Source of the DNA: Escherichia phage pEC-N1203-2Af.1
Sequence record: OQ540978.1
Length of the DNA: 64,000 nucleotides
Reading direction: 5' to 3' (one strand)
In this document: in pieces, positions 1 to 64,000 of the stretch
Layout of the letters: each line of letters begins with the position of its first letter
Position numbering within the stretch: position 1 is the stretch's first letter
Notes under the pieces: generated by a model
Told to the model about the DNA's origin: nothing
Seen by the model: the letters and a program-made list of their open reading frames with translations, nothing else
Databases searched by the model: none
Position numbers and translations under genes: made by a program

Positions 1-2
1 GA

Positions 3-167
3 ATCAAGAATGTCTACCAAGAGAAAGGTGGGACATTCTGTGTATCTGTTCAAAAAGACGGTAAACGTGAGTCTGTATATGGAGTGAAAACTCTTGAAGA
101 GGCAAAGCTTTTGGCTAAGTCTATGAGAAGTAGGCTTCATCTCTCCTTTAATGTGGATGAAAGATAA
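3..167 (+). CDS. hypothetical protein, 5'-truncated at window edge; first of three tandem paralogs
   Basis: Open frame from window start to TAA at 165-167; shares a KT(L/R)E(E/D)A(K/R)..KK motif with the next two ORFs. Confidence 0.35.
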   Translation: MKNVYQEKGGTFCVSVQKDGKRESVYGVKTLEEAKLLAKSMRSRLHLSFNVDER

Positions 168-368
168 ATGAAAAATTTTTGGTTAGTTAAAACAGAGTGG
201 AAGAGTGGTGGTGTAACAATGACCTACCAGAAGACACGGGAAGATGCACGCAACTTTAAGAAGTCGGTCTGTGCGTTAAATGATGGCTCTACTGTCTCTG
301 TCAAAATTCTCAAGGCCAGAGAGTATTCCTCTGGTCGTGTTTATATCAGCGGAAAGGTACACTACTGA
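168..368 (+). CDS. hypothetical small protein (tandem paralog 2)
   Basis: 66-aa ORF with ATG start; motif QKTREDARNFKK shared with neighbours. Confidence 0.45.
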   Translation: MKNFWLVKTEWKSGGVTMTYQKTREDARNFKKSVCALNDGSTVSVKILKAREYSSGRVYISGKVHY

Positions 369-577
369 TGAAAAAGATGTGGGCTATTCGTGTTGTTTGG
401 AATCATGAACAACACATGGGTAAAGATAATATCAAACTGTTTAACACTCGTAAAGATGCTCGTATTGCTAAGAAAGAATTGAAGAGTCTGATCGGAACAG
501 TCAAACGTGCTAACATACATCGTTGGATTGAATTCTCAGAAGGTACTTGTATGCTATCTCGGAGTGTTTACTACTAA
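368..577 (+). CDS. hypothetical small protein (tandem paralog 3)
   Basis: 69-aa ORF; start overlaps previous stop; NTRKDARIAKKELK motif. Confidence 0.45.
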   Translation: MKKMWAIRVVWNHEQHMGKDNIKLFNTRKDARIAKKELKSLIGTVKRANIHRWIEFSEGTCMLSRSVYY

Positions 578-780
578 TGAAACTATTTGAGGATTTAAAA
601 ATCGGGGATGTTTTCGTAGTTGAAGGAGGTTTTGTCTTAACAAAAACCACAGAGACAGAAGCGGAATTTCCAGACGCACCAAACGTTGGAAAAATAAAAC
701 ACTTCCCTGATTGTGAAACTTTCACAGAAGAAGAATTCAAGCAACTATTCAGAGATAAGCCCAGAGAGGTTTTGATCTAA
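577..780 (+). CDS. small protein of the GDVF paralog family
   Basis: Start at internal ATG 577 (TAATG overlap with upstream stop); MKLFEDLKIGDVFVVEGG matches the family motif. Confidence 0.5.
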   Translation: MKLFEDLKIGDVFVVEGGFVLTKTTETEAEFPDAPNVGKIKHFPDCETFTEEEFKQLFRDKPREVLI

Positions 781-804
781 TTGGTAGTAGATATGGTAAC
801 TCTC

Positions 805-814
805 AAATGTATAT
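805..814 (+). promoter_or_regulatory. candidate phage-sigma (late/middle) promoter motif AAATGTATAT
   Basis: One-mismatch variant of the TAATGTATA motif, 39 nt upstream of the ATG at 853. Confidence 0.3.
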
Positions 815-852
815 AGAGTACAATAAGAATTTGTATTTTACAGGAGAGAGTT

Positions 853-1182
853 ATGTTAGATTTGAGTAAAGTGGCCCCGCCCACTGAAGAGATTACAAAA
901 TCCAAGGTGATGCAACAGTTTTATCATCGTGATATGCTTGGTCGCTTTATCAAGAATCGTGATGTTGTTGCTTGGTCTATTGGTAATCAGGGATATCTGT
1001 TGAAGGTTCTTCAGGTTACAGGTTCAACTGCTAAGCGAGTTAAGGTGTATGACCCTGAAATGGGGCGTTCTAAGTCAGTAGACCCACAGAACTGCATCGT
1101 AATTACCCAGCAGGTAATGGATAATATTGCACGTAACGTTGCTAACTCAGTTGAACTTGATGGAGAAAACCCAAATGCATAA
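853..1182 (+). CDS. hypothetical protein
   Basis: 109-aa ORF with ATG start; no recognisable motif. Confidence 0.45.
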   Translation: MLDLSKVAPPTEEITKSKVMQQFYHRDMLGRFIKNRDVVAWSIGNQGYLLKVLQVTGSTAKRVKVYDPEMGRSKSVDPQNCIVITQQVMDNIARNVANSVELDGENPNA

Positions 1183-1738
1183 GAATGTCTTTGATTTACC
1201 TGAGATTGGTCGTGCCGACTATAATATGTTAGACCGGTCTGAGCTTTCAATCTCTCGCCTTGAAACGATGCAAGGAATGATTAGCGGAAACAGCCTAGAA
1301 CACATCCTGAGCTGCTTACAAGCTAACATGGAACTCTTGCATATCAAAGCTAAAAACTACCACTGGAACGTCTCTGGTGCAGGATTTCAGGGTGTTCATG
1401 GTATGTTTGATGAGCTGGAAGATTACGCACGACAAGTAGGAGATCGTATTGCTGAACGTATGCGTTACCACTGTGTTAAAGTGGACGCTACAGCAGCCAA
1501 TTATCTTTCTCATGCTTGGTTCTCAGAGGGTAATGCTGACCTAGACATGGACGGTATGCTCTCTGATATGTGCATGACCTTGATGTGTATTATTGAGAAG
1601 ATGGATGAGTTTGATGGTGATTTAGCCACTTATCCAGTTGATCAGAGTATGCTTCAAGAAATAAATGAAGGTCTTGGCAAGTATTGCTACTTCGTCAAGA
1701 GCAACATGTCCCACTCAAGTGGTGATGTGTCTTACTAA
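1175..1738 (+). CDS. Dps-like (ferritin-fold DNA-binding) protein
   Basis: Start moved to internal ATG 1175 (GGAG upstream); KNYHWNVSGAGFQGVHGMFDELEDYARQVGDRIAERM resembles the Dps signature (HWNV.G..F..LH...EE.Y ... IAERI) as recalled. Confidence 0.55.
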   Translation: MHKNVFDLPEIGRADYNMLDRSELSISRLETMQGMISGNSLEHILSCLQANMELLHIKAKNYHWNVSGAGFQGVHGMFDELEDYARQVGDRIAERMRYHCVKVDATAANYLSHAWFSEGNADLDMDGMLSDMCMTLMCIIEKMDEFDGDLATYPVDQSMLQEINEGLGKYCYFVKSNMSHSSGDVSY

Positions 1739-1799
1739 AAACCTCCGCCCTGTCTCCTAACCCGAGGTGGGGCGAACTTATTTATAAGGATATAGATAT

Positions 1800-1979
1800 A
1801 TGTTATCAGCAATCGTATGGGGTATTTGGGCTATCTTTATTGGTGGTGGTATTTATTGGGCTTCTGGTAAGCTTATTGAAGAGACCCCTGATAAGAAAGG
1901 TGAGATTCAAACCGCATCAACCATTATGGTTATTGTAGCTGTTGTTATCCCATTCCTGCTTCACCTACTGACCGCATAA
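1800..1979 (+). CDS. small membrane protein (two predicted TM helices)
   Basis: 59-aa ORF below the track cutoff, translated by hand; AAGGA upstream; very hydrophobic. Confidence 0.3.
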   Translation: MLSAIVWGIWAIFIGGGIYWASGKLIEETPDKKGEIQTASTIMVIVAVVIPFLLHLLTA

Positions 1980-1988
1980 GGTTCTTAA

Positions 1989-2159
1989 ATGAAGGACGAA
2001 TATAAAGCCCACACGGTGATTGTTTGTCAGTGTGTGATGGCATTAGGTGTTACTAAAAAGGTAGCTGAGGATTTAGCCAAAGCTCAAGGGTACAAAGATT
2101 ACATTGTAATCCCTACCACTAAGCGCCACCTTGAAGAATTTGTTAATGAGGGTTGTTAA
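1989..2159 (+). CDS. hypothetical small protein
   Basis: 56-aa ORF translated by hand; fills the gap before the redoxin gene. Confidence 0.25.
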   Translation: MKDEYKAHTVIVCQCVMALGVTKKVAEDLAKAQGYKDYIVIPTTKRHLEEFVNEGC

Positions 2160-2434
2160 TGTCTAAAGTAATTAAGTTTTATAGTGATCAGTGTGCTCCA
2201 TGTAAAGCAATGGCTCCTACCTTTGAGAAGGTTGTTAAGGAGTTTGATGTAGAAGTAGAAGAGATTAACATCCTTGAGGGTGATGGTCGTGAGCAAGCTG
2301 TTAAGTATGGTGTACGAAGCATTCCTGCTTTCGTTGTGCCTGACCGTAATAGTGGTGCACACTATAGCCTCTCTGGTATGCAAACCGAAGCAAACCTGAA
2401 AGCATTTTTGGATACAGCTTTAGGTGTTAACTGA
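2159..2434 (+). CDS. thioredoxin/glutaredoxin-fold redoxin (CxxC)
   Basis: SKVIKFYSDQCAPCKAM: CxxC near the N-terminus of a ~90-aa protein. Confidence 0.6.
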   Translation: MSKVIKFYSDQCAPCKAMAPTFEKVVKEFDVEVEEINILEGDGREQAVKYGVRSIPAFVVPDRNSGAHYSLSGMQTEANLKAFLDTALGVN

Positions 2435-2903
2435 TAAGATAAAAGAAGACCTAGCATATGACCCTGATACTGGAATCTTTAGGTGGAAGAACACTAAAGG
2501 TCGTAGAATATCAGGGAATATTGCTGGGTGTGTCTCAACATTAGGTTACAGGTATATCTATTATGAAGGAAAATCTTACAGAGCGTGTCGGTTAGCTTGG
2601 TTTTTCTCTTACGGAAAGATGCCTGAGTTTGAGATTGATCATATCAACCAGATTAAACTGGATGACTCTCTTAAAAATCTAAGAGATGTTGACCCATCTA
2701 CAAACTGTCATAACAGAAAACAATATAACAGAGCCGGAAAAGCTGGAAAGCTCCCAATGGGTGTTTACATCAGAGAGACGGCTAGTGGCACAAAATTCAG
2801 AGCTATCATCGGAGTTAATGGAAAGACTAAGCATTTAGGGACTTTCCATACTCCAGAGGAAGCAGAGATTGCTTATAACAAGGAGAAGTTGAAGTATGAA
2901 TGA
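2424..2903 (+). CDS. HNH homing endonuclease with AP2-like DNA-binding domain (free-standing)
   Basis: EIDHINQ...NLRDVDPSTNCHNRK (HNH) and GVYIRE...FRAIIGVNGKTKHLGTFHTPEEAEIAY (AP2-like); GTG start overlaps redoxin stop. Confidence 0.65.
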   Translation: MLTDKIKEDLAYDPDTGIFRWKNTKGRRISGNIAGCVSTLGYRYIYYEGKSYRACRLAWFFSYGKMPEFEIDHINQIKLDDSLKNLRDVDPSTNCHNRKQYNRAGKAGKLPMGVYIRETASGTKFRAIIGVNGKTKHLGTFHTPEEAEIAYNKEKLKYE

Positions 2904-3552
2904 ACAATTGCAAGCAACATTGATTGAAGCTATGGGTAGTGATAAAACTGTTGTTAATGCTGCAAGGGTTTCTTTTGGTGTTGTTCGAGAAGGTGATTTG
3001 AATGATCGTGATACTCGGCTGATTAATTTCTTAGCTAGAGAGAAACATTGCACCCCGTTCCGTCATCCACAAGTATCCTTTCGCTGTAAGGCTCCAATTG
3101 CAATCGCTCGTCAACTACAGAAGCATCAGGTTGGATTCTCGTGGAACGAAATGTCCCGGCGGTATAAAGATGGAGCAGTTGAAGTCTTCATCCCTAAAGA
3201 GATTTTTGCGAGACCTTCGGACCTCCATGCAGGTTCAGGGGTTCAACTCATCGATGGAGAACGAGCTGAAGCATTGATGTTGATTAACGATGCATATGAA
3301 GCTTCTCTAGCAGCATATGACAAGTTGATTGAATTCGTTGCACCAGAGCAAGCCCGATTTGTTCTTCCTCAGGGAATGATCACTGAGTGGGTGTGGACTG
3401 GTTCTTTATATGGCTGGTTTGAGTTGTGTCGTCAGCGACTCTCCTCTCACGCTCAATACGAAGTTCGAGTATTTGCTCAATCTCTGGATGAAGAGATGGC
3501 TAAACTCTACCCAATCTCGTGGGCAGCTCTGAAGAAAACTTTGGAGAATTAA
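2896..3552 (+). CDS. thyX: flavin-dependent thymidylate synthase ThyX (divergent signature)
   Basis: AARVSFGV, HCTPFRHPQVSFRCKAPIAIARQ and S.RRY align to ThyX as recalled; the RHR position reads KHQ. Confidence 0.65.
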   Translation: MNEQLQATLIEAMGSDKTVVNAARVSFGVVREGDLNDRDTRLINFLAREKHCTPFRHPQVSFRCKAPIAIARQLQKHQVGFSWNEMSRRYKDGAVEVFIPKEIFARPSDLHAGSGVQLIDGERAEALMLINDAYEASLAAYDKLIEFVAPEQARFVLPQGMITEWVWTGSLYGWFELCRQRLSSHAQYEVRVFAQSLDEEMAKLYPISWAALKKTLEN

Positions 3553-3554
3553 AA

Positions 3555-3776
3555 ATGGCTAGTAGAAGTATTTGGATTCTGAGTCGTTTTGAAGAGACAG
3601 ATAGAGGGGAGCACGCAGAAGTGCTTTGCTCTTTCATTAGATACCCCACAAAGCAACAGCTTGAAGATGCTGGAGTAGAAATAAATCTTTCTCAATCTCT
3701 TTTTGATAAAAAGATTTCCAAGTTAACAGCCCCATTCTTTGGTTATTATTACACACTTGAGAGTTGGAGCTACTAA
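3555..3776 (+). CDS. hypothetical protein
   Basis: Start moved to ATG 3555 just after thyX stop. Confidence 0.4.
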   Translation: MASRSIWILSRFEETDRGEHAEVLCSFIRYPTKQQLEDAGVEINLSQSLFDKKISKLTAPFFGYYYTLESWSY

Positions 3777-3947
3777 TGAATGATTCTTGTTTGGAGAATT
3801 AATGTTGGAAGAAGATGATGATGTGTTCTGCACCAAGTGTGAGATGACAGTTGATGATGCATATGACCCAAGTGTAGAAATTTGCCCTTGTTGTGGAGTA
3901 TGTGAATATTGCTGTTCCCACAACTCAGAGGATTAGCAGGAGAAAAG

Positions 3948-4133
3948 ATGGAAAAGAAAGTCTGTAGCTTCTGTAAGAAAGAGAAGCCTATCGCCAACTT
4001 CAAACCCAACCCTGTGACGGGTCTGTCTCATGTTATGTGTCACTCTTGTAGGATATATCTTGAAACAAAGCACACCATTAACAGGTTGCATTATTATCAC
4101 CCAACAACATTCAAATTTAAGGTTGTGAAATGA
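3948..4133 (+). CDS. hypothetical Cys-rich (zinc-ribbon-like) protein
   Basis: MEKKVCSFCKK...CHSC; start chosen at internal ATG. Confidence 0.35.
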   Translation: MEKKVCSFCKKEKPIANFKPNPVTGLSHVMCHSCRIYLETKHTINRLHYYHPTTFKFKVVK

Positions 4134-4459
4134 TTGACAGTAATACATTTAGGACTTCAAATGGAAGTGAGATAAGTCCCGCTGAAGTAATTAATCGGCA
4201 TAGAAGGCAATTGATCATCCATTCCTATTTGTATTACTGGTTGGATGACCCTATCTGGTCTGATGATAAATGGCAACAAGTTGCTAATGATTTGGTTGAG
4301 TTGCAATCCTTGTATCCAGAGCCTACCGGAGTGTTTGACAATGAGTTCAAAGATTGGGATGGTTCTACAGGGATGCATCTCCCACACAATGAGGCTGTTG
4401 CTTGTATGGCGACAGCTGTTTACAGGATTCATAAAGATATGAACCATGAAGTGCTCTAG
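4130..4459 (+). CDS. hypothetical protein resembling the N-terminal Ia domain of NAD-dependent DNA ligase
   Basis: RRQLIIHSYLYYWLDDPIWSDDKWQQVANDLVELQSLYPEP compared with LigA N-terminus recalled from memory; no adenylation domain present. Confidence 0.4.
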   Translation: MIDSNTFRTSNGSEISPAEVINRHRRQLIIHSYLYYWLDDPIWSDDKWQQVANDLVELQSLYPEPTGVFDNEFKDWDGSTGMHLPHNEAVACMATAVYRIHKDMNHEVL

Positions 4460-4631
4460 ATGTGAAGGAACAAACCTTCATTTAAGTAACAAGGTTATCA
4501 GAGAGCTTGCCAAAGGCTCTCCAACCAAAGGGAAGAACAAACGATTTACTAACGTCAGGGTTTATACAGCAATCTGTAAAGACTGCTTAACTACTGAATG
4601 TCATTACGAAGAAATTGGAGAGCGTAAATGA
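4446..4631 (+). CDS. hypothetical zinc-ribbon protein
   Basis: CSRCEG...CKDC motif pair in 61 aa. Confidence 0.4.
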   Translation: MKCSRCEGTNLHLSNKVIRELAKGSPTKGKNKRFTNVRVYTAICKDCLTTECHYEEIGERK

Positions 4632-5371
4632 GTCGTCGTCAATCACGGAAAGAATCACGGAAAGACCTTCGTCGGGAAGCACTTGTCACTCGTAAGGGTA
4701 AGCGCGAGTTTGAAGAGGTGGTTTTAGCAAAGCCTGTAGTCCCTCAGAACCAGTTCCAGTCTGAACTGCTCAATGCTATCAAGACTAAACAAGTTGTGTT
4801 CACAGACGCTCCTGCGGGCTGTGGTAAGACCTTTGTAATCACTTCCACAGTTATTGATGCACTGAAGAGTGGTAAGATTCAGAAGATTATCCTGAGTCGT
4901 CCTTCAGTTGGTATGGGCAATTCTCTTGGGTTGCTTCCGGGAGGAATGCGTGAGAAGTTTGAACCTTACCTAATGCCTATCATTGATGTTATTACTCAGC
5001 GATATGGTAAAGGGTTCTATGAATGCCAGCTCGGTAATAGTAACATTGAGTTTGTACCTCTGGAATATCTCCGTGGTCGTTCTTTCAATGATGCTATTGT
5101 CATCGTAGATGAGTTCCAGAACACCACCAAAGATGAAGCCTTCTCAATCATGACTCGATTGGGAGAAACTTCTCAATTGTTCTGCATGGGTGATACTAAC
5201 CAGCATGATATGCGTGGTCGTGAGAGTGGTCTTACTTGGGCTACTAACTTTATTGATGAACATGATCTGTATGAGTTCGCTGAGATTGTAGACGGCGAAT
5301 CAGATGACATTGTTCGTTCTGGTTTCTGTAAAGCCATTGTTAAAGCTATGGAAAAGGAACAAGAGAAGTGA
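4628..5371 (+). CDS. phoH: PhoH-like ATPase
   Basis: Walker A FTDAPAGCGKTF and Walker B IVIVDEF; typical PhoH size. Confidence 0.8.
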   Translation: MSRRQSRKESRKDLRREALVTRKGKREFEEVVLAKPVVPQNQFQSELLNAIKTKQVVFTDAPAGCGKTFVITSTVIDALKSGKIQKIILSRPSVGMGNSLGLLPGGMREKFEPYLMPIIDVITQRYGKGFYECQLGNSNIEFVPLEYLRGRSFNDAIVIVDEFQNTTKDEAFSIMTRLGETSQLFCMGDTNQHDMRGRESGLTWATNFIDEHDLYEFAEIVDGESDDIVRSGFCKAIVKAMEKEQEK

Positions 5372-5553
5372 AAGTAGCTCTAGTTATCCGAGATTGTGGT
5401 GATGGTTCAGCAACCATCGACTTCTACAAAAATATCGAACGAGCGTGCTTTGAGTGTGAAGAGTTCAATGAAGACACCTGCATGAATGATGGAGAACCTA
5501 CTATCATTGATGTTCCTGATGATTTTGTACCACCGGGAGGGTGGAGTGAATAA
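5368..5553 (+). CDS. hypothetical protein
   Basis: 61-aa ORF coupled to phoH stop. Confidence 0.4.
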   Translation: MKVALVIRDCGDGSATIDFYKNIERACFECEEFNEDTCMNDGEPTIIDVPDDFVPPGGWSE

Positions 5554-5734
5554 CACTCAAGAGTTAGTGATAGAAGAGATTAAAGCTCAGATAGTTGATA
5601 AGCTCTCTATCAGGGTTGATTCTAAAGACACTAAATGCTCTGGTATACTGAAAATAGAACTTCTTTACAATGGAGAAGTTATTTCCTTTGATGAGGTATA
5701 TGCCTCTGATATTAAATACTTAGCAGAGTTTTAA
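5546..5734 (+). CDS. hypothetical protein
   Basis: GTG start with GGGAGGG RBS at 5535-5541; overlaps upstream stop. Confidence 0.3.
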   Translation: MNNTQELVIEEIKAQIVDKLSIRVDSKDTKCSGILKIELLYNGEVISFDEVYASDIKYLAEF

Positions 5735-5743
5735 TAGCATCCA

Positions 5744-5752
5744 TAATGTATA
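5744..5752 (+). promoter_or_regulatory. candidate phage-sigma promoter motif TAATGTATA
   Basis: Exact TAATGTATA 37 nt upstream of ATG 5789. Confidence 0.4.
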
Positions 5753-5788
5753 CTCCTTAGTGTACACTGATATATTAAGGAGTTCTAA

Positions 5789-6103
5789 ATGGCAGATCAT
5801 GTAGGAAAAAGAGATTATGCGCAAGAAAGACGTACCGCAATTGCCCGTGGTGAGACAGGCGTTGGGAGCAAGAGCGGAGATGCTCAGCGCCACCGTGCAC
5901 GTCGCATCGTTGAAAAGCGCGATGGAAAAGCTGCTGTCAGAGGTAAAGATGTTGGACACAAACGAGCTGTCAAGTCTGGAGGCTCTAATGCGTCAAGCAA
6001 CTTACGTGTTGAATCAGTCAGCTCAAACCGTTCAAACGGCGGCAAAAGTGGTGATCGAGCTGGAAAAGCAGCTGGAGCACGCAAAGGAGCTTTAAGCTCG
6101 TAA
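5789..6103 (+). CDS. highly basic Arg/Gly/Lys/Ser-rich protein
   Basis: AAGGAG RBS 8 nt upstream; codon third positions AT-rich like the rest of the genome, unlike the overlapping frame at 5817. Confidence 0.5.
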   Translation: MADHVGKRDYAQERRTAIARGETGVGSKSGDAQRHRARRIVEKRDGKAAVRGKDVGHKRAVKSGGSNASSNLRVESVSSNRSNGGKSGDRAGKAAGARKGALSS

Positions 6104-6113
6104 AGAGGTTATC

Positions 6114-6407
6114 GTGTCAGCAGAAACAAAAAGATGTACGATTCACACTTACTGTAAATTCTGTAAAGCAGATGGTGTAAAAAGGGTTGCAACTTTAATG
6201 ACCAAGTATTCTCCAAGTAGAGGTTATAGAGATCACTATAAGCATTACTCTTGTAGTGACCATTCTCACTTATTAGAGGATACTGACCCAAACCGAACAA
6301 GAAGGGAGTCTAACATCGACTTGAGAGCTACTCTTAAGGAAATGAAAAACAACTCCCGAAACAACCATTATACTGAAGCTGACTACCAAACTTGGCTTCG
6401 TCTCTAG
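6114..6407 (+). CDS. hypothetical protein
   Basis: 97-aa ORF, GTG start with AGAGG upstream. Confidence 0.4.
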   Translation: MSAETKRCTIHTYCKFCKADGVKRVATLMTKYSPSRGYRDHYKHYSCSDHSHLLEDTDPNRTRRESNIDLRATLKEMKNNSRNNHYTEADYQTWLRL

Positions 6408-6410
6408 AAC

Positions 6411-6442
6411 AAAGGCTGCCTGATTAGGTGGCCTTTTCTTTT
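6411..6442 (+). terminator. rho-independent terminator
   Basis: AAAGGCTGCC / GGTGGCCTTT stem followed by TCTTTTAT. Confidence 0.5.
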
Positions 6443-6476
6443 ATATAAACCAAATTAAACTTCTTAGGTAATAAAT

Positions 6477-6728
6477 ATGTCTATTGTAAAATCTGTAAAT
6501 ATCATTGATGTAATGTCTAACAATCGTATGGTTAAATGGAAATTTACCAATAACCACGGCATTGCTAATATCATTGCAAACCAGATTGGTCATAACCCAA
6601 AAACAGCTCGTACTAACGTAATCCTCCGTGGGGCTGATGGTAAATTCATTTCCTACAAGAATAAAGGTGTAGAGAAAGAATTCCGTGTTGCAGTAGAAAA
6701 CCTCATCCCATTCCCTAAAGGAGTTTAA
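6477..6728 (+). CDS. hypothetical protein (tandem paralog pair, copy 1)
   Basis: KTARTNVILRGADGKFISYKNKG...ENLIPFPKGV matches the next ORF. Confidence 0.5.
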   Translation: MSIVKSVNIIDVMSNNRMVKWKFTNNHGIANIIANQIGHNPKTARTNVILRGADGKFISYKNKGVEKEFRVAVENLIPFPKGV

Positions 6729-6729
6729 T

Positions 6730-7014
6730 ATGAATAAGTTAGCTATGGTTCAGATTCGAGACACATACCCAAATCGCCCAGATCAGAAACCACGTACTTG
6801 GTCTTACCTACTGGCTGAGAGTAAGACTATCAACAAATATTTTGTAGAGATTGGTTGTATCCCAACCAGTATTACTTTACTTCCTCATAAAACAGCTAGA
6901 ACTCATGTAATGTTACGAGATAGTAAAGGTAAGTTTATCTCTTATCGAGATGCTCGAATCAATAGTGAAATCAAAGCTGCTATGGAATCTTTAACACCAT
7001 TCCCAAAAGGTTAA
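6730..7014 (+). CDS. hypothetical protein (tandem paralog pair, copy 2)
   Basis: KTARTHVMLRDSKGKFISYRD...ESLTPFPKG. Confidence 0.5.
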   Translation: MNKLAMVQIRDTYPNRPDQKPRTWSYLLAESKTINKYFVEIGCIPTSITLLPHKTARTHVMLRDSKGKFISYRDARINSEIKAAMESLTPFPKG

Positions 7015-7017
7015 ATA

Positions 7018-7176
7018 ATGAAAGAATATGTTTACGTAGGACAGTGCTGGTTTGGTGATGAATATGAAGCCGGTTACAGCGTTGTGAAAGCTTTTAAGTC
7101 TGAAGAAGATGCCAAGGCATGGGTCTGGAAAGATGATGTTGGCGAGAGAACTTACGTTAGAATAGAGGTGGAGTAG
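7018..7176 (+). CDS. hypothetical small protein
   Basis: 52-aa ORF translated by hand. Confidence 0.3.
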   Translation: MKEYVYVGQCWFGDEYEAGYSVVKAFKSEEDAKAWVWKDDVGERTYVRIEVE

Positions 7177-7177
7177 A

Positions 7178-7600
7178 ATGCCATTACCAGCTAGACACCA
7201 AAACCGTTTCTTAGTTCTCAAGTGGGATGATATCGAAATGAATCTCACTGAACATGAACTGGATTTGTTCCATGAGTTATTGTCAGAGATTCGCTCTGGT
7301 ATCCCTGATCGTCAGTATGTAGTTATCAGTGATAAACACCCTCAAGAGTTCGAAGAAGCTTGGGGCATGAAGCTGGCTTACATCCAGAGAGCTATCAGAG
7401 AAAGAGAAGAGGTTGCTAACCAAAGGGTTGTGGCTCATTTAGTACGAGAGCAACCTCGTGAAGCTAGGGCTAACCATGCACCACCTCCACCTACTCCTCG
7501 GATAGTTGTTAACGGGGCGGTTAGGGCTTACAGTTATGAAGCTACCGTGTTAGATGTGATAGAAGATAACCAAGCATTTACAGATTTACTTTACCAATAA
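7178..7600 (+). CDS. hypothetical protein
   Basis: 140-aa ORF. Confidence 0.45.
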   Translation: MPLPARHQNRFLVLKWDDIEMNLTEHELDLFHELLSEIRSGIPDRQYVVISDKHPQEFEEAWGMKLAYIQRAIREREEVANQRVVAHLVREQPREARANHAPPPPTPRIVVNGAVRAYSYEATVLDVIEDNQAFTDLLYQ

Positions 7601-7616
7601 TTTAAAGGAGTATAAA

Positions 7617-9308
7617 GTGAGCAACCCGGACGCTCTCCCATTTTTGACAGAGATGACTGTCGCTGATATAATCTCTAAGCAAGCGAAGCACGGAGTGAGT
7701 TTCAACCGAAGAAATGCTCGGTGGTATGTTCACCTCCTTAAAGAGATTATTGTTAATATTGACAAAGAACTGATTCCTCTCTTACCTAAGATGAGATTAG
7801 ATGGCTCTACTTATATGAAGCCATTTAAGAAGTCTGGAGCTTTACAGAAGTGGCCTCAAGCCTATTGTGATAGGGTTGGCCTTAAGAGGGAAGATATTGG
7901 TGGAGCATTCACCTGTGTTGAGTACGTAGACTTTGACCCATCGAAAGATGCACGAGTTAAAGAAGCCCTTATGGATGAGGGTTTTCTTCCTCCAGAGTTT
8001 AACGTATCAAAGAAACCTTGGAATACTTTTGAAATCAAGAAAGATATAAGAAAGTATGGAACATATCAAGCGTGGTATTCAGCTTGGATACAAGGTAATG
8101 CTAAAAAGAAACAGACAGCCGAGATGGTTGACGCTGATATTAGGAAGTTCTTAGAGAAGCATTTTCGGTTTAAAACTAAGAACTACATGAAGGCTTATGT
8201 ATTTGGTTTAGGTTTAAATCCTAACCGACGTAGACCTATCACTTTTGATGAGATTAAGATAGCACTAGCTACCTCAAACAAGTGGCCTACAGCTCCTACA
8301 AACCTCGAGGAGACTCTTGAAGAAGGATTAGGGGGTGAGCTAGGGAGTGTCGGAAGTTTGCTTAAGAGACGCGTTGTAGCGGCTCACAGGCTAGGTCTTA
8401 TTAGTGGACTTATAGCAAAGGAGCGCGAAGATGGTAAACTTTCGGCAGAAGCTAACAGCTGCGCTACGCCGACTTTTCGATTCAAACATCGTATCGTGGT
8501 TAATATTCCCTCCCGTGGTTTGTTTGGTCATGAGTGTCGCAGTTTGTTTGAATCTGACTGTAACTCAGATGATGATCACTCTCGTCCTTTCGTTATTACT
8601 AACGTTGTTCCTGATGGTTGTTATATACGAAAAGGTACTAACGTAATTTATGAGAAAGGTAAGCCGGGGAAGAAAGACAAACCTGTAGGTGCTTACAAAT
8701 ATTACATACCCGCTGGTAAAGAAGTATTCTTAGGGTATGATGGTTCTGGATTAGAATTGCGTATGCTTGCACACTACCTCATTAAAGAGTGTAGGGATAT
8801 GCTTGCTGAAGCAATCGAAGAGAATAATCCAGCTAAGAAAGCTCTGGCAGAGCGTGGTTTAGCTTCTGCTATTATGTATCGTGATATTCTCCTTGAAGGT
8901 GATATCCACTCCCACAACCAGAAACTTGCTGGTCTTCCTACTCGTGACAACGCTAAGACGTTTATCTACGCATTCAACTATGGTGCTGGTGATGCTAAGC
9001 TCGGTTCAATTGTAGGTGGTGGGGCTGACGAAGGTTCAGTGATGCGAGCACGTTTCTTGGCAGAGAACCCATGTATTGCAATCCTCATTGATCGTATGAC
9101 AGAGAAAGCTGCTCAAGGGTACTTGATTGGTGTTGATGGTCGTAAGATTACAATGAGACGAGATGCCACTGGTAAAGTTATGGTTCATAAAGCACTTAAC
9201 ACTCTCCTGCAATGTGCTGGTGCTGTTGTTATGAAATATGCTATGATGTTCCTTAACAAGTGGATTGAGAAGGATAGAGTTCGCTGTGCTAAGGTAATTG
9301 ACATGCAT
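7617..9308 (+). CDS. DNA polymerase, family A, exon 1 (ends inside motif C)
   Basis: GTG start after AAGGAG; motif A GYDGSGLELRMLAHY, motif B RDNAKTFIYAFNYGAG; frame continues ...VIDMH then runs into intron. Confidence 0.75.
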
Positions 9309-9915
9309 AAACTTCATTGTGCATGTAAAAGTTGGTGAACTCGGTGAAACCCGACCATTAAGTTGAGGGCAATACCGAGCTAAGCTATTAGGAGGTGATA
9401 TGGCTAAGAAAGATCTAGTGCTAGAAACAACTAGCACAGGATGTATCATCCCTATCTCACACAAATTAAATAAAGATGGCTACTTTCGAAAAGTGATAAA
9501 TGGCAAATGGGTCATGTATCATAGGTATGTCATGGAAGAGAAGTTTGGAAGTATTCCTGACGGCTACGAAGTTAATCACAAATGCAAGAATAGGGCATGT
9601 TGTAACACTGATCATCTAGAGATATTAGAAGGTAGTGCACATGCCATAGAATCAAATACTGGTAGAAACAGAGAAAGACAGGATGCTGCTAAAGAGTTCT
9701 GGCTTAATAATGAATGTACTGGTGTTGCTCTTGCAGAAAGATTTGGTGTGAGCTTTGGAATCGCTTGTAGATGGATTCGAAAGTGGAAAGTGTAGAGACT
9801 ATCCTGCGGGAGTAGGGGGTTAACAGGGAAACCCTCGAAGCGCCAACAACAGCAAATTAGCTATGCTGTTATGATATAGTCCGATACCCGAAGTAATTTG
9901 GGAATAACATAAATG
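9309..9915 (+). mobile_element. group I intron carrying an HNH homing endonuclease ORF
   Basis: Exon 1 ends in T; exon ATGCAT (9303-9308) can pair with intron GTGCAT (9319-9324) giving a U-G pair at the splice site; intron ends in G at 9915; joined exons read MHDEGQF. Confidence 0.7.
9400..9795 (+). CDS. HNH homing endonuclease (intron-encoded)
   Basis: GYEVNHKCKNRACCNTDHLE; lies wholly inside the proposed intron. Confidence 0.7.
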   Translation: MAKKDLVLETTSTGCIIPISHKLNKDGYFRKVINGKWVMYHRYVMEEKFGSIPDGYEVNHKCKNRACCNTDHLEILEGSAHAIESNTGRNRERQDAAKEFWLNNECTGVALAERFGVSFGIACRWIRKWKV

Positions 9916-10068
9916 GATGAGGGCCAGTTCTCAGTGAACCGTAACGATGTACAGAAACTCAAAGAACACACTGAGCTTTGCGTTAAGAAAGCTGGTGAGT
10001 ATTTGAACATGGAATGTCCTCTGGCCTCTGATTGTCAGATTGGACTTAACTGGATGCATACACACTAA
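9916..10068 (+). CDS. DNA polymerase, family A, exon 2 (C-terminus)
   Basis: DEGQF...CQIGLNWMHTH resembles the Pol I C-terminus (HDE ... G.NW..AH); no start codon of its own. Confidence 0.7.
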   Translation, partial: DEGQFSVNRNDVQKLKEHTELCVKKAGEYLNMECPLASDCQIGLNWMHTH

Positions 10069-10137
10069 ATTCAGAACTGAAAGATTGAAACACAAATGAA
10101 CTAGTCTTATTGATTAGTTCATAATAAGGAGATTGAA

Positions 10138-10266
10138 GTGGAAGAGATGCCATCGGATTGGTGTTATCGTCAGAGCGCCATCTGTAATGAACAAGGACGT
10201 CCTGATGAAGCTGAGTTTTATTTAGAACTTGCTGAGCTGTGGAAAGAACGAGAGGAGAAAGAGTGA
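10138..10266 (+). CDS. hypothetical small protein
   Basis: GTG start 7 nt after AAGGAG; 42 aa. Confidence 0.3.
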   Translation: MEEMPSDWCYRQSAICNEQGRPDEAEFYLELAELWKEREEKE

Positions 10267-10433
10267 TGGAAAGTATCTACCGTAAGCCACCTCCGAAGTA
10301 TAACATCCTTTACACTGACGCAACAGGTGAATTTAGAAGTGTGTTAGTTTATACGGATGAAGAACGAAACCAAATGGTTGCTGCTATTGAAGCCAATGGC
10401 GGTACAATCATGCGAATTTATAACATAACATAA
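10266..10433 (+). CDS. hypothetical small protein
   Basis: ATG overlapping upstream stop (TGATG). Confidence 0.35.
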   Translation: MESIYRKPPPKYNILYTDATGEFRSVLVYTDEERNQMVAAIEANGGTIMRIYNIT

Positions 10434-10442
10434 GGAATATCA

Positions 10443-10619
10443 ATGACTGCTTCTGAATTAAAAGAAACCCTGTCCACTGAAGAAGGTAAAGCTTTCTTCC
10501 TATCTCAAGTACACTCTATGGGTAAAGATGCCCTTCGCCAAGCAGTCGTTGAGCTTACTGGTGTAGTGATTGACTTGAGTATCGAAAATGAAGCACTTGA
10601 AGCTAAAGTGAATAGTTAA
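10443..10619 (+). CDS. hypothetical small protein
   Basis: 58-aa ORF translated by hand; AAGGA upstream. Confidence 0.35.
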   Translation: MTASELKETLSTEEGKAFFLSQVHSMGKDALRQAVVELTGVVIDLSIENEALEAKVNS

Positions 10620-10625
10620 ATAAAA

Positions 10626-10649
10626 AGCTGCCTTAGGGCGGCTTTTCTT
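10626..10649 (+). terminator. rho-independent terminator
   Basis: AGCTGCC-TTAG-GGCGGCT then TTTTCTT. Confidence 0.55.
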
Positions 10650-10665
10650 GTCTAAAGGACTTGAC

Positions 10666-11058
10666 ATGAATATTGGTTTAGATTATGATGACACTTACAC
10701 CTCAGATAAGGAGCTGTGGCGCTCTGTGGTGGCATTAATGCAAGCCAAAGGTTATGATGTACGTTTTGTAACTTATCGCTTTGCAGAGCCTAATGGGTAC
10801 GATAATCACGACATTAAGATTGATGCAGAGTGTTTGCAGATTCCTATCATCTTTTGCAATGGTGTTCAGAAAGATGACGTATGTCGCCAGTTAGGTTTCT
10901 TTGTAGATATCTGGATTGACGACTTCCCTGTTGGAATCCCTAAGAAAGACCACCTAGATGGGATGCTGAAGGGTGTAAGACTTAATGACCTTAGGGCAGC
11001 ACCTCCTGTAGAAATAGCCGCTCCTGTGTACTCTGAAGAGCCTCTGGTGATTCGATGA
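10666..11058 (+). CDS. putative HAD-like hydrolase (possible nucleotidase)
   Basis: N-terminal GLDYDDTYT fits HAD motif I (DxDxT); start moved to ATG 10666. Confidence 0.4.
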   Translation: MNIGLDYDDTYTSDKELWRSVVALMQAKGYDVRFVTYRFAEPNGYDNHDIKIDAECLQIPIIFCNGVQKDDVCRQLGFFVDIWIDDFPVGIPKKDHLDGMLKGVRLNDLRAAPPVEIAAPVYSEEPLVIR

Positions 11059-11222
11059 AGAAATATAGTGTATGGTTTAATGAAGTAGAAGAAGGTTTTG
11101 ATGAAGTTGGTGGATGGGTTAATATCCTAAACACTGACGATATAGAAGAGGCCGAGAAGTGCGCCCTAAACTACAACTCTGGATATTATGAAAGAAATTG
11201 GGAATACGAGGAAATTAAATGA
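11055..11222 (+). CDS. hypothetical small protein
   Basis: 55-aa ORF translated by hand; overlaps upstream stop. Confidence 0.3.
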   Translation: MKKYSVWFNEVEEGFDEVGGWVNILNTDDIEEAEKCALNYNSGYYERNWEYEEIK

Positions 11223-11362
11223 TTTGGATTCACACCTATAAGATTGGAAAGAAAGAGATCACCGCTGTACATCACTCTGAAGAAAGTGCAAATGCTTCTC
11301 AGGAAGTATTGAAAGGTGAAGTTAAAGTGTACGCTGAAGTTAAAGCTAAATCTTGGAGCTAA
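11219..11362 (+). CDS. hypothetical small protein
   Basis: 47-aa ORF with ATGA overlap. Confidence 0.3.
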   Translation: MIWIHTYKIGKKEITAVHHSEESANASQEVLKGEVKVYAEVKAKSWS

Positions 11363-11373
11363 GGAGATGTAGA

Positions 11374-11568
11374 ATGATTAGTAAAATGCTAGGAGATAAC
11401 CCTTTCTGGTCGGTTGATACAGATAAACTCGATGAAGGCATGATGATCGATTTTGATGATTTATTAGAACTACAGAAAGTGGTGAATCAATTAGTCTCTG
11501 ACGAACAGAGTCGTTTGTTACAGGAATCTCTCAGTGGAGACTTTGAATGTCTAGGATGTACTATTTAA
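11374..11568 (+). CDS. hypothetical protein
   Basis: Start moved to ATG 11374 (AAGGAG 8 nt upstream). Confidence 0.4.
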   Translation: MISKMLGDNPFWSVDTDKLDEGMMIDFDDLLELQKVVNQLVSDEQSRLLQESLSGDFECLGCTI

Positions 11569-12079
11569 CTCTGAAGAAAAGAACAAGATCTCATTATTTA
11601 AAGAACCTGTAGTTTATAAAGACTTTATCAGAGACCAATATAATGAGATGTTAAAGAAGCAAGCTGATTCTAATCTTCGTTATCAGCGAATAGTAGAACA
11701 AAATAACTTTAAAGGTTTACTTGAATGGTAACTTATATACTTTACTTTTTAGCTTTCTTAGGAATAATCTTTTTATCTATTATTCTTGAATTTGGTTTAA
11801 GTAAGTTAGTTAATTATTTAGGTAGTAAGTAATTAATATTCTTTTAAATAGAGAATCAAAGTCCCTAGGAGTCCCTACAACCTAAATCAAGGATTCCTTA
11901 ATTCTCTATTTTTATCTCGCAGGTGGCTCCTGCCCTTCGGTACTTGCAAGGGATTCTGTGAATTGCCCAATATACAAGCCTGCAATAACTTTATCAGCTA
12001 TACAATATATACATTACTAGTGTGTTATATCTACTACCAAAGATACTTATATTATATAGTACTCTTATCGGTATAAGCG

Positions 12080-12088
12080 TAATGTATA
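12080..12088 (+). promoter_or_regulatory. candidate phage-sigma promoter motif TAATGTATA
   Basis: Exact TAATGTATA 60 nt upstream of the ATG at 12148 in a 400-bp non-coding region. Confidence 0.4.
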
Positions 12089-12147
12089 CTATACATAACC
12101 GCTCAAAGAGAGCAACAATCTTTCAAATTAAATAAGGAAATTAAAAT

Positions 12148-12894
12148 ATGTCTATGATTCCAACTATCGCAACTTCTTCCCGTAAATCCAACTACGACAT
12201 TATCCCTGATGGTGAATATGAAGCACGTATCGTTCGTGTAGTAGGCTTGGGTGTTCACAATCGTGACCCTTGGATTGACCCGAAGACCAAAGCAGTAACT
12301 CCTAAGAATCCAGCTTTCCGTATGGATTTGGCTTTCGAGCTGATTGGTGTTGATGCTACTGGTAAAGATTCCGATGGTAAGGCATTAGAGCCACGTCCTG
12401 CTTGCCAGTTCAAGAGTTATGACGTAAACCCACGAGCTAAGAACTCTGGTATCCTTGATCTCTGCAAGATGATTGATCCAAGCATTCAAGCACTGAAAGG
12501 TGATCTGTCTTGGTTTAAGGATGTGCTGTTAGGTCAGCCTGTTAACATTCTGGTTAACTCTTATACTAACAAAGCTGGTGAAGTTAAAAACTCCATCAAA
12601 ACCATTTCTCCAATCCCAACCAAATATCGTGCAGCAGTTGGTGAAGCTCGTAGTCCTCTGGTATTCTTCGAACCATACGCGGAAACCGATGAGAACGTAG
12701 CATCCTATCAACTGATGTTCCCGTTCCAGCGCAACCTGCTTACTCAAGCTAATGACGCTAAGAACATGCCTCTGGCTGGTCGTGAAATTACTCGTGCTTC
12801 TGAAACAGAACAGAAAGAAGCTACTCCTTCAATCCCTACGATTGATAAAGAGCCTGCTTCTACTTATGAAGATGACGACTCTAGCCCGTTCTGA
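12148..12894 (+). CDS. putative single-stranded DNA-binding protein
   Basis: Acidic C-terminal tail YEDDDSSPF resembling the SSB DDDIPF tail; strong RBS; T-rich codon third positions. Confidence 0.45.
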   Translation: MSMIPTIATSSRKSNYDIIPDGEYEARIVRVVGLGVHNRDPWIDPKTKAVTPKNPAFRMDLAFELIGVDATGKDSDGKALEPRPACQFKSYDVNPRAKNSGILDLCKMIDPSIQALKGDLSWFKDVLLGQPVNILVNSYTNKAGEVKNSIKTISPIPTKYRAAVGEARSPLVFFEPYAETDENVASYQLMFPFQRNLLTQANDAKNMPLAGREITRASETEQKEATPSIPTIDKEPASTYEDDDSSPF

Positions 12895-12915
12895 TAACTC
12901 TCCTTGTTATAGCTT

Positions 12916-12939
12916 AGCCACCTTCGGGTGGCTTTTTTC
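12916..12939 (+). terminator. rho-independent terminator
   Basis: AGCCACC-TTCG-GGTGGCT then TTTTTT. Confidence 0.7.
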
Positions 12940-12951
12940 GTTGGAGACAAC

Positions 12952-13302
12952 ATGCAAAACACGTTAAGCGATAACCTAGGGTTTGTTATCTTTTCTGCTC
13001 TGGTATTCTTTGGTGGTATGAAGTTTAATGAGTATCGGACAGATAGTAACAATCTAGATAAAGAAAAGCATCAACAAGAGTTAGAAATAGAAAGAAGTAA
13101 AGCAGCTGATGAAGTTGCTCAGAGAGTTCTTACCGGTTTATCCAACTGGAAGAAGAACACGGAAACCGTTTATAAAGAGATGCATTATGAGAAAACTAAA
13201 CCAGTTTTTTATAATGTCTGCGCTAGTGATGACTACATCCGCATGTTCAACGAGCGACAGCAGCAGGCAATCAATGCCCTTACCAACAAACCTAAAAGCT
13301 GA
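12952..13302 (+). CDS. i-spanin (Rz-like)
   Basis: N-terminal TM helix LGFVIFSALVFFGGM followed by charged helical/coiled-coil region; contains an embedded out-of-frame lipoprotein gene. Confidence 0.55.
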   Translation: MQNTLSDNLGFVIFSALVFFGGMKFNEYRTDSNNLDKEKHQQELEIERSKAADEVAQRVLTGLSNWKKNTETVYKEMHYEKTKPVFYNVCASDDYIRMFNERQQQAINALTNKPKS

Positions 13303-13446
13303 ATGTAGGGTTGACCTACCTCTTTTAGAGAGTGCTCAAGGAAAGGCACTAGCCACTACGTTGGAGTGGTATCAGGACCAGTACACAGAATGTGCTGCTA
13401 ATCACAATGGATTGTTAGAAGCTCTGAAAGAGCGTGGAATAGAGTA

Positions 13447-13447
<1 letters not shown>
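13187..13447 (+). CDS. o-spanin (Rz1-like lipoprotein), overlapped architecture
   Basis: Lipoprotein-type signal peptide MRKLNQFFIMSALVMTTSAC, Pro-rich mature region, C-terminal Cys; starts inside the i-spanin gene and extends past it. Confidence 0.5.
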
Positions 13448-14933
<1,486 letters not shown>

Positions 14934-14943
<10 letters not shown>

Positions 14944-15209
14944 GAAGCCCAGCTTTAGATGTTATGGTCGGTGGTGCACATTACGGACCTGATAGTAAGA
15001 AGATTCAACCTGTTGAGTTCTACCACGCAAACCCTCAGTTGAACTTTCAACAAACTAACATGATCAAATATGCCTATCGACACAAAGAAAAGAATAAGGC
15101 TCAGGATTTGTTGAAGGTTGTTCACTATGCTCTTCTTGAGTGTGGGTTTGAATATCCTGAAGAGTATGATAACTTCCGAGATGAAATTCGTAAACTGTTA
15201 GGAGAATAA
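14934..15209 (+). CDS. DUF3310-like protein
   Basis: GGAHYG...QPVEF...NMIKYAYRHKEK...DLLKVVHYALL fits the recalled DUF3310 pattern. Confidence 0.45.
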
Positions 15210-15210
15210 T

Positions 15211-16029
15211 ATGGAAGACGTTAAGCTCCCTGAAGTAGCTATAGTGGATGCTGACGTTCTTCGATATGAAGTGGGTGCTCTTACTCAGGAGCATCCCTTC
15301 CTTGACACAGGACGTGTTCCAGTTGATTACAATTTCATGATTGAACGACTTCAGTACAAGATAGATACTATCATAGCTCAATCAGGTTGCAGTAAGGTTG
15401 TATTCTACTTCAGCGAAGGTGGTAACTTCCGTTTCGATGTTGCTAAGCAGCAAGACTACAAGGCAAATAGACCTCCCGGAGAAAGGCCTTTTCACTGGCA
15501 AAATGTTGGCGATTACATTAAAGGTAAATATGAATACATAGATGTATTTGGGAGAGAGGCTGATGATGCACTAGCTGAAAGGCAACGTAGGGATAAGAAC
15601 ACTATCATCTGTACTAGAGACAAGGATTTGTTGATAACCCCCGGATGGCATTACCGTTGGGCTTGTGGAGAAAGGCAGAAAGAGGTTCCTCCTCACTATG
15701 TATCTGACTTAGTTTCATGGCAAAACTTCTTCTATCAGATGTTGATTGGAGATGGTACAGATAATATCCCCGGATGTGGAGAACGTAAAGAAGTTATGTG
15801 GGGTGGTAAGCTCCAGCTTCGACGTCAAGGAATAGGGAAGAAAGCAGCAGCTAAGTTGTTGGCTGGTGTTACAGACAAGTGGACCATGTATCATATAGTA
15901 CGAATGGAATATTATAAGAAGTTCGATACTGAAGATGAAGAGAAGATGCTTGAGAATGCTCGGCTGCTCTTTGTTGGTCAGACTCCGGAAGACCTGTTCG
16001 ACTGGACATGGTTAAACAAATCTTGGTAA
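15211..16029 (+). CDS. 5'-3' exonuclease / flap endonuclease (FEN family)
   Basis: YKANRPP, GREADDALAE and GDGTDNIPGCG resemble FEN-family motifs. Confidence 0.65.
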   Translation: MEDVKLPEVAIVDADVLRYEVGALTQEHPFLDTGRVPVDYNFMIERLQYKIDTIIAQSGCSKVVFYFSEGGNFRFDVAKQQDYKANRPPGERPFHWQNVGDYIKGKYEYIDVFGREADDALAERQRRDKNTIICTRDKDLLITPGWHYRWACGERQKEVPPHYVSDLVSWQNFFYQMLIGDGTDNIPGCGERKEVMWGGKLQLRRQGIGKKAAAKLLAGVTDKWTMYHIVRMEYYKKFDTEDEEKMLENARLLFVGQTPEDLFDWTWLNKSW

Positions 16030-16042
16030 TAAGGATATTATA

Positions 16043-16222
16043 ATGGGTAAATTTGATTATCGTTCATATGATGAAAACTCCTCCAATCGTGAATCTCGTA
16101 AGGAGCAGCGCATTAAGTATAGCCATGAATTAGGAAGTCGCTATATTAAAGAAAAGCGTGAAAAAGTATCACATCGAGTAGGTAAGCGCGTATGGGAAGA
16201 AGCTGATTATGGCGAAGTCTGA
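16043..16222 (+). CDS. hypothetical small basic protein
   Basis: 59-aa ORF translated by hand. Confidence 0.3.
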   Translation: MGKFDYRSYDENSSNRESRKEQRIKYSHELGSRYIKEKREKVSHRVGKRVWEEADYGEV

Positions 16223-16610
16223 GAAGACTAGATGCTCCGGCATGTGGACTGAGGCCCGTTATAATTCTTTCATCAAGTCAGGGATTCGTTCTCTGACTAG
16301 AAAGTGGAAGCCCATGTTCGATGCACTAGCAGACGCCAAGACAGAGCAGAAGATTAATCCAAAGACAGGAAGACTGGCAATGCACTTTAAGTGTGCCATG
16401 TGTGGTTCTGACCACCCTGTAAAGGATATGGCTATTGACCACATAGATCCTATAGTTCCTCTTGACCACGAAGCAACTTGGGATGAAATTATCTCTCGTG
16501 CTCTGTGTGAGAAAGAAGGTTTTCAGGTTCTGTGTAAAGACCCTTGTCATAAGATTAAAACAAAAGAAGAGAATGATGCAAGAAAACAATTCAAAAAAGG
16601 AAATGAGTGA
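16209..16610 (+). CDS. HNH nuclease domain protein
   Basis: CAMCGSDHPVKDMAIDHIDP...LCKDPCHKIKT. Confidence 0.65.
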   Translation: MAKSEKTRCSGMWTEARYNSFIKSGIRSLTRKWKPMFDALADAKTEQKINPKTGRLAMHFKCAMCGSDHPVKDMAIDHIDPIVPLDHEATWDEIISRALCEKEGFQVLCKDPCHKIKTKEENDARKQFKKGNE

Positions 16611-16830
16611 TGATCAAAAATCTACGCAACAAGTGCTTCGCTTTCGCTATCGCAATTGGAGAGGCGAGGTTGCTGACCGGTCCGTTATTCCACTCCGAAC
16701 CTCCGTTGCTAGCTCCCGTTTTCATAACGGTGGCAAACCTTGTTGGATTATGACAGCGATAGATATAGAGAAAGATGAGATTCGAGAGTTCAAACTCTCT
16801 GACATTATTCAGTATTACGATTTAATCTAG
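16603..16830 (+). CDS. hypothetical protein
   Basis: Start moved to ATG 16603 overlapping the HNH stop; alternative ATG at 16573. Confidence 0.35.
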   Translation: MSDDQKSTQQVLRFRYRNWRGEVADRSVIPLRTSVASSRFHNGGKPCWIMTAIDIEKDEIREFKLSDIIQYYDLI

Positions 16831-16838
16831 GAACTGAA

Positions 16839-17000
16839 ATGATCACACAAGCAGATAAAAATAAACTCTTTGACTTAATCCACGATCTATTAGAAGCTCA
16901 AGGCTTCATTGACCATGCAGATACTTGGGACATGGAAGCAGCTGGAAAAGCTTTTGATGATAGTGAAGAACGTCTGATTAATTTCATCAATAACCTCTAG
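16839..17000 (+). CDS. hypothetical small acidic protein
   Basis: 53-aa ORF translated by hand. Confidence 0.3.
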   Translation: MITQADKNKLFDLIHDLLEAQGFIDHADTWDMEAAGKAFDDSEERLINFINNL

Positions 17001-17006
17001 AAATAA

Positions 17007-17046
17007 TAAAGCCCCCTTGGATTTCTCCTTGGGGGCTTTTCTTTTA
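17007..17046. terminator. bidirectional terminator between convergent + and - gene blocks
   Basis: AAGCCCCC...GGGGGCTT stem flanked by T-runs on both strands. Confidence 0.6.
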
Positions 17047-20000
17047 TCACTCCTTAGGTCGAACTCTTACACGGAGTCTCGATTGACGCTTACTGCGTTC
17101 AAGCTTCTCTGACAATGAGCCACGTTTAATCTTCGGCTTCCCTTCGTCATTAAACTTCTCCAAGAACTTCAAGTACTCAGTACGATTCGTTGTCTTGTAA
17201 GAAGGAATCTTAATATCAGGGTTCTCTTCAATTACACGTCTCATCTTCGCTACATCATCCCTACCAAGCAACTTACTCTTAGCCTGTTCAGCTGTAGAAC
17301 CAAAGATCTTCTCCAATGCTCTAGATTTGTTACCACCTGCGGAAGAAGCACCAAGTTTAGCAATAGCAGAGTAATCATCAGCACTAAACCAAGCTACCGG
17401 ATTATCGCCATACTTCTTCTTGTTTTCAGCAGCAGTCTGCAATGCACGTACAAAGCGACGGTTGTTACCAGCCTTGTCTGCACCATGAACCCTGTCTAAA
17501 ACTTCAGCCACACTAGCTAACTCGTCCAAGCTCTTCCCGCTTAAGAAAGCTTTCTCTACTTTATCAGCAAAGACTTCTTCCTGCTGTTTGATACTTTCCA
17601 AGATATCAGAATTTGCTTGAGATTTTTCATCGTCAGGCAGAGCAGAACGAATCTTCTCCATCTCCAACTCTTCCTCTTGCAGTTTCTTAATATCAGAGTC
17701 AACCTTCTGAGCCTCCTCAACAGCCTTCCTAGTATCCGCATCCAAGTTATCAAGCTTACCTTCAGTATCTCCAGTAATCTTAACAATCTCTTTCTCGATA
17801 GGGGTCATTGATTCGTACTTCTTAGCAAACTTCTCAACATCAGCTTCGATACGAGAACGAGCATTCTGATGTTCAGTAGGAGTCATAGGCTTATCAAGAA
17901 GTGCATAACGGTTATCCATGTAGGAACCAGCAAATGCTTCAGCATCCTCTTTAGATATGCCTTTATCTTCCAAAGTATGCATCAGGCGACGATGAATGTC
18001 GTCACGTTGACGTTGTACTGCCATGAGATCATTCTCACGCTTCTGAGCCGCTTTAAGCTCTTCACTGCGTTTAACTCTTTTGTCTATATCAAATTTACGG
18101 TCCATCTCTTCCGCTTGCTCATACATCTTATTCCACTTAGCCTGACGAGCATCCTCCTCTGCGTCAGTTAAACGACGCTGACGATCAAGGTAATCTGACT
18201 CGGCGTTATGGATACGTTCAATGTAACTACGGAACTTCTCTGGAGGAACTGGAGAGTTCTTATCGTGGTGAGCAGCCAACTGTTTCAATGTACGAGATTC
18301 CTGAGCCTCACGAACAGGTTTAGGTAAACCTTCCATCATCTTCTCAATCTCACTCTTCTGAGCTGCAATAGCCTCTAGAGTTTTACGTTCATTCTCAACA
18401 GCAGCTTTAGCATCTGAACGAGCCTGTGCCCTATTTCTCAGAGTAGCAAGACGTTCTTCACGAGCCTGCAAGTGTTTAGCAGCAGCTTCGTATTGAGAGT
18501 TCTTGTTAGCTTTGTTGAAGGCATTCACTTCTCTGTTATAAGTGTTAATAAACCCATCCCAAATATCCTTCATCTGACCAACTTCCAAAGCCTCTTCCCT
18601 ACCAGCTTTCTCTGAAGATTTAAACTTCCCATCTACAAAGTCATTCATCAGCCTACGCATAGCATCTTTCTGAGCAGGACGTAAAGGTTCAGAATCAATC
18701 AAAGTATCAATCTCAGACTGAAGCTCTTTCTTCTGGTCAACCAGTTTAGGAGCATCCTTCTTATCGAAAGCTTTGTTCTCTTCCAGAGCTTCTTGATACA
18801 GTCTATCAAACTCAGCCTCACGTTGCTTCTGGTACAATCTTTCAGATCTACGTTTCAGGCTTTCCAAGTTAGTTACGTTCCCACCTAAACCACTCTCTTC
18901 AGCACGTAATGCCTTAGTAGCAATATCTTCTGGCAGACCACGTTCTTTAACCCATTCAGCAAACTCAGATCGTACAGCGTTGTTCTTAGCAGTAGCAATA
19001 CCTTTCTGAGTAGCTCTCTGATTACGAGCCATTTCTTCATGACGTTCAGTATTGATAGCATTATCTTCCCGACGAATACGACGCATCAACTCCAAAGGAT
19101 CGCCTTTGTAAGCTAAGAAGTTTTCAGCAGTAGCTTTAGCCTTAGCAGCATTAGAGTATAAGGATTTAGCAAAACGTGTTGCACGATCTTTAGCAACTTG
19201 ACGAGCAGTGCTTGACATAGCAGCTAGGTACTCTATACCGCTTTCCGGTTTAACCTCCTGTACTGCCTCCTCAGGAGCTTTAGGAGCACGAGCAGGTAAT
19301 GGCTCAGCTTTGACTGTTGGTTCCTCTACGGTTGGTTCTGGAGCCTGTGCGGCCTCTTCTTGAGCACGTTGCTGTTCCATTGCACGACGTTCCTCTAAAG
19401 GATTACGAGCAGGGAGAGGTTCAGCCTGTGGAGACTGTTCAACCGGAGCTTCTTGAGCAGCTGCCTCTTCTTCAGCACGACGCTGTTCAGCCTGACGAAT
19501 AGCACGTCTTTGCGCAACTAAATCGCGAGCTGTAAGAGGAGCTTCTTGAGGAGCAGAAGAAGGAAGATTTTCTTCCGTCACAGTACTAGAAGAAGGCTCC
19601 CGAACCGGTTCGGTTTCCACGTCATTTTGCGTCTTAAATTTAATGTCATCAACAACTGGCTCTTCTTCCATTTTATCACGAGCTTCATCAACAGTAGACT
19701 TAGCACGAGCAACTTCCAAATCACCACGAGCCAGAGAGCGGATAGCTTCACTGTTGGATTCTTGTTGCTTAACACGTTGAGATCGAGCACGCTGAGAAGA
19801 GAAGCGATTCAGAGCATATTTAGCAGCACCAAGTGTGTTCATAACCAGACTAGGAGAAGAAGTCTCACGGAAGCCATCATCAGTCAGGGAAGTCCAACCA
19901 CGGTCTTGATTGCTCATGAACTTAGCTGTGTTATTCAGAGTATAAGCGTCTTGGATAGGATTAAAACCTTCAGGCATACCTTTCAGTTTCTTCAACCCAC

Positions 20001-21465
20001 CAATAGCTTTCTTCATCTCTGGAGAAACATTCTCAGCCATCTTCTGTAGTTCAGCAGCTTTCTCTACAAAGTTATTAAAGTCTTCACCATCACGAGCTTT
20101 GAATCGATTTGCTTCATTATAGAAAGTCTTGTAAGCATCAATGAAGTCACGGTCAGCTTGTGTGCGATTCTTAACGTCAAGTGGACTACCGGTGAAGTGT
20201 CCAGATGCTCTAAGAGAAGTTAATTCACGGTCTAGGTTATCTAGAACATCTGTAAGAGCTTTCGTGTTATCCTTGGTGTAGTCAGCCATTGCATCTTTCA
20301 TAGCAACTGCTTTCTTCTGGTTGTGCTCATTATCAGCGAATGCTTTACCACGAGTCTTAGCAGGAGAAGCCAAAGGATTGAGTCCCGGAATGTTAGAATG
20401 CTCTTTCTGAGCAGAAGCAGCTTTCTCAGCACGAGCTTGGTCTGTATTAAGAATACGCTGAGCAGCAGGAGAGTCTACAGCAACAGCATCAGTAATACGG
20501 AATCCATTCTCATCCAGAAGATTAAGAGCGGAAGCAGCGTTAGCAGTTTCAGCTTTAGAATAAGCTTCTTTCAGTTCATCAACATTCTTAGCACTTCGAA
20601 TCAGTTCATCATCAGCAGCAATGTCAGTCTTTGCATACTCTGGAGTATTCTTGAAGACAGCAGAATCTGGACGATTAATCAAACCATGAACGCCACCAAC
20701 TGCACCACCGAATGCAGCACCCATAGCGCCTTCTTCAATAGCACCTTCTAAGACATTAGCAAAGGTTGTGTCATCACCATGTTTGTTCTGAGCTTCAGCA
20801 GCACCAACAAGAGCACCACCTTTAGCACCAGCCACTGCGTTACTAGCAACGTTCTGACTGATACGACCAAGTGTAGACTCAGCTGTACCAACAGCACCCG
20901 GAAGGATTCTCTGAGCTGCATAGTTAGCACCACCAACTAGAGCGGCATCCAGAACAGACTTATCTTCTCCCTCTTCAGGAGTTTGGTCTGCATATGCACG
21001 ACCTGTCTCACGACCTGCAATGATAGCAGCGGCAGCTAATGGGTTAGCAACAGTCAAACCAATATCACCAACAACGCCAGCATATTGCCCAGCAGTTTTA
21101 CCAATCCCATCCTCAATCTTATCCATACGTTCTTTCAGAAGGTTCTGAGAGTTCTCTTGGATACGCTTTCCATAACTAGTTTGTGCTCCAGCTAGATTCT
21201 CACCAATCTCAACTAAACCACCAATACCTTTAGCAGCACTAGCTGCAATATTTGCACCACCAGATTGAAGAGCATTTGACACACCTTGAGCAAACTCACC
21301 TATAACACCACGTTCTTCTTGTTGTGGTTGTGCTACTGGCTGTTCCTCAGGAATAGAGCCACCTGCTGCCTTATATTGTTCTCTCATTTGAGCTTGCTGC
21401 TCCGGAGAGGCATTCAGATACGCAGGAGCTTTGGAAGCTTCTTCCCACGGTTTAATGTTAGCCAT
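17047..21465 (-). CDS. large virion internal/ejection-type protein (Gly/Ala-rich N-terminus, long coiled coils)
   Basis: Start moved to ATG at 21465 (MANIKPWEE) with AAGGAG 5 nt upstream; the 21510 start would lie inside the promoter motif. Confidence 0.5.
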   Translation of the reverse strand: MANIKPWEEASKAPAYLNASPEQQAQMREQYKAAGGSIPEEQPVAQPQQEERGVIGEFAQGVSNALQSGGANIAASAAKGIGGLVEIGENLAGAQTSYGKRIQENSQNLLKERMDKIEDGIGKTAGQYAGVVGDIGLTVANPLAAAAIIAGRETGRAYADQTPEEGEDKSVLDAALVGGANYAAQRILPGAVGTAESTLGRISQNVASNAVAGAKGGALVGAAEAQNKHGDDTTFANVLEGAIEEGAMGAAFGGAVGGVHGLINRPDSAVFKNTPEYAKTDIAADDELIRSAKNVDELKEAYSKAETANAASALNLLDENGFRITDAVAVDSPAAQRILNTDQARAEKAASAQKEHSNIPGLNPLASPAKTRGKAFADNEHNQKKAVAMKDAMADYTKDNTKALTDVLDNLDRELTSLRASGHFTGSPLDVKNRTQADRDFIDAYKTFYNEANRFKARDGEDFNNFVEKAAELQKMAENVSPEMKKAIGGLKKLKGMPEGFNPIQDAYTLNNTAKFMSNQDRGWTSLTDDGFRETSSPSLVMNTLGAAKYALNRFSSQRARSQRVKQQESNSEAIRSLARGDLEVARAKSTVDEARDKMEEEPVVDDIKFKTQNDVETEPVREPSSSTVTEENLPSSAPQEAPLTARDLVAQRRAIRQAEQRRAEEEAAAQEAPVEQSPQAEPLPARNPLEERRAMEQQRAQEEAAQAPEPTVEEPTVKAEPLPARAPKAPEEAVQEVKPESGIEYLAAMSSTARQVAKDRATRFAKSLYSNAAKAKATAENFLAYKGDPLELMRRIRREDNAINTERHEEMARNQRATQKGIATAKNNAVRSEFAEWVKERGLPEDIATKALRAEESGLGGNVTNLESLKRRSERLYQKQREAEFDRLYQEALEENKAFDKKDAPKLVDQKKELQSEIDTLIDSEPLRPAQKDAMRRLMNDFVDGKFKSSEKAGREEALEVGQMKDIWDGFINTYNREVNAFNKANKNSQYEAAAKHLQAREERLATLRNRAQARSDAKAAVENERKTLEAIAAQKSEIEKMMEGLPKPVREAQESRTLKQLAAHHDKNSPVPPEKFRSYIERIHNAESDYLDRQRRLTDAEEDARQAKWNKMYEQAEEMDRKFDIDKRVKRSEELKAAQKRENDLMAVQRQRDDIHRRLMHTLEDKGISKEDAEAFAGSYMDNRYALLDKPMTPTEHQNARSRIEADVEKFAKKYESMTPIEKEIVKITGDTEGKLDNLDADTRKAVEEAQKVDSDIKKLQEEELEMEKIRSALPDDEKSQANSDILESIKQQEEVFADKVEKAFLSGKSLDELASVAEVLDRVHGADKAGNNRRFVRALQTAAENKKKYGDNPVAWFSADDYSAIAKLGASSAGGNKSRALEKIFGSTAEQAKSKLLGRDDVAKMRRVIEENPDIKIPSYKTTNRTEYLKFLEKFNDEGKPKIKRGSLSEKLERSKRQSRLRVRVRPKE

Positions 21466-21503
21466 AACGTCTCCTTTTATAAATAAAAATGTCCTACCCC
21501 CTA

Positions 21504-21512
21504 TATACATTA
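21504..21512 (-). promoter_or_regulatory. candidate phage-sigma late promoter motif TAATGTATA
   Basis: Exact motif on - strand about 38 nt upstream of the ATG at 21465. Confidence 0.45.
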
Positions 21513-21532
21513 TAGAAGGCAGGACTTAGGTC

Positions 21533-23182
21533 TTATTGCGTGAACCAGCTAGTGTCTTCGACAGCTGATAAAGCACCGTTCAGTTTAGGATTGGTTGCTG
21601 CACCACCAACATAATCTTCTGCTTCATCAGAGAAAACACCGAGAGGGTCATAGAAACCGCCAGAAGGAATTGCACGGTTAACCAATGCAGTAGCTCTCTT
21701 CTTATCCATACCAGAACCAACATAAGCGTTGATAGTATCTCTCTTAGCATCAGCAACACCTTTCATAGCAGAGGTATGACCGACGTTAGCCTGTTTACGA
21801 GCATAAGCAAGAGCAGAATCAGTAGGACGCCACCCAGACTTCAGAGCGAACTTGTTACCTACACGGATAAAGATTGATGGGTCTTCTGCAAAATGTCCCA
21901 AGTCTTCTTCAGTAAGAGAACGAGTAGAACCGATTTCAGCCCTTGCGGAGTTCATGATAGCCTGCATGTAAGCAGAACGAGCCGTCTGGTAATCCTTGTC
22001 CTTAACAGCTTTATCAGCCAAGTCCAAGTCTTTATTAGACTGGTTAAACAAGCCACCTTTCTCTGCCCACTGCTTAGCGATAGTACCTTCAGCCGTATTC
22101 TGAGCGTTACGAATTTCTTTCGTGGGGAAGTTGAAACTTTGAGCAACTTGTTCAGCACGTTCAGCCTTAACTTTATCACGATAGCCAATCAACTCTTTCT
22201 GACGTTCAAAGTTCATATCAGTTCTCTTTTCAGCAGCACGACGAGTTTCCTCGGCACGTTCACGCATAGCCTGCTCTTGAATCTGTTGACGTCTATCCCA
22301 TTCAGCATTCTGACGTTCTTCACGAGCAGCATACAGAGCTTCTTTCTGAGCAGGATCTACAGCTCTCATCTTCAGTAGAGATGGGTCTCCGTTAGCAATA
22401 GCAGCTGCGATCGAGTCTTGAGAGAAGCCTTGTTCAATCAGAGCATCACGGTTAGCTTCCAGTTGCTTCTTAGTCTCATCTTGATTAGCCATTCCCTGAC
22501 CAATCTGGAAAGCTTCAATAGGAGACTTACCTGACATAATGGAAAGACCTACACCCATCAAACCTGTGTAGAAACTAGAGTTCTGATAGAATGGTTCTTT
22601 CTGTAGCTTGTTCCAAGCTTCCGAAGGGTCTTTAGCTTTCGCAACTTGCAAGATATCGTTGTTAACACGTTCCTGATCTTTAGCACGAGTAGCAGCAGTC
22701 ATTCCATCACCAGCGTCTTGTCCTTGAGCAAGAGTATTAATCACACCTTGTGCCTGTTCCACCTGAGAAGGAGTGAACTCCATAGGACCAGCTTCTAACG
22801 GTTTAGTAGGAGGTGTTACCGGAAGAGGTTCTGATTCTGGAGGAATAGAAGAAGGAGAAAGTCCAGCAGCTTGCATGGTTTCTTGATTCTCAAACTCAGG
22901 AAGAGTTACAGCCTGTTGTGCCTGAGGTTGTACATCATTTGGGATATCAGAAGGAAGGCCGTTACTCTGAACAGGATTCAACATATTCTGATAATCTACT
23001 GAAGTTTGACCTACAAGAGAGGAAAGCCCAGCAGGTATAGCAGGACGTTGATACATAGAAATATCTGCTGTCTGAGTAGGTCTAGCCATATAAGGAGAGG
23101 CCGAAGCCGCTCCCGGATTAACACCATAGAAAGTATTTCTCGGGTCGCGACTTCTGACCTGAGCATAAGTTGTCTGTTGCAT
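21533..23182 (-). CDS. virion structural protein (hypothetical)
   Basis: 549-aa ORF in the late operon; AGGAG RBS. Confidence 0.5.
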   Translation of the reverse strand: MQQTTYAQVRSRDPRNTFYGVNPGAASASPYMARPTQTADISMYQRPAIPAGLSSLVGQTSVDYQNMLNPVQSNGLPSDIPNDVQPQAQQAVTLPEFENQETMQAAGLSPSSIPPESEPLPVTPPTKPLEAGPMEFTPSQVEQAQGVINTLAQGQDAGDGMTAATRAKDQERVNNDILQVAKAKDPSEAWNKLQKEPFYQNSSFYTGLMGVGLSIMSGKSPIEAFQIGQGMANQDETKKQLEANRDALIEQGFSQDSIAAAIANGDPSLLKMRAVDPAQKEALYAAREERQNAEWDRRQQIQEQAMRERAEETRRAAEKRTDMNFERQKELIGYRDKVKAERAEQVAQSFNFPTKEIRNAQNTAEGTIAKQWAEKGGLFNQSNKDLDLADKAVKDKDYQTARSAYMQAIMNSARAEIGSTRSLTEEDLGHFAEDPSIFIRVGNKFALKSGWRPTDSALAYARKQANVGHTSAMKGVADAKRDTINAYVGSGMDKKRATALVNRAIPSGGFYDPLGVFSDEAEDYVGGAATNPKLNGALSAVEDTSWFTQ

Positions 23183-23195
23183 ATTTATCTCCTAA

Positions 23196-24164
23196 TTAAG
23201 AACTAGCCATCCCGCCAATCACCCCTCCAGCCAAAGCACCCCAAGGACCAAAAGAAGAACCAGCTGCTGCACCACTCATAGCTCCACCTAAGAAGCCACC
23301 ACCCCCACCAGATGTTTTAGTAGTTGTAGTTTGTCCGAGAGCGCCGTTAAGTACACCTGCTGCACCGAGTTGGTTATTGATATCTTGCCACCCCCAATTA
23401 GCTGCGTTCTGAGCATTCTGGTAGGCATTATCATATTCATTCTGCTGTTGCTGTTGTTGCTGCAACCCAGCCTTCCATTGGTTTAATATTTGCTGTTGAG
23501 ATAAATCAGCACCTTGTTGACCTAAGTTGGAAAGGTTAGAACCAATAGTAGAAAGACCTGAGAGAGCAGCTGCCTGATTCTGTCTATTACCAGAGAGAAT
23601 GCTTTCAGCTTGGTTGATAGCCGAGTTATAAGCACTGTTGGTAATATCCGTTGCTTGACTTTGCATCTGATTCAGAGCATCACCTTGAGCAAAAGATTTA
23701 GCCATACGAGCACCTGAACCCTGCTGACCAGCATACTGTTGAGCCAACTGAGGAAGAGCATTACGTGCTAGGTTCTGTTGGACTTGTTCATTATTAGCTG
23801 TAATAGCTGCCTGAACAGCATCGTCATCATACAATTGACCAGCAAGAGCACCAATCTGTTCTCCAGTAACTCCACCCTGTCCAGAGAGGCTCTGATAGCC
23901 TTTATAGGCATTATCCAGATAACCTAACCCCTGACCTGCTGCATCCATGTATTGCTGCGAGAGAGTCCCTAAGGCACCAGATTGTGCCAAGTTGTTAAGA
24001 GCCTCTGTCTGGTTGTTATTAAACCCTACATTGTCACGATAAACATAATCCCCTGAACTAGTATTACCAATCTGTTGGTTAAGCTGGTCAATATACTGTT
24101 GAATGTATTCAGGGCGAATCATTTGGGAAGTAGTTTTACTATTCCCTCCTCTAAATAAAGCCAT
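23196..24164 (-). CDS. Gln/Asn/Gly-rich virion protein with Gly-zipper C-terminus (paralog A)
   Basis: Low-complexity Q/N-rich sequence; C-terminus GGGGGFLGGAMSGAAAGS. Confidence 0.5.
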   Translation of the reverse strand: MALFRGGNSKTTSQMIRPEYIQQYIDQLNQQIGNTSSGDYVYRDNVGFNNNQTEALNNLAQSGALGTLSQQYMDAAGQGLGYLDNAYKGYQSLSGQGGVTGEQIGALAGQLYDDDAVQAAITANNEQVQQNLARNALPQLAQQYAGQQGSGARMAKSFAQGDALNQMQSQATDITNSAYNSAINQAESILSGNRQNQAAALSGLSTIGSNLSNLGQQGADLSQQQILNQWKAGLQQQQQQQNEYDNAYQNAQNAANWGWQDINNQLGAAGVLNGALGQTTTTKTSGGGGGFLGGAMSGAAAGSSFGPWGALAGGVIGGMASS

Positions 24165-24176
24165 ATCAAATCTCCT

Positions 24177-25229
24177 TTAGTTTGCTCCGAATGCCCCTAA
24201 GACACCACCTAAGATATTATTACCCGTTGTGGATAACCAGTTAGACTGGCCTTTCTGTTGAGAAAGATTAGAACCACCGATCATAGGACCAGCCATACCA
24301 GACTGCCCACCTGAGTTGTTATAGGAACTCCAAGCATTCTGGGTCTGTTGGTTAGGAGAGAAAGCACCCAAACGACCTGCAATACCCAAGCCAGTGATAC
24401 CAGCACCTAGGAGCTGTTGTCCAGTATTGACTCCCGGAGCAGCATTCTTAATTGTGTATCCAGCCATCGGGCTTACACTGTTTAATACATTAAGTTGGTT
24501 GTTAAGCTGATTCCATCCATACTGCTGAGAGCCAATAGCATTCTGCCAATTAATATCAGCTTGAGATTGAGCTTGTTGCTGTTGTAGATTACCAGCCATG
24601 AGTTGATTCTGGATAGCTTGTTGAGTTGCCTGAACACCTTGCGCACCAAGATTGAGATTCTGTCCAGCTAAACCAGACTGAGCACCAAGCAAACCTCTCT
24701 GGAAGTTCTGGTCTTGTTGAAGAGCACTGATTCCCATGTTCTTACCATTGATGGTACGAGATAGGTTTGTATTAGCACCATTCAAAGCCGCCCCTTGAGC
24801 CGCAGCCCTACGGAGAGAGCCTGAATCAGAGCCATTGCCAAGAGAAACATTAGAAGCTGCTTTGCTAGTAGCCTGAGCAAGAGCTGAGCTGTTTAAGCCT
24901 TTACTAAAGTTATTAACACCATCAGCAGTTAAACCACCACCATTGACAATATTCTGGTACTGTTGGGCAAGAGAGTTCAATTGGTCTAAACCTTGCTGTG
25001 TACGAGGTGTGTACATATCAGCCAATTGCTTTTGAGTTGTAGAAGCTGCTAAGTTATTCAGAGCACCTTGTTGGTTGCCATTAAACCCAGCCAGCTGTTG
25101 GGAAATAAATCCCTGATCGTTGTTCTGCATATTCTGAGCATTAGCAACAATCTGCTTCAGCAGGGCATCAACCTGAGAGGAAGGAGCCACTGTGGTTTTG
25201 CTAGAAGCTGATTTTCCAAATAAAGACAT
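24177..25229 (-). CDS. Gln/Asn/Gly-rich virion protein with Gly-zipper C-terminus (paralog B)
   Basis: Similar N-terminus and ALNNLA motif to 23196-24164; C-terminus GVLGAFGAN. Confidence 0.5.
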   Translation of the reverse strand: MSLFGKSASSKTTVAPSSQVDALLKQIVANAQNMQNNDQGFISQQLAGFNGNQQGALNNLAASTTQKQLADMYTPRTQQGLDQLNSLAQQYQNIVNGGGLTADGVNNFSKGLNSSALAQATSKAASNVSLGNGSDSGSLRRAAAQGAALNGANTNLSRTINGKNMGISALQQDQNFQRGLLGAQSGLAGQNLNLGAQGVQATQQAIQNQLMAGNLQQQQAQSQADINWQNAIGSQQYGWNQLNNQLNVLNSVSPMAGYTIKNAAPGVNTGQQLLGAGITGLGIAGRLGAFSPNQQTQNAWSSYNNSGGQSGMAGPMIGGSNLSQQKGQSNWLSTTGNNILGGVLGAFGAN

Positions 25230-25248
25230 AAGTCCTCCTTAACGATTA

Positions 25249-26031
25249 TTACTTAACACCAATGCTAGCCAAACGTCTAAGCACTGCTTGTGTTTGTGGG
25301 CTGTACTGAGAACCTGCCGCATGTGGTGCACTCGCTCTCTGAACTGTTTGAGATGTAGGAGGTTTACCAGCAAGCATAGCAGCTACTCCTAATACTGCAT
25401 TACCAAAGTTCTGTTGAGGCTTCTGATCTTCACCTTCCTGCACTTCATCAGAGTAAAACTCTACCGGATTACCACCTAAAGCACCTGTCTTAGAAGCAGC
25501 AATCTCTGCCTGAGTGGGAGCTTGTGCAGCCTTCTCTCTGTCTAACAAGTCAGGATTAAACTGATTGACTGGTTGAACAGCTTGCAAAGCTCCAATTGGG
25601 TTAGCAATCTGAGAAGCTGCATCGCCGTAAAAAGGAAGAAAGTGTTTGTTGTTCATTGAGTCAAGAGCCTGAGGAGTAAATCCTTTCTTACCAGCGAACA
25701 TCTGCCTAGCACCACCGGTTCCTTCAGAGTAGCCGACCATTGCCTTCTTAACATCACCATTGAAAGCTTTTAAGTTATCTCTGATATAACGAGCACCCAT
25801 GTCAATATTCTTTGCTGGGTCCAGTCTGTCTTCTAGTTTGTATCCATAGTCTTTAGCCAATCCTTTACTGATCTGCATTAAACCTACAGGACCAGTTCCA
25901 GAGGCTACTTTAGGACGTCCACTAGACTCTCTTTGGATTACAGCATGAATCAAAGCAGCAGGAATCCCATACTTCTTTGAAGCTTGCTGTACCATTGGGT
26001 CTAGTTCTTCGATACCCATTCTAATTGCCAT
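25249..26031 (-). CDS. virion-associated lytic transglycosylase (SLT domain)
   Basis: RESSGRPKVASGTGPVGLMQI resembles the SLT catalytic region. Confidence 0.6.
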   Translation of the reverse strand: MAIRMGIEELDPMVQQASKKYGIPAALIHAVIQRESSGRPKVASGTGPVGLMQISKGLAKDYGYKLEDRLDPAKNIDMGARYIRDNLKAFNGDVKKAMVGYSEGTGGARQMFAGKKGFTPQALDSMNNKHFLPFYGDAASQIANPIGALQAVQPVNQFNPDLLDREKAAQAPTQAEIAASKTGALGGNPVEFYSDEVQEGEDQKPQQNFGNAVLGVAAMLAGKPPTSQTVQRASAPHAAGSQYSPQTQAVLRRLASIGVK

Positions 26032-26040
26032 AATATCTCC

Positions 26041-27075
26041 TTATTGTATACTCCTGAATATCTTTCTAGCATCTAATACTGGAATACTTAACCCGAGGGC
26101 ACCACCCCCTCCTAAATCATATTGACTACTCCAAGAGTAAATCATCCTTCCGAAACCTGTACCGAAAGAAGAGCCATTCATCATGTGAGATCTTGTGTGT
26201 TGAAAATACCAACCACTAGCCTTACCTCTTATTGCTCCAGCACCATAAGATAGAGGTATCATTGGATAGGCCAAAGATGTGTTACCACCACTCATAGGCA
26301 TAAATCCCTCAACACTAAAAGGGGTTCTATATGTAGAAAAAACACACTGAGACCCATTTGGAGAAAAGATATTTAAACCTCCATTGTGGGTTGGTACTCC
26401 AGAACCATCACAGAAGACGGCAATTCTAACACCACCGATGGACCCTGTTTGGTTTGTGTTACCATTATCATGAGACCTGTTCTGGTACACATAAACAACC
26501 CTGTTGGATGGATTGTATAGTAGACCTGCTCCGCCGTTACTCCAATTCGCGTAGACAGTTGCTCGGCTCATATCAAAACCACCAATATCTGGTATTTGAA
26601 GAGCACCATGTATGTCACCCTCCCAAGCCCAAATACATTGACCAACAACTCCAGAATCAGAGATTGAGAAATAGTCAGCAGAGTTGGAGAATGTGATTCC
26701 ATAGTTCCTATTAGCTCTAGGCCATATTTGATATACATTAAAAGCCATATCAAATACCCAACCGTTTACGTTATAGTCCATAGTAACTCTGAAGGTTGAG
26801 TTATTAATAACAGATATATCCGTTATCCAATACACATCAGACGTTACATTAGGAGGTATGTATCTCTCCCAAACAACAGACCCTGTTGGGACTACAACTA
26901 TCTGACCACTTCCATCCCAACCGCTTATAGGCAAGTCACAGGTATTTCCACTAAAAGAGAAATTCCCACTTACCCTATTTCTGAGTTGAGGGAAAGTGCT
27001 ACCACTGTCAATGTAAATATCAGCAGGTGCCGCTGGACCCGGACCGACCGGGCTTGTCCATATTCCATATGCCAT
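26041..27075 (-). CDS. tail/virion structural protein
   Basis: 344-aa beta-rich Gly/Asn/Ser-rich ORF in the tail region. Confidence 0.45.
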   Translation of the reverse strand: MAYGIWTSPVGPGPAAPADIYIDSGSTFPQLRNRVSGNFSFSGNTCDLPISGWDGSGQIVVVPTGSVVWERYIPPNVTSDVYWITDISVINNSTFRVTMDYNVNGWVFDMAFNVYQIWPRANRNYGITFSNSADYFSISDSGVVGQCIWAWEGDIHGALQIPDIGGFDMSRATVYANWSNGGAGLLYNPSNRVVYVYQNRSHDNGNTNQTGSIGGVRIAVFCDGSGVPTHNGGLNIFSPNGSQCVFSTYRTPFSVEGFMPMSGGNTSLAYPMIPLSYGAGAIRGKASGWYFQHTRSHMMNGSSFGTGFGRMIYSWSSQYDLGGGGALGLSIPVLDARKIFRSIQ

Positions 27076-27076
27076 G

Positions 27077-28045
27077 TTACCAACTCCCTATTCTTATGCG
27101 AAGAGTTCCACTCCCATCATAAAAATCTATTCTATTACCGTTCATCCATAACTGAGAACCGCCTGTACCACCCATAACAAAATCACCACCAACAGTAAGC
27201 CTCCAGTTAGAACCCCACATAGAACCAGCAGTAATCTTATCCGCTGACAAGTTCTGAATTTGAGCGTTGGAAATAGATACGTTGTCTATCTGTGCCCATT
27301 GGATTCTGGCGTTGGCGATCTGAGCCGTTGTGATGTTGACGTTCTTTATGTCAGCGAACTCCATCCTAGCTCTTCCACCCTCAAACACAAAAGGGGTATT
27401 ACCAGAGCTGCCATCACCAACAATAAACTTGTTAGCTGTTACTTGGAATTGACTGTTTGTTCCGTTGTTAGTTAACTTGACCCCAGCATATCTTCCGTTG
27501 ACTGTAGAGTTAACTCCCCATGTAGCTTCATACTCAGAAAGCTTCATATACTGAGATAGGCTTCCATTAATATTTTGAATCTCTGTCTGAACTAAAGCAA
27601 TCTCTTGACCTTGGTCGTTAACAATCCCTTCTACCGTTTGAATCTTAGTTGTGTTACCTTCAATACTTGTTTTAAAGCCAGATACAGTGCTTTCTAATTT
27701 TACAGGAGGTTGAACAGAATTATCCCAAATATCTTCAGTGGAGAGGTTCCCCATCTGTGTTATAATATCTGCAATAGCTGTCTCTATCTCTGTAGTAATT
27801 CTATTCTCAAGCTCATCAAATTGTAAGTTCATCGCATGAAGAGCTTTGATACGAACATCAATCTCATCATGAATCTCATCAATAGCTTGGAACATTTGGT
27901 TAGTAGCTGTACTAACTTTCTGTAGCTCGTCATATACGGCTACGTTATATGTTTCTGTGTCCTGTACATTATTGAGAAACCCAACGTTGTACGGAAGTGT
28001 GGTGTTATTACGACCAGTGTTCTTACGAAAACCACCTGCACCCAT
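27077..28045 (-). CDS. tail fibre-like structural protein
   Basis: Start moved to ATG at 28045 (GGAGGA upstream); coiled coil plus NANITTAQIANARIQWAQIDNVSISNAQIQN repeats. Confidence 0.45.
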   Translation of the reverse strand: MGAGGFRKNTGRNNTTLPYNVGFLNNVQDTETYNVAVYDELQKVSTATNQMFQAIDEIHDEIDVRIKALHAMNLQFDELENRITTEIETAIADIITQMGNLSTEDIWDNSVQPPVKLESTVSGFKTSIEGNTTKIQTVEGIVNDQGQEIALVQTEIQNINGSLSQYMKLSEYEATWGVNSTVNGRYAGVKLTNNGTNSQFQVTANKFIVGDGSSGNTPFVFEGGRARMEFADIKNVNITTAQIANARIQWAQIDNVSISNAQIQNLSADKITAGSMWGSNWRLTVGGDFVMGGTGGSQLWMNGNRIDFYDGSGTLRIRIGSW

Positions 28046-28088
28046 AAGTTCCTCCAAAACAATAAAAGGGGCACGAAGCCCCTTGTTG

Positions 28089-31000
28089 TTATCTCCGTCC
28101 GCCAACAGCAAACTCTATCGTTAACCCATTGATAGCAGCATTACTGTTAACATCATTATCTATAACATTATAGAAAAGGTATGGATGGTTCAGTCTCACC
28201 GAGACATGCCTGTCAACACCAATCGTATAAGTCTTAGATGTGTGTGGGTGTCCATATTCATTTGAGAATTGACTACCTCCAGCTTCAAAGGTATAAGTGC
28301 CTGAGCCGGTTGTCTGAGGACGGAATCTGTTAATATGCTTCTGATTCCATTCGTTAGTGATGTTATCAAAATCCATACCAGTTCTTTCTAACCTCATCTC
28401 CAGTGGTTTTTCTATAACAACATCATTTAACCTGTCATAGAAATAATCAAGAGCACCTACATCCACTTGGTAGAATCCCCTCAAGAACGAACCTACTATC
28501 GTAACCCTCTGTCTAAAGTTTGTTGCATCCTTTCTCCAAACGAGTTCTTTGATAGATGGGTCATCCCAAGTAATCTCTTGGAAGTCAGACCAGATTGGAC
28601 CTCTCTCTAGAACAGGAGGATCAACCAGACCGATACACTGAGCATAAGGGATAGTACGGAAAGACCAAGTATCAAACTCGTAGTTCCATACAGCAGCTTT
28701 AGTGCAAGCGAAGCTTTCTTTCGGCTCTCCCGGACCTACATAGAGAACCCAAACTTCTTTCTTATCCTGATGCAAGTGTACTCGAGTTGCTAGAGGGTTA
28801 ACCAGACACACCTCATTAATCAGCATGTTCTTAACACGGTTAGATGCAATTGACTTCTTGGTTGCACCATTGTGTAGGATTACATCGTTCTGAGTAACTA
28901 CGAAGTGGCTACCTTCTACTTCAACCACACACTCAGGAGCAAGGATACCGGAGTCGTTAAAAAGTTTCTTGAACATCAGAGGTTGGTATGTGTTATTAGT
29001 AGGAGAACCAATATACGTTTCAAACTCTGTATAAACGAACAAGTAATCTTTAAGAGGTAGGATATCAATCAAGCTACCATTAGAATCCGCCAAGTCAATG
29101 TAACCAGCATATCCATTTTCTAAAGCCTGAGTCTGTCCTACGATGTTAGAAGCCAAGTCCGAAGACACAACTCGATCGTAGGCAAAGTCATCCCACAGTG
29201 TAGGAGCTTTGTTCTCATTAGCAAAGTTAGACCAACGAAGACGAAGTGGATAGTTAGTGGTAACACCAGAAGCATTAGCCTCTCTCATATTCAGAGCAAA
29301 AAGACGGTTGTTAAAAGATCTTACTCTTTCACATTTCCAGTTAAACTTCTTGACTGAAGGGTTTCCATCATTATCAACAACTGTTTGCTCACCCCATCCC
29401 GGAAGATCTACAAAGTATTCTGATTCGAATTCTTTTACCTGAGGGGTTTCATAGTGAGTTGTAGCAACTGCACAGTTAGAGATAACAGCGTGATACCAAG
29501 GGTAGTCATCAAAAGCATCATAATCTTTCTGAGTCATTTGACTGACAGTACATGTTACGTTAATCTCTCCTTTACGAAGAGCAACCAGTTTGATAGATTT
29601 ACCAGTAACTGAAGTTGTAGAAACATAACCTGTCTTATCAACAGACCACTGATAAGAATAATCACCTTCTGGAGAAGCTGTAGCTGTGATAACAATCTCT
29701 TCACCAACATCGAGAGAAGCGCTGACAACATCTAAGGTTACGGATGACAAAGGAGTTGCGAACAAAGAAGCTCTTGCAAAACCTTCAATATCATTTACGT
29801 TAGAATAGTCATAGAAGTTGTTACCTTCGTACATCCCTGACGTATCAATACCAGACGTAGGCTCAGCAAAATAAACCACTTCTTCACTTTCAGTAGGAGT
29901 TACTGCTTCCTCCTCTTGTGATTCAATTGGTTCTGATGCAGGTGCAGCAAATGCCATAGCACTTGTTCTCATCGCCCTTCCAGCTAAGTCTACTCGTACA
30001 GTACAGACAGCAACTCTGTTACCTTCTTCAGTGGTAGCCGTAATCTCAGTAAAGCCAGCAAGTAAAGCATTTACTGTCCCTTGTGTACTGGTCCCTGATA
30101 CTGTTGCAATATTTGGATTAGAAGAAGTCCAAGTAATATTTTGATTAGGGGCGTTAGCAGGAGAAAGGGTAGCAGTTAAGATATACTGAGAACCTCTACT
30201 AACTATCACATCTGACTGACTTAAAGTGATACTGTCAATCTGAGGAATGGAAACAACCTCACAAGAAGCAGTCTTCGTTCCATTATCAGCAGTGATTGTT
30301 ACATTGCCCTCACCATTAGCAGTAATGACTGCCGTTAGAGAATTGGCGTTAGGGGTCACGGATACAATAGAAGCGTTATTGCTGGACCAAGTTACAGGGG
30401 TTTTACCAGTAACAGCTGTAAGAGTGGTAGTCCCTCCTTTACGGATAGTAACAGTATCTTGACTCAAGAAGATGCCTGAATCACCATCTATAATGTTCAC
30501 AGCAATCTGAGCCACTACAGAATCATCAGCAGTAGAGATGGTTACTACAAGATTACCCTCTCTCTCAAAAGATGTTAGAGTAGCAAGTTTAGAATCACTG
30601 GGATCTACTGTAATACTTCCATAAGTTGAATTACTAACCTCCCAAACAAGATCGGTATTGTTAGCATCAGCAGGAAGAAGAGAAACTTCTAGATTCTTAG
30701 TCTGATTGAAGTTCATTGAAATAGTTGATTCTTTTGGAACAATCTGAGAAACAACCGGATAAATCTTAATCGAGGCAGAAGCCTTTTTAGTGACTGTAGC
30801 AACCTTACGGCTAATGTCAGTCAAGCTTTCATCTGTCAGTTTATATAACTTCTTATCCGTACCTACAACAAGAAAGCTATTACCTGCGCTATAATAATCG
30901 AAAGGCATAGATATGAAAGACAGAGGGGTTAAATCCTTATCTTCGTCTACATAAGAAAGAGGGGCATTGCCCCCCGTCTTAAATACTCTCTGCTCAACAA

Positions 31001-31106
31001 ATCGAGCATTTATAGCATTAGTGAAAGCATTAGGAGCTAAGTCTGTCGGAGCCTGATCAGCGATAACGCCTACAGCACCTAACGACTTTATTGGATACAG
31101 CGCCAT
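28089..31106 (-). CDS. large tail protein with Ig-like (BIG2-type) domains
   Basis: 1005 aa; repeated Thr/Ser/Val-rich segments typical of Ig-like domains. Confidence 0.5.
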   Translation of the reverse strand: MALYPIKSLGAVGVIADQAPTDLAPNAFTNAINARFVEQRVFKTGGNAPLSYVDEDKDLTPLSFISMPFDYYSAGNSFLVVGTDKKLYKLTDESLTDISRKVATVTKKASASIKIYPVVSQIVPKESTISMNFNQTKNLEVSLLPADANNTDLVWEVSNSTYGSITVDPSDSKLATLTSFEREGNLVVTISTADDSVVAQIAVNIIDGDSGIFLSQDTVTIRKGGTTTLTAVTGKTPVTWSSNNASIVSVTPNANSLTAVITANGEGNVTITADNGTKTASCEVVSIPQIDSITLSQSDVIVSRGSQYILTATLSPANAPNQNITWTSSNPNIATVSGTSTQGTVNALLAGFTEITATTEEGNRVAVCTVRVDLAGRAMRTSAMAFAAPASEPIESQEEEAVTPTESEEVVYFAEPTSGIDTSGMYEGNNFYDYSNVNDIEGFARASLFATPLSSVTLDVVSASLDVGEEIVITATASPEGDYSYQWSVDKTGYVSTTSVTGKSIKLVALRKGEINVTCTVSQMTQKDYDAFDDYPWYHAVISNCAVATTHYETPQVKEFESEYFVDLPGWGEQTVVDNDGNPSVKKFNWKCERVRSFNNRLFALNMREANASGVTTNYPLRLRWSNFANENKAPTLWDDFAYDRVVSSDLASNIVGQTQALENGYAGYIDLADSNGSLIDILPLKDYLFVYTEFETYIGSPTNNTYQPLMFKKLFNDSGILAPECVVEVEGSHFVVTQNDVILHNGATKKSIASNRVKNMLINEVCLVNPLATRVHLHQDKKEVWVLYVGPGEPKESFACTKAAVWNYEFDTWSFRTIPYAQCIGLVDPPVLERGPIWSDFQEITWDDPSIKELVWRKDATNFRQRVTIVGSFLRGFYQVDVGALDYFYDRLNDVVIEKPLEMRLERTGMDFDNITNEWNQKHINRFRPQTTGSGTYTFEAGGSQFSNEYGHPHTSKTYTIGVDRHVSVRLNHPYLFYNVIDNDVNSNAAINGLTIEFAVGGRR

Positions 31107-31115
31107 AATTCCTCC

Positions 31116-31919
31116 TTAGCTAATACGTCTCCAAATGTGAGCCGCTCTGAATGGTGGCAAAGTGTTAATAGGTTGACGAGAAATGTCATCACGACCAAGA
31201 CTCACACTACCAGAGATTGTATGAGAGTGTGTGTCATTCTCTGTTCTCTGACTATAACCACTACCCGGACTGTACCAGTTAGGTGAGCTGTTATGACCGC
31301 TAGCATCCCCACGACCAAACACCATGTTGTGACTGTGGGTGTTACTGGATAAGGAGAAGCTGGAGCCATTAACTGTCATCAAAGGTACGTTCTCTGTACG
31401 AATGGTATTAAAGACACGACCACCTGTACCGCCTGCTTGGAACTCAACTCTCTGAGCATTAGGAACAGAACCATCAGGGTTTACAACACCAGTACCCATG
31501 ATAACACCAGTCACTTTAGCCCAAGAGCCAAACCCTAAGGAGATAGAATCACCGGGGTTAATATCTTCTTCAGTGATGTAGTAAGAGCCAATTCTATAGA
31601 GCTTATTCTCCATCCAGTTTTTCATGAACGCTTCCATCTGACCTTTAGTAACAACATCTTTGTCACCAGTACCCGGAGTGACGTTCTTAATCATCAGACC
31701 ACCAACATCCATTGCATCACCAGTAAACTTGAGCTTCTCTGACATAATCTTAAAAGTGTCAGAATCAATATCAACTGGTTCTGTGACATTGGGGAATGTG
31801 TTCTGTAGTGTTTGTTTAATGAGGCGGATTTGAGCCGCCCCTTCGTAGATATAATCCCTATCTCTAGGATAGAGCGGGTTTAAATCGGTAACAACTACCG
31901 CATTAGTCTCGATAGCCAA
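31116..31919 (-). CDS. virion structural protein (hypothetical)
   Basis: 267-aa ORF. Confidence 0.45.
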   Translation of the reverse strand: MAIETNAVVVTDLNPLYPRDRDYIYEGAAQIRLIKQTLQNTFPNVTEPVDIDSDTFKIMSEKLKFTGDAMDVGGLMIKNVTPGTGDKDVVTKGQMEAFMKNWMENKLYRIGSYYITEEDINPGDSISLGFGSWAKVTGVIMGTGVVNPDGSVPNAQRVEFQAGGTGGRVFNTIRTENVPLMTVNGSSFSLSSNTHSHNMVFGRGDASGHNSSPNWYSPGSGYSQRTENDTHSHTISGSVSLGRDDISRQPINTLPPFRAAHIWRRIS

Positions 31920-31931
31920 AAGGCACCTCCA

Positions 31932-32423
31932 TTAATATTTACCTTCAGTGTAAAGATCAGCTTCTGCAACCCTTCTATTATGAAGACCCTGACTTCTCTG
32001 CTTTTCTCCCCTGACCGTTATTTTATCCCAACGAAGAAATTCGGAATATACATCCCCTTTCACTTCTCCATTGATAACCTTCCTTAACTTAGATGTGCTC
32101 AAAGCACCACTGCCAACATTGAAGTTGAAAGAAGTGAGTGCATCAAACTCATGAACTAGCAAAGGAATCTTTATGTTCTTCTGAGTAGCACGAACAGAGT
32201 CTTGTGTGTCTCTATCTAGCAGAGCTAGACAATCCTCTATAGAATACGTTAATCCTTGTCTAACCGGATAACCATTCATATCGCGCGTAGCCCCTACACA
32301 TATCGTCCAGATACCTGCGGAATCTTTATAAGCCTTGGTTCTCATACCCTCATGCTTCATGATGAATTCCATTCCAGCTGGGCTTAAGTTTAATTGTACA
32401 GGCGGCAATGCGGCGTTATCCAT
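31932..32423 (-). CDS. endolysin, T4-type lysozyme (GH24)
   Basis: FIMKHEGMRTKAYKDSAGIWTICVGAT matches the lysozyme catalytic region. Confidence 0.7.
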   Translation of the reverse strand: MDNAALPPVQLNLSPAGMEFIMKHEGMRTKAYKDSAGIWTICVGATRDMNGYPVRQGLTYSIEDCLALLDRDTQDSVRATQKNIKIPLLVHEFDALTSFNFNVGSGALSTSKLRKVINGEVKGDVYSEFLRWDKITVRGEKQRSQGLHNRRVAEADLYTEGKY

Positions 32424-32451
32424 TTCTAACCTCCTTTGTAGTCCCTTTAAA

Positions 32452-32670
32452 TTAAGGTAGTATCTTTCTCAGAGCGTTAGATTCAGCATCAGGACAAATA
32501 ACAACTAGGTTATTTTGAATTGTTCTCTGCTTGCATTGAGAGCTAAGCTTCTCTACTGGAGCAGGGACAGTTACTAATGGATGAACTGCGCTTACAGGAA
32601 CTGCGGTTGACACCACAACGCCTGCACCTAAACAGATTAAACCATATGCAGCCTGTTTCATCATTTTCAT
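32452..32670 (-). CDS. small membrane or secreted protein next to endolysin (possible holin)
   Basis: N-terminal MKMMKQ then 23-residue hydrophobic stretch. Confidence 0.35.
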   Translation of the reverse strand: MKMMKQAAYGLICLGAGVVVSTAVPVSAVHPLVTVPAPVEKLSSQCKQRTIQNNLVVICPDAESNALRKILP

Positions 32671-32829
32671 TTTAGTATCTCCTATATATTAACCTCTTGG
32701 GATATATTAGTTTCATTACTTACTAAGGGTACTTACTACTAAAGCCCCCGAAGGGGCTTATATTACTTCTCTGATAATTTTGTTTCTAAAGCCTCGACCT
32801 TATAGCAAGACTGAAGGTTATTTGCCAGA

Positions 32830-33039
32830 TTAGTCGGGAAGCGGGATGTTGAAAAGTTCTTCAAACTTTCCCGCGTCACTCAAAGGTTTTGCAGCAATGT
32901 AATAATTCTGCCACTCGACCAGTTTATCCTTATAGTCATCCATGAAACTTGACATTGCAGTACATTCTTGTATTTTAGTTACACACACTGAAAGTCTCAT
33001 TTCAGCTGTTTTAACGTAGTCAATATTTGTATTAATCAT
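32830..33039 (-). CDS. hypothetical protein
   Basis: Start moved to ATG at 33039 (GGAGGGA upstream). Confidence 0.35.
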   Translation of the reverse strand: MINTNIDYVKTAEMRLSVCVTKIQECTAMSSFMDDYKDKLVEWQNYYIAAKPLSDAGKFEELFNIPLPD

Positions 33040-33040
33040 A

Positions 33041-34918
33041 TTACTCCCTCCAAGTAGATTGAATGACGCCGGTTGCACTTAAAAGTACCCACACCACAAT
33101 AGTAGATGAGGACCTATTGTGGATAAACCCAGAGCACCGACTTAGGCCAAGACCCTCGCACTTAACATCCCAATCCGCAGAGTTACCAGCCTCACCAATA
33201 ACTGATAAACTAGGATAGTTAGTGAAAGGTGATGCCCCTTCATCCACAAAATTCCAATTCCAATTTGTAGCAGAGTTAGGGGGGCAGGTTACAGGATAAC
33301 GTCGTGATATAATCTGCCAACCGCGAGTATTGTTCTTAATAATGTTAAGTGACTGACCACCTGTTCCGGAATTGGTAACCTGATAGGCATCCCTAATAGG
33401 TCTATCATAGGATGATGATGTGCCTGTGCGGTTATCAGTGACACGAATAATCGGGATAATTTCTCCATTTTCCGTATAGCGCGTCATAATACTTGAGCCT
33501 ACACGTAGTGCACCGTTGACTCTATACTCACTGGAAACTTCCCCGCCGTAAATACTCACATCAGATGGAGGTACAGTGGTGCCACTATTAATAACAGACC
33601 AAGAAGTATTGGCAGCAGTAAATCCACCAGAGGCGCGGATAATCCAGATGCCACCTGCGTGGTTCGGAGCAAGGGTATTACCCAGCTTGCCGTAGGTGTC
33701 ATTAGATGATGTTGCGCTAAACAATATCTGGTCGCCCTTCTCCGTACCTCCAACGGTTAATGAGCTACCTGAATCCATCACTCCCAGCTTAAAGGCACCA
33801 CTGGCATCCGACGCATCCGCATTCGCACCGTGAGTATAAAAAGTCCCGGTGATATTCGGTGCAGATTGGGGGGCAACGACCCCCGCAACCCCATCAACAG
33901 TCCAATCCGTCGACTTTCCACTTGAGCCTGACAAGAAGATTCGACTCAGAGAATCGGTCTGAACCCCGTTCAAATCAGGAACGCGGAAGTTCGTCGACCC
34001 ATCCCCGGTCGAGTATTTAGCCCTGTGAAGGAACTTAACCCCGACAGCGTTCAGCCAGCCCGTCTCGTCAATAGACATCAACAACCCAGCATCTACAGCC
34101 GCCCACAAGTCAGGGTAATCGGTACGAGTCAATAGTTGACCATCAGCAGCGACATACCCAGCCGGCAACTTGACTCTTGAGCCCTGCCACCACTCCACCG
34201 CACCGATAAAGTTATTCATCACCCCACTCATGGAGGCACCGCCACCACTGCCGCCACTATTTCGGAGTTGTCTCACTGTCACAGCATCGTAGTCCCCAAC
34301 ACCATCTGGTACAGTAACAGGTTGGGTAAAGGTTACTTTCTGGGTGAGTTGTTTGATATCGGAGTTGATACCGGTACGGTTTACACCAATAGTCCGACCT
34401 TTGGAATCTTTGACATAAGAACCAATTGCAGCAAAAGGCAAATCCTCAATCTCTGGACGATATCGTTTAGAATACACAGGGTATTTAGTTTCTACTCCGG
34501 AGTCGTTCTGGTCTACAACCTGAAGACGACCAGCAGAGTGAATCTCTACCCCTTGAACAGAAGAAGCATAGCTACCAATCTTGATTGCGTTGTCAGTAGT
34601 AACCTTCATCATATCAACTGACTCTACACCATTAGCCCCAGCAGAACGGAAAGGGATGTTATTATCTACAAAAGGGTCTGCTTTGAACAAAGCACCTTCC
34701 ATGATAGGTTGAATTGAATCTAATACATAATCTTTAGATGCACCTTCTGTTTTAGTTTGATATACATCAGCCGCTTCTGTTTTCTGCAAGTATTTATCAG
34801 TTAAATTTACAGCTCCAGCAACACCATCTACAGTGGAAACGCCAACAACAGCTGCATCTCTGGAAACAACAACATATGGTTGAAGTATACCAGATTTGGG
34901 CATTAAATCTCTAGACAT
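33041..34918 (-). CDS. tail fibre protein (paralog 2)
   Basis: Shares YPDLW...GDGSTNFRVPD and FTAANTSWSVINS blocks with the 1103-aa fibre. Confidence 0.6.
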   Translation of the reverse strand: MSRDLMPKSGILQPYVVVSRDAAVVGVSTVDGVAGAVNLTDKYLQKTEAADVYQTKTEGASKDYVLDSIQPIMEGALFKADPFVDNNIPFRSAGANGVESVDMMKVTTDNAIKIGSYASSVQGVEIHSAGRLQVVDQNDSGVETKYPVYSKRYRPEIEDLPFAAIGSYVKDSKGRTIGVNRTGINSDIKQLTQKVTFTQPVTVPDGVGDYDAVTVRQLRNSGGSGGGASMSGVMNNFIGAVEWWQGSRVKLPAGYVAADGQLLTRTDYPDLWAAVDAGLLMSIDETGWLNAVGVKFLHRAKYSTGDGSTNFRVPDLNGVQTDSLSRIFLSGSSGKSTDWTVDGVAGVVAPQSAPNITGTFYTHGANADASDASGAFKLGVMDSGSSLTVGGTEKGDQILFSATSSNDTYGKLGNTLAPNHAGGIWIIRASGGFTAANTSWSVINSGTTVPPSDVSIYGGEVSSEYRVNGALRVGSSIMTRYTENGEIIPIIRVTDNRTGTSSSYDRPIRDAYQVTNSGTGGQSLNIIKNNTRGWQIISRRYPVTCPPNSATNWNWNFVDEGASPFTNYPSLSVIGEAGNSADWDVKCEGLGLSRCSGFIHNRSSSTIVVWVLLSATGVIQSTWRE

Positions 34919-34959
34919 TTAAATCTCCTTAAAGCTCCCCGAAGGGAGCATTATTTATA

Positions 34960-37900
34960 TTACCGTGCTCTTAATTCATTTACTTCTTTCTCAAGAGCTT
35001 CTATTCTATCTAACAAAACTAAGAGGACTTCGTGATGCAGTGCAGCAGCTACCCCATAGGTGTCTACAGACTTAACATCTTTCACAATAGTTCCATCTTT
35101 CAATTCAGTGTCTGAATATTGGAGAGCCTTAACAGCGTCAGGGAAAACCTTCTCCACATCTTGCGCAAGGAAGCCAATACCATTAGGTTTAGGAAGTTTA
35201 TCAAGACGTTCCCAAGTAACCCCTTTGATAGCCTTAAGTTTTTCAATGGGATTCTCAATACGCTTGATGTTAGTTTTAAGTCTTTCGTCTGAAGTGCTTG
35301 ACCAGTTCCCTGCTTGAGCGGTTCCGTCCGGCATGAACTTAAAATCAGCTGCTACACCTTGACCGTTGTTTACCGCAATCTGAGCATGAATCAGGTCTGT
35401 ACCAGTACCACGAACGCCACCAAGAGTGTAACTACCATCATACCAATCTCCAGAGAAATAAGAAACATATCCAGGAGTGGTTTGATTGAAGTTAATCATC
35501 CTCATACCGTTCCTCTCACTGGCTGCTACACCAACAGAGGCGTTAGCTCTGACCAGCAAGTCAGTGGGTCTTAGGTATGCATCAATTGTTAGTGCCCCAT
35601 CAGGTCTTTCTGTGCCAAGCTGAGATACTGCATTAGGAAGAACTAACGTTCCAGCATTATTGAATTTCCACTCCTGAGACCCGTTTAAGATTTTAGCTCC
35701 AGATGTTCCGGAGGCTCCGTCAATTTGCCCATAAGCAGATAAGGTTGCTGAGTAAGTTAGGTCGGTCCCTATTTTATACTCAGAGCGGACTAAACCACCA
35801 GACACCGTAAACCCAGTAGAAGGTTTGGTTGCATCGGAGTTAATAACAGACCAAGATGTATTAGCAGCAGTAAATCCACCATTAGCACGAATTACCCAGA
35901 CACCGGTGAAGCTGTTGGTGCGGACTTCGGTCGTGTTGTCGCGCCCATAAACAGAACTGGAAATGGAAGCATCAAGCGTTACAGATGCTGCTGCCGTGTT
36001 GAGGCCAGAATCCGCTGAAACGTTGGGGCGCCTTTTATCCTGCGCCCCCGCTTGCATAGCACCAGTGGCCGAGCCAATCACACCATAGTTGAAATCGTTC
36101 ACCAGAGTGACAAATTCGCCTACGATGTTTGGCGCGGCGCTGCGGAATATTTTACCGTTATTGCTCGATACACCACCGTCACCGCGAGCATACAGACCAG
36201 AGATAGACCCACTTTGGACACCATTTCGGTCCGGGACACGGAAAGTAGTAGAACCATCCCCCAGTGAATATTTACCCCTTTGTTGGGGGTCAGCCAGCCA
36301 AGCAGCATCTGTGATAGGGGATAATGCTTGAGCATAAGCCCACAGATCTGGATATGCCGTACGAGATAATAATTGACCGTCAGAAGTTACGTCATTAGAG
36401 TGAATAAGAGCACGACTGTCTACTAAACGGAAATCGCCAATATTGAAATTAGAGACACCGTTCAAGCTAGCCCCACCACCGCCACCCCCTTGGTTTCTTA
36501 ACTGACGTAAGGTAACAGCATCCAGATCACTTACAGCATCTCCACCCAGTCGAGTAGGGCCAACCAAACCCTCAAGCTTAGTGATATCCCCGTTAACCCC
36601 AGCAGAGGTTATAGCAGCAGCCCCTATTTCAGCAGGAGTTGGTTTATTAGCCTCAGTGTAAAACTTCTTCTCTCCCGAATCGTTTACATAAACAGGGACA
36701 TCAGAAGATAAGATTTTAGCTTTAACTGTATCACTACCGAGAAGAACGGAACCATCAGTTGCAACAGTTGCTATATTAATAGATGTTCCAGAACTCGCGG
36801 TACCCGTTAACACAATACCAGAGCTGAGATTTAGATGGCCTGTCATCTTACCACCAGTAGTAGGAAGGGCACCTACATCTGATGCTGTGACTGTAACATT
36901 ACCTGTTGCTTCATTAGGGATCTTACCGTTAACAGCAACAACATAAGGAACCTGAGAAAGAGGTCTTCCATCATACTGAGTGTCATTTGTTTTACTTGGA
37001 GATCTAATTGCCTCACCACCTGTCCAATCGGGAAGTCGAATATTGATAAAATTTGTTGAATCCGCATCAGTAACCCCATCAGCCAATTTGCCCCAAGAGA
37101 AATACTGTTTAGCTCCAGCTTGCCACGCAGTTTCAGAAACAACAGGAAGTTGACCACTGACAAGAGATGGACCTAAATCAGCAGCGTTATCTTTAGACAC
37201 TAAACGACCATCAGCTGGAAGAACACCCGGATATGACACCTGTTTGGCTGGGTCATAAGGGAACATTAACATCTCACCCAAATACAAAGATGGGTTACCG
37301 GTAGGTATTGTAATATCAATATTACCAGTAGAATCTGGAACTCGAGAGTTTACTGTAACAATCCTATTTTCTGTTTTAGAAAGAGTTAGTGTTTTATCAG
37401 CAGCTACAGTGTAGAAGACGTATTTATAATCCTCCCAAACTAGGATGTTTTCACCAACCTTTCGGTTAACTGCATCAGCATCCGCAGCAGCTTTGGTTCT
37501 GTAGGTTTTAACATACCCATCCACTTTACCATCAACTTGAGAGATACTATAAGAGGCTACGTTAACTACATTATTAAGACCTACAGTAGTTTTGTCTAGG
37601 ACCAGATTAACTTCGCCATCAGCAGGTGTTCCACCGTTGACAGAAACAGAACGAACAGATGGGATTAAGTTAGCGATGTTCTCTAGAGTAGTTTTGTGGA
37701 CAGTGTTGTCATCTTTGTCAACATAGAAACCTAAGTCACCTAACTCTGGAACACCGGTAGGTGCTGTATCTAAATCCTTAACAGAACCATCCTTTCCGGG
37801 ATCACCTTCTGGAATACCTAAAGAGATTACACCAGTGGTCGGATTAAAAGAACCAGTAGCTTGACTCCCCGGAGGAAGGGTAGTTACATCAACAGACATT

Positions 37901-38271
37901 CCCAACAGAACATCAAGCTGTTTCTGGACTTCAATGAGCTTCTGATTAATGAGAGCAACAGCGTTATTAGCATCAGAGACTGCTGCGTTAGTTTGAGCAA
38001 CCAAGCTCATCAGACGAGCATCTTGATCTATAAAATCCTGCTTAAGATCTTCAATGTCTTGCTTCATCAGAACACCTTGTTGATACAGACGTTCTACTTC
38101 AGCGATCAAGTCATCAATTGTACCAAACTTAGATTCCGCTAGCAGTGCCCAATATTTAGAATCAGCTGCATATTCTGCTGCTTGCTTGTAAGCTCCGATA
38201 GAGCCTTCAGTAGCACCAAACTGCCCAACATTATTCACTGCATCAGGTGCTTGGTTATTATAAACGATCAT
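34960..38271 (-). CDS. tail fibre protein with C-terminal intramolecular chaperone (peptidase S74-like)
   Basis: C-terminal SDERLKTNIKRIEN...GVTWERLDK matches the S74 auto-cleaving chaperone motif; tail-collar-like GDGSTTFRVPD. Confidence 0.65.
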   Translation of the reverse strand: MIVYNNQAPDAVNNVGQFGATEGSIGAYKQAAEYAADSKYWALLAESKFGTIDDLIAEVERLYQQGVLMKQDIEDLKQDFIDQDARLMSLVAQTNAAVSDANNAVALINQKLIEVQKQLDVLLGMSVDVTTLPPGSQATGSFNPTTGVISLGIPEGDPGKDGSVKDLDTAPTGVPELGDLGFYVDKDDNTVHKTTLENIANLIPSVRSVSVNGGTPADGEVNLVLDKTTVGLNNVVNVASYSISQVDGKVDGYVKTYRTKAAADADAVNRKVGENILVWEDYKYVFYTVAADKTLTLSKTENRIVTVNSRVPDSTGNIDITIPTGNPSLYLGEMLMFPYDPAKQVSYPGVLPADGRLVSKDNAADLGPSLVSGQLPVVSETAWQAGAKQYFSWGKLADGVTDADSTNFINIRLPDWTGGEAIRSPSKTNDTQYDGRPLSQVPYVVAVNGKIPNEATGNVTVTASDVGALPTTGGKMTGHLNLSSGIVLTGTASSGTSINIATVATDGSVLLGSDTVKAKILSSDVPVYVNDSGEKKFYTEANKPTPAEIGAAAITSAGVNGDITKLEGLVGPTRLGGDAVSDLDAVTLRQLRNQGGGGGGASLNGVSNFNIGDFRLVDSRALIHSNDVTSDGQLLSRTAYPDLWAYAQALSPITDAAWLADPQQRGKYSLGDGSTTFRVPDRNGVQSGSISGLYARGDGGVSSNNGKIFRSAAPNIVGEFVTLVNDFNYGVIGSATGAMQAGAQDKRRPNVSADSGLNTAAASVTLDASISSSVYGRDNTTEVRTNSFTGVWVIRANGGFTAANTSWSVINSDATKPSTGFTVSGGLVRSEYKIGTDLTYSATLSAYGQIDGASGTSGAKILNGSQEWKFNNAGTLVLPNAVSQLGTERPDGALTIDAYLRPTDLLVRANASVGVAASERNGMRMINFNQTTPGYVSYFSGDWYDGSYTLGGVRGTGTDLIHAQIAVNNGQGVAADFKFMPDGTAQAGNWSSTSDERLKTNIKRIENPIEKLKAIKGVTWERLDKLPKPNGIGFLAQDVEKVFPDAVKALQYSDTELKDGTIVKDVKSVDTYGVAAALHHEVLLVLLDRIEALEKEVNELRAR

Positions 38272-38280
38272 ATTATCTCC

Positions 38281-39033
38281 TTATACACGAGAAGTACGAA
38301 TACCATAAATATCAGGCAGGCTGCTCTGAAGTCGAGTCATGTTATTCGGAATTGCGATAGGTGAACCTGAGTACTCTTGCTTCTTATTCTGCTCTACCAT
38401 TTCATCAAGGATAGCTTTTCCTAATGCTGACCATTTCTGAACTCCATTATCATCTTGAACAAACAAGCAAGCATGACGTAGAGTGAAATACAGAAGAAGT
38501 TCTGGTGCAATAGTAAGGATAGCACTGGTATCTGTATCTTCATGGAACTCCGGTGGGTCTGCATAATAACTAAGAATGACTGAGTTTTCTGCTGGAATCA
38601 AAGGACTTCCATCATCAGGATAAACAGGAGTATCTGCTTCAATGCTAGGGTAGAAAATGAAACGACTACCGAAACGAGCAAAGTTAACAGGTTGGTTATT
38701 CCAGTGAGATGGGTTAATTGTTCCATGCTGTCTACGATAGCTAATCTCTTCAGGAGATGTTACTTGGAAGATTGTACCATCTTTGGCTCTCATCATCCAT
38801 TGAGCTTCTAAGTAATCAGGAGGAATGTAAGCTACTCCATCTTTAATATCTAAATACACTTCTTTTTCCAGAGGAGGAATACGTAAGTTACGATAAATCT
38901 CTTTCTCTGCAAAGTTAATAAAGTTTGGAATTTGATTAACAAATTCGTCATCGTCCCTATCTGCCCAGAGGGCCACGGCCTTCTTTAGCCACCCATAGGT
39001 ATTGATGGGGTATTGAACATCTGGCATCGCCAT
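38281..39033 (-). CDS. virion structural protein (hypothetical)
   Basis: 250-aa ORF preceded by terminator and TAATGTATA motif. Confidence 0.45.
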   Translation of the reverse strand: MAMPDVQYPINTYGWLKKAVALWADRDDDEFVNQIPNFINFAEKEIYRNLRIPPLEKEVYLDIKDGVAYIPPDYLEAQWMMRAKDGTIFQVTSPEEISYRRQHGTINPSHWNNQPVNFARFGSRFIFYPSIEADTPVYPDDGSPLIPAENSVILSYYADPPEFHEDTDTSAILTIAPELLLYFTLRHACLFVQDDNGVQKWSALGKAILDEMVEQNKKQEYSGSPIAIPNNMTRLQSSLPDIYGIRTSRV

Positions 39034-39066
39034 AGGTTGTCCTCCTTGTTATATGTAGACAAAGAA

Positions 39067-39075
39067 TATACATTA
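39067..39075 (-). promoter_or_regulatory. candidate phage-sigma late promoter motif TAATGTATA
   Basis: Exact motif on - strand about 33 nt upstream of the ATG at 39033. Confidence 0.4.
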
Positions 39076-39100
39076 CACACTAGCTTGTATAGGTCTTAAA

Positions 39101-39126
39101 ACAAGAAAAGCCACCCGAAGGCAGCT
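39101..39126 (-). terminator. rho-independent terminator after capsid genes
   Basis: On - strand AGCTGCC-TTCG-GGTGGCT then TTTTCTTGT. Confidence 0.55.
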
Positions 39127-39132
39127 TTAGTT

Positions 39133-39681
39133 TTAGGCTTTGGGGGTAACACCTGTGAATTCACAAGTGGCTGTTACAAGAGGTTTAGTCTTGTGTGTAG
39201 CTGCAACAGAGACTGTACCAGTAGCAGCATCAGCAAGAGTCAAAAGACCAGCTGCACTGACAGTACCTGCTTCAGTAGGGGTTACAACAAAATCATAATC
39301 ACTACCAGCAGAATTGGTTACAGTAAACATTGTAGAGAAGGCAGTAGTAGAACCACCGACTTTACCAGCAATAGGACCACGACTTACAATTGTAGGTTCA
39401 GGGTCAGCAATAGCTGAGATCGTAGATGTACCGGATTTACCACCTTTAGTAGCTTTCACTGTAATCGGGGTTTCTTGCGACGCACTCGGTGCAGTGTACA
39501 GTCCAGAAACAGAAATAGCCCCACCACCCTCAACGGACCAAACAAATCCAGTTGTTGATGTGGAGCTATCACTCATTTGTGCTGTAGCTGTAAACTGCTG
39601 AGTAGCCCCCGTCGGAAGGCTTGCAACCGACGAAGGACTAACAGTTATGGTATCTACTGTTACGCCGCCACCGCCTTTCCC
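39133..39681 (-). CDS. Ig-like capsid extension expressed by -1 frameshift from the major capsid gene
   Basis: -1 frame open from 39741 to 39133; reads GKGGGGVTVDTITVSPSSVASLPTGATQQFTATAQ... continuous with the Ig-like ORF. Confidence 0.6.
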   Translation of the reverse strand, partial: GKGGGGVTVDTITVSPSSVASLPTGATQQFTATAQMSDSSTSTTGFVWSVEGGGAISVSGLYTAPSASQETPITVKATKGGKSGTSTISAIADPEPTIVSRGPIAGKVGGSTTAFSTMFTVTNSAGSDYDFVVTPTEAGTVSAAGLLTLADAATGTVSVAATHKTKPLVTATCEFTGVTPKA

Positions 39682-40721
39682 GCAGCAGTGAACAGAACGC
39701 CGGAAGCATACGGGTTGCGGTGACGCAGACCAACTTCCATCTCAATCATCCACTTCTCGTAAGAACCATCTTTCGCCAGTTCAGTACGTTTCGGAGCACG
39801 CAGAACCATCTGGGTCCAGTCAGCGCTACGGAAGAAGTAAACTGCATCGGTAGGCATCCAACGGTTAACGATGATTTTGTAGCTCTGGCCCAGCGGGTCA
39901 GTGATGCTGTTAACTTCGTAGATGAACTGCTTGGTGTTCTCAAAGATACGCTTACGTGAACCCTGAGTATTTTCTTGCAGACCAGCGAAGATCTTAGCAT
40001 GAGCCGGGTTAATCATGATGATATCTGCTTCAGAACCAGCGGTGTAAAGTTGCAGAGTCATATCAAAGATATCTGCTTCATCAAAACCGATGTTAGTAGC
40101 CGGGTTAGAAGCGTTCTGTGCAACTTTAACAGTGATTGCACCGGTATCTGGGTCAGCAGGACCATTCTTGGTTTTGTCAACAACGCCACCAGCCAGACCG
40201 CCGTGAGCACACAGGAACTGGAAAGCACCAGTCTTACGAGCTGCATGGGTGTCGTTCTTACCGATCTGAGCCGGATCAGCGGCAGAGTTAGTCAGATACT
40301 GGTCAGCCAGAACGTCGGTACGAGCCTGACCGGACAGAAGGATTTTCTCGAGGTCACGCTTGATCTCTTTACCTTTCTTCTCCAGCTGATACATCAGTTC
40401 ACGACCACGACCGTAGTTAGCGGTGGTGTTAGCAGTGTCAGAAACACGAACAACCTTACGCAGAATCTGAGTAACGTTAGACTTGATAACAGTCGGTTTC
40501 ATTTCGCCGTCTTCAGCACGAGAGCCTTCGACGTGTGCGTTATTACCATCAACGCTTGCCAGTGCATCGGTCTGCCAGCTAAAGATAGTCTGGTTGATAG
40601 ACTCTTTACCGGTCATAGATACGAACGGAGTATCCTGAGGGGACAGAACAGAAATCCAGTTAGCAAAAGAAAGTTTTTTACCATTCTGGTCATACGATAC
40701 AAATAAAGTTGGATTAGCCAT
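39660..40721 (-). CDS. major capsid protein
   Basis: 353-aa ORF immediately after the scaffold gene; carries the frameshift site. Confidence 0.65.
   Translation of the reverse strand: MANPTLFVSYDQNGKKLSFANWISVLSPQDTPFVSMTGKESINQTIFSWQTDALASVDGNNAHVEGSRAEDGEMKPTVIKSNVTQILRKVVRVSDTANTTANYGRGRELMYQLEKKGKEIKRDLEKILLSGQARTDVLADQYLTNSAADPAQIGKNDTHAARKTGAFQFLCAHGGLAGGVVDKTKNGPADPDTGAITVKVAQNASNPATNIGFDEADIFDMTLQLYTAGSEADIIMINPAHAKIFAGLQENTQGSRKRIFENTKQFIYEVNSITDPLGQSYKIIVNRWMPTDAVYFFRSADWTQMVLRAPKRTELAKDGSYEKWMIEMEVGLRHRNPYASGVLFTAAGKAVAA
39675..39681 (-). other. -1 programmed frameshift slippery heptamer G GGA AAG
   Basis: X XXY YYZ heptamer in zero frame, 5 codons before the capsid stop; the -1 frame is open from here into the Ig domain. 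Confidence 0.55.
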
Positions 40722-40762
40722 GTTATGTTAGCTCCTATACTATTAAATAATTAATTTGTCGA

Positions 40763-41848
40763 TTAATCTACGAGGAATTTGAATGCGTCTTCGTGACTAA
40801 CGCGACCCTCTGCGAATGCCTTGGCAACCTTAGCGTTGTCTGGCTTATTGGAAGTACGAGACTTTGCAGCATCAGACTTCACAACCTTGCGTGGAGCACC
40901 GGGACGTTTAATCTTAGCCATCACCTGCTGCTTACCTTTATCAAATTGGTATGCTTTATGGAGAGCTAGGAAAATAGACGGACGGTTTTCCTTCAATACT
41001 TCTTCTTCAGTAGCACCTAAGTCAATTGCATATTGCATTAAGTTTTGATATAAGTTTTCATCCCAATTTGGAATCTCACGTTTCAGAATATTAACGCACT
41101 CAACACTTTTGGCTTGGAAAGCTTCCTGTTCTTTAGCTGCTGCTTCCTGCTTAACACGCATCTGAGCCTGTTCAAGCTGGTTACGACGAGCTGTGTACTT
41201 CTCTAGGAAACGTTTGTTTTCAACATATGCTTGAGGATCTTCTACTGCAAGCTTGTCCCAATCAAATCCGTTGTAATCTTCAATTACTCGGTCTGCTTCT
41301 AAAGACGCTAATTCTAATACATCCTTCAAACCTACTACACGTTCCTCAAATGCTTCCATGTGACGCTGAAGAGTTGATTCTCGTTCGGTCATGTCAGCAC
41401 CAGTAAGATAGCCATTGGAGAGTTCTTCAATAGTCATCTCACGTCCATCAGGAAGGGTGATAACGGTTTCGTAGTCTACATCAAAGACTTCACCATCACC
41501 GTCAGCAGAATCATCTTCATATCCTGCATCGCTTGAGTCTTCCTCTTCTACTTCAGTGTTTTCATCACCTTCATCAGAGTCATCCCCATCTTCTTCGACT
41601 TCGCCTTCCTCATCATGATCTTCCCAACCATCTTCATCTTCGAACTTAAGCTCATCGCTTTCGCCGAGAAGGTCGGTATCAAAGTCGAAATTGTCACCGG
41701 TATCTTCCGGGAACTCATCGTCAATGTCCACTTCTGGTTCTTGTTCAGATTCTAATCGACCAAGCTCTTCTTTAAAAGAGCCTTTCAGGTCATCCAGTTG
41801 GAGGAAAGATTTAAAATCGTTCGGGTCAATATAATTATCTTGTGGCAT
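40763..41848 (-). CDS. scaffolding protein
   Basis: Very acidic N-terminal half then helical region; positioned between portal and capsid. Confidence 0.5.
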   Translation of the reverse strand: MPQDNYIDPNDFKSFLQLDDLKGSFKEELGRLESEQEPEVDIDDEFPEDTGDNFDFDTDLLGESDELKFEDEDGWEDHDEEGEVEEDGDDSDEGDENTEVEEEDSSDAGYEDDSADGDGEVFDVDYETVITLPDGREMTIEELSNGYLTGADMTERESTLQRHMEAFEERVVGLKDVLELASLEADRVIEDYNGFDWDKLAVEDPQAYVENKRFLEKYTARRNQLEQAQMRVKQEAAAKEQEAFQAKSVECVNILKREIPNWDENLYQNLMQYAIDLGATEEEVLKENRPSIFLALHKAYQFDKGKQQVMAKIKRPGAPRKVVKSDAAKSRTSNKPDNAKVAKAFAEGRVSHEDAFKFLVD

Positions 41849-42084
41849 TATGAAACATCTCCTGCACTATTGATAGCAGCTTTTATGACCTCTTTTAAGC
41901 TACCCACCATTTTATACTTTTGATAACAATCTTCGCGTTTCTTATTCTCATGAGGTTCAGTTTGAACTATCTCTGTCATGAGTCTTTCTTTCAATGCCTC
42001 TAATGCTGCGTCAAGACTGCCGTTAAGATTGAGAGCCGCCAAAGCGGCGGCGTGCTCTTTATTGAATTGATGCCTAATGTTCAT
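41848..42084 (-). CDS. hypothetical protein
   Basis: 78-aa ORF between portal and scaffold. Confidence 0.4.
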   Translation of the reverse strand: MNIRHQFNKEHAAALAALNLNGSLDAALEALKERLMTEIVQTEPHENKKREDCYQKYKMVGSLKEVIKAAINSAGDVS

Positions 42085-42093
42085 TCGACGTCC

Positions 42094-44337
42094 TTACTTT
42101 TTACTTCCAAGACGTTTGCCCGGAATCCGTGAATCTTTGAGAGAAGCTTGTTGCTCTTTCTTAGTTACATTTGCTTCTTTCTTCTGGAGTTCCAAAGTTT
42201 TATCCTGAACACGAGTTTGCTGAACAATCTTCTCTTGGTCAACCTGATGCTCCATAACCATCTGCAATTCTTTCAGTACAGACTCATACTGACGGACCTG
42301 CTGTTGCATAAGAGCTAGCTTGTGCTTAGCTTGTTCCAGAGTTGCATTGTTATCTTCTTTACGGTTTTCCAGAGTCATAGCATCTGCTGCATTTTCTTGC
42401 TTGAACTGCAACTCTTCCTGACGCAGACTTAATTCATCCGCAGCTTTCTGCTGTTCGAATGTAGTACGTTCACGCTGGTCGAATGCATCAGCAATCATCT
42501 TCTGAGAAGAAGCCTGTACGTTCTCAACCTGTGCTTTAGTCATCTCGAGCTGGAGGATTTCCATCGGAGACGGCTCAGGAGGCTGATACTGTTCCAGAGG
42601 CAGTAAGTATTTATGAGTGTCTTTAATACCCATCAACTCAAAGATCTGTGCAGTCATGTAACGGTCTTGCTCCAAACCGAAGAGAGGTGCTAGCTGTGCA
42701 TCTGCTGCAATCAGCTGTTTCAAGCTAATCAGTTTCTGTGCACGTTCTGCTTTCTCATTAGGAGAGATGGCTACAACAACTTGAAGATTATGACGAGCTG
42801 GTAATTGTTTCGGATTAACCTGAACCATACCACGAGGAGTTTGTACCTCAATAGGAACTTCACCGTTTTCTCTGATAAGGCTGTAAATACCACGCATCAA
42901 TTCAACCATACCGTTGTGAGCAATGTTACGACATACCATACGGAGACGGTTCTGTGCAGCATTCATCATCAAGCCTACGGTTGCATAAGCGTTATCGTTC
43001 TTAAACACATCAGGGTTGATACCCATGCCAAGTTTAGTTACACCGGTACGTGTCTCTTTAAGCTCCTCAGACATGCCTAGGAGGCCGTCAATACCTTGAG
43101 GTAGGTTATGGTATGGGAACAGGTCAATAGCGTCCTGACGTTCCATTTCAACCACTCCACCGGGACGGTTATCAAGCAGAGAGCGGCGATCGTATGCACC
43201 AACAAGAGCTTTGTATCGACCATAGTTAGCATTGTTGACGTTATCAATATAACCACGAACTAACGCGGTACGTAAATCCTGAATATCTTTCGTAATGTCA
43301 TAGACTGATTGACCATAGAAGGAACCCGGAATCGGATACGGACAGAAGGTTACAAACGGAATGTGAGTTACTTCTTCAGTGTGAAGGATATGCTCACCAG
43401 CTTGAATAACCTGATAGAGTTTAGATTCTTTATTCTTATCTAGAACACCAGTACGGATGTAGTGCTCATAAACCCAAACCATAGTAGCGATATCTTCAGT
43501 ATCTGTACCAATGTCAGCATCAATGTCCTGACGCCAGTCAGTACGAGACCAAGCAACTGTAGATTGAGTGGTATCCATCGTGTCTGTCCAGTCGTTGAAT
43601 GCTTCAATCTCATCTTTAGGGAAGCCCATAGCAACCAGATCTTCTTTAGAACGACGTACACGATGACAGAAGTATTGTGCATCTGCAAAAGAGGTAGCAT
43701 GTTCATCAACAAAGATTTGCTCTGAAGGAACATATTCAACTTTCACACGTTTAACAGTTTGTTCGTAAGTAACTTTAACATCAACTGTACCATCTTCGTT
43801 TTCTTCAGTGAATATTTCCAGATTCTTGAGTCCACCAGCTTCTAATCCCTGAACATATGCAGCCAATGCTTCCGGTGGTACACCTTCAGCTTCTTCAGTT
43901 TGAGTAGAAGTGTGCTCATCCCAATAGTATTTGATAAAAGAGTTACGAGTAACCAGACATTCTTGTGCAGCAGAGGAGATAATATTGTATCCCGGATTAT
44001 CACGCAGAAGAATTTGGTTAACTAATTTAGTTGCTACATCAGCAGCATCAGAATCCTGTTGGTTATCAGCTACGAAAGTAACTGCTTCATCACCAGAACA
44101 GAATACGTTAATAATATCTTGCAGTGTACCGTTAACAGATTCCCAAACAGTACGATCTACCCAACTAGAGCTGCCAGCAGTTACTGGTGCAGGTAAGTTA
44201 CCATAGAAATATTCCCAAGCTTCACGAGCATAGCCCTTAACAGCCATGTCAACGTAACCTTGAGCGTAATTAAAACGACGTTGAAGGTCAACACGTAACT
44301 CGTCCAACACCTCTTCACTATATTTTTGCTTAGCCAT
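42094..44337 (-). CDS. portal protein
   Basis: 747-aa ORF directly downstream of large terminase; C-terminal coiled coil. Confidence 0.6.
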   Translation of the reverse strand: MAKQKYSEEVLDELRVDLQRRFNYAQGYVDMAVKGYAREAWEYFYGNLPAPVTAGSSSWVDRTVWESVNGTLQDIINVFCSGDEAVTFVADNQQDSDAADVATKLVNQILLRDNPGYNIISSAAQECLVTRNSFIKYYWDEHTSTQTEEAEGVPPEALAAYVQGLEAGGLKNLEIFTEENEDGTVDVKVTYEQTVKRVKVEYVPSEQIFVDEHATSFADAQYFCHRVRRSKEDLVAMGFPKDEIEAFNDWTDTMDTTQSTVAWSRTDWRQDIDADIGTDTEDIATMVWVYEHYIRTGVLDKNKESKLYQVIQAGEHILHTEEVTHIPFVTFCPYPIPGSFYGQSVYDITKDIQDLRTALVRGYIDNVNNANYGRYKALVGAYDRRSLLDNRPGGVVEMERQDAIDLFPYHNLPQGIDGLLGMSEELKETRTGVTKLGMGINPDVFKNDNAYATVGLMMNAAQNRLRMVCRNIAHNGMVELMRGIYSLIRENGEVPIEVQTPRGMVQVNPKQLPARHNLQVVVAISPNEKAERAQKLISLKQLIAADAQLAPLFGLEQDRYMTAQIFELMGIKDTHKYLLPLEQYQPPEPSPMEILQLEMTKAQVENVQASSQKMIADAFDQRERTTFEQQKAADELSLRQEELQFKQENAADAMTLENRKEDNNATLEQAKHKLALMQQQVRQYESVLKELQMVMEHQVDQEKIVQQTRVQDKTLELQKKEANVTKKEQQASLKDSRIPGKRLGSKK

Positions 44338-44360
44338 CTATTCTCTCCCTCGGTTGATAG

Positions 44361-44392
44361 CTTAAATAAAAGAAGGGAGGACAAACCTCCCC
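44361..44392 (-). terminator. hairpin/attenuator between terminase and portal
   Basis: On - strand GGGAGG-TTTGTC-CCTCCC then TTCTTTTATTT. Confidence 0.35.
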
Positions 44393-44398
44393 CTTACT

Positions 44399-45940
44399 TT
44401 AGTAGCTCTGATTCCATCTGCTTACGTTTGCCTCATACAAAGAAGCGCTTCCGTAGCTAACATCATGCTTAGAGCGACCACGATGTGTAACAGAGCACGC
44501 TGAATAACGCATTGCATCCATTAAGTCATCATGTTCTTTAATAATCTTACCAACCTTACGGTGATATCTAGCTTTCTCTTCGAATAGCTTAGCGTTAGCG
44601 GCTGTGTTAAAGACTTTAAAGCGTCCACTCATCATTCTTTCTCGGATATCTGTGATTCCCGGTTCTACAAAGAAGTTCTTTTTACCATCCATTCCAATTT
44701 TGTTGTAGAAGGTCTCACTCTGTACGTTAACTCCTGCATTCTTATAGAATTGAGCAACAGATGAACCACTACCTTTCTCAGTATTGTCCGCATCATGCGG
44801 TAGGATGACAGGAATCCACTGACCACGACCATTAATAGCTGGAGCATGATACACTGGAGTAAAGCCACCTTCTTTATATGAGTCGTAAACATAGATAGTA
44901 TCCGTGTTTGCGTCGTAAGCTGTCCAAACAGCAGCAGTTGGGTGATCAATACCAATATCAATTGCACAGACACGTTTCCACGTATCAGGAATTTCGAATG
45001 GTTCACATTTAATTGTGTCATCCGATACATCATAAATCAAACCACTTCCTAACAATGGCATACCTTTTGAACGCATCTCTAATTGCCACGCTGGAATACC
45101 TTCAGTCATATCTTTTATATCTTGGTCAGTGATGTGTCCACCTAAGTCTGCATGAGCATCCCACCAAGAAGCATTCTGGAAATATAGAGAACCTGTGTTC
45201 TCATCTCCTTCACCTTTCATAAATTTATCTACCAGTTCAGTTAAACCGTTCTCTGGTGTAGCTGTAATTGTAACTAGACCTTTAGTTGTGAGTGTACGTG
45301 TGACGCACTGTGCGAATATAGCCATAGACTCGTATGGATCTTCTTCGTCTAACCAAATGTAGTCAACTGTTGCACCCATCAATGTGTGTTCACCCTGTTG
45401 GGTTGAACGGAATTCTAATGTACTTAAACCGTCAAACTCTCCTCTCTCATTTTGATGTTTGATTTGTACGATTTGAAGTTTGTTACCATCTCGTTCTATC
45501 GTATCAATGACGATAGCATCACGAGGAATGACACCTGTCCCTAATAAATTTGTATCCTTTCCGATAGGTGTACCAAACAGTTCCTTTTGCAATACCTTCC
45601 TTGTGGAATCCCCTGTAATACCAACTGCCCATGCTAAGATAGGTCTTTTAAATTTATATCCTGTCCACCAAGTTGGGTAGCGACCTGTGACATGACAAGC
45701 AAACTCGTATGCCTCGCTGTAAGATTTACCAACACGGTTCGCTGCACACAAGAATCTAAAGCGATGCTTCAATCCTGCTGCATAAAATTTCTTTTGGAAG
45801 TCATACGCCTTGAAAGACAAAATCTTATTATACTTCCTCCATTGGTCACGCTCTTTCAACATATTCAATAGTGCTTTCTTTTCCTCTACACTAAGGTTGT
45901 TACCAGTTAGAGCTTCATAAATTTGTTTATCTAATGACAT
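44399..45940 (-). CDS. terminase large subunit
   Basis: Walker A-like AANRVGKS near the N-terminus; C-terminal nuclease-like IDIGIDHPTAAVW; typical size. Confidence 0.75.
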   Translation of the reverse strand: MSLDKQIYEALTGNNLSVEEKKALLNMLKERDQWRKYNKILSFKAYDFQKKFYAAGLKHRFRFLCAANRVGKSYSEAYEFACHVTGRYPTWWTGYKFKRPILAWAVGITGDSTRKVLQKELFGTPIGKDTNLLGTGVIPRDAIVIDTIERDGNKLQIVQIKHQNERGEFDGLSTLEFRSTQQGEHTLMGATVDYIWLDEEDPYESMAIFAQCVTRTLTTKGLVTITATPENGLTELVDKFMKGEGDENTGSLYFQNASWWDAHADLGGHITDQDIKDMTEGIPAWQLEMRSKGMPLLGSGLIYDVSDDTIKCEPFEIPDTWKRVCAIDIGIDHPTAAVWTAYDANTDTIYVYDSYKEGGFTPVYHAPAINGRGQWIPVILPHDADNTEKGSGSSVAQFYKNAGVNVQSETFYNKIGMDGKKNFFVEPGITDIRERMMSGRFKVFNTAANAKLFEEKARYHRKVGKIIKEHDDLMDAMRYSACSVTHRGRSKHDVSYGSASLYEANVSRWNQSY

Positions 45941-46057
45941 ACTTCCTCCAGTTTAAAAATAGAAAAGGGAAAGTCCCTTCGTCAAAGAACCTCCCCCTCT
46001 CTTATTCGCTGCATATCTGGTTAACTTAAAATCCAGCATCCATACAGCTTCCTTTAA

Positions 46058-46531
46058 TTAACTCTCGTCCGCTTCCTCCCCCTTTTCAGCGTCCTCAGAG
46101 TTGTCTTCTTCTGGAGGCATAACGTCGATACCAAGTGCTCCAGTCAAGAAGTCCTTGATTTGTGCATTCAATGATTCTTCGTTGATTACATTCTCTTCCT
46201 CAATCTTAACTTCAACAGAGGCCGCCTTAGGGTATACCAGATCTGCAACTTTTGATGCAGCCTTGAATCTAAGATCAGGTGGAATATTAGGATCTTCGTA
46301 AATTTGAATTAACACTTCATCAGGAGACAAATGACTTGCAGCAACACGGTCCAACATTAATTGTGTCAGTTTACCTCTACTACCTCTGGGTCGTCCGAAT
46401 TTATTTCCCTTTTGAAACTTCCCATTGCTTGGGTTCATACCACGGCTTTCAAGTTCTTCCGTTACTCCGGGTAATCTTCCTGTAATCTCAGCTACCTGTG
46501 CAGGTGTGAGTTCTCCGTTTTCTCCAAACAT
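46058..46531 (-). CDS. putative terminase small subunit
   Basis: N-terminal HTH-like LTPAQVAEITGRLPGV, basic patch, acidic C-terminus; sits just upstream of terminase large. Confidence 0.45.
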   Translation of the reverse strand: MFGENGELTPAQVAEITGRLPGVTEELESRGMNPSNGKFQKGNKFGRPRGSRGKLTQLMLDRVAASHLSPDEVLIQIYEDPNIPPDLRFKAASKVADLVYPKAASVEVKIEEENVINEESLNAQIKDFLTGALGIDVMPPEEDNSEDAEKGEEADES

Positions 46532-46560
46532 TTTATACTCCTTCTACATTATCAACAACA

Positions 46561-46583
46561 CAAAAAGCCTCCCAAGGGAGGCA
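46561..46583 (-). terminator. rho-independent terminator
   Basis: On - strand GCCTCCC-TTG-GGAGGC then TTTTTG. Confidence 0.6.
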
Positions 46584-46587
46584 AACA

Positions 46588-47247
46588 TTACTTACAATCA
46601 CCAACGGACAGGTTAAACATCTTACCTAAAGCAATCGTCTCACCCTCCCACGGAAGTTCTACACCCTTCTCTTCCTCTAAAATAATAGAGCCGTCGACCA
46701 AAAATTTTTCGTAGTCTCGCAGTGCGTCGTCTACTAACTCACTCTTGTGAATCCACGTAATTGTTTCCGTACCATCCTCTTCGATTCGAACATCACGATG
46801 CCATTCATCTTTGGAGGTAATGTAATCATGGAGCATTTCATATTCAGCTTCTTCAATCATCTCAATCATTGCACGAGCATAGTCAGGGAGGTGATCATGT
46901 TTAGTAGATACATACGGAACAACTTCTAGATTGGAAGGACACTTACGTTTAACTTCCTTTGCTACAGTGAAATAGTCTTTCACATCTTTAGCTTCTGTAC
47001 GAGGAATCAAACCTTCCCATATTTCACGGGTTGAAGGAGCATAACCATACACAGAACCATGAGCCAGTTGTTTTACCATCTCAACTCGGGACTTACCTCC
47101 AGTAGTTTCATGAACACGGTTCAGATAGAGAATGTCCTCTGGTAAAGGACGGAGAGGACCACCATTGAAAACAACCTCGCCTTTACATCCCATGTTCTCA
47201 TAGATTGCATTCAGTGTATTAGTTCCTGTCATATTGTTATTCATCAT
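46588..47247 (-). CDS. hypothetical protein
   Basis: Start moved to ATGATG at 47247 (AAGGAGAG upstream). Confidence 0.45.
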   Translation of the reverse strand: MMNNNMTGTNTLNAIYENMGCKGEVVFNGGPLRPLPEDILYLNRVHETTGGKSRVEMVKQLAHGSVYGYAPSTREIWEGLIPRTEAKDVKDYFTVAKEVKRKCPSNLEVVPYVSTKHDHLPDYARAMIEMIEEAEYEMLHDYITSKDEWHRDVRIEEDGTETITWIHKSELVDDALRDYEKFLVDGSIILEEEKGVELPWEGETIALGKMFNLSVGDCK

Positions 47248-47509
47248 TCTCTCCTTCAGTGTCAGTGTTATCACTATAACGATAGTCTTTATAAGTCTCA
47301 GCCTTGTAGGTTACAAAGCATCTCATGTACAACCAGCCCAATGAACTCAGGTCTATTGTAACATCAAAATCTTCATCATCGTCTAGGTCTACTAATCTAC
47401 CCAAACAAGTTATTACTTCAGTGCCCCCAACTTCTTCAACTTTAAATGCACATTTTTCAGTGCGGAAGTAAGGAATCAACTCTGATAAAAAGTCTAATAC
47501 TAAATTCAT
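47237..47509 (-). CDS. hypothetical protein
   Basis: Start moved to ATG at 47509 (GAGGAGAAG upstream); acidic C-terminus. Confidence 0.4.
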   Translation of the reverse strand: MNLVLDFLSELIPYFRTEKCAFKVEEVGGTEVITCLGRLVDLDDDEDFDVTIDLSSLGWLYMRCFVTYKAETYKDYRYSDNTDTEGENDE

Positions 47510-47659
47510 AATTCTTCTCCTCTGAATAAGATTCAATCTACCCATTCACCGTTGCCACCTTTTTGGTAGAACCATGCATTGCGGGATACTGAGTACACTA
47601 TGTCCTTATAAATTAAGGAGTGTAGTTCTTTTAAAAACTTCATATTCTATCCTCTGAAT

Positions 47660-48560
47660 AAAAGTATAAAGGGCTAGGCATATCCAACCCGTAAAGGCCA
47701 CATCATACTAACAACCCGTGTACGCTGAAGTAAAGGGCATGTCATAAAGGGGACTTCATAAAGGCCATGTCACGTTAAGGCCTGTCCACCCACGTACTGA
47801 ATCTCAACTTACCACATTCCTTACACTTCCATGTTGATAGGTAGAGACCATGTATTCTTTCATCCCCGTAAGCTTTACGAAGAAGGTAGTAATTGTGCTT
47901 ACACTTCATCCGTCTAAATACTTTAATTAGATCCATTAAGTTCTCTCTTAAGCTTATATACATCTGTTTAAAATTCTGATTTGACCGAGTGGGGCTAGGC
48001 ACTCCGCGGCGAATTGTTAAAAAGGGGGAGTCCTCATTTAAAAAATGGTTATTGGCAATGCCTTTACACCTTCTTCCGTGTTCCAACCTTTCCCCGTGCC
48101 TACTCCCCGTTATTCTTTCCCCGTGTATACTACCCAATACATTTACTACCCGTTTATTTAGTACCCCTTTAAAGAGTAGGAGAAAGGCTAGTCACTGATA
48201 ATGATTAGATTAAGGCACTATGAATAGGCTAATAATACCCCACAGTTACTACCCACTTCCCCCATAGTTTGATTGTAAATAGTTTCAATGGTAATGATTA
48301 TGAGTGTAATAATGATGTATGTATTAATTAAGTGGAAGATAGTAATTAACAGTTATTATTTCTTTTTATTCTTTTCTTTTTCAGCGTGCGTGAGTACGCA
48401 GTACGAACGGTTTTTGATGTTTGAGTTATACAATTATTTAAGTGGTATATTATTACCGCACTATCTGGCCATGCTTCCCCGTGGTCTGTTCTGCGGTTGT
48501 GTGTTCCCCGTCCTATATAGTAGAAATAGTTTACCCGTGGTTGCTTGTCTTCCTTGTTAA
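47660..48560. repeat. intergenic cluster of short direct repeats (TAAAGG(G/C)C, CCCGT, TACTACCC)
   Basis: Six TAAAGG copies in 47665-47770; nine CCCGT in about 900 bp; AT-rich tract 48300-48400. Confidence 0.5.
47775..47936 (-). CDS. hypothetical small Cys-containing protein
   Basis: 54-aa ORF from internal ATG; CKHN...CKEC. Confidence 0.25.
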   Translation of the reverse strand: MDLIKVFRRMKCKHNYYLLRKAYGDERIHGLYLSTWKCKECGKLRFSTWVDRP

Positions 48561-48607
48561 GTAGTAGTAAATTGAAGCCTATTGATTGAGTGATTGGAGT
48601 GATAAAA

Positions 48608-48781
48608 ATGATGATTCTAGTAATGATGGCAATGGCTATAGTGTTTCCTTTACTTGTTCTGATCGTTTGTGAAGTAGTTGAGCCGTTCGCTGATAGCAAG
48701 TTAAGCCCGAAAGATAAGCCTAGTAAGTTTAATGGCGCTACTTTTAGCAGAAAGAAAGTTAGAAAGATGGTTGCAATGTAA
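48608..48781 (+). CDS. small membrane protein
   Basis: Hydrophobic MMILVMMAMAIVFPLLVLIV. Confidence 0.35.
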   Translation: MMILVMMAMAIVFPLLVLIVCEVVEPFADSKLSPKDKPSKFNGATFSRKKVRKMVAM

Positions 48782-48836
48782 GAAAGCGTGTCCTATTATA
48801 TCCCTACCGTCCTGATTTTCTGAATAGCAAGGATTT

Positions 48837-49001
48837 ATGATGGGTATTAAATTCCGTGTTATGGTTGACCTTGAAGGATTCGGCGCTCCTGATGAGTTAG
48901 CTGGTATCTTCTTATCTATGGATACCGCTATATTGTGCGCTGATTCCATTCGTGAAATTGAAGGCTTGAACACCTATATTATTGAATCTATCGAGGATTA
49001 A
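48837..49001 (+). CDS. hypothetical small protein
   Basis: 54-aa ORF translated by hand; AAGGA upstream. Confidence 0.35.
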   Translation: MMGIKFRVMVDLEGFGAPDELAGIFLSMDTAILCADSIREIEGLNTYIIESIED

Positions 49002-49004
49002 ATC

Positions 49005-49496
49005 ATGGCTAAAATAATGCAAGTAGTAAATCTGGCAAGTTATGCACTAGTCGCCGCGATCGGTGTTAGTGCGCTGGTATCTTCCTTTCCTGATAAGGCT
49101 GTTGCTAGTCCTGCTCCTGCAACTGATGCGGCTAGTGTCTTCGTTAGTTCCATCAATAAAGGTTGGATGATTTGCAACGGTGCTGATAGTGACACCAATC
49201 AGATCGTTTTAAAGGTTAAATTCAGTAACGTTTCCCGTGATGGTCTGGTCGTTAGTACCAAAACACTGGACAATCAGCCTAACAGTGATCTAGTTCTCAA
49301 GCGTACTGATAACGATGCGGATATGGTGACTTATGGCACTGTACAACGTTACAGCCATGCGAAAGCTGTCACGAATCTGGTCAGTTATGGCCCGGTTAAG
49401 GAGTCGATGATCGCCACCACGGTTTACAATAACGCTGATAACGCTGTTTATACCGTTCACGTTAATCTAGCCAACTGTATTAAGGCTAGTAAGTAA
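49005..49496 (+). CDS. secreted/periplasmic protein (signal peptide)
   Basis: N-terminal hydrophobic signal-like segment ending ...AVASPAPA; higher GC than the late genes. Confidence 0.5.
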   Translation: MAKIMQVVNLASYALVAAIGVSALVSSFPDKAVASPAPATDAASVFVSSINKGWMICNGADSDTNQIVLKVKFSNVSRDGLVVSTKTLDNQPNSDLVLKRTDNDADMVTYGTVQRYSHAKAVTNLVSYGPVKESMIATTVYNNADNAVYTVHVNLANCIKASK

Positions 49497-49522
49497 ATAA
49501 CTTATTTTTGGGAGTGTAAAAA

Positions 49523-49789
49523 ATGACTATCAAAGAAATTAGATTATCTAATGGCTTTTCTTGTTTTGTTGGCGATCAATCTATCATGTTTAACACGCTT
49601 GATGGTCAGCTTACAGTGCCTATTATCACTTTTTGCAAAATGGACTTTCAACCGGCTAGAAACTGGTTAGCATTTGCTGGCCTTGAAATCACCCGCGATG
49701 ATTTTCGTTCAATTTATTTTGACGGTGGCTTATCACTGGCGAATCTGCTCAATCATGGACTAATTGAGGGTGATACCAATGGGGAATGA
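49523..49789 (+). CDS. hypothetical protein
   Basis: 88-aa ORF. Confidence 0.45.
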   Translation: MTIKEIRLSNGFSCFVGDQSIMFNTLDGQLTVPIITFCKMDFQPARNWLAFAGLEITRDDFRSIYFDGGLSLANLLNHGLIEGDTNGE

Positions 49790-49977
49790 TTGTTTCTGGC
49801 GTTGCTTATTCGTTGTTACAGTGGCGTTATTCGTCGCTGATATGCTTTATTCTTACATCCTTTGAGGTCCGGTTGTGTTGTTTCTGTTTTTGTTTGCCAT
49901 TGGCTTCCTTTCTTTAAACTATTTATTGATTGTTGCCGCTTTCGATATTCTTAAACTAATTAAAGAGGTTTATTGCT

Positions 49978-50343
49978 ATGTGGTTTATTAAATTCATCGT
50001 TAAGATGGTTGTAGGCTTTTTTCTGGTTGTTCTTCTGTTAGGTGTCCTGCTATCGGCTATGGGTAGCGTTAAGGCTGCAACGTTTTCCCCTGATACGGTT
50101 GACGGTTTACAGTGTACCTATCTCGTAGAAAACTATGAAACTGGTAAAAAGTCACCTAAAGTTATTATTTTGCATGTAAATGATTTTGATCATGTGCAAT
50201 CAGATAGTAAAACTATTCTACTGGTAAACGAAACTACCGGTAAACAAATCACGGTCAATCACTTGATGCGCTCATCGTTGACGCTCTTTGATGAGTCCAT
50301 GAATGAAATTGAGTCCGGTAATGGTCAATGTGTAAATCCATAG
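49978..50343 (+). CDS. secreted or membrane-anchored protein
   Basis: N-terminal hydrophobic segment VGFFLVVLLLGVLLSAMGSVKA. Confidence 0.5.
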   Translation: MWFIKFIVKMVVGFFLVVLLLGVLLSAMGSVKAATFSPDTVDGLQCTYLVENYETGKKSPKVIILHVNDFDHVQSDSKTILLVNETTGKQITVNHLMRSSLTLFDESMNEIESGNGQCVNP

Positions 50344-50418
50344 GCTTAATCTTTCTCCTTTATTGTGCCGTAGTCATGCCTATGGTCATAATCTATCTGA
50401 TGTTTTAAAGCCTCCTGA

Positions 50419-50446
50419 AAGCCTCGCCATGAGGCTTTTTTCTTTT
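50419..50446 (+). terminator. rho-independent terminator
   Basis: AAGCCTC-GCCAT-GAGGCTT then TTTTTCTTTT. Confidence 0.7.
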
Positions 50447-50549
50447 CTAAGGTGATTGTATACCTTACTCCCTTTTAGCTCGCTGTAGCGCGTTTTAGGC
50501 CGCCTATTGTTGCTTTACAAGCCGTTTTCTATGATGTATCACGTGCGCC

Positions 50550-50559
50550 CGCTCTTTTA
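50550..50559 (+). promoter_or_regulatory. boxA-like element
   Basis: CGCTCTTTTA. Confidence 0.35.
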
Positions 50560-50666
50560 CCTTCCTATAGTGAAAAAGTTTAAAATAATTTGCTTTGCCC
50601 TATTGCACTTCCTGAAAGCTCACGTATACTGATTTTCATCGGGTACGATGTAAAACATACGCCGCG

Positions 50667-50681
50667 CGCTCTTTAAAAATC
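50667..50681 (+). promoter_or_regulatory. boxA-like element
   Basis: CGCTCTTTAAAAATC, close to lambda nutL boxA as recalled. Confidence 0.45.
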
Positions 50682-50714
50682 AGGCTAGAAAGTGAAAAAT
50701 ACTTGAAAAAGTAT

Positions 50715-50742
50715 TTGACAACTGGAAAGCCTAACCTATAAT
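50715..50742 (+). promoter_or_regulatory. strong sigma70 promoter P1
   Basis: TTGACA, 16-nt spacer, TATAAT; AAATACTTgaaaaAGTATTT palindrome just upstream. Confidence 0.7.
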
Positions 50743-50885
50743 GAGCTTAGAAAGACAAGATGACCGCTCAAGTAACTCCCTAGTGAGTGAAGCAAGTCAG
50801 ACGCAGGCAGGCGGATACCATTCCCCGGAATAATCGCAGGTTATCTGATTATCAAATGGTGTTATGGGAGCCATACAGCTTTAAA

Positions 50886-50900
50886 CGCTCTTTAAAAATC
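50886..50900 (+). promoter_or_regulatory. boxA-like element (in P1 transcript)
   Basis: CGCTCTTTAAAAATC about 136 nt downstream of P1. Confidence 0.45.
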
Positions 50901-50933
50901 AGGCTAGAAAGTGAAAAATACTTGAAAAAGTAT

Positions 50934-50961
50934 TTGACAACTGGAAAGCCTAACCTATAAT
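50934..50961 (+). promoter_or_regulatory. strong sigma70 promoter P2
   Basis: TTGACA, 16-nt spacer, TATAAT (duplicate of P1). Confidence 0.7.
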
Positions 50962-50993
50962 GAGCACAAGTCAGCGATGACGTGAAACATCCC

Positions 50994-51013
50994 CGCTCTT
51001 TAAAAATTTATCA
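50994..51013 (+). promoter_or_regulatory. boxA-like element (in P2 transcript)
   Basis: CGCTCTTTAAAAATTTATCA, near-identical to the rrn boxA GCTCTTTAACAATTTATCA as recalled. Confidence 0.5.
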
Positions 51014-59261: not shown

Positions 59262-59510
59262 ATGACAGCTCATTATTGGAATACAAAGAAGCTTCTTGAA
59301 GAGATGGCTGGGGGTAGTAGAGTACAACTAATCTCTATGCTTCGAATGGATGCTCGCTCTTTACGCTTTCAAGTGAAGATCGGTAACTTCAGTGATGGTC
59401 TTTATTATACCTTGAAGGAAAGGATTAAGAAGACTCACTTCATCATGTACGGACTCAAACCGAGAACGTACGTTAACTACATGTATTGGGATACATGCTA
59501 CGATAATTGA
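59262..59510 (+). CDS. hypothetical protein
   Basis: Start at ATG 59262 after AAGGAG. Confidence 0.45.
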   Translation: MTAHYWNTKKLLEEMAGGSRVQLISMLRMDARSLRFQVKIGNFSDGLYYTLKERIKKTHFIMYGLKPRTYVNYMYWDTCYDN

Positions 59511-59517
59511 GGGTGTT

Positions 59518-59739
59518 ATGATATTCGAAGCCAAGCAAACATTGCCGGTAGTTCCTTTGTCTACACTTCTTAGTGGGAGTGCTTTTAGACATGATAACGG
59601 TTTTTGGATTAAAGGAAACCAAGAGGTTGGAGGATATATCACCTGCATCAATATCTGCAATGGTGTTGTTGAGGTAAAGCGTCCAGCCGCTGAAGTAACT
59701 CCTCAACCCAATGCAAAGGTTGTAGGTTTGGTATATTAA
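59518..59739 (+). CDS. GDVF-family small protein (variant motif)
   Basis: LSTLLSGSAFRHDNGFWIK...ICNGVVEV; close paralog of the next ORF. Confidence 0.5.
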   Translation: MIFEAKQTLPVVPLSTLLSGSAFRHDNGFWIKGNQEVGGYITCINICNGVVEVKRPAAEVTPQPNAKVVGLVY

Positions 59740-59748
59740 GGAACTTAT

Positions 59749-59970
59749 ATGAAATTAGATTCTAAACAATCCCTTAAAACTGTTGAACTGTCCACACTGC
59801 CAAACGGAAGTATCTTTGGTCACGATAAACACTTCTGGATTAAAACAGACTACTTGAACGATGGGTATATCACCTGTGTCAACCTTTGGAATGGTTCAGT
59901 GGATGGTTATCGCCCTAATGCAAAGGTAATCCCTCAGCCTGATGCAAAGGCTACAGGTTTAGTTTACTAA
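59749..59970 (+). CDS. GDVF-family small protein (variant motif)
   Basis: LSTLPNGSIFGHDKHFWIK...LWNGSVDG. Confidence 0.5.
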   Translation: MKLDSKQSLKTVELSTLPNGSIFGHDKHFWIKTDYLNDGYITCVNLWNGSVDGYRPNAKVIPQPDAKATGLVY

Positions 59971-59979
59971 GGAGTTCAT

Positions 59980-60153
59980 ATGAGCTGTTATGGTGGCGGT
60001 GAAGTATATGATGACGATGACATGGAATCCAATGGTACATGCCCTGACTGTGGGTGTGAGACGTTTGATGGTGTGTCAGTATATCCTGCCTGTAGTTATT
60101 CACCAGTGATCTGTAAAACATGCGGAGATCAACCTTGTGATCAGTCCTGTTAG
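59980..60153 (+). CDS. Cys-rich small acidic protein
   Basis: 57-aa ORF translated by hand; AAGGAG RBS; 9 Cys. Confidence 0.35.
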   Translation: MSCYGGGEVYDDDDMESNGTCPDCGCETFDGVSVYPACSYSPVICKTCGDQPCDQSC

Positions 60154-60370
60154 TATCTTGATTGTCTACTTAATAGGTATGGTGATAGTTTCAGCTCTGA
60201 TAAAATTCCTCGATGTAAAAGGTAGTGTCGAGTTCAGAGGGTGGAATAACGAACCAAACTTATCAAAGATAGCGATTATGGTTTTTCTATGGCCCATCGT
60301 TGCTGTGATTCTTATATCTCTTGTTTTGTGGGCATGGCTGTGGGATATGATTCTTCCCGCAAGAAAGTAA
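60137..60370 (+). CDS. small membrane protein (two TM helices)
   Basis: Two hydrophobic helices separated by a charged loop. Confidence 0.45.
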   Translation: MISPVSILIVYLIGMVIVSALIKFLDVKGSVEFRGWNNEPNLSKIAIMVFLWPIVAVILISLVLWAWLWDMILPARK

Positions 60371-60586
60371 GAGCTTATCGTTAAGGATTCTTACGAGAGT
60401 CCTTTGAGATAGGACTTCAGATCTCCTATCAAACTAACATTCACGTAACTAGCCCATAAGGGCGTTACCCTTTAATAACCCAGCCCACTAAGGGGGCGGG
60501 AGTTTAGTGCTGGATGAGCATAACGCTTATTCCTACAAAGGCAACCGATTGTTAGATCTTACATGCAACATTAATTAATAGGATAA

Positions 60587-60616
60587 GGGAGGATTCGTCC
60601 CCTCCCCCTATTTTAT
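60587..60616 (+). terminator. rho-independent terminator
   Basis: GGGAGG-ATTCGTCC-CCTCCC then CCTATTTTATT. Confidence 0.55.
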
Positions 60617-60665
60617 TGAATCTTTATCTAAGCAAGTCTTATATAAATGTTTAATTGGAGGATGT

Positions 60666-60977
60666 ATGAAAGCTCGAAGAACTATATGGACTCCGATACA
60701 GATTGAAAATCTTCGGAGACTAATCAAAGAGTACTCTGTTCAAGAGGTTGCTCAGATTATGAATGTAACGGAGAATGCAGTTAATACAGCTTGTACTAAG
60801 TTCGGTATATCAAGAGCTGTACTCCGAGTTAAGTGGTCTAAAGAAGAAGACCAGTTCCTTATCCGTAATGCTGGGTTTATGTCTATTCAGAGAATGGCTG
60901 ACATGCTCGGTAGAAGTTATGCTGCTGTACAGAACAGAGCATGTATGCACCTTAACATTAGTCTAAAACTTAAATAG
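60666..60977 (+). CDS. putative DNA-binding protein with two HTH-like repeats
   Basis: Internal repeat: W..IQIENLRRLIKEYSVQEVAQIMNVTENAV and WSKEEDQFLIRNAGFMSIQRMADMLGRSYAAV. Confidence 0.45.
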   Translation: MKARRTIWTPIQIENLRRLIKEYSVQEVAQIMNVTENAVNTACTKFGISRAVLRVKWSKEEDQFLIRNAGFMSIQRMADMLGRSYAAVQNRACMHLNISLKLK

Positions 60978-60985
60978 GAATCAAT

Positions 60986-61231
60986 ATGAAGATCATCCCA
61001 AAGAAAAAGGATAATACGGTACGATTGGAAACAATCATTCCCGGAAACCCTTTCGTGGTTCAGCACGGAAGTGCCTCTCCTCAATATTATATGAGGGTTG
61101 AAAATGCATCTGGTAACATCCGTATAGCCAGTGGTTGGATTCCTGTAGTGAATCTATCCACTGGAGTATTAGCTGTTAAAGGTGCTGATGAACAGGTTGA
61201 AATGATTCGTATGTCAGTGGTTCAGGAGTAG
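60986..61231 (+). CDS. GDVF-family small protein (divergent)
   Basis: IIPGNPFVV ... VNLSTGVLAVKGAD. Confidence 0.45.
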   Translation: MKIIPKKKDNTVRLETIIPGNPFVVQHGSASPQYYMRVENASGNIRIASGWIPVVNLSTGVLAVKGADEQVEMIRMSVVQE

Positions 61232-61233
61232 GT

Positions 61234-61476
61234 ATGAGCACAATACATATCAAAGTTCATCATGAAGAAGAAAAGAAACTCTTTGTTAAAGATCTATCGA
61301 TCGCTGATATCTTCACTTTAAAAGAAGATGATAATCAGATCATCTATTTGATGATGCCTGTGACTGGAGGGTATCGAAGGGCTGTTTGTTTGGGTACAGG
61401 TGTGCCCCGTCCTGTTGCTGATACTCTTGAAGTTGGTGAGAAGTTTAGTAAGGCTGAAATTATCTTAACTCCATAG
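61234..61476 (+). CDS. GDVF-family small protein (divergent)
   Basis: LSIADIFTL ... CLGTGVPRPV. Confidence 0.45.
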   Translation: MSTIHIKVHHEEEKKLFVKDLSIADIFTLKEDDNQIIYLMMPVTGGYRRAVCLGTGVPRPVADTLEVGEKFSKAEIILTP

Positions 61477-61484
61477 GAAAATAA

Positions 61485-61601
61485 ATGAGACGTAAAGCAT
61501 ATTCTTATGACGATATGATTAACCAGAAAGGCTTCGGTCAACGACAGCCTGATGGTTCAATTATCTGGTTCGTAAATGGACAGAAAAAGGTAGCTAAATA
61601 A
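61485..61601 (+). CDS. hypothetical small protein
   Basis: 38-aa ORF translated by hand; AGGAAAA upstream. Confidence 0.25.
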   Translation: MRRKAYSYDDMINQKGFGQRQPDGSIIWFVNGQKKVAK

Positions 61602-61707
61602 GCCCTCTTCTCTCCTCCTTTTAGTACTATGACGCCTCTCTGTGGGCGGCCCAATTTGCGTAGGGAATTCCCTCTACGCAGCCATAACTTTTTAAGGAAT
61701 TTCCCCT

Positions 61708-61941
61708 ATGTCTAAAGTAAGCGCAATCGATGCAATCCGTCAACCGTTCCAGTTCCAATCCAAATCAACTCAAACCTTCAGTGAGCCTAAGCAAATTCGC
61801 TTGGGTGGCACAGAGAAGACTGTATTTGATCTGGCTAAAAACAAAAGCGTTACCGTAGTTGATGGTGGCACTCTGGTTAACGTTTCCCATCGCATCCGCA
61901 CTGGCAAAACTGCCAAAGATCGTGCCAAGAAAGGTGAGTGA
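61708..61941 (+). CDS. hypothetical protein
   Basis: 77-aa ORF. Confidence 0.45.
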   Translation: MSKVSAIDAIRQPFQFQSKSTQTFSEPKQIRLGGTEKTVFDLAKNKSVTVVDGGTLVNVSHRIRTGKTAKDRAKKGE

Positions 61942-62180
61942 TGAAAATAGGGAAACCGGCTGATGGTATAATAAAGATTAGTGATATATCTATTGGGGAA
62001 GTTTTCTCAGCAGAGCACTTTTCAAGTTACTACATGAAAATCCCTAACACTAAAGTAGAGGGTTGCATCATTCCTGCCAACGCAGTTAACCTGAACACAG
62101 GCCATCTGTCTGCATTCAAACCTGATTTACAGGTTACTGAAATCCGAGATGCCTATCTCGCCTTTGGTGGGGATAAATAG
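61938..62180 (+). CDS. GDVF-family small protein
   Basis: ISDISIGEVFSA ... VNLNTGHLSAF. Confidence 0.5.
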   Translation: MMKIGKPADGIIKISDISIGEVFSAEHFSSYYMKIPNTKVEGCIIPANAVNLNTGHLSAFKPDLQVTEIRDAYLAFGGDK

Positions 62181-62184
62181 AGTG

Positions 62185-62400
62185 ATGATAACACTTGTGT
62201 CAGTAGTTTACAGATTACACTATCGTCTAGATAAAGGAAAATCCTATAAATGCAAGAGTAAGACAGGGAATCGATGCTCTGTAGAAAATAACTCTGGTCA
62301 ATGGGTGGATGTACCTTGTTGTTGGTTCAGGAAAGATTTGACTAGCAAAGAGATTGACGAAATTCTTAGTGATGATTTTGTAAAATCAGGTGATTTTTAG
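62185..62400 (+). CDS. hypothetical Cys-containing protein
   Basis: Start moved to internal ATG 62185. Confidence 0.35.
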   Translation: MITLVSVVYRLHYRLDKGKSYKCKSKTGNRCSVENNSGQWVDVPCCWFRKDLTSKEIDEILSDDFVKSGDF

Positions 62401-62637
62401 TTGTAGTAACGCCTATAGCCTTCCCTCCGGAGGGCTATGTGAGTTATTCTGACTCAACTAACCTAATCTTAATATATTTCCCGTATGGGGCCGATGCTAG
62501 GGCGAGGAGTGTTCCTCAAACATCCGTCGGATAGATATTTTAAGAGCAGGTTATCCACAGATATTGGGTAATATCTTTTTGGATTTAAAGCTTGGCTCTT
62601 TTCGGAGAGTCCTTTTTTAAATTCAATGAGAGGAAAT

Positions 62638-62790
62638 ATGTCTAAATTAGATTTAAAACTGCTAGCAGCAGCGGTAGTGATTTGTGCACTAGCACTGGTA
62701 ACGCAGAGAACATCTGGATTTATTCAGTGTTTCTTTTCTGGGCAATCCACTTATCAGTGGATTATTGACGAGTGTAAACAACAGGAGTAA
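62638..62790 (+). CDS. small secreted/membrane protein
   Basis: 50-aa ORF translated by hand; GAGAGGA RBS; hydrophobic LLAAAVVICALALV. Confidence 0.35.
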   Translation: MSKLDLKLLAAAVVICALALVTQRTSGFIQCFFSGQSTYQWIIDECKQQE

Positions 62791-62792
62791 GT

Positions 62793-63155
62793 ATGAATAC
62801 ACGTCCCATTAAGGGCAACGTTAATATTGAAACTCTGAACAAGGTTGCATCAAATCTCGGTGGAATGTCCAACGAGGATCTTGAGCAAGAACTTGCTTGG
62901 ATTGCAAATGGTATCAAAGTTGCTAAAGGTAAGATTGCTCGTGAGCAAAGCAACATGAAAGCTCACAAGTATATCATCCGTCGTGCAAATACGTTACCAG
63001 AGCGGGTTGTACATCTTGCCCGTAAAAACTACGCAGATGCAAAGAAAGCTATGGAAGAAGCTACTTTCCAGAAGCACCAATTTATGAACAACTACAGAAA
63101 CTTCCGAGATATTCTTTATATCCGTAAGTCAATTGAGTTGATTAAAAACCAATAG
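62793..63155 (+). CDS. hypothetical protein
   Basis: 120-aa ORF. Confidence 0.5.
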   Translation: MNTRPIKGNVNIETLNKVASNLGGMSNEDLEQELAWIANGIKVAKGKIAREQSNMKAHKYIIRRANTLPERVVHLARKNYADAKKAMEEATFQKHQFMNNYRNFRDILYIRKSIELIKNQ

Positions 63156-63166
63156 AGGTTGGTATA

Positions 63167-64000
63167 ATGTTTCCAGTAACATTAGAAGATACTGAAGGTA
63201 ATGTTTTAACGGTCCACCCTCCTTGTTATGGGTTCCTTCAGCTTCGCAACTATAATGGTGGCGTTGATGAAGATGATTACGAAGATGAATACTTCGACCC
63301 TAACATGTATGAGGCAACTCATGGATGGAATATGCACGTTCGAGTGTGGCATGAAGAAGCTAACGTTCGTAGTGCTGATGGGGAAGAGTTCCTGTTAAGC
63401 CGAGAGATGGATATGTGTAAAATCAAGCATATCTGGAACTCCGGAACTCACATGAAGATGTTAGGTTTTAGACGATGGCGTGATGAAAAACCTGTATCCG
63501 CAGATTTATGTTGGGGTGCAATTGATCACGAAGGCGAGCTTAAAAATAACATTGAGCACTGGAATGATAAAAACCCTGAGTATCAAACCTCACCTCGTGC
63601 TGTACTGGAAGCTATGGAAGCATTTGTGGACAAAGATCGTCCCTCCTGTTTACGCTGGCACGAAAAAGGTTTTATGGGTGTAGCAACTGAGAATGTTCCT
63701 GCTGATCGTTGTCTGTTCTATTTAATGTTAGATCGAACCTTCTATTGTGATGATGAAGAGAGTCAAGTTGAAACCTTCCTTCATAAATGGTTGGTTGAAG
63801 GCTGGACAATTCTTCAGGCTTACGTTTACTCACGAATGGTTAGCACTTACACTAACCTCTTGGGTGAAACGAAAGCTACTCTTGTTGGTAATGATTGGGA
63901 TGCTTGTATCTTCCCAGCGTCGTTGTTTACGGTTGGTATGGCTGATAAATATGCTGAAGCATTTCAAGTGCCTTGGCGTCAACAGTCATACAGAGATGGA
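63167..64000 (+). CDS. hypothetical protein, 3'-truncated at window edge
   Basis: ATG 63167 after GAGGT; frame open for 278 codons to the window end; missing from the ORF track, which lists only an internal 63480-63683 ORF. Confidence 0.55.
   Translation, partial: MFPVTLEDTEGNVLTVHPPCYGFLQLRNYNGGVDEDDYEDEYFDPNMYEATHGWNMHVRVWHEEANVRSADGEEFLLSREMDMCKIKHIWNSGTHMKMLGFRRWRDEKPVSADLCWGAIDHEGELKNNIEHWNDKNPEYQTSPRAVLEAMEAFVDKDRPSCLRWHEKGFMGVATENVPADRCLFYLMLDRTFYCDDEESQVETFLHKWLVEGWTILQAYVYSRMVSTYTNLLGETKATLVGNDWDACIFPASLFTVGMADKYAEAFQVPWRQQSYRDG

Follow-up and report, generated by a model that had tools for sequence, protein, structure and literature searches.

Ten small open reading frames (ORFs) of Escherichia phage pEC-N1203-2Af.1 (OQ540978.1) raise the question of whether they are diverged copies of a single protein and, if so, what such a set of copies might do during infection. 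The window, meaning the whole stretch of 64,000 nucleotides that was analysed, comes from the genome of a Kuravirus (phiEco32-like), an E. coli phage. The original prediction described a ten-member paralogue family spread through the early region and marked by two short motifs. All ten ORFs were found at the stated coordinates on the + strand, and a Shine-Dalgarno-like sequence accompanies each of them. Nine of them (55887, 56123, 56381, 57671, 59518, 59749, 60986, 61234 and 61938) proved to be true homologues, whereas ORF 577 did not. The features are listed below; E values refer to a broad HMM built from 129 relatives, mostly from outside Kuravirus.

577..780, + strand: doubtful tenth ORF, 67 aa; an N-terminal F-DL-x-GDVF hairpin motif is the sole shared part
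50715..51267, + strand: three sigma-70 promoters at or near consensus (12/12, 12/12 and 11/12 positions matching), directed towards the early block with the nine members
55887..56126, + strand: member 1, 79 aa, GTG start, GGAG Shine-Dalgarno; E 4.4e-17
56123..56380, + strand: member 2, 85 aa, phi32_114 orthologue (93% identical); E 2e-11; dN/dS 0.20
56381..56599, + strand: member 3, 72 aa, phi32_113 orthologue (96% identical); E 3.6e-16
57671..57895, + strand: member 4, 74 aa, phi32_109 orthologue (96% identical); E 1.6e-5; dN/dS 0.09
59518..59739, + strand: member 5, 73 aa, KBNP1711 gp104 orthologue (89% identical); E 7.9e-14
59749..59970, + strand: member 6, 73 aa, phi32_104 orthologue (92% identical); E 4.8e-18; dN/dS 0.13
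60986..61231, + strand: member 7, 81 aa, phi32_96 orthologue (91% identical); E 7.7e-16; dN/dS 0.17
61234..61476, + strand: member 8, 80 aa, 51% identical to phi32_95; E 6.4e-4; dN/dS 0.12
61938..62180, + strand: member 9, 80 aa, GTG start, KBNP1711 gp095 orthologue (91% identical); E 3.2e-18

Alignment, HMM building and profile searches, the route suggested with the original prediction, place the nine ORFs as homologous beyond chance, with E values from 3e-18 to 6e-4 against about 1 for decoys. Iterative HMM searches inside the window, run on 376 real ORFs and 1,504 reversed or shuffled decoys (1,880 sequences), joined seven of them (55887, 56123, 56381, 59518, 59749, 60986 and 61938). With the broad HMM, the ten named ORFs took ranks 1-10 out of all 1,880 sequences, decoys included; the seven core members scored E 2e-11 to 3e-18, the best decoy about 1, and the divergent 57671 and 61234 scored 1.6e-5 and 6e-4, respectively. 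The two divergent members were also joined via phiEco32 proteins, 61234 through gp95 (51% identical; gp95 HMM score 2e-11) and 57671 through gp98 (35% identical; gp98 HMM score 2e-7). All nine match over their full length the profile of the 67-90 aa family proteins (MKI strand, L-x-x-G-D-V-F, YYMK, NAVNL-x-TG and V-x-P-x-x-A-x-L); they are 72-85 aa long and about 15-55% identical to one another. Members 5 and 6 are 55% identical, and member 3 matches phrog_6570 end to end (E 2.9e-32). Divergence has gone further in member 4, where the NL.xG motif has decayed to INNP, and in member 8, where ADIF replaces GDVF; a YF01 relative of member 8 scores 1.6e-8 with the family HMM. Judged by their sequences, these nine early Kuravirus genes are paralogues that have diverged within one family of standalone small proteins, and the expansion is both real and previously undescribed.

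The shared motif itself is over-represented: in six-frame ORFs of 40 aa or longer, G[DNE][VI]F was counted 9 times where 1.5 would be expected, and 6 of these occurrences lie at residue 19-20 of named ORFs. The other four named ORFs have GSAF, GSIF, GNPF and ADIF. G20 and F23 never vary among the core seven or their orthologues and are 99-100% conserved in the wider family; for L47 and G50, in the second motif, conservation in the wider family is 89-95%. Apart from D21, K32 and N46, the conserved columns hold hydrophobic residues or glycine, and they carry no evident enzyme-like signature. Only core and turn residues are conserved, the loops being variable and the C-terminal tails paralogue-specific: variability inside orthologue groups falls mostly at HMM positions 7-13, 26-28, 34-41 and 54-61, and positions 62-72 are constant inside each paralogue group and different between groups.

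ORF 577 was rejected as a family member: 18 residues align, it belongs to phrog_2183 and it lies outside the early region. The family HMM covers residues 4-21 alone (13.7 bits, E 0.005 in a small database), and hhalign aligned 21 columns with a probability of 77%. Both the NL.xG motif and the N-terminal MKI strand are absent from ORF 577, which has an acidic helical C-terminus and gave an uninformative AF2 model (pLDDT 50). It matches phrog_2183 over its whole length (E 6e-7), a group that is not among the PHROGs of the nine-member family; P0276, a 65%-identical relative, has a precomputed match to PF26909 (Pfam). The two families have an F-DL-x-G-[DE]-VF hairpin in common, whereas the remainder is unalignable. 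The nearest relatives of ORF 577 (~40% identical) are proteins of Klebsiella Sugarlandvirus, whose genes adjoin a NinI-like phosphatase, and of E. coli phage ECBP5. The phi32_69 and phi32_68 orthologues flank the ORF, which is an insertion present in none of the 50,697 phage records searched.

Tandem arrangement and translational coupling are borne out for the family, with 4-nt ATGA/GTGA overlaps for 56123, 57671 and 61938, whereas 56381, 59518, 59749, 60986 and 61234 start after gaps of 0-9 nt. Member 1, in the same position as phi32_115, overlaps its upstream ORF by 11 nt and opens a coupled trio in which member 2 overlaps it by ATGA and member 3 starts immediately after the member 2 stop. 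Member 4 has ATGA overlaps at both ends, member 8 starts 2 nt past member 7, and member 9 has a GTGA overlap with its upstream ORF. Each of the nine genes has a ribosome-binding site, and CDS annotations exist for them in related genomes. Expansion in the early region holds for these nine, which lie behind the consensus sigma-70 promoters, but not for ORF 577, which sits in the middle-gene region. The position of the promoters fits early promoters described for phiEco32 and SU10 (PMC4281155, PMC8948821), and the corresponding region is of the early class in the phiEco32 temporal classes (PMC8948821, PMC9965538).

Orthologues of the nine show dN/dS values of 0.09-0.52, a pattern of purifying selection by which the members are, on sequence comparison, real genes under selection. 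As the gene-wide values are below 1, there is no direct arms-race sign at the orthologue level. Copies come and go between five Kuraviruses compared: members 6 and 7 were found in 5/5, the 57671 orthologue in 2/5, and those of 59518 and 61938 in 1/5 each. No orthologue of member 5 was found in phiEco32, WFI101126, Paul or YF01, and none of member 9 in 4/5 genomes, KBNP1711 being the exception.

The family is not restricted to this phage and is very large across virulent phages. An exhaustive hmmsearch yielded 1,246 cluster representatives at E<=1e-3. Among the 145 listed matches that were new beyond an earlier search, 129 are 60-110 aa, and the small ones listed match nearly full length; about 11 of the matches listed are two-domain fusions of 139-184 aa. 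Almost all of the ~1,250 clusters are standalone proteins of 67-90 aa and, where origins were checked, they were metagenomic sequences. N4 gp21 (5e-18), LUZ24 gp7 (5.5e-11) and PaP3 ORF65 (4e-8) are family members by full-length HMM match, as are gp110, gp112, gp131 and gp133 of Salmonella phage 7-11 (1e-16 to 3e-6). Like the Kuravirus members, these relatives are of the same size and lie in early or middle gene blocks. Copy number differs, from one or two in N4 and LUZ24/PaP3 and four in 7-11 to 7-9 in Kuraviruses. No published function was found for these relatives, and nothing on the Kuravirus family genes, in the literature searched. The window members and 106/108 distant relatives match PHROGs 6570, 7431, 7832, 8365, 9955, 10911, 12612, 16423 and 34455, which are small groups with no name, fold or function assigned and in which the single superfamily and its copy number in Kuraviruses are unrecorded. 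Sequence searches gave no family match in Pfam, NCBIfam or PDB and no named match in these or PHROGs, including to characterised anti-defence or host-takeover families. With no Pfam model and no published function found, the family is uncharacterised.

An RNA polymerase (RNAP) regulator of the phiEco32 gp79 type was also considered and rejected. This 82-aa protein binds outside the RNAP clamp; it lacks the family motifs and was missed by the family HMM at E<0.1 and by blastp against the ten ORFs. The gp79 gene (L002 8602-8850) belongs to genome sequence that the window does not cover.

Structure prediction suggests a five-strand SH3-like beta-barrel for the family. The AF2 model of member 3 (pLDDT 87.9) has strands at 22-25, 28-34, 41-46, 52-56 and 60-63, and shows the five antiparallel strands, closed barrel and ~60 residues of a small SH3-like barrel. 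The nearest solved folds, at fold level only, are EF-P/eIF5A domain I, uL2, the CarD/UvrD Tudor domain and Spt5 KOW. Foldseek returned no PDB match at E<1e-3; BFVD gave 20 matches at that threshold, nearly all of them uncharacterised phage proteins of ~70-105 aa. The EF-P/eIF5A N-terminal KOW-like domain (EFP_N, PF08207) was rejected, with one of 108 members matching at E 0.095, as was the Tudor-like RNAP-interacting domain (CarD_TRCF_RID / UvrD C-terminal), which gave no Pfam match; likeness to the CarD N-terminal and UvrD/PcrA C-terminal domains is that of a generic fold alone. Further, EF-P/eIF5A domain I and uL2 are part of multi-domain factors, whereas the family member stands alone.

What, then, might the copies do? 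Tentatively, we favour a scaffold for protein binding that has diversified towards distinct host or defence targets, a reading that draws on the predicted fold. Host sigma-70 RNAP would produce the proteins in the first minutes of infection, each as a small non-enzymatic protein-binding module with a barrel held together by invariant G20, F23, Y29/Y30, L47, G50 and V61. Specificity would be set by the variable N-terminal linker, the beta2-beta3 insert (longer in member 2), the beta4-beta5 face and the paralogue-specific C-terminal tail, so that each paralogue would bind its own host factor or defence protein and neutralise or redirect it. Neighbouring coupled copies may act as dimers, given that two-domain fusions occur in other phages. 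The proposal of diversified binders for host takeover or anti-defence is compatible with the evidence. The predicted SH3-like scaffold, core and turn conservation, variable loops, tails, presence/absence differences and mixed pI are in its favour. It should, however, be noted that SH3-like barrels (KOW, Tudor, PWWP, Sm) also bind RNA and DNA, that the variable loops may be merely unconstrained, and that the orthologues are under purifying, not obviously diversifying, selection.

A screen of 13 early LUZ24 proteins found growth inhibition by gp4, gp6, gp9 and gp11 only (PMC4635203). Because the small early genes in the LUZ24 annotation are exactly gp1-gp13, gp7 appears to have been among the 13; its absence from the inhibitors suggests that it is probably non-toxic, which fits a counter-defence role or a non-essential target better than host shut-off. 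A broader proposal, rather unlikely in our estimate, is that virulent phages use the mini-barrel as a general, evolvable 'mini-adaptor' repertoire in which each copy neutralises a different defence or takeover target. A constant core would bear hypervariable loops and lineage-specific C-terminal tails, neighbouring copies may be heterodimers, as the fused two-domain forms suggest, and Kuraviruses, with 7-9 copies, would have an unusually broad counter-defence repertoire from one fold.

Alternatively, the proteins could be small barrels (KOW, Tudor, PWWP or Sm-like) that bind nucleic acids and act early on phage or host RNA or DNA, for example as RNA chaperones, transcript protectors or DNA-structure modulators, with paralogues differing in sequence or structure preference. 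Many of the top fold matches are nucleic-acid-associated (uL2, Spt5 KOW, PWWP with ssDNA, KIN17), and three of the nine members, whose pI ranges from 4.9 to 9.2, are basic (pI 9.0-9.2). However, most of the wider family is acidic (median pI 5.25, 58% below 5.5, 7% above 8), an argument against general nucleic-acid binding; the surface has no conserved patch of basic or aromatic residues, the conserved aromatics occupying core-typical strand positions, and there is no sequence kinship to KOW or EF-P families. We regard this explanation as doubtful. Docking on host transcription or translation machinery, by mimicry of the CarD/Mfd/UvrD Tudor-like domains or EF-P domain I, would let the phage tune host RNAP or ribosomes during takeover beside the known phiEco32 factors gp79 and gp36, and host RNAP reprogramming is known for Kuraviruses (PMC12276001). 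It is nevertheless improbable: the resemblance is generic, kinship to E. coli EF-P was rejected at an hhalign probability of 0.8%, and gp79 is helical and unrelated to the family. Further, the counterpart of the EF-P PGKG loop, which holds the modified lysine, is the most variable loop of the family, with no conserved lysine loop, and nine differently tailed paralogues are hard to square with one conserved docking site.

That the motif arose by chance or convergence in unrelated small ORFs, or marks decaying functionless duplicates, is very improbable. Low pairwise identities (15-30%), the GDVF hairpin of ORF 577 outside the family and an RCC1-repeat protein whose GDVF repeat scored in the exhaustive search would all suit such an origin. 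Yet full-length profile matches reach E 1e-11 to 1e-18 with decoys no better than ~1, orthologues are kept across Kuraviruses under the constraint described above, translation signals and CDS annotation are present throughout, and the AF2 model is confident. Such an origin is contradicted for the nine members and stands as an explanation for ORF 577 alone.

Most of the early-region content of virulent phages lacks annotation. In the well-studied phiEco32/Kuravirus group, about nine of roughly 50 small early genes fall into one fold family, which takes in orphan genes from two model phages, N4 and LUZ24, as well as ~1,250 sequence clusters in metagenomes. For structural and interaction screens the family is a single tractable target, and its study could allow many 'hypothetical proteins' to be annotated together. 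Housekeeping RNA or DNA binders would be of ordinary interest. If the copies are target-specific binders, they would be an example of phage repertoire expansion and a new source of small inhibitors against bacterial proteins or defence systems.

All ten ORFs that the original prediction had grouped into one paralog family are present, each preceded by a Shine–Dalgarno-like sequence. Nine of these (+ strand; 55887, 56123, 56381, 57671, 59518, 59749, 60986, 61234 and 61938; 72-85 aa) do form a family, whereas the tenth, ORF 577 (577..780, +; 67 aa), aligns over residues 4-21 only. Pairwise BLAST among the ORFs gave scattered links only. An iterative HMM search over 376 six-frame ORFs from the window (40 aa or longer) and four reversed or shuffled decoy sets joined seven of them (55887, 56123, 56381, 59518, 59749, 60986 and 61938), with 61234 and 57671 next in rank and zero decoys above them. 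The alignment, HMM building and profile searches that had been proposed as a check were then carried by a broad HMM, built from 129 relatives from elsewhere, mainly non-Kuravirus metagenomic sequences. It placed exactly the ten named ORFs in the first ten ranks among 1,880 sequences, with E values of 2e-11 to 3e-18 for seven ORFs, 1.6e-5 for 57671, 6e-4 for 61234 and 5.5e-3 for ORF 577, against ~1 for the best decoy. Both 61234 and 57671 are further tied into the family by closer relatives that score well, namely phiEco32 gp95 (51% identical to 61234; family HMM E 2e-11) and gp98 (35% identical to 57671; E 2e-7). A search for further hidden members in the window found none. The motif G[DNE][VI]F has nine occurrences across the full ORF set, versus 1.5 expected, and six of the nine lie at residue 19-20 of named ORFs.

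Because ORF 577 differs in alignment, PHROG and position, the observation is confirmed for the other nine but not for this one. The segment matching the family profile is FEDLKIGDVFVVEGGFVL, and a profile-profile comparison using the relatives of ORF 577 covered 21 columns at 77% probability. The ORF belongs to phrog_2183, whereas phrogs 6570, 7431, 7832, 8365 and related groups take in the nine members together with 106 of 108 distant relatives. It is inserted between the phi32_69 and phi32_68 orthologues in the middle-gene region, so that the claimed spread through the early region holds for the nine members but not for ORF 577. The ORF is absent from all 50,697 phage records, closest Kuraviruses included, and is carried by metagenomic Kuravirus-sized contigs. 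Its nearest relatives are ~40% identical proteins of Klebsiella Sugarlandvirus (T5-like), encoded there beside a NinI-like phosphatase, and of phage ECBP5. The insertion, the absence from the records and these relatives suggest horizontal acquisition.

Other small genes were observed in the window. A second, separate tandem small-protein family with a W...TR..AR..KK...Y-Y end occupies the middle region, its two adjacent ORFs (30% identity, E 8e-6) both resembling phi32_71:
168-368, + strand: 66 aa ORF, orthologue of phi32_70
368-577, + strand: 69 aa ORF, orthologue of phi32_69
The adjacent ORFs 6477-6728 and 6730-7014 (+), 56% identical over 41 residues (E 2e-14), are a further tandem duplication within the middle-gene set. 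The neighbouring small ORFs 58143-58312 and 58321-58530 (+) both read, by eye, C-x-H-[DE]-W ... C-[KR]-x-C, a zinc-ribbon-like pattern that may mark a further small paralogue pair. A 159 aa ORF at 2424-2903 (+), by eye HNH-like in signature, separates the thioredoxin and ThyX genes, which are directly adjacent in phiEco32, and is probably a homing-endonuclease insertion.

The tandem, coupled arrangement of the family genes was borne out, with 4-nt ATGA/GTGA overlaps at 56123, 57671 and 61938 and a spacing of 0-9 nt before 56381, 59518, 59749, 60986 and 61234. The window holds an E. coli Kuravirus (phiEco32-like, Gordonclarkvirinae) assembled in circularly permuted form. The region 55000-63000 is matched by 111 phage records, best by NJ01, XT18 and MN05 (94-95% identity; phiEco32 91%), and single genes of the window are identical to genes in FS2B, MN03 and DE5. 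The phiEco32 record is the reverse complement of the window + strand, and its phi32_115 to phi32_92 correspond to 55.9-62.2 kb. In phiEco32 and relatives, these genes belong to the early temporal class, served by host sigma-70 RNA polymerase (PMC8948821, PMC9965538, PMC4281155). In agreement with that assignment, a stretch of 550 bp (50715-51267) upstream of the early block carries three sigma-70 promoters that are perfect or nearly so (12/12, 12/12 and 11/12 matches) and point into the block. A tRNA gene lies inside the block:
50715, + strand: sigma-70 promoter
50934, + strand: sigma-70 promoter
51239, + strand: sigma-70 promoter
58867-58941, + strand: tRNA-Arg (anticodon TCT), likewise in other Kuraviruses
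The promoters are probably the strong early promoters described for phiEco32/SU10. An Rfam scan of 54300-62700 returned nothing besides the tRNA-Arg, and was thus blank in two gene-poor + strand gaps without a convincing gene, 56600-56957 (358 bp; also found in phiEco32, between gp113 and gp112) and 57099-57497 (399 bp). Noted there were, at 57295-57318, a terminator-like hairpin and, at 57450-57466, a sequence resembling a tRNA T-arm.

The expansion is shared by other Kuraviruses. phiEco32 carries nine copies (gp115, 114, 113, 109, 104, 98, 97, 96 and 95), KBNP1711 nine, WFI101126 and Paul eight each, and YF01 seven. The 56123, 59749, 60986 and 61234 types occur in every one of these five Kuraviruses, whereas orthologues of the 57671 type are present in two, and those of the 59518 and 61938 types in a single one. 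In some of the phages, genes 1 and 3 of the 55887/56123/56381 trio have diverged strongly or been replaced. Orthologues show dN/dS values of 0.09-0.52; the family genes are therefore functional and evolve under purifying selection. The columns conserved over 129 distant members (M1-K2-I3, F14, L17, G20, D21, V22, F23, Y29, Y30, M31 and K32 in the N-terminal half; A44, V45, N46, L47, T49, G50, F55, V61, P63, A67 and L69 in the C-terminal half) are core hydrophobic and turn residues with a few polar ones, and hold no catalytic-site-like pattern. Within Kuravirus orthologue groups, substitutions cluster at profile positions 7-13, 26-28, 34-41 and 54-61. The last 10 C-terminal residues are near-fixed inside each group and different across groups (e.g. 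ARLTNKVD, IPDAVITNKGK, MPRPDLxLTQK, PQPDAKxxGLVY, VEMIRMSVVQE and TEIKDAYLAFGGDK).

As originally stated, the family is not a recognised one: Pfam, NCBIfam and PDB sequences hold no match, and a PDB sequence-profile search gave chance matches only (E>0.4). AlphaFold2 produced a confident model of 56381 from a 42-sequence alignment (pLDDT 87.9, pTM 0.74), with five strands at 22-25, 28-34, 41-46, 52-56 and 60-63, while a run on ORF 577 with three sequences gave an uninformative pLDDT of 50. Foldseek against PDB found nothing below E 1e-3, the best match being EF-P (5.6e-3); kinship to EF-P was rejected, since hhalign against the E. coli protein gave a probability of 0.8%. The predicted fold class, SH3-like, is thus clear, yet the family lies outside every named SH3-like family. 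Among predicted viral structures there were 20 matches at E<1e-3, nearly all uncharacterised phage proteins of ~70-105 aa, from Kuraviruses, N4, PaP3, Proteus Myduc, Erwinia Cronus, Serratia Hera and Klebsiella Seu621.

A word-indexed protein search yielded close Kuravirus orthologues and few distant relatives, so that an exhaustive search was required. tblastn with the HMM consensus and N4 gp21 reached almost nothing past close relatives, owing to the low-complexity filter and the divergence of the family. Run against 1.84 billion cluster representatives, the exhaustive profile search returned 1,246 proteins at E<=1e-3, a total slightly inflated by two matches treated as false, a Pfam-confirmed RCC1-repeat protein (P0124) and a 3,607 aa protein (P0133) that scored without any single matching stretch. 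Among the 145 listed matches that the word-indexed search had not yielded before, 129 are 60-110 aa long, the small ones aligning to the profile over nearly their whole length, and ~11 are two-domain fusions of 139-184 aa. All ten distant members whose source was looked up are metagenomic, and on their contigs small ORFs without Pfam match are lined up in long same-strand arrays, typical of phage early regions. In one metagenomic protein of 478 aa (P0163), an SprT-like metallopeptidase domain precedes several small-barrel domains; as the sole fusion to a known domain noticed, this protein was not taken as a functional lead. Scoring the ORFs of model phages with the family HMM gave the following named members:
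N4: gp21, E 5e-18
LUZ24: gp7, E 5.5e-11
PaP3: ORF65, E 4e-8
Salmonella phage 7-11: gp112, gp131, gp110 and gp133, E 1e-16 to 3e-6
The phiEco32 RNAP regulator gp79 was rejected as a member, as it lacks the family motifs, is missed by the family HMM and lies outside the window. By the annotations of PaP3, LUZ24, 7-11 and phiEco32, a module of glutamine amidotransferase, amidoligase, COOH-NH2 ligase and ATP-grasp genes sits directly 3' of the small-ORF early block. The module is common to Kuravirus, Bruynoghevirus and Moazamivirus, and the small-barrel members travel in this shared early layout.

The nine genes are early and tightly packed, and encode standalone proteins with a predicted barrel, in which the core is conserved, the loops vary and the tails are specific to each paralogue. 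Our tentative proposal, which could well prove wrong, is that the members would be non-enzymatic protein-binding modules, with a separate host or defence protein as the target of each. As fused two-domain homologues exist, adjacent copies may dimerise. Of 13 LUZ24 early proteins screened, growth inhibition was confined to gp4, gp6, gp9 and gp11 (PMC4635203); the family member gp7 was probably part of this set and non-toxic, so that counter-defence or accessory targets would fit better than general host shut-off.

The barrels might instead bind nucleic acids, but this is unlikely given the mainly acidic composition of the wider family (median pI 5.25; 4.9-9.2 across the nine members, of which 56381 is an acidic and 60986 a basic one). 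It is more doubtful still that the members dock on RNA polymerase or the ribosome as CarD/UvrD Tudor domains or EF-P domain I do, since the similarity behind this reading is one of generic fold. Chance similarity or decaying duplicates would be very improbable, a reading contradicted for the nine members.

SH3-like folds are common, and phages are known to carry small early genes in several copies. PHROGs divides the present family into ~nine anonymous groups. A literature search, which ran without the original phiEco32 genome and transcription papers (PMC2587145, PMC3275717), found no papers on the family or its expansion. The family, for which neither a Pfam model nor literature was found, is real, and its unity, its breadth (including N4 gp21 and LUZ24 gp7) and its expansion to 7-9 copies in Kuraviruses appear to be undescribed.

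Follow-up and report, generated by a model that had tools for sequence, protein, structure and literature searches.

Among the closest known relatives of the element reported here are the introns of the coliphages ΦI and W31 (AY769989, AY769990). According to the sections of PMC3428280 that deal with phage polymerase introns, the ΦI/W31 intron is a group IA2 intron in gene 5 of T7-like coliphages, encoding the HNH endonuclease I-TslI (J Bacteriol 186:8153); it was reported to self-splice, occupies site 881 of the Pol I (Bonocora & Shub 2004), carries its open reading frame in P6a, lacks P2 and possesses the P7.1-GUA-P7.2 arrangement. The same sections place the introns of SPO1, SP82, Bastille and Pf-WMP3 (encoding I-HmuI, I-HmuII, I-BasI and I-PfoP3I) at site 674, in the fingers of the polymerase, and that of phiL7 at site 676. 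While the former four are likewise group I introns with an HNH nicking endonuclease in a family A polymerase gene, their insertion site and intron lineage differ from those of the intron presented below.

The window (the whole analysed stretch of 64,000 nucleotides, from Escherichia phage pEC-N1203-2Af.1, OQ540978.1) belongs to a Kuravirus-like coliphage with 98% identity to phage PE006. The gene for its family A DNA polymerase is interrupted within the catalytic H-D-E triad of motif C, between the His and Asp codons (Table 1), and we consider it very probable, judging by the sequence, that the interruption is a mobile group I intron of the ΦI/W31 (IA2) type. The likeness to ΦI and W31, drawn from their published description (sequence homology was measured on K1F, 13a, Bas102 and others), extends to the His|Asp position at site 881, the ORF in P6a, the missing P2, P7.1-GUA-P7.2, the U·G pair at the 5' splice site, the terminal G and the endonuclease class. 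In contrast, the host gene is of the Gordonclarkvirinae lineage and encodes a polymerase-only protein, the exonucleases being encoded separately (PMC9965538), and the guide is fitted to ATGCAT instead of the GTGCAT of ΦI/W31-type T7-like hosts. The window intron further departs from the T7-like introns in a P5 longer by 9 nt, a shortened P7.2 and an AUG ending.

Table 1. Features of the interrupted polymerase gene and its predicted intron (positions in the window).
Feature	Positions	Strand	Evidence or pairing partner
Interrupted family A DNA polymerase gene	7617..10068	+	
Exon 1, family A DNA polymerase	7617..9308	+	ORF list; Pfam; EcoN5 collinearity
P1: exon ACAUGCAU (9301-9308) x guide GUGCAUGU (9319-9326)	9301..9326	+	sequence reading
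Predicted group I intron, 607 nt, IA2-type architecture	9309..9915	+	intron-less alleles; Rfam; homology; covariation
P10 5' strand CUUCAUU	9312..9318	+	pairs with exon 2 GAUGAGG (9916-9922), its first 7 bases
P3 5' strand GUUGGUG	9331..9337	+	partner CGCCAAC 9841-9847
P4 (9340-9345 x 9374-9379) and P5 (9350-9352 x 9367-9369)	9340..9379	+	
P6 5' strand CU (9380-9381), internal loop AAG, P6a 5' strand CUAU (9385-9388)	9380..9388	+	
Putative HNH homing-endonuclease gene in P6a loop (loop 9389-9782)	9390..9795	+	Pfam HNH_3; homologues
P7 5' strand GACUA (9797-9801), P7.1, linker, P7.2 region	9797..9836	+	
P3 3' strand (9841-9847), P8, J8/7, P7 3' strand	9841..9881	+	
P9 hairpin CCCGAA-GUAA-UUUGGG	9887..9902	+	covariation; local MFE fold
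Last intron bases A-U-G; G9915 = terminal (omega) G	9913..9915	+	sequence reading
Exon 2	9916..10068	+	collinear with EcoN5; Pfam gain; T7 polymerase alignment

Read without splicing, the polymerase frame from 7617 reaches ...VIDMH, just as the initial annotation had described, and closes 10 codons later at TGA 9336-9338 (ORF list), giving a 573-aa product (7617..9338) with the C-terminus ...HKLHCACKSW. The last codons of exon 1 are ...GAC ATG CAT (D M H), and its final base, T9308, is the 5' splice-site U. Alone, the exon 1 product matches Pfam DNA_pol_A at 50.9 bits and over profile positions 143-334 of 381 only, whereas with exon 2 joined on the score rises to 82 bits and the match runs out to position 380. 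Exon 2 codes for DEGQF...GLNWMHTH (50 aa, 9916..10065, the stop codon ending at 10068), which includes the Asp and Glu residues of the motif C catalytic triad as well as the conserved C-terminus. The motif C Asp is essential in family A polymerases. Once the insert is removed, a 614-aa polymerase results that runs collinear, down to its final residue, with those of intron-less relatives and of T7: the restored MHDE aligns with the VHDE of T7 DNA polymerase and the alignment extends to the C-terminal His, which bears out the earlier proposals that the frame resumes with a Pol I-type C-terminus and that joining restores motif C. The predicted spliced junction is ...GACATGCAT|GATGAGGGC..., and its junction-spanning peptide would be VIDMHDEGQFSVNR.

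The bounds of the insertion are known to the base, because intron-less homologues set them independently. At the motif C site EcoN5, Bas94 and LAMP lack the insert at exactly these bounds and read GATATGCAC|GATGAG with zero extra bases; the EcoN5 allele runs across the site as ...GATATGCAC|GATGAGGGC..., the intron-less relatives are uninterrupted there (...ATGCAC|GATGAG...), and exon 1 is collinear with EcoN5 as far as T9308. The comparison with intron-less polymerase genes, recommended in the initial annotation, thus returned an exact insertion and upheld the boundaries already proposed, with exon 1 ending in T and the intron in G9915. The junction His codon is CAT in all intron-containing alleles and CAC in the three intron-less alleles read, and His|Asp of HDE is the site in every examined copy in which both splice sites are readable.

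At the 5' splice site, the previously noticed pairing of ATGCAT (9303-9308) with GTGCAT (9319-9324), 10 nt downstream and with U·G at the junction, extends to an 8-bp P1 (U9308·G9319 at the cleavage site, loop 9309-9318). The U·G pair is kept in 14/14 homologues. In the 14-sequence structural alignment, guide and host exon vary together: the pair at exon position -6 is A-U in Vp_R1 and the Kuravirus-like copies but G-C in the others, the T7-like ones among them, both sides being changed in 5 of the 14 sequences. P10, in which 91.8% of cells are paired, has compensatory changes at 3 of its 7 pairs, which follow synonymous codon changes in exon 2. P2 is absent, with P1 and P3 only 4 nt apart, while P3 (the 5' strand of which contains UGA 9336-9338, the stop of the exon 1 frame) is paired in 100% of cells and compensatory at 5/7 pairs.

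The helices of the core fall in the canonical order P3-P4-P5-P6-P7-P3'-P8-P7'-P9. The loop or extension of P5 measures 14 nt (9353-9366) against 5 nt in T7-like copies; P6 (3' partner AG, 9789-9790) is CU/AG in the window and CC/GG in T7-like copies, and P6a (3' partner GUGG, 9783-9786) is replaced by ACUG/CAGU in the Klebsiella and Edwardsiella copies. Downstream of the P7 5' strand lie the P7.1 hairpin UCC-UGCG-GGA (9802-9811), whose stem is conserved while its loop varies (UGCG, UAAG, UUUG, GAAA), the GUA linker (9812-9814) and the P7.2 region (9815-9836), the pairing of which is ambiguous in Kuravirus-like copies. The P8 hairpin AACAGCA...UGCUGUU (9848-9870) has compensatory changes across lineages at 7/7 pairs and is followed by J8/7 (9871-9876) and the P7 3' strand UAGUC (9877-9881); the AUAUAGUC motif of this region (9841..9881) agrees with the Rfam consensus. 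P9 is compensatory at 4 of 6 pairs and is present in the local MFE fold.

Over the whole 14-homologue structural alignment standard pairs occupy 97.8% of cells, and both sides have changed in 31 of 70 pairs, counts that favour the model, as the alignment was fitted by hand and the helix boundaries of P8 and P7.2 were picked by complementarity. In 500 shuffles none of the five measures was ever reached, and the slid controls were 34-48% paired. Every window cell in the aligned structure is a standard pair, all core helices being intact. An automatic MAFFT alignment of the ORF-deleted introns left P8, P7.2 and P5 out of register and was excluded from the counting; the hand alignment was used in its place, with gaps coded as N so that MAFFT preserved it. 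Although pairings found in a single sequence would be insufficient, chance is excluded by covariation together with homology, and the same two lines (31/70 pairs; whole-length homology to the T7-like gene 5 introns) sustain the group I reading first made from the letters.

In the Infernal check advised at that stage, the region, searched locally at an E-value threshold, gives a significant match to Rfam RF00028 (28.7 bits, E 3.4e-5, plus 11 bits, in two pieces) that takes in the AGACUA and AUAUAGUC core motifs, but 28.7 bits lies under the gathering score of 50, and the whole-window Rfam scan at gathering thresholds returned tRNA only. Annotated relatives likewise stay under this score (K1F with 35.7 bits in one piece, Vp_R1 with 34.9 bits), because the 394-nt ORF loop divides the core; the gathering score is a classifier setting and not a defining property of group I introns.

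The HNH ORF attributed to the 607-nt insert was recovered at 9400..9795 (131 aa), with a Shine-Dalgarno AGGAGG (9390-9395) ahead of its ATG (9400) and a stop UAG (9793-9795) that sits in J6/7; its final W-K-V codons share bases with the 3' strands of P6a and P6. Pfam HNH_3 matches residues 40-76 (E 8.6e-12; 44.9 bits against a cut-off of 24.8), and the segment ...EVNHKCKNRACCNTDHLE... is kept in all the relatives compared. The protein is 54-61% identical in amino acids to the intron ORFs of K1F, 13a, Bas102 and Vp_R1; a phmmer comparison with PDB sequences gave no meaningful match, and no second copy of the intron or the endonuclease was found within the window by tblastn with the HNH protein and a core-motif scan.

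By blastn, the intron is 65-70% identical, over 83-99% of its length, to those of K1F, 13a, Bas102, Sekstaphage-1 and others. These Autographiviridae gene 5 introns resemble it over ~600 nt, with all helices alignable and compensatory changes within them, and their HNH proteins (K1F/13a/Bas102/Sekstaphage-1 type) are 54-59% identical to that of the window; the records of K1F, 13a and Bas102 give the polymerase as a joined CDS. They differ in their AAG ending, so that no start codon adjoins exon 2. Vibrio phage Vp_R1 (Grimontviridae) holds the same intron and HNH family (HNH 61% aa) at the site MMH|DEF, in a polymerase of the Kuravirus-related type with separate exonucleases (PMC9965538), but its P3, P8 and P9 sequences all differ and its 3' tail is longer. 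Thus, on sequence grounds, the window intron is a further case of a known intron family and not a new family, and the understanding of how group I introns work is unchanged by it. Closer to hand, the PAS59 intron is 91.9% identical to that of the window while its flanking exons reach 77% and 71%, a signal of mobility. LAMP and Bas94 carry group I introns (annotated as joins) in the same host gene and phage group, but ~330 nt further upstream, where each interrupts a different Tyr codon of motif B; that of LAMP is without an ORF, that of Bas94 has an endonuclease VII-type ORF, and the window has neither motif B intron.

We propose that in the pre-mRNA the guide (9319-9326) would grip the end of exon 1 (P1, with U9308·G9319) and 9312-9318 the start of exon 2 (P10). 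An external guanosine would attack after U9308, and the freed 3'-OH of exon 1 would then attack after G9915, ligating ...CAU|GAU... and allowing one 614-aa polymerase to be made. The gene in the P6a loop, with its strong Shine-Dalgarno, would yield an HNH endonuclease that, by analogy with related enzymes, may cut or nick intron-less polymerase alleles of a co-infecting phage, repair then copying the intron in (homing).

An unspliced alternative would have the insert merely as a lodged endonuclease gene, with the 573-aa product and a separately initiated 51-aa product assembling non-covalently into an active polymerase. The frame of exon 2 had been described as having no start codon; this was mistaken, since an ATG (9913-9915) stands in frame directly after an in-frame TAA (9910-9912) and the ORF finder reports a 51-aa ORF (9913..10068, MDEGQF...) that begins with this ATG. 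The ATG is preceded, 9 nt upstream, by a weak GGGA, and the GenBank records of PE006, SU7 and ECBP2 annotate a separate CDS for exon 2 (in SU7 with a ribosome binding site as well), annotations that cite no experimental evidence. For an independent start of the C-terminal piece, named from the outset as part of a refuting observation in related phages, the sequence thus offers a formal candidate: the ATG occurs in all Kuravirus-like copies, in Edwardsiella DT115P1 and in four contigs of IMG/VR. Most of the intron family lacks it, ending in AAG (most T7-like copies) or TAG (Klebsiella RCIP0053), which leaves exon 2 without a start. Considering, moreover, that the GGGA lies in the 3' strand of the P9 stem, that the break would fall between the His of motif C and its catalytic Asp, and that the covariation seen in the guide, in P10 and in 31 helix pairs would be left unexplained, we regard this alternative as highly improbable. 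Also highly improbable is a gene that is both spliced and split, in which unspliced or 3'-hydrolysed RNA could give a 51-aa peptide complementing the 573-aa protein; if true, it would safeguard an essential catalytic motif against failure of the ribozyme lodged there. Selection could account for the recurrence of the AUG ending in separate lineages, and so could a trivial A/U polymorphism at -2.

It is also highly unlikely that the intron has decayed, keeping its group I appearance while self-splicing inefficiently, with a host or phage factor needed or the gene becoming a pseudogene. The short and ambiguous P7.2, the P5 extension relative to T7-like copies, and an RF00028 match that scores lower than that of K1F and falls into two pieces where the latter is single would fit such a state. 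However, the core helices consist of standard pairs throughout, the HNH ORF is intact, and the ribozyme parts are 96% conserved relative to SU7 while the exons are 71-79% identical, which points to purifying selection on the RNA; furthermore, PE006, SU7, ECBP2, PAS59, FH3 and 1-6af are plaque-forming isolates with no second polymerase copy in the region. Homing endonucleases, as the pertinent part of PMC2677866 states, also move in inteins or as free-standing genes that fracture host genes, but here conservation and covariation are both strongest in the non-coding sequence on either side of the ORF, which speaks against a free-standing gene devoid of RNA function. An intein was rejected as the polymerase frame closes after 10 codons and Pfam gives HNH_3 only and no intein domain, making either of these readings extremely improbable.

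With the ΦI/W31-type intron as the favoured reading, one intron-endonuclease unit sits at exactly the same place in motif C, between His and Asp, in the polymerases of three lineages (Autographiviridae, Kuravirus-like phages and Vp_R1), with a guide re-tuned to the codons of each host, and an invariant catalytic motif would serve as a landing pad for a homing element across distant phages. Counting the motif B introns of LAMP and Bas94, there are at least three intron sites in the polymerase gene of Kuravirus-like phages; our literature search turned up no paper on introns in phages classed as phiEco32-like, Kuravirus or Gordonclarkvirinae. Intron endonucleases can be weapons between co-infecting phages (Goodrich-Blair & Shub 1996, as cited in the sections of PMC3428280 drawn on above; also the relevant part of PMC11620839), and such competition may bear on phage cocktails in which relatives with and without the intron are combined.

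The records of PE006, SU7, ECBP2, PAS59, FH3 and 1-6af divide the polymerase among two or three CDSs listed as unrelated, against which the correct product would be one 614-aa enzyme. Studies of gene counts, core genomes and phylogeny in the Gordonclarkvirinae that make use of the polymerase would be affected by this split annotation. In the record of Vp_R1, exon 1 is annotated as polymerase and exon 2 is left unannotated.

The window comes from a Kuravirus-like coliphage (Gordonclarkvirinae, phiEco32-type) and holds a single tRNA-Arg gene (anticodon TCT; 58867-58941, plus strand; Rfam 57 bits, with ARAGORN concurring). Positions 7600-10100, 98% identical to Escherichia phage PE006, matched 117 phage records, and in only 10 of these was the whole stretch covered. 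The frames were re-read in the sequence, and all coordinates of the initial annotation proved correct. A family A polymerase frame starts at 7617, reads ...AKVIDMH and runs on for ten codons to TGA 9336-9338 (within the 5' strand of P3), and a third frame (9913..10068) reads M-DEGQF...GLNWMHTH. The initial annotation's statement that the downstream frame has no start codon was wrong, as an in-frame ATG (9913-9915, the final three bases of the insert) lies straight after a TAA. The polymerase start itself varies by record (the equivalent of GTG 7617 in EcoN5 and Bas94; an ATG 12 codons downstream, window 7653, encoding MTVADII..., in PE006 and LAMP).

Three relatives that are intron-less at motif C (EcoN5, Bas94 and LAMP) align with 7600-9307 and 9916-10069 as two blocks separated by a single base. 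In them GATATGCAC is followed directly by GATGAGGGC, and the window has GACATGCAT, 607 nt and then GATGAGGGC, which makes the insertion boundaries exact. With 9309..9915 removed, the gene encodes a protein of 614 aa that is collinear with the polymerase of EcoN5, and the Pfam DNA_pol_A match extends from 50.9 bits in exon 1 alone (profile positions 143-334 of 381) to 82 bits in the joined protein (143-380 of 381). The alignment of the latter with T7 DNA polymerase reaches the final residue, setting GLNWMHTH on GPNWAICH and MHDE on VHDE, in agreement with the earlier proposal that joining the pieces restores this motif. Because the alignments of the joined protein with the EcoN5 and T7 polymerases place it there, we locate the break within motif C, after the His and before the catalytic Asp; all copies with both splice sites readable are inserted at this His/Asp junction of H-D-E.

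Judged by its core helices, covariation and homology to the ΦI/W31-type family, 9309..9915 is a group I intron, which bears out the initial call. Rfam RF00028 matched 9716-9903 (28.7 bits, E 3.4e-5, taking in the AGACUA and AUAUAGUC core motifs) and 9299-9511 (11 bits), both below the gathering score of 50; since the related copies of K1F (35.7 bits) and Vp_R1 (34.9 bits) also score low, the shortfall is a trait of the ORF-bearing family and not of the window's copy. The HNH gene noticed earlier in the intervening sequence was recovered as an ATG ORF (9400..9795, AGGAGG upstream; Pfam HNH_3, E 8.6e-12) that fills the P6a loop, with its stop codon (9793-9795) in J6/7. With its last codons and stop, this ORF runs through the 3' strands of P6a and P6 and into J6/7; the HNH proteins of all relatives therefore end in ...WIR-x-WK-x, an ending at which coding and ribozyme constraints thus coincide. 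The window intron lacks P2.

Hand-read elements of the polymerase intron (window positions)
Element	5' strand or extent	3' strand	Remark
P1	9301-9308	9319-9326	U9308·G9319
P10	9312-9318	9916-9922	
P3	9331-9337	9841-9847	
P4	9340-9345	9374-9379	
P5	9350-9352	9367-9369	
P6	9380-9381	9789-9790	
P6a	9385-9388	9783-9786	
P7	9797-9801	9877-9881	
P7.1	9802-9811		
GUA linker	9812-9814		
P7.2	9815-9836		
P8	9848-9870		
P9	9887-9902		
Terminal G	9915		

Used alone as query, the intron matched 63 phage records. Kuravirus-like copies were 85-100% identical to the window's, and those in gene 5 of T7-like phages (including K1F, 13a, Bas102, Sekstaphage-1, Yersinia WX1, Salmonella Sal_R1S and Aeromonas PT2) shared 65-70% identity with it along almost the whole intron; additional copies lie in Klebsiella RCIP0053, Edwardsiella DT115P1 and Vibrio phage Vp_R1. 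In the records of K1F, 13a and Bas102, the polymerase is given as a joined CDS that encloses the HNH gene. The endonucleases of K1F, 13a, Bas102 and Vp_R1 share 54-61% amino-acid identity with the window's. In a hand-fitted structural alignment of 14 sequences (P6a loop cut out, pairs of the named structure counted), standard pairs occupied 97.8% of 912 cells and 31 of the 70 pairs changed on both sides, counts that lean towards the model since the limits of P8 and P7.2 were picked by complementarity; for P3, P5, P6, P6a and P9, fixed lengths beside invariant anchors set the limits. None of 500 shuffles reached any of five measures, and pairing fell to 34-48% when the 3' partners were shifted by 1-3 columns. 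Most covariation signal came from P3 (5/7 pairs), P8 (7/7), P9 (4/6) and P6a (3/4), while P4, P7 and P7.1 were nearly invariant, the sole variation being a one-sided change in a single P4 pair. At the splice sites, the guide sequence follows the host exon (A-U with ATGCAT in Kuravirus-like phages and Vp_R1, G-C with GTGCAT in T7-like ones), and P10 follows synonymous codons at the exon 2 start (GAG, GAA; GAC in Vp_R1). Five IMG/VR loci (L025, L027, L036, L037, L043) hold the exact J6/7-P7-P7.1-GUA core motif, followed after P9 by something other than the motif C GAYGA; they probably represent relatives of this intron at different sites or in different genes.

The introns of the T7-like phages ΦI and W31 (Bonocora & Shub 2004, titled self-splicing and cited in PMC3428280) are described there as subgroup IA2 elements at Pol I site 881, without P2, with P7.1 and P7.2 linked by G-U-A and an HNH endonuclease in P6a (I-TslI in W31). 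The window intron matches every one of these features, and we therefore assign it to their family, with a new lineage as host. Compared with T7-like copies, its guide sequence is re-tuned, its P5 loop is longer (14 versus 5 nt), its P7.2 is shortened (near-identical Kuravirus-like copies leave the pairing ambiguous) and its 3' end is AUG.

This AUG, a GGGA 9 nt upstream and the separate exon 2 CDS in the PE006, SU7 and ECBP2 records give formal grounds for a polymerase made as two separate polypeptides, with exon 2 translated from its own ATG at 9913. However, the last intron triplet varies, the GGGA forms the 3' side of P9, the split would part the His from the catalytic Asp, and covariation would be left unexplained; we consider this reading extremely improbable. 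AUG, in frame with exon 2, closes all Kuravirus-like copies and occurs sporadically in several unrelated ones (Edwardsiella DT115P1; IMG/VR L026, L028, L034, L042), whereas AAG is the ending of most T7-like copies, with UAG (Klebsiella RCIP0053) or UUG in others. The AUG ending leads gene callers to list exon 2 as a separate CDS. Its recurrence may be due either to repeated selection or, trivially, to an A/U polymorphism at position -2. That the intron is decayed and non-splicing is only marginally less improbable than two polypeptides. Frame closure and the conserved non-coding flanks contradict two more readings, an intein and a bare endonuclease insertion.

Identity to PAS59 is 91.9% in the intron, against 77% and 71% in the neighbouring 300 nt of exons 1 and 2; identity to SU7 is ~96% in the ribozyme parts, 79% in the ORF and 71-79% in the exons. 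Only about eight distinct phages among the 117 matching records carry the intron. The junction codon is CAT in all intron-plus alleles and CAC in the three intron-minus alleles read, a pattern in keeping with U being required at the splice site. These identity contrasts, the sparse distribution and the junction codons are compatible with homing, short of proof. PE006 shares 98.9% identity with the window over exon 1 and 100% over the intron, but only 90.8% over exon 2 (9916-10068), and this fall places a recombination boundary at or just past the 3' splice site.

The element is a textbook case of a mobile group I intron whose family and site are both already described, and as such will not surprise a specialist. 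Our literature search turned up no publication dealing with introns in phiEco32-like, Kuravirus or Gordonclarkvirinae phages, and a review of the group mentions none (PMC9965538). The result is useful for annotation (several GenBank records mis-split the polymerase gene) and serves as an example of a single homing element that exploits the same invariant motif in more than one phage family. Two relatives carry other group I introns in motif B: LAMP an ORF-less one (2871-3134 of locus L005; RF00028 100.8 bits) in the second Tyr codon of FIYAFN-Y-G, and Bas94 one with an endonuclease VII-type ORF (2854-3522 of locus L004; 43.3 bits) in the first, 12 nt upstream of LAMP's site. The equivalent window sites (~8967-8981) are empty, leaving the motif C intron only. 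Counting motif C, Kuravirus-like polymerases have at least three intron sites.

Follow-up and report, generated by a model that had tools for sequence, protein, structure and literature searches.

A putative overlapped i-spanin/o-spanin gene pair, remote from the endolysin gene, in a Kuravirus (phiEco32-like) podophage

Do two overlapping open reading frames beside a phage sigma factor gene encode the spanins of Escherichia phage pEC-N1203-2Af.1, although the endolysin gene lies elsewhere? The question was raised by an initial annotation of 64,000 nucleotides of this phage (record OQ540978.1; this whole stretch is called the window below), which described a lipoprotein gene lying out of frame within, and extending beyond, the gene of a transmembrane protein, read the two as an i-spanin/o-spanin arrangement and considered the lysis genes to be dispersed. 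From the sequence comparisons reported here, the locus is very probably a two-component spanin of a Kuravirus (phiEco32-like) podophage, with overlapped architecture. In a DNA search, the region 12000-14600 matched 98 phage records, all of them Gordonclarkvirinae (Kuravirus / phiEco32-like prolate podophages), with Shigella phage SGF2 (96.6% identity) and Escherichia phage Paul (95.8%) as the best matches. The two overlapping frames lie in the plus-strand middle-gene cluster, behind a gene of 248 aa and a terminator and ahead of a macro-domain gene, the sigma factor gene, which is a gp36 homologue, and a gene for a GTP-binding protein. This order agrees with the annotated map of Paul. The features discussed are collected in Table 1.

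Table 1. Location in the window of the spanin pair, its surrounding signals and the other lysis-related genes
Feature	Position	Strand	Details
Candidate phiEco32-type (gp36-dependent) middle promoter motif gcgTAATGTATActata	12078..12095	+	upstream of the 248-aa gene
Intrinsic-terminator-like hairpin	12916..12940	+	AGCCACC-TTCG-GGTGGCT, then T6
Putative i-spanin gene, 116 aa	12952..13302	+	ATG 12952, TGA 13302
Putative o-spanin gene, 86-aa precursor	13187..13447	+	ATG 13187, TAA 13447
Predicted o-spanin lipoprotein signal	residues 1-19, nt 13187-13243	+	Cys20 codon 13244-13246
Dual-coding overlap, 116 nt	13187..13302	+	i-spanin C-terminal motif in frame 0, o-spanin signal peptide in frame +1
Virion transglycosylase	25249-26031	-	phrog_12507, 1.8e-176
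GH24 (T4-lysozyme-type) endolysin, 163 aa	31932..32423	-	PF00959, 1.5e-31; E25-x8-D34-x5-T40 motif
Putative class III holin, 72 aa	32452..32670	-	phrog_11161 'holin', 4.8e-50
SleB/CwlJ-type hydrolase	55012-55401	+	PF07486 Hydrolase_2, 1.7e-7, 32.2 bits, cutoff 27

The first of the two genes, preceded by GGAG at 12943-12946, encodes a protein with a single N-terminal hydrophobic segment, LGFVIFSALVFFGGM, at about residues 9-23 (nt 12976-13020), beyond which the protein is charged. The mean Kyte-Doolittle hydropathy of this segment was 2.23 over 15 residues and 1.55, a borderline value, over 19 residues. The segment was kept in all i-spanin homologues compared, and for the orthologue in Paul the annotation note reports a TMpred transmembrane domain at residues 8-23 with a score of 1694. 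The N-terminal tail MQNTLSDN contains neither Lys nor Arg, so that the positive-inside rule gives no N-in/C-out call; distant homologues have a K or R in this tail. Almost the whole protein (114 of 116 residues) was covered by a match to phrog_1152, 'Rz-like spanin' (6.1e-38). Cys90 was invariant in the alignments and lies inside the motif YEKTKPVFYNVCASDxY..FNE. The AF2 model, used for secondary structure only in view of its mean pLDDT of 63, consisted of a helix at residues 3-81, a break at 82-92 that coincides with the conserved TKPVFYNVCAS part of this motif, and a helix at 93-111. This model hints at a mostly alpha-helical periplasmic domain, akin to the helix-hinge-helix plan of i-spanins.

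The second gene is preceded by AAAGAG at 13174-13179, and its stop codon and the start codon of the following gene overlap (TAATG). Its product begins with MRKLNQFFIMSALVMTTSAC followed by STS; in this sequence a basic n-region and an h-region without charged residues precede the lipobox TSAC, with Cys20 as the candidate lipidation site and Ser at position +2. The lipobox is a relaxed one, since Thr at -3 falls outside the strict consensus [LVI][ASTVI][GAS]C; for the Paul orthologue the annotation note gives a LipoP SpII score of 18.03 with cleavage at 19/20. According to the +2 rule of Lol sorting, lipoproteins with a residue other than Asp at +2 go to the outer membrane, and because this residue is Ser here, the inner leaflet of the outer membrane is the predicted destination. 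The predicted mature protein has 67 aa, in which Cys40 and Cys69 (precursor numbering) were invariant in the alignments. It matched phrog_2425, an unnamed family, at 2.2e-27, and its AF2 model (pLDDT 45.5) was uninformative. No C-terminal hydrophobic segment was present; the maximal 19-residue hydropathy, 1.07, was found in the signal peptide. [quoted passage not shown] Two alternative starts were discarded as well, an ATG at 13109 that opens an ORF of 112 aa and a GTG at 12928, as in neither case was the upstream extension kept as coding sequence; stop codons stand one codon ahead of the M-K-K-L start in Felix O1, Erwinia and Maleficent, and the GTG falls within the terminator hairpin.

As the initial annotation had described, the lipoprotein gene lies out of frame: its frame is +1, its first 116 nt also belong to the i-spanin ORF, and its remaining 145 nt lie beyond the i-spanin stop. 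A frame of this kind might be open by chance within and past a real gene, and relaxed lipobox ORFs do arise easily: 4 distinct ones were found in the window, of which the other three are probably spurious, whereas 30 Markov-1 shuffles gave 0.73 on average. By itself the lipobox regex pattern was thus not significant. The pattern of substitutions, however, contradicted a chance frame. In an alignment of six Kuravirus-like loci, variable sites in the i-only part numbered 23/11/50 at codon positions 1/2/3 of the i frame, whereas in the o-only part they numbered 18/5/38 at positions 1/2/3 of the o frame, so that the coding phase switches exactly at the i-spanin stop. The overlap itself was the most conserved stretch of the spanin locus, with 19% variable sites compared with 36% and 42% in its flanks, a reduction that is predicted for dual coding. 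This codon-phase evidence is decisive, and both frames are read from it as coding and under purifying selection. At the DNA level, identity to Felix O1-like phages (79%) was restricted to positions 13186-13253.

The frame was also conserved over much larger distances. We compared 13 loci from Kuravirus, Suseptimavirus, Nieuwekanaalvirus, Felix O1, Mooglevirus, Erwinia Kolesnikvirus, Sashavirus and Proteus Gorganvirus, and in all 13 the o frame began with M-[KR]-[KR]-L, continued with a stretch free of charges and reached a [GAS]-Cys with Ser or Thr as the next residue. The start and the lipobox Cys were kept down to about 29% identity, and in the distant phages the ORF persisted at 29-39% protein identity. 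Conservation across the 13 loci and the codon-phase comparison together already refute a chance frame, to which we give practically no credence.

A second objection concerns the start site. If the second ORF were translated only from Met30 (MPLPTNL..., 57 aa), there would be no lipid anchor and no overlapped pair. Most database entries (P0002-P0005) and several GenBank records (ShigP1 1775-1948, IME267) indeed contain just the 57-aa form, which is also what most automatic annotations give; a protein-database search with the o-spanin returned 6 clusters, 4 of which contained this truncated form, and for this reason comparisons of the o-spanin were made at the DNA level and with tblastn. Gene callers, however, are known to be biased against overlapped starts (PMC6139136), and it is in the 29 codons upstream of Met30 that M-[KR]-[KR]-L, an h-region free of charges and the lipobox Cys recur at each of the 13 loci. 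The stop codon found just one codon ahead of the M-[KR]-[KR]-L start in Felix O1, Erwinia and Mooglevirus (Maleficent) also argues against the short form. Further evidence came from phages SU7, EK010 and E20-1, where an HNH gene has displaced the original o-spanin signal peptide; there the o-spanin carries a different, fully canonical lipoprotein signal instead, which in EK010 and E20-1 includes an AAGGAG Shine-Dalgarno sequence. Regeneration of a lipoprotein signal in these split variants indicates selection for the lipoprotein state. Taken together, these observations make a start at Met30 very improbable, and the long, lipoprotein-encoding form of the o-spanin gene is used below.

By tblastn, we found homologues of the i-spanin in 451 phage records and of the o-spanin in 359, largely in the same genomes, and where homologues of the pair are annotated they carry the names i-spanin and o-spanin. 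In Paul the orthologues are CPT_Paul_036, annotated i-spanin (92% identity), and CPT_Paul_035, annotated o-spanin (96.5%); identities to KBNP1711 were 90.5% and 80%, respectively. Layout and position of the pair are the same in Paul, with point differences such as the lipobox, MSAC there and TSAC here. The arrangement is also documented in the literature. Kongari et al. 2018 listed PhiEco32 among the overlapped two-component spanins, assigned PhiEco32, KBNP1711, NJ01, ECBP2 and Felix O1-like phages to a 'JH2' i-spanin family, and placed the o-spanins of PhiEco32, KBNP1711, NJ01 and ECBP2 in a group of their own, apart from Felix O1 (PMC6139136). A 2026 paper described overlapping i-/o-spanin genes in Kuravirus ZCEC16 (PMC13417854). 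The reading of the initial annotation as an i-/o-spanin arrangement thus agrees with what can be checked in the sequence, with the annotation of the Paul orthologues and with the catalogue entry for PhiEco32. The pair is already known and is ordinary for its phage group, having been annotated in Paul and catalogued for PhiEco32 in 2018.

The relationship to Felix O1 and to other distant phages deserves a closer description. Both proteins are homologous to those of the pairs in Felix O1, Sasha/9NA and Proteus Gorganvirus (29-39% identity), which have the overlapped layout in common with the Kuravirus pair and share YEKTKP.FYN.C..D.Y..FNE where the i-spanin overlaps the o-spanin signal peptide. 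The i-spanin was 31% identical to that of Felix O1. For the o-spanin, tblastn linked Kuravirus weakly to Felix O1 (29% identity, E about 8e-4) and more clearly to Proteus, Erwinia and Sasha (34-39% identity). The weak match tentatively connects the Kuravirus and Felix O1 o-spanins that the clustering of Kongari et al. had separated, a small extension to the literature.

The proposed plan of the pair is that of well-known spanins, and its sequence is not. Lambda Rz/Rz1 is the embedded prototype and has been characterised experimentally; in P2 LysB/LysC, the overlapped prototype, the o-spanin gene extends past the i-spanin stop (PMC6139136). Their topology plan, in which a type II protein of the inner membrane is combined with an outer-membrane lipoprotein encoded in the +1 frame, is proposed for the pair described here too; like them, the pair has periplasmic cysteines, and its i-spanin is predicted to be helical. 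Differences exist as well: lambda Rz1, of 40 aa, is proline-rich, whereas the mature Kuravirus o-spanin of 67 aa is predicted to be partly helical; no sequence similarity to the lambda or P2 proteins was detectable in the Pfam scan, and the Kuravirus pair does not lie beside a holin and an endolysin gene. Scans of both spanins gave no match in Pfam at E<=0.1, except a sub-threshold DUF7333, and none in NCBIfam, libraries that should include the models for lambda Rz (Phage_lysis) and Rz1. A profile search of the PDB with the spanins gave nothing meaningful (best E 0.18).

Phage T4 offers a third comparison. PseT.3 and PseT.2, which complement lambda Rz/Rz1 (PMC6139136), have 117 aa and 83 aa (99 codons annotated; sizes from PMC6139136), against 116 and 86 aa here. 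As in the window, the genes of this spanin pair are found in an early or middle gene region, a long way from the endolysin gene e and the holin gene t, and the T4 o-spanin has two periplasmic cysteines like the one of Kuravirus; the T4 pair is, in contrast, separated and not overlapped. Membership of the T4 spanin family, suggested by the nearly identical sizes and by the pnk-adjacent position in Felix O1, was rejected because BLASTP revealed no similarity to PseT.3/PseT.2 (E=0.32 between the i-spanins; the o-spanins did not align). Judged by these searches, the pair belongs to the phrog_1152 / JH2 family and not to the lambda Rz/Rz1 Pfam families or the T4 family.

The remaining lysis-related genes named by the initial annotation were all recovered by profile matches (Table 1): the T4-type endolysin in the virion module, given there as about 19 kb away, the small membrane protein beside it, the SleB-like hydrolase and the virion SLT enzyme. 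The claim that the lysis genes are dispersed holds equally. The endolysin and the holin-like gene lie between tail-spike and baseplate genes of the late module, which is read from the minus strand, opposite to the spanin pair and 18.5 kb away from it. Such a site among morphogenesis genes has been reported for the Kuravirus holin and endolysin (PMC7881722, PMC9965538), and a 2023 review of this phage group mentions the holin and the endolysin but no spanins (PMC9965538). The 72-aa protein is annotated 'holin class III' in its Paul homologue, and it contains one N-terminal hydrophobic stretch that ends in VSA|V. For its ZCEC16 homologue a signal peptide only was reported (PMC13417854). The stretch could therefore be a cleavable signal peptide, and the protein is at best tentatively assigned as a holin. 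Linkage to holin and endolysin genes is common for spanins but does not define them. Dispersal of lysis genes is neither novel nor unusual, as it is likewise found in T4 and in Felix O1, where the spanin pair is distant from the endolysin gene as it is here.

An isolated position nevertheless invites the question whether lysis is what the pair is for. A membrane protein and a lipoprotein could resemble spanins in topology only and serve superinfection exclusion or receptor blocking, as modelled by T5 Llp and T4 Imm/Sp. The position in a middle-gene cluster by the sigma factor gene, on the other strand from the endolysin, would suit such a role, and so would the lack of a Pfam or NCBIfam match; moreover, we found no published experimental test (complementation, knockout or lipid labelling) of a phrog_1152/JH2-type pair from any phage. 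The gene neighbourhood of homologous pairs points the other way. In Salmonella phage Sasha, in contrast to its isolation here, the pair stands last in a canonical lysis cassette, behind the genes for a holin, an endolysin and a membrane protein, and its counterpart in Proteus phage RS10pmA comes immediately after a gene that carries the annotation 'peptidase'. Through this guilt by association a lysis role is supported in spite of the isolated position of the pair. The two genes co-occur across hundreds of unrelated phage genomes, they encode conserved periplasmic cysteines and, according to the AF2 model, a helix-hinge-helix architecture, and the lipobox-ORF scan of the window showed no other spanin candidate of overlapped layout. 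A role outside lysis is accordingly very improbable. A spanin function is the most likely one, given sequence, context and the lambda paradigm.

By analogy with lambda Rz/Rz1, the N-terminal transmembrane segment would hold the i-spanin in the inner membrane, from which a mostly helical domain of about 90 residues would reach into the periplasm. The o-spanin precursor would be exported, lipidated on Cys20 and freed of its signal by signal peptidase II, and the mature lipoprotein would then be sorted by the Lol system to the inner leaflet of the outer membrane. The two proteins would bind each other via their periplasmic C-terminal parts, probably as homodimers linked by disulfides through the invariant cysteines; one or more periplasmic cysteines are available for intermolecular disulfides in 507 of 528 spanin systems (PMC6139136). 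The resulting complexes would reach across the periplasm through the meshes of the peptidoglycan and would stay inert until the late holin and endolysin destroy the peptidoglycan. Once freed, they would oligomerise, collapse and fuse the inner and outer membranes, which would eliminate the last barrier to release. Since the cell wall itself would restrain the spanins, co-transcription with holin and endolysin would be unnecessary.

A more far-reaching reading would take Kuravirus lysis off the canonical coupled programme. Within such a reading, the level of the middle-cluster spanins may be set by read-through of the conserved terminator, and the 'holin' may be a secreted protein of 72 aa and not the true lysis trigger. 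Separately, in the sister phages the HNH homing cassette that has split the pair would supply the replacement signal peptide by its 3' end and so 'repair' the gene that it interrupts. We regard this reading as unlikely. As a discovery the pair carries little weight; overlap of spanin genes and scattering of lysis genes are both textbook variants. The practical value of the two-component spanin assignment lies in annotation: in most Kuravirus records the o-spanin is a 'hypothetical protein' or appears in the 57-aa form without the lipoprotein signal, and the right start site matters for engineering therapeutic-candidate phages or lysis timing.

The signals that could drive expression of the pair lie upstream of it. 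The nearest recognisable promoter-like element in this direction is the gp36-type motif TAATGTATACTATA at 12078-12095; published consensus sequences for promoters of this type are tAATGTATAtA (PMC4281155) and AATGTA (PMC12276001). A sigma-70-like match at 13187-13215, within the overlap, was rejected as a promoter, as promoter-like matches numbered 6 against 8.8 expected by chance. Between the gp36-type motif and the pair stands the strong terminator hairpin, with 12 nt separating its end from the i-spanin ATG. This hairpin was kept in all Kuravirus-like loci examined, and the Paul record has a terminator annotated at the same place. The spanins are probably expressed by read-through of this terminator within the middle-gene cluster, from the motif at 12078-12095. 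The stretch LSHLRVAFFVG, translated from the terminator region, was conserved in 8 loci.

In the three sister phages SU7, EK010 and E20-1, the overlapped spanin pair has become a separated pair through an intervening HNH homing-endonuclease gene (see the table for coordinates). Traces of the former arrangement flank the insertion on both sides: at its 3' end, the i-spanin gene retains a decayed copy of the former o-spanin start, MKRLSQFFTMCVLVMSM*, and a vestigial i-spanin C-terminus, LFNERQQQA.NALTNKPKS*, is found 3' of the HNH gene. The lipoprotein signal of the o-spanin in these phages is a different one, fully canonical, and its coding sequence lies out of frame within the HNH gene, at the 3' end. 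This signal reads (GTG)HIKKKLLSCTGILLAFSLSAC in EK010 and E20-1, with an AAGGAG Shine-Dalgarno sequence ahead of it, and MLTKKKQKSCLVIFLASSLMAC in SU7. From the lipobox A-C-S onward, the split o-spanins are again homologous to that of the window. The situation parallels the case of T5 versus Shivani/phiR201 described in PMC6139136. An HNH or homing-endonuclease gene was also listed inside the region matched by window 12000-14600 in SU10, CHD5UKE1 and KM01.

Only one stretch of the spanin locus, 13186-13253, resembles the DNA of Felix O1-like myophages (79% identity over 68 bp). It corresponds to the dual-coding overlap, comprising the o-spanin start and signal peptide as well as the YEKTKPVFYNVC motif of the i-spanin. 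The confinement of the similarity to this stretch illustrates how divergence is slowed by overlap.

In the Kuravirus relatives IMEP8, Bas92, Ptacy1532 and 172-1, compared against window 13447-13887, the o-spanin region adjoins the sigma-factor gene in the feature lists of the hit table, and the macro-domain (Appr-1-p processing) gene is absent from these lists. These lists suggest that the presence of the macro gene varies.

Coordinates of the features discussed
Feature	Location	Strand	Family
Spanin locus split by HNH gene, SU7	L003 1253-2290		
Spanin locus split by HNH gene, EK010	L006 853-1890		
Spanin locus split by HNH gene, E20-1	L016 488-1525		
248-aa protein	12148-12894	+	phrog_6599
Endolysin	31932-32423	-	
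Annotated 'holin', 72 aa	32452-32670	-	phrog_11161
SleB/CwlJ-type Hydrolase_2 domain protein	55012-55401	+	PF07486, 32.2 bits
98-aa protein adjoining SleB/CwlJ-type gene	55601-55897	+	phrog_12154, PHROGs 'DNA helicase'
101-aa ORF, early region	58955-59260	+	consensus lipobox LTGC

The annotated 'holin' has a single hydrophobic stretch, which is N-terminal and followed by VSA|VHP. This layout resembles that of a Sec signal peptide that can be cleaved off, and PMC13417854 reports nothing beyond a signal peptide in the homologue from ZCEC16. The true Kuravirus holin may be something other than this protein. The same paper describes the endolysin of Kuravirus as being of the SAR type. In the window endolysin, the hydropathy of the first 22 residues, MDNAALPPVQLNLSPAGMEFIM, peaks at just 0.82 over 19 residues and no basic n-region was found there; a SAR or signal domain is therefore not evident. 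The SleB-like hydrolase that the initial annotation had placed in the early region was confirmed by its Hydrolase_2 match, and no export signal was evident in this protein. In its 98-aa neighbour, a TMD at the N-terminus is accompanied by a coiled-coil-like stretch, and the PHROGs label of this neighbour seems doubtful.

Upstream of the spanins, the 248-aa protein ends in an acidic tail, ...YEDDDSSPF, reminiscent of the DDDIPF tip at the C-terminus of bacterial SSB, and may be a phage single-stranded-DNA-binding protein. Its gene has a gp36-type promoter motif and a terminator of its own. The 101-aa ORF starts with MVMSWGGVITLTCIFIACVALTGC, which contains the lipobox, making its product a candidate lipoprotein that may serve, for example, in superinfection exclusion. 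Signal- or TM-like N-termini were also seen in the neighbouring ORFs 58549-58857, 49005-49496 and 49978-50343.

Follow-up and report, generated by a model that had tools for sequence, protein, structure and literature searches.

A paralogous pair of Kuravirus ejection proteins and a possible likeness of one member to P22 gp7

In the infection of cells by short-tailed phages, no component is as poorly understood as the ejection proteins. [quoted passage not shown] LC-MS/MS of purified virions covered 53% of gp21 and 49% of gp22 (PMC4281155). Both proteins, together with gp20, a lytic transglycosylase (SLT), gp23 and gp24, were present in virions, but missing from genome-release intermediates, which led the authors to name gp20-24 ejection proteins (PMC9509320). 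SU10 tails stayed intact after DNA release while gp21 and gp22 vanished; the tail density was assigned completely to portal, adaptor, nozzle, needle and fibres, none of it to gp21 or gp22, and no density for these two proteins was seen in the maps (PMC9509320). The authors' model places the ejection proteins in the periplasm, where they extend a 28-nm nozzle that already touches the cell surface (PMC9509320), so that this model does not need an outer-membrane pore.

Three further phages offer points of comparison. In situ cryo-EM of P22 revealed a dodecamer of gp7 helical hairpins docked on the hub, in which the Gly-zipper C-termini are V-shaped and make up 24 outer-membrane helices (bioRxiv 10.64898/2026.09.03.749273). 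P22 gp7 is essential for channel formation and, although encoded by a single gene, adopts two conformers (gp7-o and gp7-i) that fit the 12-mer to the 6-fold hub. T7 gp14, a small internal virion protein that is ejected first, is the proposed outer-membrane pore of the T7 ejectosome and fills the outer-membrane slot, as gp7-like proteins do, in a three-part scheme that continues with tunnel and inner membrane. Finally, Pseudomonas phage Pa223 (Bruynoghevirus), which has the adaptor and hub most similar in structure to those of SU10, encodes the putative outer-membrane channel gp56 (313 aa), which has predicted membrane helices near its C-terminus (233-311) and was detected in virions by mass spectrometry, but is invisible in cryo-EM.

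The window, that is the whole 64,000-nt stretch of DNA analysed here, comes from Escherichia phage pEC-N1203-2Af.1 (OQ540978.1), a phiEco32/SU10-like coliphage of the Kuravirus group, with nucleotide identities of 96% to phages 172-1 and NJ01 and of 91% to SU10 and phiEco32. Its ejection gene block contains the following genes:

25249..26031, minus strand: 260-aa lytic transglycosylase (SLT), ortholog of SU10 gp20 (PF01464, E 1.7e-24; phrog_12507, E 1.8e-176)
24177..25229, minus strand: 350-aa protein rich in Q, N, G, A and L, B-type paralog, ATG start; ortholog of SU10 gp21, phrog_4287
23196..24164, minus strand: 322-aa protein rich in Q, N, G, A and L, A-type paralog and the P22 gp7-like one, ATG start; ortholog of SU10 gp22, phrog_4287
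21533..23182, minus strand: 549-aa protein with the motif GLMGVGLSIMSGKSPIEAFQIGQG, ortholog of SU10 gp23 (phrog_12130, E 0)
17047..21465, minus strand: protein of about 1472 aa, ortholog of SU10 gp24, the largest of the ejected set (phrog_14629; SU10_024 has 1473 aa)

The last of these most likely starts at Met16 of a 1487-aa open reading frame, residues 16-1487 of which align to positions 1-1473 of the phrog_14629 profile. The paralog pair lies directly downstream of the SLT gene and upstream of the 549-aa and ~1472-aa frames. The hexameric nozzle is encoded at 28089-31106 of the window. The genes are tightly packed, and strong Shine-Dalgarno sequences (AAGGAGG and AAAGGAG) precede both paralogs by 6-8 nt. 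The order of SLT, pair and gp23/gp24 homologs is identical in the window, 172-1, Bas91 and SU10. A relative with an SU10-type portal and only 41-43% identity retains it as well (SLT, B-type, A-type, a 483-aa gene and a >795-aa gene).

The 322-aa protein is 96% identical to SU10 gp22 (SU10_022) and the 350-aa protein 95% identical to SU10 gp21 (SU10_021). Lengths (322 and 350 aa) and position between the SLT and gp23/gp24 genes are equal, and we found no material difference between the two pairs. In the same line, both proteins matched the 'DNA ejection protein' family phrog_4287, with E-values of 4e-107 (residues 1-310 of 322) and 3.7e-117 (residues 1-350 of 350), respectively, and in Proteus phage Privateer, a homolog of 409 aa carries the annotation of a virion protein verified by mass spectrometry. 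As shown by orthology to the SU10 experiments, both genes encode internal virion (ejection) proteins of a Kuravirus, an identity that is already published and annotated (phrog_4287) for proteins of the gp21/gp22 type. The initial annotation, made from the DNA letters, had arrived at the same picture: adjacent paralogs at 23196-25229, where both open reading frames indeed lie with exactly these outer coordinates on the minus strand, dominated by Q, N, G, A and L, placed with the SLT enzyme and the 1472-aa protein, and fitting an ejection or channel-forming set of internal virion proteins. The virion proteomics it had proposed as a check exists for the SU10 orthologs in the form of the LC-MS/MS coverage given above, and these orthologs leave the particle together with gp20, gp23 and gp24. 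Absence from virions or a place in the tail, which it had named as contrary outcomes, is not what the SU10 data reveal, other proteins accounting for the tail density.

Judged by sequence, the 322-aa and 350-aa proteins are true paralogs, with 29% identity over 315 aa (BLASTP with compositional adjustment, E 2e-12) and an hhalign probability of 99.9% (E 5e-32) between the A-type and B-type family profiles. Q, N, G, A and L together make up 61.8% of the 322-aa and 63.4% of the 350-aa protein, compared to 33.4% for a set of ten further structural proteins from the window, and charged residues 9.3% and 6.6%, respectively, compared to 20.6%; K and R amount to 3.5-4.3% in the pair. Neither paralog matched a family in Pfam or NCBIfam or a solved structure in sequence searches, and both lack a classical hydrophobic transmembrane segment, the maximal Kyte-Doolittle mean over 19 residues being 0.94 (322 aa) and 1.26 (350 aa). 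Prion-like or chance low-complexity reading frames were ruled out, because positions are conserved in hundreds of homologs, ribosome-binding sites are strong and mass spectrometry had detected the orthologs.

The two C-termini, both of which had been described as glycine zippers, turned out to differ. Three segments and the predicted hairpin tip discussed below are located as follows:

23199..23315, minus strand: glycine zipper at the C-terminus of the 322-aa protein (residues 284-322; TSGGGGGFLGGAMSGAAAGSSFGPWGALAGGVIGGMASS), in which a Pro-Trp turn lies between two Gly-rich arms
23706..23735, minus strand: tip of the predicted hairpin in the 322-aa protein (residues 144-153; YAGQQGSGAR), where the AF2 model loops from helix 114-143 to helix 150-275
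24357..24413, minus strand: segment of the 350-aa protein rich in Gly and Leu (residues 273-291; LLGAGITGLGIAGRLGAFS), conserved, not a canonical zipper
24180..24218, minus strand: Gly-rich tail at the C-terminus of the 350-aa protein (residues 338-350; NILGGVLGAFGAN)

The 322-aa protein holds seven overlapping GxxxGxxxG motifs (0.9 expected; none of 2000 shuffles reached seven), and its residues 284-322 form a 39-residue run without polar or charged residues that was likewise matched by 0 of 2000 shuffles. With repeated GxxxG, a polar-free segment and an excess over composition, it is a canonical glycine zipper, and statistically clearly so; GxxxG repeats of this type are seen in tightly packed membrane helices. 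The description does not hold for the 350-aa protein, which has no GxxxGxxxG motif and a longest polar-free run of 13 residues, an unremarkable length (fraction of shuffles reaching 13, 0.41). Its residues 273-291, the top Kyte-Doolittle window (1.26), are conserved among homologs, with no variation at G275 and conservation of 90% or more at G282, G285 and G288; the tail at 338-350 is conserved as 'NILGGVLGAFGA' in closer relatives only and variable in distant ones. The membrane activity initially ascribed to both C-termini is a putative one, proposed by analogy with P22 gp7, and the analogy holds clearly for the 322-aa paralog only. The glycine-zipper families of Pfam (Gly-zipper_YMGG PF13441, Gly-zipper_Omp PF13488 and Rick_17kDa_Anti PF05433) are motif families rather than a functional class; neither window protein matched any of them, and a few relatives gave matches below threshold.

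AlphaFold2 modelled the 322-aa protein, from a 60-sequence alignment, as a long helical hairpin (pLDDT 79.6), in which helices within residues 50-143 pack on a 126-residue helix (150-275) of about 19 nm. The tip of this predicted hairpin bears a family-wide G..GS[SG].R motif, 'GxxGSSR' in the 60-sequence consensus, and, by analogy to the 'fingertip' of gp7, may serve in docking. For the 350-aa protein, the model built from an 18-sequence alignment was unusable (pLDDT 41).

New in this analysis, as opposed to the published ejection identity, is the apparent likeness of the 322-aa type to P22 gp7. Gp7 shares the composition of the pair (60-63% Q, N, G, A and L; 9-10% charged residues), is likewise encoded by a small gene in the ejection-gene block, and forms the helical hairpin that is predicted for the 322-aa protein. 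At their C-terminal ends ('...GSSTPWGAAIGGGIGLLGSLF' in gp7, '...GSSFGPWGALAGGVIGGMASS' in the 322-aa protein), both carry a two-arm Gly zipper with a P-W-G-A turn. Family-versus-family hhalign comparison of A-type and gp7 profiles yielded local scores of 44.6-50.5 (probability 81-91%, E 1e-5 to 1e-6), as compared to maxima of 20-25 for column-shuffled and 24 for reversed controls, and aligned the zipper at 284-322 with gp7 residues 195-227, the V-shaped outer-membrane hairpin in P22. Complementarily, a Foldseek search of viral models (BFVD) returned, at probabilities of 0.96-1.0 (E 6e-3 to 5e-2), entries titled 'DNA transfer protein p32', which by name belong to the APSE P32/P22 gp7 family; APSE-1 P32 itself is a gp7 homolog.

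Other comparisons returned no such signal. When single sequences were compared with P22 gp7, gp20 and gp16 by BLASTP or hhalign, no result was significant; a signal arose only between family profiles. PF25688, the P22 gp7 family, matched neither window protein (E up to 0.1), and a scan of 60 members of the gp21/22 family likewise gave no match to it. In the reverse direction, 120 gp7 homologs were used to build an HMM, which detected no member of the gp21/22 family, and gp7 matched phrog_598, not phrog_4287. The B-type family gave an hhalign probability of <5% against gp7, and a sequence search with gp7 against solved structures found no deposited relative. Global collinearity of A-type and gp7 families did not exceed that of block-shuffled controls, so the likeness may reflect convergent composition plus a shared zipper module. 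P22 gp7 also differs in being about 100 residues shorter (229 aa), in being a single gene where the window has a pair, in losing 20 N-terminal residues to host OpdA where the Kuravirus family has another conserved N-terminus (MGLFGG...TTT), and in docking on a P22-type hub instead of an SU10-type nozzle. Together, these findings suggest a resemblance of the 322-aa type to P22 gp7 that extends over composition, predicted hairpin and C-terminal 'PWGA' zipper, with weak to moderate support from profiles and folds.

The comparison with P22 and T7 that the initial annotation had recommended gave a local similarity of the A-type to gp7, and none for the B-type or for T7. Homology to T7 gp14 was rejected: against gp14, the A-type, the B-type and the gp7 family each gave an hhalign probability of 0.1%. 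In addition, gp14 has an ordinary composition (42% Q, N, G, A and L; 20% charged) and no C-terminal Gly zipper. Pa223 gp56 is close to the window pair in size, but is a single gene, and tblastn searches with family members reached no Bruynogheviruses (LUZ24/Pa223-like phages).

With a cut-off of E 0.001, the gp21/22 family counts 445 cluster representatives, over which zipper and hairpin are conserved, and all isolated phages carrying it have Gram-negative hosts. Among 75 long fusion proteins, the gp23-like motif seen in the 549-aa protein, short and conserved and the sole basis of the link to gp23, follows the gp21/22-like module in 40, as compared to 1-10 (typically about 5) in shuffles. One checked fusion also has an SLT domain, and phmmer searches with the SLT, 549-aa and 1472-aa proteins of the window found no matches in the 75. 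The self-cleaving Peptidase_S74 domain (PF13884) occurs in 11 of 60 short relatives and, by a local HMM, in 13 of the 75 fusions, is placed after the Gly-rich segment and is absent from both window proteins. Privateer gp18 and GAP52 gp094 are S74 variants of this kind.

We consider it the best explanation, with a probability of roughly 60%, that the two proteins are ejected and that their hairpins build the outermost section of the DNA conduit in the manner of gp7. By orthology to SU10, both proteins are packed in the prolate head and leave through the tail upon needle release, together with the SLT, 549-aa and ~1472-aa proteins; inside the head they would be unfolded or have a loose fold. After exit they would fold into long antiparallel alpha-helical hairpins and oligomerise into a helical tube, the tip docking on the opened hexameric nozzle as P22 gp7 does on the tail hub, to give the first and outermost stretch of conduit. 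At its C-terminus, the 322-aa protein would place its Gly-zipper hairpin in the outer membrane, where the two short helices would form a V; the 350-aa paralog, with its degenerate Gly/Leu-rich C-terminus, would co-assemble in the same ring or make an adjacent one. The SLT would then cut peptidoglycan, and the 549-aa and 1472-aa proteins would extend the channel across the periplasm and inner membrane. A speculative extension, which we regard as unlikely, is a hetero-dodecamer of six 322-aa and six 350-aa subunits alternating on the hexameric nozzle. Such an arrangement would hard-wire the gp7-o and gp7-i conformers into two genes, of which only the 322-aa one keeps the full outer-membrane zipper. 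The S74 relatives would mature from a self-cleaving polyprotein, cleavage exactly after the Gly-rich segment freeing the membrane-inserting C-terminus only upon maturation.

The length of the predicted hairpin, with its 19-nm helix, would also suit proteins that are ejected, but act deeper in the envelope, the hairpins residing in a periplasmic tunnel and the Gly-rich C-termini in the inner membrane, while nozzle and needle breach the outer membrane; that the gp7 similarity is local only favours this reading too. We nevertheless hold it to be not very likely, as in P22 and T7, the two systems studied in most depth, the outer-membrane component is the small ejection protein encoded first (gp7 and gp14), the Gly-zipper hairpin has its specific match in the outer-membrane hairpin of gp7, and the 549-aa and 1472-aa proteins are the natural tunnel and inner-membrane candidates by size and gene order.

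Since loss from genome-release intermediates proves departure from the particle only, and no gp21/gp22 density appears in the SU10 maps, the pair might instead be internal core or packaging accessories, such as a DNA spool or portal plug, that are lost with the DNA and have no channel or membrane role. The scarcity of basic residues (K+R 3.5-4.3%) argues against DNA binding, however, and the conservation of zipper and hairpin over the 445 representatives, the fusion of the module to envelope-crossing functions in relatives (the gp23-like motif and, in one, SLT) and the essential part of the P22 analog gp7 in channel formation render this improbable. External fibrous tail or neck appendages, that is trimeric coiled coils folded by a Peptidase_S74 chaperone, are scarcely credible despite the S74 domain in 11 of 60 relatives, a GenBank record calling one homolog a 'neck appendage protein' and PHROG tail-fibre families matching the S74 region of a fusion protein, as the window proteins lack this domain, SU10 tail density is fully assigned without gp21/22, and the proteins disappear from particles whose tails are intact after DNA release.

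Ejection proteins are ordinary for this phage group, and the value of the pair lies in confirmation and in a mechanistic lead. Kuraviruses are part of E. coli phage-therapy collections, and only the names of their five ejected proteins are known. A link between gp22 and P22 gp7 would provide a testable model for how channel formation begins on the unusual SU10 nozzle, with a tube of hairpins and a Gly-zipper hairpin in the outer membrane.

The late operon of the window runs on the minus strand from ~47.3 kb down to 17.0 kb and comprises terminase, portal, scaffold, capsid, fibre, lysin, nozzle and needle genes. The two ORFs studied here lie within it, exactly at the coordinates given in the initial annotation:

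24177-25229, minus strand: 350-aa ORF, ATG start, strong Shine-Dalgarno
23196-24164, minus strand: 322-aa ORF, ATG start, strong Shine-Dalgarno

The ORFs are spaced 12 nt apart and are flanked by an SLT lytic transglycosylase gene upstream (260 aa; PF01464, E = 1.7e-24) and, downstream, by a 549-aa ORF and a large ORF of 1,487 aa. The large ORF begins 15 codons 5' of the start used in relatives (window 21466-21510, minus strand). As its PHROG profile alignment only begins at residue 16 and SU10 gp24 comprises 1,473 aa, the real start is probably Met16 (ATG at 21465; MANIKPWEE...), yielding the originally proposed product of 1,472 aa.

Between the tail-needle and SLT genes resides a 344-aa ORF (window 26041-27075, minus strand; DUF6453, PHROG 'membrane protein'). 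The corresponding SU10 protein, gp19, is recorded as undetected in virions, indicating a non-structural gene inside the structural and ejection block. Directly 3' of the major capsid gene (39660-40721), a ~630-nt gap free of ORFs of at least 150 aa (39034-39659, minus strand) may be a capsid slippage extension: in SU10, proteomics reportedly revealed an extended capsid protein in which ribosomal slippage fuses gp9 and gp10. Where the late operon ends and meets the plus-strand genes head-on, the intervening gap contains a hairpin with a trailing T-run that resembles a terminator (17014-17035, plus strand), in agreement with the position of a terminator annotated in SU10.

The window stems from a close relative of sequenced phages. 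At the DNA level, the region shares 96% identity with Escherichia phages 172-1 and NJ01 and ~91% with phiEco32 and SU10, all of them prolate C3 podophages (Kuravirus, subfamily Gordonclarkvirinae). Both proteins matched PHROG family 4287 'DNA ejection protein' (E = 1e-107 to 1e-117) and are likewise annotated as DNA ejection protein in RefSeq records; searches of Pfam and NCBIfam models and of solved structures returned no match for either. The 322-aa protein is the ortholog of SU10 gp22 (96% identity) and the 350-aa protein that of gp21 (95%). In purified SU10 virions, LC-MS/MS detected gp21 and gp22 with 53% and 49% coverage, respectively (PMC4281155). SDS-PAGE and mass spectrometry of virions versus in-vitro genome-release intermediates revealed that gp20-24, named ejection proteins by the SU10 authors, are lost upon DNA release; the SU10 head holds no resolved density for them (PMC9509320). 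The initial reading of the pair as part of an ejection or channel-forming set of virion proteins was therefore correct, and the virion proteomics proposed as its test had already been performed on a near-identical phage. Genes, virion location and ejection are thus already published and annotated.

The claimed dominance of Q, N, G, A and L holds for both proteins, as does their paralogy: they share 29% identity (BLASTP with compositional correction, E = 2e-12), and their subfamily profiles align with 99.9% probability (E = 5e-32).

Composition and C-terminal features of the two proteins
Q+N+G+A+L: 322-aa, 61.8%; 350-aa, 63.4%; ten other structural proteins of the window, 33.4%
Charged residues (D, E, K, R): 322-aa, 9.3%; 350-aa, 6.6%; same ten proteins, 20.6%
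GxxxGxxxG motifs: 322-aa, 7 (0.9 expected; 7 reached in 0/2,000 shuffles); 350-aa, 0
Longest polar-free run: 322-aa, 39 residues (284-322; 0/2,000 shuffles); 350-aa, 13 residues (shuffle fraction 0.41)
Maximum Kyte-Doolittle mean over 19 residues: 322-aa, 0.94; 350-aa, 1.26 (both under classical transmembrane values)

Glycine-zipper C-termini had been assigned to both paralogs, but a true zipper is present in only one. The C-terminal end of the 322-aa protein, 'TSGGGGGFLGGAMSGAAAGSSFGPWGALAGGVIGGMASS', is clearly non-random, whereas the 350-aa protein lacks the canonical motif and instead carries Gly/Leu-rich stretches at residues 273-291, where homologs share several invariant or near-invariant glycines, and 338-350, conserved in closer relatives only.

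The 322-aa (A-type) protein strikingly resembles P22 gp7, a small 'gp14-like' ejection protein with 60-63% Q+N+G+A+L and 9-10% charged residues, also at the C-terminal end ('...GSSTPWGAAIGGGIGLLGSLF' in gp7, '...GSSFGPWGALAGGVIGGMASS' in the 322-aa protein). T7 gp14 is unlike both (42% and 20%, respectively). According to a 2026 in situ cryo-EM preprint (bioRxiv 10.64898/2026.09.03.749273), 12 gp7 hairpins in two alternating conformers form a helical tube whose 'fingertip' docks on a hexameric hub, while 24 of the 36 outer-membrane pore helices come from the V-shaped C-terminus, where the Gly zipper lies. AF2 modeling of the 322-aa protein from a 60-sequence alignment confidently predicted (pLDDT 79.6) a long antiparallel hairpin, with helices at 50-143 packed against a single helix at 150-275, a family-wide G..GS.R motif at the tip and a disordered zipper.

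HMM-level membership in the gp7 family failed in both directions. Family-versus-family hhalign of A-type against gp7 gave local scores of 44.6-50.5 (probability 81-91%, E = 1e-5 to 1e-6), compared to at most 20-25 for column-shuffled controls and 24 for a reversed template; the template alignment determined whether the initial long helix or the zipper was matched. Global A-type/gp7 alignment did not exceed block-shuffled controls, the B-type family (350-aa) gave no signal and PDB fold searches returned generic hairpins only. A viral model library yielded phage proteins bearing S74 as well as several entries (E = 6e-3 to 5e-2) whose name, 'DNA transfer protein' or 'DNA transfer protein p32', assigns them to the APSE P32/gp7 family. 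Together, these results lend moderate support to a link between the A-type protein and the structurally resolved gp7: distant relatedness is probable, and at a minimum the two share a closely similar architecture. By analogy with gp7, the A-type protein would refold into a tube of hairpins seated on the nozzle, and its zipper would insert into the outer membrane. A more speculative reading is that the paralog pair hard-wires the two conformers of gp7, with the two proteins alternating in a ring of 6+6 subunits. As the chief alternative, the pair would build periplasmic or inner-membrane channel parts, for which the SU10 model leaves room, since contact with the cell surface is already made by the 28-nm nozzle.

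An exhaustive profile search recovered 445 cluster representatives at E ≤ 0.001, 53 of them at E ≤ 1e-10. The order SLT, B-type, A-type, ~480-aa gene and large gene is kept in a relative that is only 41-43% identical and has an SU10-type portal. Grimontviridae (7-11, GAP52, Privateer and Aeromonas phages) encode one ~410-aa gene in place of the Kuravirus pair; the Privateer homolog (gp18, L016:6971-8200) is annotated as mass-spectrometry-verified in virions. In this type, a Peptidase_S74 intramolecular-chaperone/autocleavage module directly follows the Gly-rich segment. Pfam detected it in 11 of 60 short members, GAP52 gp094 (L017:6866-8098) scoring slightly over the curated cut-off. In many homologs (P0075-P0089, P0100, Privateer gp18 and GAP52 gp094), the S74 module opens with 'SD[KR]R.K..[IV]'. 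Self-cleavage at this junction would give a mature protein that ends in the Gly-rich segment, like those of Kuravirus.

The gp21/22-type module is N-terminal in 75 of 150 listed matches, proteins of 470-2,100 aa (P0091-P0200; for example P0106, L007:10001-13150, and P0130). In 13 of these 75, the Gly-rich segment leads straight into an S74-like module, and one of eight checked against Pfam has an SLT domain. The motif 'AGLGMMASRSPF..AIGEGGL' occurs in 40 of the 75 (1-10 in shuffles, typically ~5) and also in the 549-aa protein of the window, the gp23 ortholog (residues ~205-235; window 22480-22580). The fusions point to a functional connection of gp21/22 with gp23 and, in a single instance, with a gp20-like SLT domain; they look like ejection polyproteins, 13 with a putative S74-like cleavage site between the parts. 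One fusion, of 1,049 aa, sits in a 68-kb metagenomic podophage contig (L007) with an SU10-type adaptor. Unusual neighbors for ejection genes were observed there: the next gene (676 aa, L007:13147-15177) matches Pfam InPase and is shortly followed by a small Response_reg-domain gene (L007:15793-16149). A passive core or packaging role of the pair is unlikely, given the few basic residues in both proteins and the fusion of relatives to envelope-crossing modules. The tail structure of SU10 contradicts a role as external fibers, as does the loss of gp21 and gp22 from particles with intact tails.

The family N-terminus is conserved as M-[GSA]-L-F-G-G, a Thr/Ser-rich run and Pro (window 24120-24164 and 25185-25229, minus strand; homologs P0056-P0130), with some distant members beginning MC.G or MGCG. 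As a host protease removes the first 20 residues of P22 gp7, N-terminal processing is possible in this family by analogy.

Beyond what was known of these ejection proteins, our analysis adds the restriction of the zipper to one paralog, a moderately supported link to P22 gp7 and the existence, in relatives, of forms in which the module is S74-bearing and putatively self-cleaving, or fused.

Follow-up and report, generated by a model that had tools for sequence, protein, structure and literature searches.

Candidates for therapy and biocontrol, kuraviruses are common, broadly infective and restriction-resistant phages whose host range is determined by the long tail fiber. In SU10, gp12 and gp13 make up one long fiber, which its authors describe as a 700-Å assembly of a proximal and a distal part with one elbow and segments of 300 Å and 400 Å; in the cryo-EM structure the first 90 fiber residues were modeled attached to the adaptor (PMC9509320). 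The corresponding proteins of phiEco32 are gp14 and gp15. In T5-like phages, LtfA and LtfB of DT57C and DT571/2 form a branched, L-shaped tail fiber (Golomidova 2016, PMC4728585; PDB 8hqz). The 2016 study inferred that LtfA and LtfB, and likewise gp14 and gp15, contact each other through elements at LtfA 223–471 and phiEco32 gp14 239–508; genetically, the function of DT57C LtfB needs LtfA, and the tips of both proteins recognize receptors (PMC4728585). Branching of the phiEco32 fiber is cited in the same paper as a personal communication.

The window analyzed here is a 64,000-nucleotide stretch of Escherichia phage pEC-N1203-2Af.1 (OQ540978.1), an ordinary Kuravirus coliphage with a backbone ~95% identical to that of Kuravirus XT18. 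Its long tail fiber locus contains two ORFs at exactly the coordinates given in a first-pass annotation: F1 (34960..38271; 1103 aa, 116.2 kDa), the trunk subunit, which matches phrog_10305 (tail fiber) and, over residues 1–500, the SU10 fiber (PDB 7z47_D; E 5e-251), and F2 (33041..34918; 625 aa, 66.4 kDa), the branch or distal subunit, which matches phrog_6921 over residues 1–505. An adaptor gene (38281–39033; SU10_adaptor by Pfam) lies immediately upstream of F1, the short fiber on the nozzle is a separate protein, gp16, encoded at 31116–31919, and the order adaptor, fiber 1, fiber 2, holin, endolysin, short fiber, nozzle is that of SU10 and phiEco32. The fiber genes and all features positioned below are on the minus strand. 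By homology F1 is the ortholog of SU10 gp12 and phiEco32 gp14, the proximal subunit, and F2 is the ortholog of SU10 gp13, phiEco32 gp15 and DT57C LtfB, minus the S74 domain. The system is of a known kind; what is new is the combination of modules and an uncharacterized candidate fiber chaperone. We assign a probability of roughly 0.7 to the reading that F1 and F2 build one composite, branched Kuravirus long tail fiber, with an F1 tip folded by an S74 chaperone and an F2 tip served by a helper in trans, rather than two independent fibers. This refines the branched-fiber model and flags one uncharacterized protein family without overturning current understanding.

Over residues 1–468 F1 is 82% identical to SU10 gp12. 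Residues 1–235 (37567..38271), the virion anchor, are 92–94% identical to the proximal subunits of SU10, YF01 and MN05 (93% to SU10 gp12), as befits an adaptor-docking proximal subunit, a role with which the position of the gene also agrees. Residues 236–470 (36862..37566) are 72–76% identical in all kuravirus proximal subunits and include, at about residues 340–420, a third collar-type domain of the locus, a divergent copy recognized only by hhalign, against the RBD1 collar (probability 96.4%, E 1.2e-9). F1 246–464 is 46% identical to DT57C LtfA 230–445 (E 5e-52), and the alignment of F1 236–898 with LtfA 227–889 (E 6e-128) takes in the region inferred to contact LtfB as well as the second collar-type domain and gp12-like core. 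We infer that F1 residues 236–470 are the docking site for the F2 N-terminus. F1 trimers would form the trunk, with residues 1–235 docked on the adaptor ring and residues 236–470, with their cryptic collar-type domain, providing a lateral docking site for F2. A branched fiber is the best model because F1 keeps both the anchor and the region resembling LtfA 223–471, and F2 keeps an LtfB-type N-terminus. Against lateral docking, the site could sit in the PF25670 C-terminal domain that is absent from F1; DT57C LtfA and the first fibers of PAS59, EK010 and LAMP likewise have no PF25670, yet the second fiber is intact in these phages.

F1 departs from standard proximal subunits within a shaft linker, residues 471–570 (36562..36861), which is ~40% identical only to the long first fibers of PAS59, EK010 and LAMP; at the nucleotide level, homology to standard kuraviruses stops at aa 425–475. 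There follow a gp12-like/collar receptor-binding core (RBD1; residues 571–835, 35767..36561), supported by identity to other cores and by alignment to PDB 8hqz_d, and a distal tip (residues 836–994, 35290..35766), a second candidate receptor-binding domain that is 53% identical to the PGN6866 distal fiber and ends at the predicted cleavage residue Ser994. A sequence search of the PDB detected no relation between this tip and that of T5 pb1. SU10, MN05 and Bas93 have the PF25670 domain (Phage_tail_C_2, ending ...VRVEMPSK; E 1e-57 to 1e-60), which closes SU10 gp12 (786 aa), whereas F1 lacks it and ends in a gp12-like domain, a tip and S74; Collar plus S74 takes its place in the first fibers of PAS59, EK010 and LAMP as well. 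These homologies indicate that F1 lost the usual PF25670 end and acquired a gp12-like domain, a tip and a chaperone that resemble their EP335 gp13 counterparts (F1 834–1103 vs. gp13 460–727: 52% identity, E 4e-89). F1 is an atypical proximal subunit with a complete distal-type module, and the trunk subunit itself is able to bear a full dual-domain receptor module. EP335 gp13 is a kuravirus-like distal fiber that binds O157 and O26 cells (PMC8217332); its receptor specificity is not transferable to F1, because identity is only 52%. In EP335, moreover, the module is on the second (distal) gene, unlike here, where it is on the first (trunk) gene.

The extreme C-terminus of F1 (residues 995–1103 plus stop; 34960..35289), where the first-pass annotation had placed an S74 chaperone with an SDERLK motif, does match Peptidase_S74, an intramolecular chaperone (IMC; Pfam PF13884), over residues 994–1048 (E 1.3e-14; 54.6 bits, cut-off 22). 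The SDERLK motif, at residue 994, is absent from F2, in which a Pfam search gave no S74 match. S994 and K999 (S-x4-K) stand at the start of the domain, which extends 109 aa beyond S994, and the Ser and Lys are invariant across seven aligned IMC domains. A profile search matched the solved IMC domains 8hqz_d (E 2e-16), 6f45 (1e-12), 7dc3 of MYRF (2e-10) and 3gud of GA-1 (0.0065). The TSDER(L/I)K motif and chaperone of EP335 gp13 align in register with those of F1, S621|D622 corresponding to S994|D995, and cleavage of gp13 at S621|D622 has been verified by mass spectrometry (PMC8217332). By this homology alone F1 is predicted to cleave itself between S994 and D995, taking a computed mass of 116 kDa to 104 kDa with the release of a 12.3 kDa fragment. 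Beyond the docking site, the trunk would continue into F1's own gp12-like domain and then the EP335-gp13-like tip, which the C-terminal S74 chaperone would fold before cutting itself off at S994/D995.

The nature of this end bears on whether the fiber is branched at all. A serial fiber, in which F2 sits end to end on the distal end of F1 as in T4 gp34–gp37, would be unbranched and would expose only F2 domains at its tip. The SU10 paper, with its proximal gp12, distal gp13 and single elbow (PMC9509320), and the same proximal/distal names in the YF01 annotation fit such an arrangement, which we nevertheless consider unlikely. End-to-end docking is implausible because F1 ends in a tip predicted to be cleavable: its distal end combines a receptor-binding-type tip with an S74 domain that would cleave itself, is homologous to the free EP335 gp13 tip, and has no conserved docking surface. 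What all first subunits have in common, those with a PF25670 end and those with S74 alike, is residues 236–470 and not the C-terminus, and in DT57C receptors are recognized by the LtfA as well as the LtfB tip (PMC4728585).

F2 begins with a conserved N-terminal docking element (residues 1–100; 34619..34918) that is 75–86% identical in all kuravirus distal subunits, and its first 45 residues are 76% identical to residues 1–45 of DT57C LtfB (E 1e-17). The shaft that follows (residues 101–198) is 88–99% identical to kuravirus distal subunits, and residues 1–465 are 62% identical to SU10 gp13. A comparison of F2 with the F1 anchor (residues 1–235) found no similarity, and F2 itself lacks a virion-anchoring N-terminus. 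The first-pass annotation had treated F1 and F2 as two separate fibers, and two fiber sets that attach independently as separate receptor-binding proteins could be argued from the divergent cores and tips, from the receptor-binding-type domains in each protein and from the annotation of the PAS59 pair as RBP1 and RBP2. We find this less probable still than a serial fiber, and that part of the annotation does not survive: F1 and F2 are orthologous to two proteins of a single SU10 fiber, F2 does not resemble the adaptor-binding N-terminus of F1, the six long-fiber sites of the SU10 adaptor are filled by gp12 with gp16 forming the short fibers on the nozzle (PMC9509320), and LtfB, which has the same N-terminus as F2, depends on LtfA (PMC4728585). 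In the branched fiber that we favor, F2 trimers would join F1 through this LtfB/gp15-type N-terminus and display a further gp12-like domain, divergent from that of F1, together with a tip of another, probably lectin-like kind; a single fiber would then bear as many as four candidate glycan-binding modules.

The same annotation had called the two ORFs paralogous, citing a core of roughly 250 aa with shared motifs, and had suggested two receptor specificities. The homologous core is real. BLASTP aligns F1 497–834 with F2 100–467 at 39% identity (E 2e-45), the best-conserved stretch (F1 571–835 and F2 199–468) is 43% identical over ~265 aa, and the motifs listed in the annotation all occur in register: VTLRQLRN at F1 586 and VTVRQLRN at F2 213, YPDLW at 640 and 268, GDGSTTFRVPD at 671 and GDGSTNFRVPD at 305, and FTAANTSWSVINS at 800 and 433. 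Pfam recognizes Collar (PF07484) in the gp12-like/collar core of F2 (E 2.2e-8; 34.4 bits, cut-off 24); the F1 core falls just short of the same cut-off at 21, its homology to F2 being clear by BLAST. The term paralogous is misleading where it implies a local duplication. The F1 core is 55–60% identical to those of EK010, PAS59, LAMP, PGN6866 and both LtfA and LtfB of DT57C, versus 43% to F2, and the F2 core (33515..34324), a divergent allele, shares 91% identity with the MN05 core and 40–49% with all others. The cores are not products of a recent tandem duplication, because each is closer to cores of other phages than to its neighbor and the sole nucleotide repeat between the genes is a 61-nt junction tract; judged from these identities, they are alleles of a module that is widespread and has been shuffled. 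Two receptor specificities are compatible with the divergent cores and unrelated tips.

The C-terminal tip of F2 (residues 469–625 plus stop; 33041..33514) is rare. F2 is 88.5% identical to the MN05 distal fiber over residues 1–480, and at full length it is matched only by Bas93_0009 (66.6% identity). The tip is unrelated to those of SU10, PGN6866 and EP335 and is not a T5-like RBD2 with an IMC. It had no Pfam or PHROG match even at E up to 10, a word-indexed search with the tip alone returned no match, and with a five-sequence profile the only matches were two distant proteins of Pantoea type; closer relatives were reached through the genomic neighbors of homologs of the small ORF described below. 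An AF2 monomer model built from three sequences has a pLDDT of 49 overall and 57–76 in a sandwich, with the first 87 residues unstructured, and Foldseek against BFVD gave weak, scattered matches, the few compact ones including an H-type lectin domain. We tentatively suggest that the last ~95 aa form a β-sandwich resembling the lectin-fold foot of R-pyocin fibers, an H-type-lectin-like foot of the kind represented also by AP22 gp53; the tip is possibly lectin-like.

Downstream of F2, 32801 to 32640 is 95% identical at the nucleotide level to the 3′ end of the MN05 distal fiber gene and the region following it, and a non-coding stub at 32763..32801 corresponds, by MN05 homology, to the last 13 codons (YKVEALETKLSEK*) of an ancestral distal-fiber S74 chaperone. 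Between F2 and this stub is a small ORF (32830..33039; 69 aa, 8.0 kDa, pI 4.6), a candidate trans-acting fiber assembly factor. Its ATG comes 1 nt after the stop of F2, whose final codons contain a GGAGG. From this arrangement F2 is seen to have lost its own tip and S74 domain and gained a rare tip with a coupled 69-aa ORF; SU10 gp13, in contrast, ends in a tip plus S74. Homologs of the small ORF stand behind every fiber bearing an F2-type tip (Bas93, L007/L008, L012 and L015/L016), tip and small ORF occur together in four lineages, their stop and start codons overlapping or adjoining, and the pair is also present in lambdoid siphophage contigs. That F2 is a redundant, decaying remnant, truncated by the S74 loss and made dispensable by the distal-type module of F1, is very improbable: F1 alone does hold an anchor, gp12-like domain, tip and chaperone, F2 is without S74, with an IMC stub downstream of it, and the BASEL authors call the S74 loss in the F2-type fiber of Bas93 a truncation, but the F2 ORF is intact, purifying selection across every segment (dN/dS 0.07–0.35; 0.07–0.15 in residues 1–100 and 0.20 in the tip) rules out a pseudogene-like remnant, the "truncated" end is a conserved 180-aa domain that also occurs in lambdoid side fibers and always with the small ORF, and Bas93, with the same F2 type and a standard first fiber, is a viable isolate.

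The small ORF is itself under purifying selection (dN/dS 0.13) and is predicted to form one long helix (residues 8–55, pLDDT 85); a single predicted helix is little guide to function. It had no Tfa family, Pfam or PHROG match even at E up to 10, and the possibility that it is a detached piece of S74, a split IMC, was rejected (hhalign probability 0.2%). R-type pyocin fiber PA0620 with chaperone PA0621 and the lambdoid Stf/Tfa pairs show no sequence similarity to this pair and differ in that the small ORF encodes only 69–95 aa, a single long predicted helix without a Tfa family match; its resemblance to Tfa is limited to position, coupling and transfer together with the tip. Within the branched fiber, the F2 tip is probably folded or trimerized in trans by the 69-aa helical protein after the loss of S74. 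At about even odds, we extend this to the proposal that the 69–95-aa single-helix proteins behind F2-type tips are undescribed minimal trans-acting trimerization chaperones, or tip-bound caps, that are passed on along with the tip, both genes as one cassette, among podophages and lambdoid siphophages and have here displaced a cis-acting S74 chaperone, leaving its last 13 codons. If true, a switch from intramolecular to intermolecular folding has been caught in the act within one fiber gene: the self-cleaving S74 chaperone would be replaceable by a tip that brings its own tiny helper gene, and transplanting the F2 tip would probably require moving the 69-aa ORF too. The distal-type module of F1, the S74 loss and stub of F2 and the coupled ORF had been missed in the first-pass annotation.

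Both genes are, by their homology boundaries, mosaics whose 3′ parts were replaced by recombination at conserved junction tracts. The F1 and F2 genes share a single strong direct repeat, the 61-nt tract encoding GGFTAANTSWSVIN (33588..33648; F1 copy at 35840–35900; 85% identity). MN05 homology stops at 33567 and Bas93 homology begins at 33646, and on this evidence core and tip were joined by crossover within the tract, which carries the FTAANTSWSVINS motif. Tips swapped at so short a conserved nucleotide tract could offer a ready-made splice point for engineering.

The resulting combination is close to, and distinct from, several described fibers. The first subunit, like DT57C LtfA, carries a tip and an S74 domain of its own. 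The anchors differ, a T5-type N-terminus and LtfC for LtfA against the kuravirus adaptor for F1; S74 is present in LtfB but missing from F2; and DT57C is a siphovirus, not a C3 podovirus. The first fibers of PAS59 (RBP1, 1073 aa), EK010 (1073 aa) and LAMP (gp14, 1068 aa) consist, like F1, of anchor, conserved region, collar core, tip and S74, that of PAS59 being 65% identical to F1 over residues 1–853, but these phages keep S74 in their second fibers, and the F1 tip and IMC are another allele, of PGN6866/EP335 type. Residues 571–1103 of F1 also reproduce the order Gp12-like RBD1, tip, IMC of the "T-shaped" dual-RBD fibers of Gordonclarkvirinae, Wifcevirus and some Tequintavirus phages (BASEL completion paper), and F2 shares the Gp12-like RBD1. 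According to the BASEL authors, however, that module is on a distal subunit attached to the proximal fiber, whereas it is on the trunk subunit here, and the distal tip of F2 is not T5-type, has no IMC and is of the kind those authors set aside in Bas93.

Promoter and terminator scans gave only background-level signal, and two hairpins are described here solely for their conservation. The spacer between F1 and F2 contains a UUCG-loop hairpin (34934..34949; −12.5 kcal/mol, z −2.2), after which come TTT and the F2 ribosome-binding site, AAGGAG. This hairpin is identical to the intergenic hairpin of SU10 and is the same in eight Gordonclarkvirinae genomes whatever their fiber type. A second UUCG-loop hairpin (32742..32759; −12.6 kcal/mol), after the fiber locus and upstream of the holin gene, is common to MN05, SU10, YF01, LAMP and EK010.

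Two minus-strand open reading frames lie exactly where the first-pass annotation placed them: F1 (34960..38271; 1103 aa) and F2 (33041..34918; 625 aa). These were described as two fibers; we conclude instead that they are subunits of one long tail fiber, orthologous to gp12 and gp13 of SU10, with F1 as the trunk (proximal) and F2 as the branch (distal) subunit. This assignment is based on the SU10-type adaptor gene upstream of F1 (38281-39033), the match of F1 residues 1-500 to the SU10 chain labeled "putative tail fiber" in PDB 7z47 (E = 5e-251), the ~95% identity over 85% of the query between the flanking 24.7 kb and Kuravirus XT18, a gene order (adaptor, fiber 1, fiber 2, holin, endolysin, short fiber, nozzle) shared with SU10, MN05, YF01, and others, and the composition of the SU10 long fiber, which consists of a proximal gp12 trimer and a distal gp13 trimer (PMC9509320). 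SU10 gp12 docks on the adaptor via its first ~90 residues (PMC9509320).

F1 is an atypical trunk. Local BLAST searches, performed segment by segment for both proteins, divide F1 into an anchor (residues 1-235; 92-94% identity to standard proximal subunits), a conserved region (236-470; 72-76% to the proximal subunits of all kuraviruses and 46% to LtfA 230-445 of phage DT57C), a shaft (471-570; ~40% identity, only to the long first fibers of PAS59, EK010, and LAMP), a gp12-like core (571-835; 55-60% to many cores, including those of DT57C LtfA and LtfB), a tip (836-993; 53% to the PGN6866 distal fiber), and an intramolecular chaperone (IMC; 994-1103; 60% to the PAS59 distal fiber and 53% to that of PGN6866). 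Standard proximal subunits (786 aa in SU10, 926 aa in MN05, and 852 aa in Bas93) terminate in a Phage_tail_C_2 domain (PF25670) with the last residues VRVEMPSK; in F1 this end is replaced by a Collar domain, a tip, and a Peptidase_S74 domain (PF13884), as in PAS59 "RBP1" (1073 aa), its EK010 counterpart (1073 aa), and LAMP gp14 (1068 aa). Nucleotide homology of F1 to standard kuraviruses disappears at approximately residues 425-475 and returns exactly at the F1 stop codon. In an exhaustive HMMER search, a few further protein clusters matched most of the length of F1, namely P0007 (1080 aa; alignment spanning F1 1-904) and P0018 (1154 aa; F1 3-1047), and the core-tip-IMC module (F1 570-1101) was found to be common elsewhere, with 5242 matches at E <= 1e-3 and 289 at E <= 1e-30. 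DT57C LtfA 227-889 is collinear with F1 236-898 in the PDB alignment.

The S74 domain reported in the larger fiber is well supported (F1 994-1048; E = 1.3e-14; 54.6 bits against a Pfam cut-off of 22 bits), and its SDERLK motif, at residue 994, is found in F1 only; F2 has a significant Pfam Collar match and no Pfam match to S74. When seven IMC domains are aligned, neither the serine nor the lysine five positions after it varies, and the profile built from this alignment matches the solved IMCs of DT57C LtfA, S16 gp37 (6f45), MYRF (7dc3), and the GA-1 neck appendage (3gud). An experimental precedent is EP335 gp13, whose residues 460-727 are 52% identical to F1 834-1103 (E = 4e-89). Mass spectrometry demonstrated self-cleavage of that protein between S621 and D622, and a GFP-gp13 fusion bound O157 and O26 cells (PMC8217332). 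This site aligns exactly with S994 and D995 of F1, for which we predict cleavage products of 103.9 and 12.3 kDa.

The pairwise alignment upholds the proposed common core (F1 497-834 versus F2 100-467; 39% identity; BLASTP E = 2e-45), which is best conserved between F1 571-835 and F2 199-468 (43% identity), and all motifs quoted for it are in register in both proteins. The description of the fibers as paralogous holds insofar as the cores are homologous; however, the sequence comparisons argue against a recent local duplication, as each core is closer to foreign cores: that of F1 to dozens of them (57-60% identity), that of F2 to the MN05 core (91%). The "FTAANTSWSVINS" motif, likewise present in both proteins, is a module junction and recombination tract. 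The sole strong DNA repeat between F1 and F2, with copies at 33588-33648 and 35840-35900, is a tract of 61 nt that encodes GGFTAANTSWSVIN; the copies are 85% identical overall and match almost perfectly over a core of ~40 nt. Given that MN05 homology to F2 stops at 33567 and Bas93 homology starts at 33646, we place the F2-tip crossover inside this tract; this placement, together with the SWSVI(N/K) motif that also opens the homologous tip of lambdoid side fibers, underlies our reading of "FTAANTSWSVINS" as a junction. LtfA-B fusions have been attributed to deletion between the two cores (PMC4728585), and the tract in the window could permit a similar fusion. A natural fusion of this kind, "tail fiber protein AB" of the DT57C relative DT530 (KU236381.1), shares 56.5% identity with the F1 core.

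F2 is itself a mosaic. Its N-terminus (residues 1-100) is 75-86% identical to kuravirus distal subunits, with the first 45 residues 76% identical to DT57C LtfB; its shaft (101-198) shows 88-99% identity; its core (199-468) is 40-49% identical to all cores other than that of MN05; and its tip (469-625) shares 78% identity with Bas93 and 40-44% with the side fibers of lambdoid phages (for example, F2 439-620 versus residues 278-457 of the fiber on lambdoid contig L007; 43%; E = 1.6e-43). The only end-to-end match to F2 in the phage collection is Bas93_0009. As a query, the tip matched no Pfam or PHROG family and returned no homologs among 5.8 billion protein clusters; its fold assignment is tentative, as it relies on a low-confidence monomer model of a probable intertwined trimer. 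Downstream of F2, 13 non-coding codons (32763-32801, minus strand) read YKVEALETKLSEK to a stop, in register with the end of the standard distal-fiber S74 domain; the corresponding MN05 sequence reads KKVEVLEAKLSEK to a stop. MN05 homology 3' of the small ORF described below starts inside these last 13 IMC codons and runs via a hairpin to the holin gene, with 95% identity between MN05 and window 32801-32640. The stub shows that a cassette composed of the tip and the small ORF took the place of an ancestral tip and S74 domain, and it marks the right-hand limit of this exchange. In every segment of F2, its tip included, and in the small ORF, dN/dS is 0.07-0.35, indicating that these are maintained by selection.

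The small ORF (32830-33039, minus strand; 69 aa) starts 1 nt after the F2 TAA, and the final codons of F2 contain a GGAGG; the mechanical ORF call, which begins at a GTG and gives 82 aa, overestimates its length. It is 86% identical to Bas93_0010 and belongs to an unannotated family of 69-95 aa proteins whose members occur both in kuraviruses and on lambdoid contigs (siphophage or prophage) of E. coli-type and Pantoea-type origin. More distant homologs (40-54% identity) occupy the same position 3' of fiber genes in three other settings. On lambdoid contigs L007 and L008 (6001-6222), the ORF follows a 458-aa fiber adjacent to gpJ-type tail-tip genes and overlaps the fiber stop by 4 nt; the same overlap occurs on Pantoea-type lambdoid contigs L015 (5864-6151) and L016 (5849-6130), where the fibers are 283-288 aa; on contig L012 (808-1029), the ORF follows a fiber gene cut by the contig end. 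L003 (5880-6089) also encodes a member. In the settings examined, every fiber preceding a homolog carries an F2-type tip. L012 (logan:ERR11042406; 4190 nt) has the reverse order of the window: the small ORF and the fiber bearing an F2-type tip come first, and the second fiber is a 737-aa LtfB-like protein with Peptidase_S74; therefore, the same modules can sit on either subunit. The window's small-ORF product is predicted to form a single long helix, and we infer a chaperone role for it.

F2 is flanked by two stable UUCG-tetraloop hairpins (~ -12.5 kcal/mol each) on the minus strand. One (34934-34949; GCTCCCTTCGGGGAGC), followed by TTT and AAGGAG, is identical through these elements in eight Gordonclarkvirinae genomes whatever the adjoining fiber alleles, has an analog between ltfA and ltfB of DT57C, and may be an attenuator or an element governing RNA stability or expression ratio. 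The other (32742-32759), 3' of the stub, is terminator-like and common to MN05, SU10, and LAMP.

The SU10 authors describe the fiber simply as proximal and distal parts with one elbow (PMC9509320). A branched arrangement has a precedent in DT57C, in which the homologs of phiEco32 gp14 239-508 and of the gp15 N-terminus are, respectively, LtfA 223-471 and the first 45 residues of LtfB, and LtfB function requires LtfA whatever the receptor domain of LtfA itself (Golomidova et al., PMC4728585); unpublished cryo-EM cited in that work shows a branched fiber of phiEco32 gp14 and gp15. Given that both contact elements are kept, one in F1 and one in F2, that the distal end of F1 is a receptor-type tip with a cleavable-type chaperone, and that local BLAST detected no similarity of F2 to the F1 anchor, the most economical model would have F2 docking laterally on F1 236-470. 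No structure of the gp12-gp13 or LtfA-LtfB junction exists. Within the proposed docking segment for F2 lies a putative cryptic third collar-type domain (F1 ~340-420; hhalign against the RBD1 collar of the core, probability 96.4%, E = 1.2e-9; in wider limits F1 ~302-431, window 36979-37368), which is divergent and kept in DT57C LtfA and all proximal subunits examined.

The two-gene kuravirus long fiber, the branched LtfA/LtfB precedent, S74 self-cleavage in EP335 gp13, and the "T-shaped" module of Gp12-like, T5-like, and IMC parts (BASEL paper) were already known, and the long first fibers of PAS59, EK010, and LAMP were in databases, although we found no discussion of them. What is new is the combination of an S74-bearing trunk with an S74-less branch that uses the cassette, which was not found in any phage-collection record; the stub and crossover tract as direct evidence of how modules were swapped; and the recognition that the tip and small ORF are not a truncation but a conserved, mobile unit. 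The divergent cores and unrelated tips of F1 and F2 may confer different receptor specificities.

In public records, two neighboring minus-strand genes go under labels that vary between "tail fiber" and "host specificity", a potential source of error when receptor-binding proteins are counted: a 1005-aa ORF with Big_2 domains (28089-31106; full-length phrog_14417 match) in the position of the SU10 nozzle gp17, and a 267-aa ORF with a Gp10_C domain (31116-31919) corresponding to the SU10 short tail fiber gp16. Elsewhere in the window, the sole tRNA is a tRNA-Arg with anticodon TCT (58867-58941, plus strand), and coding switches strand near 16 and 48 kb; the GC skew changes sign at about these two positions (~16 and ~48 kb), consistent with the transcription of kuravirus genomes in divergent blocks.
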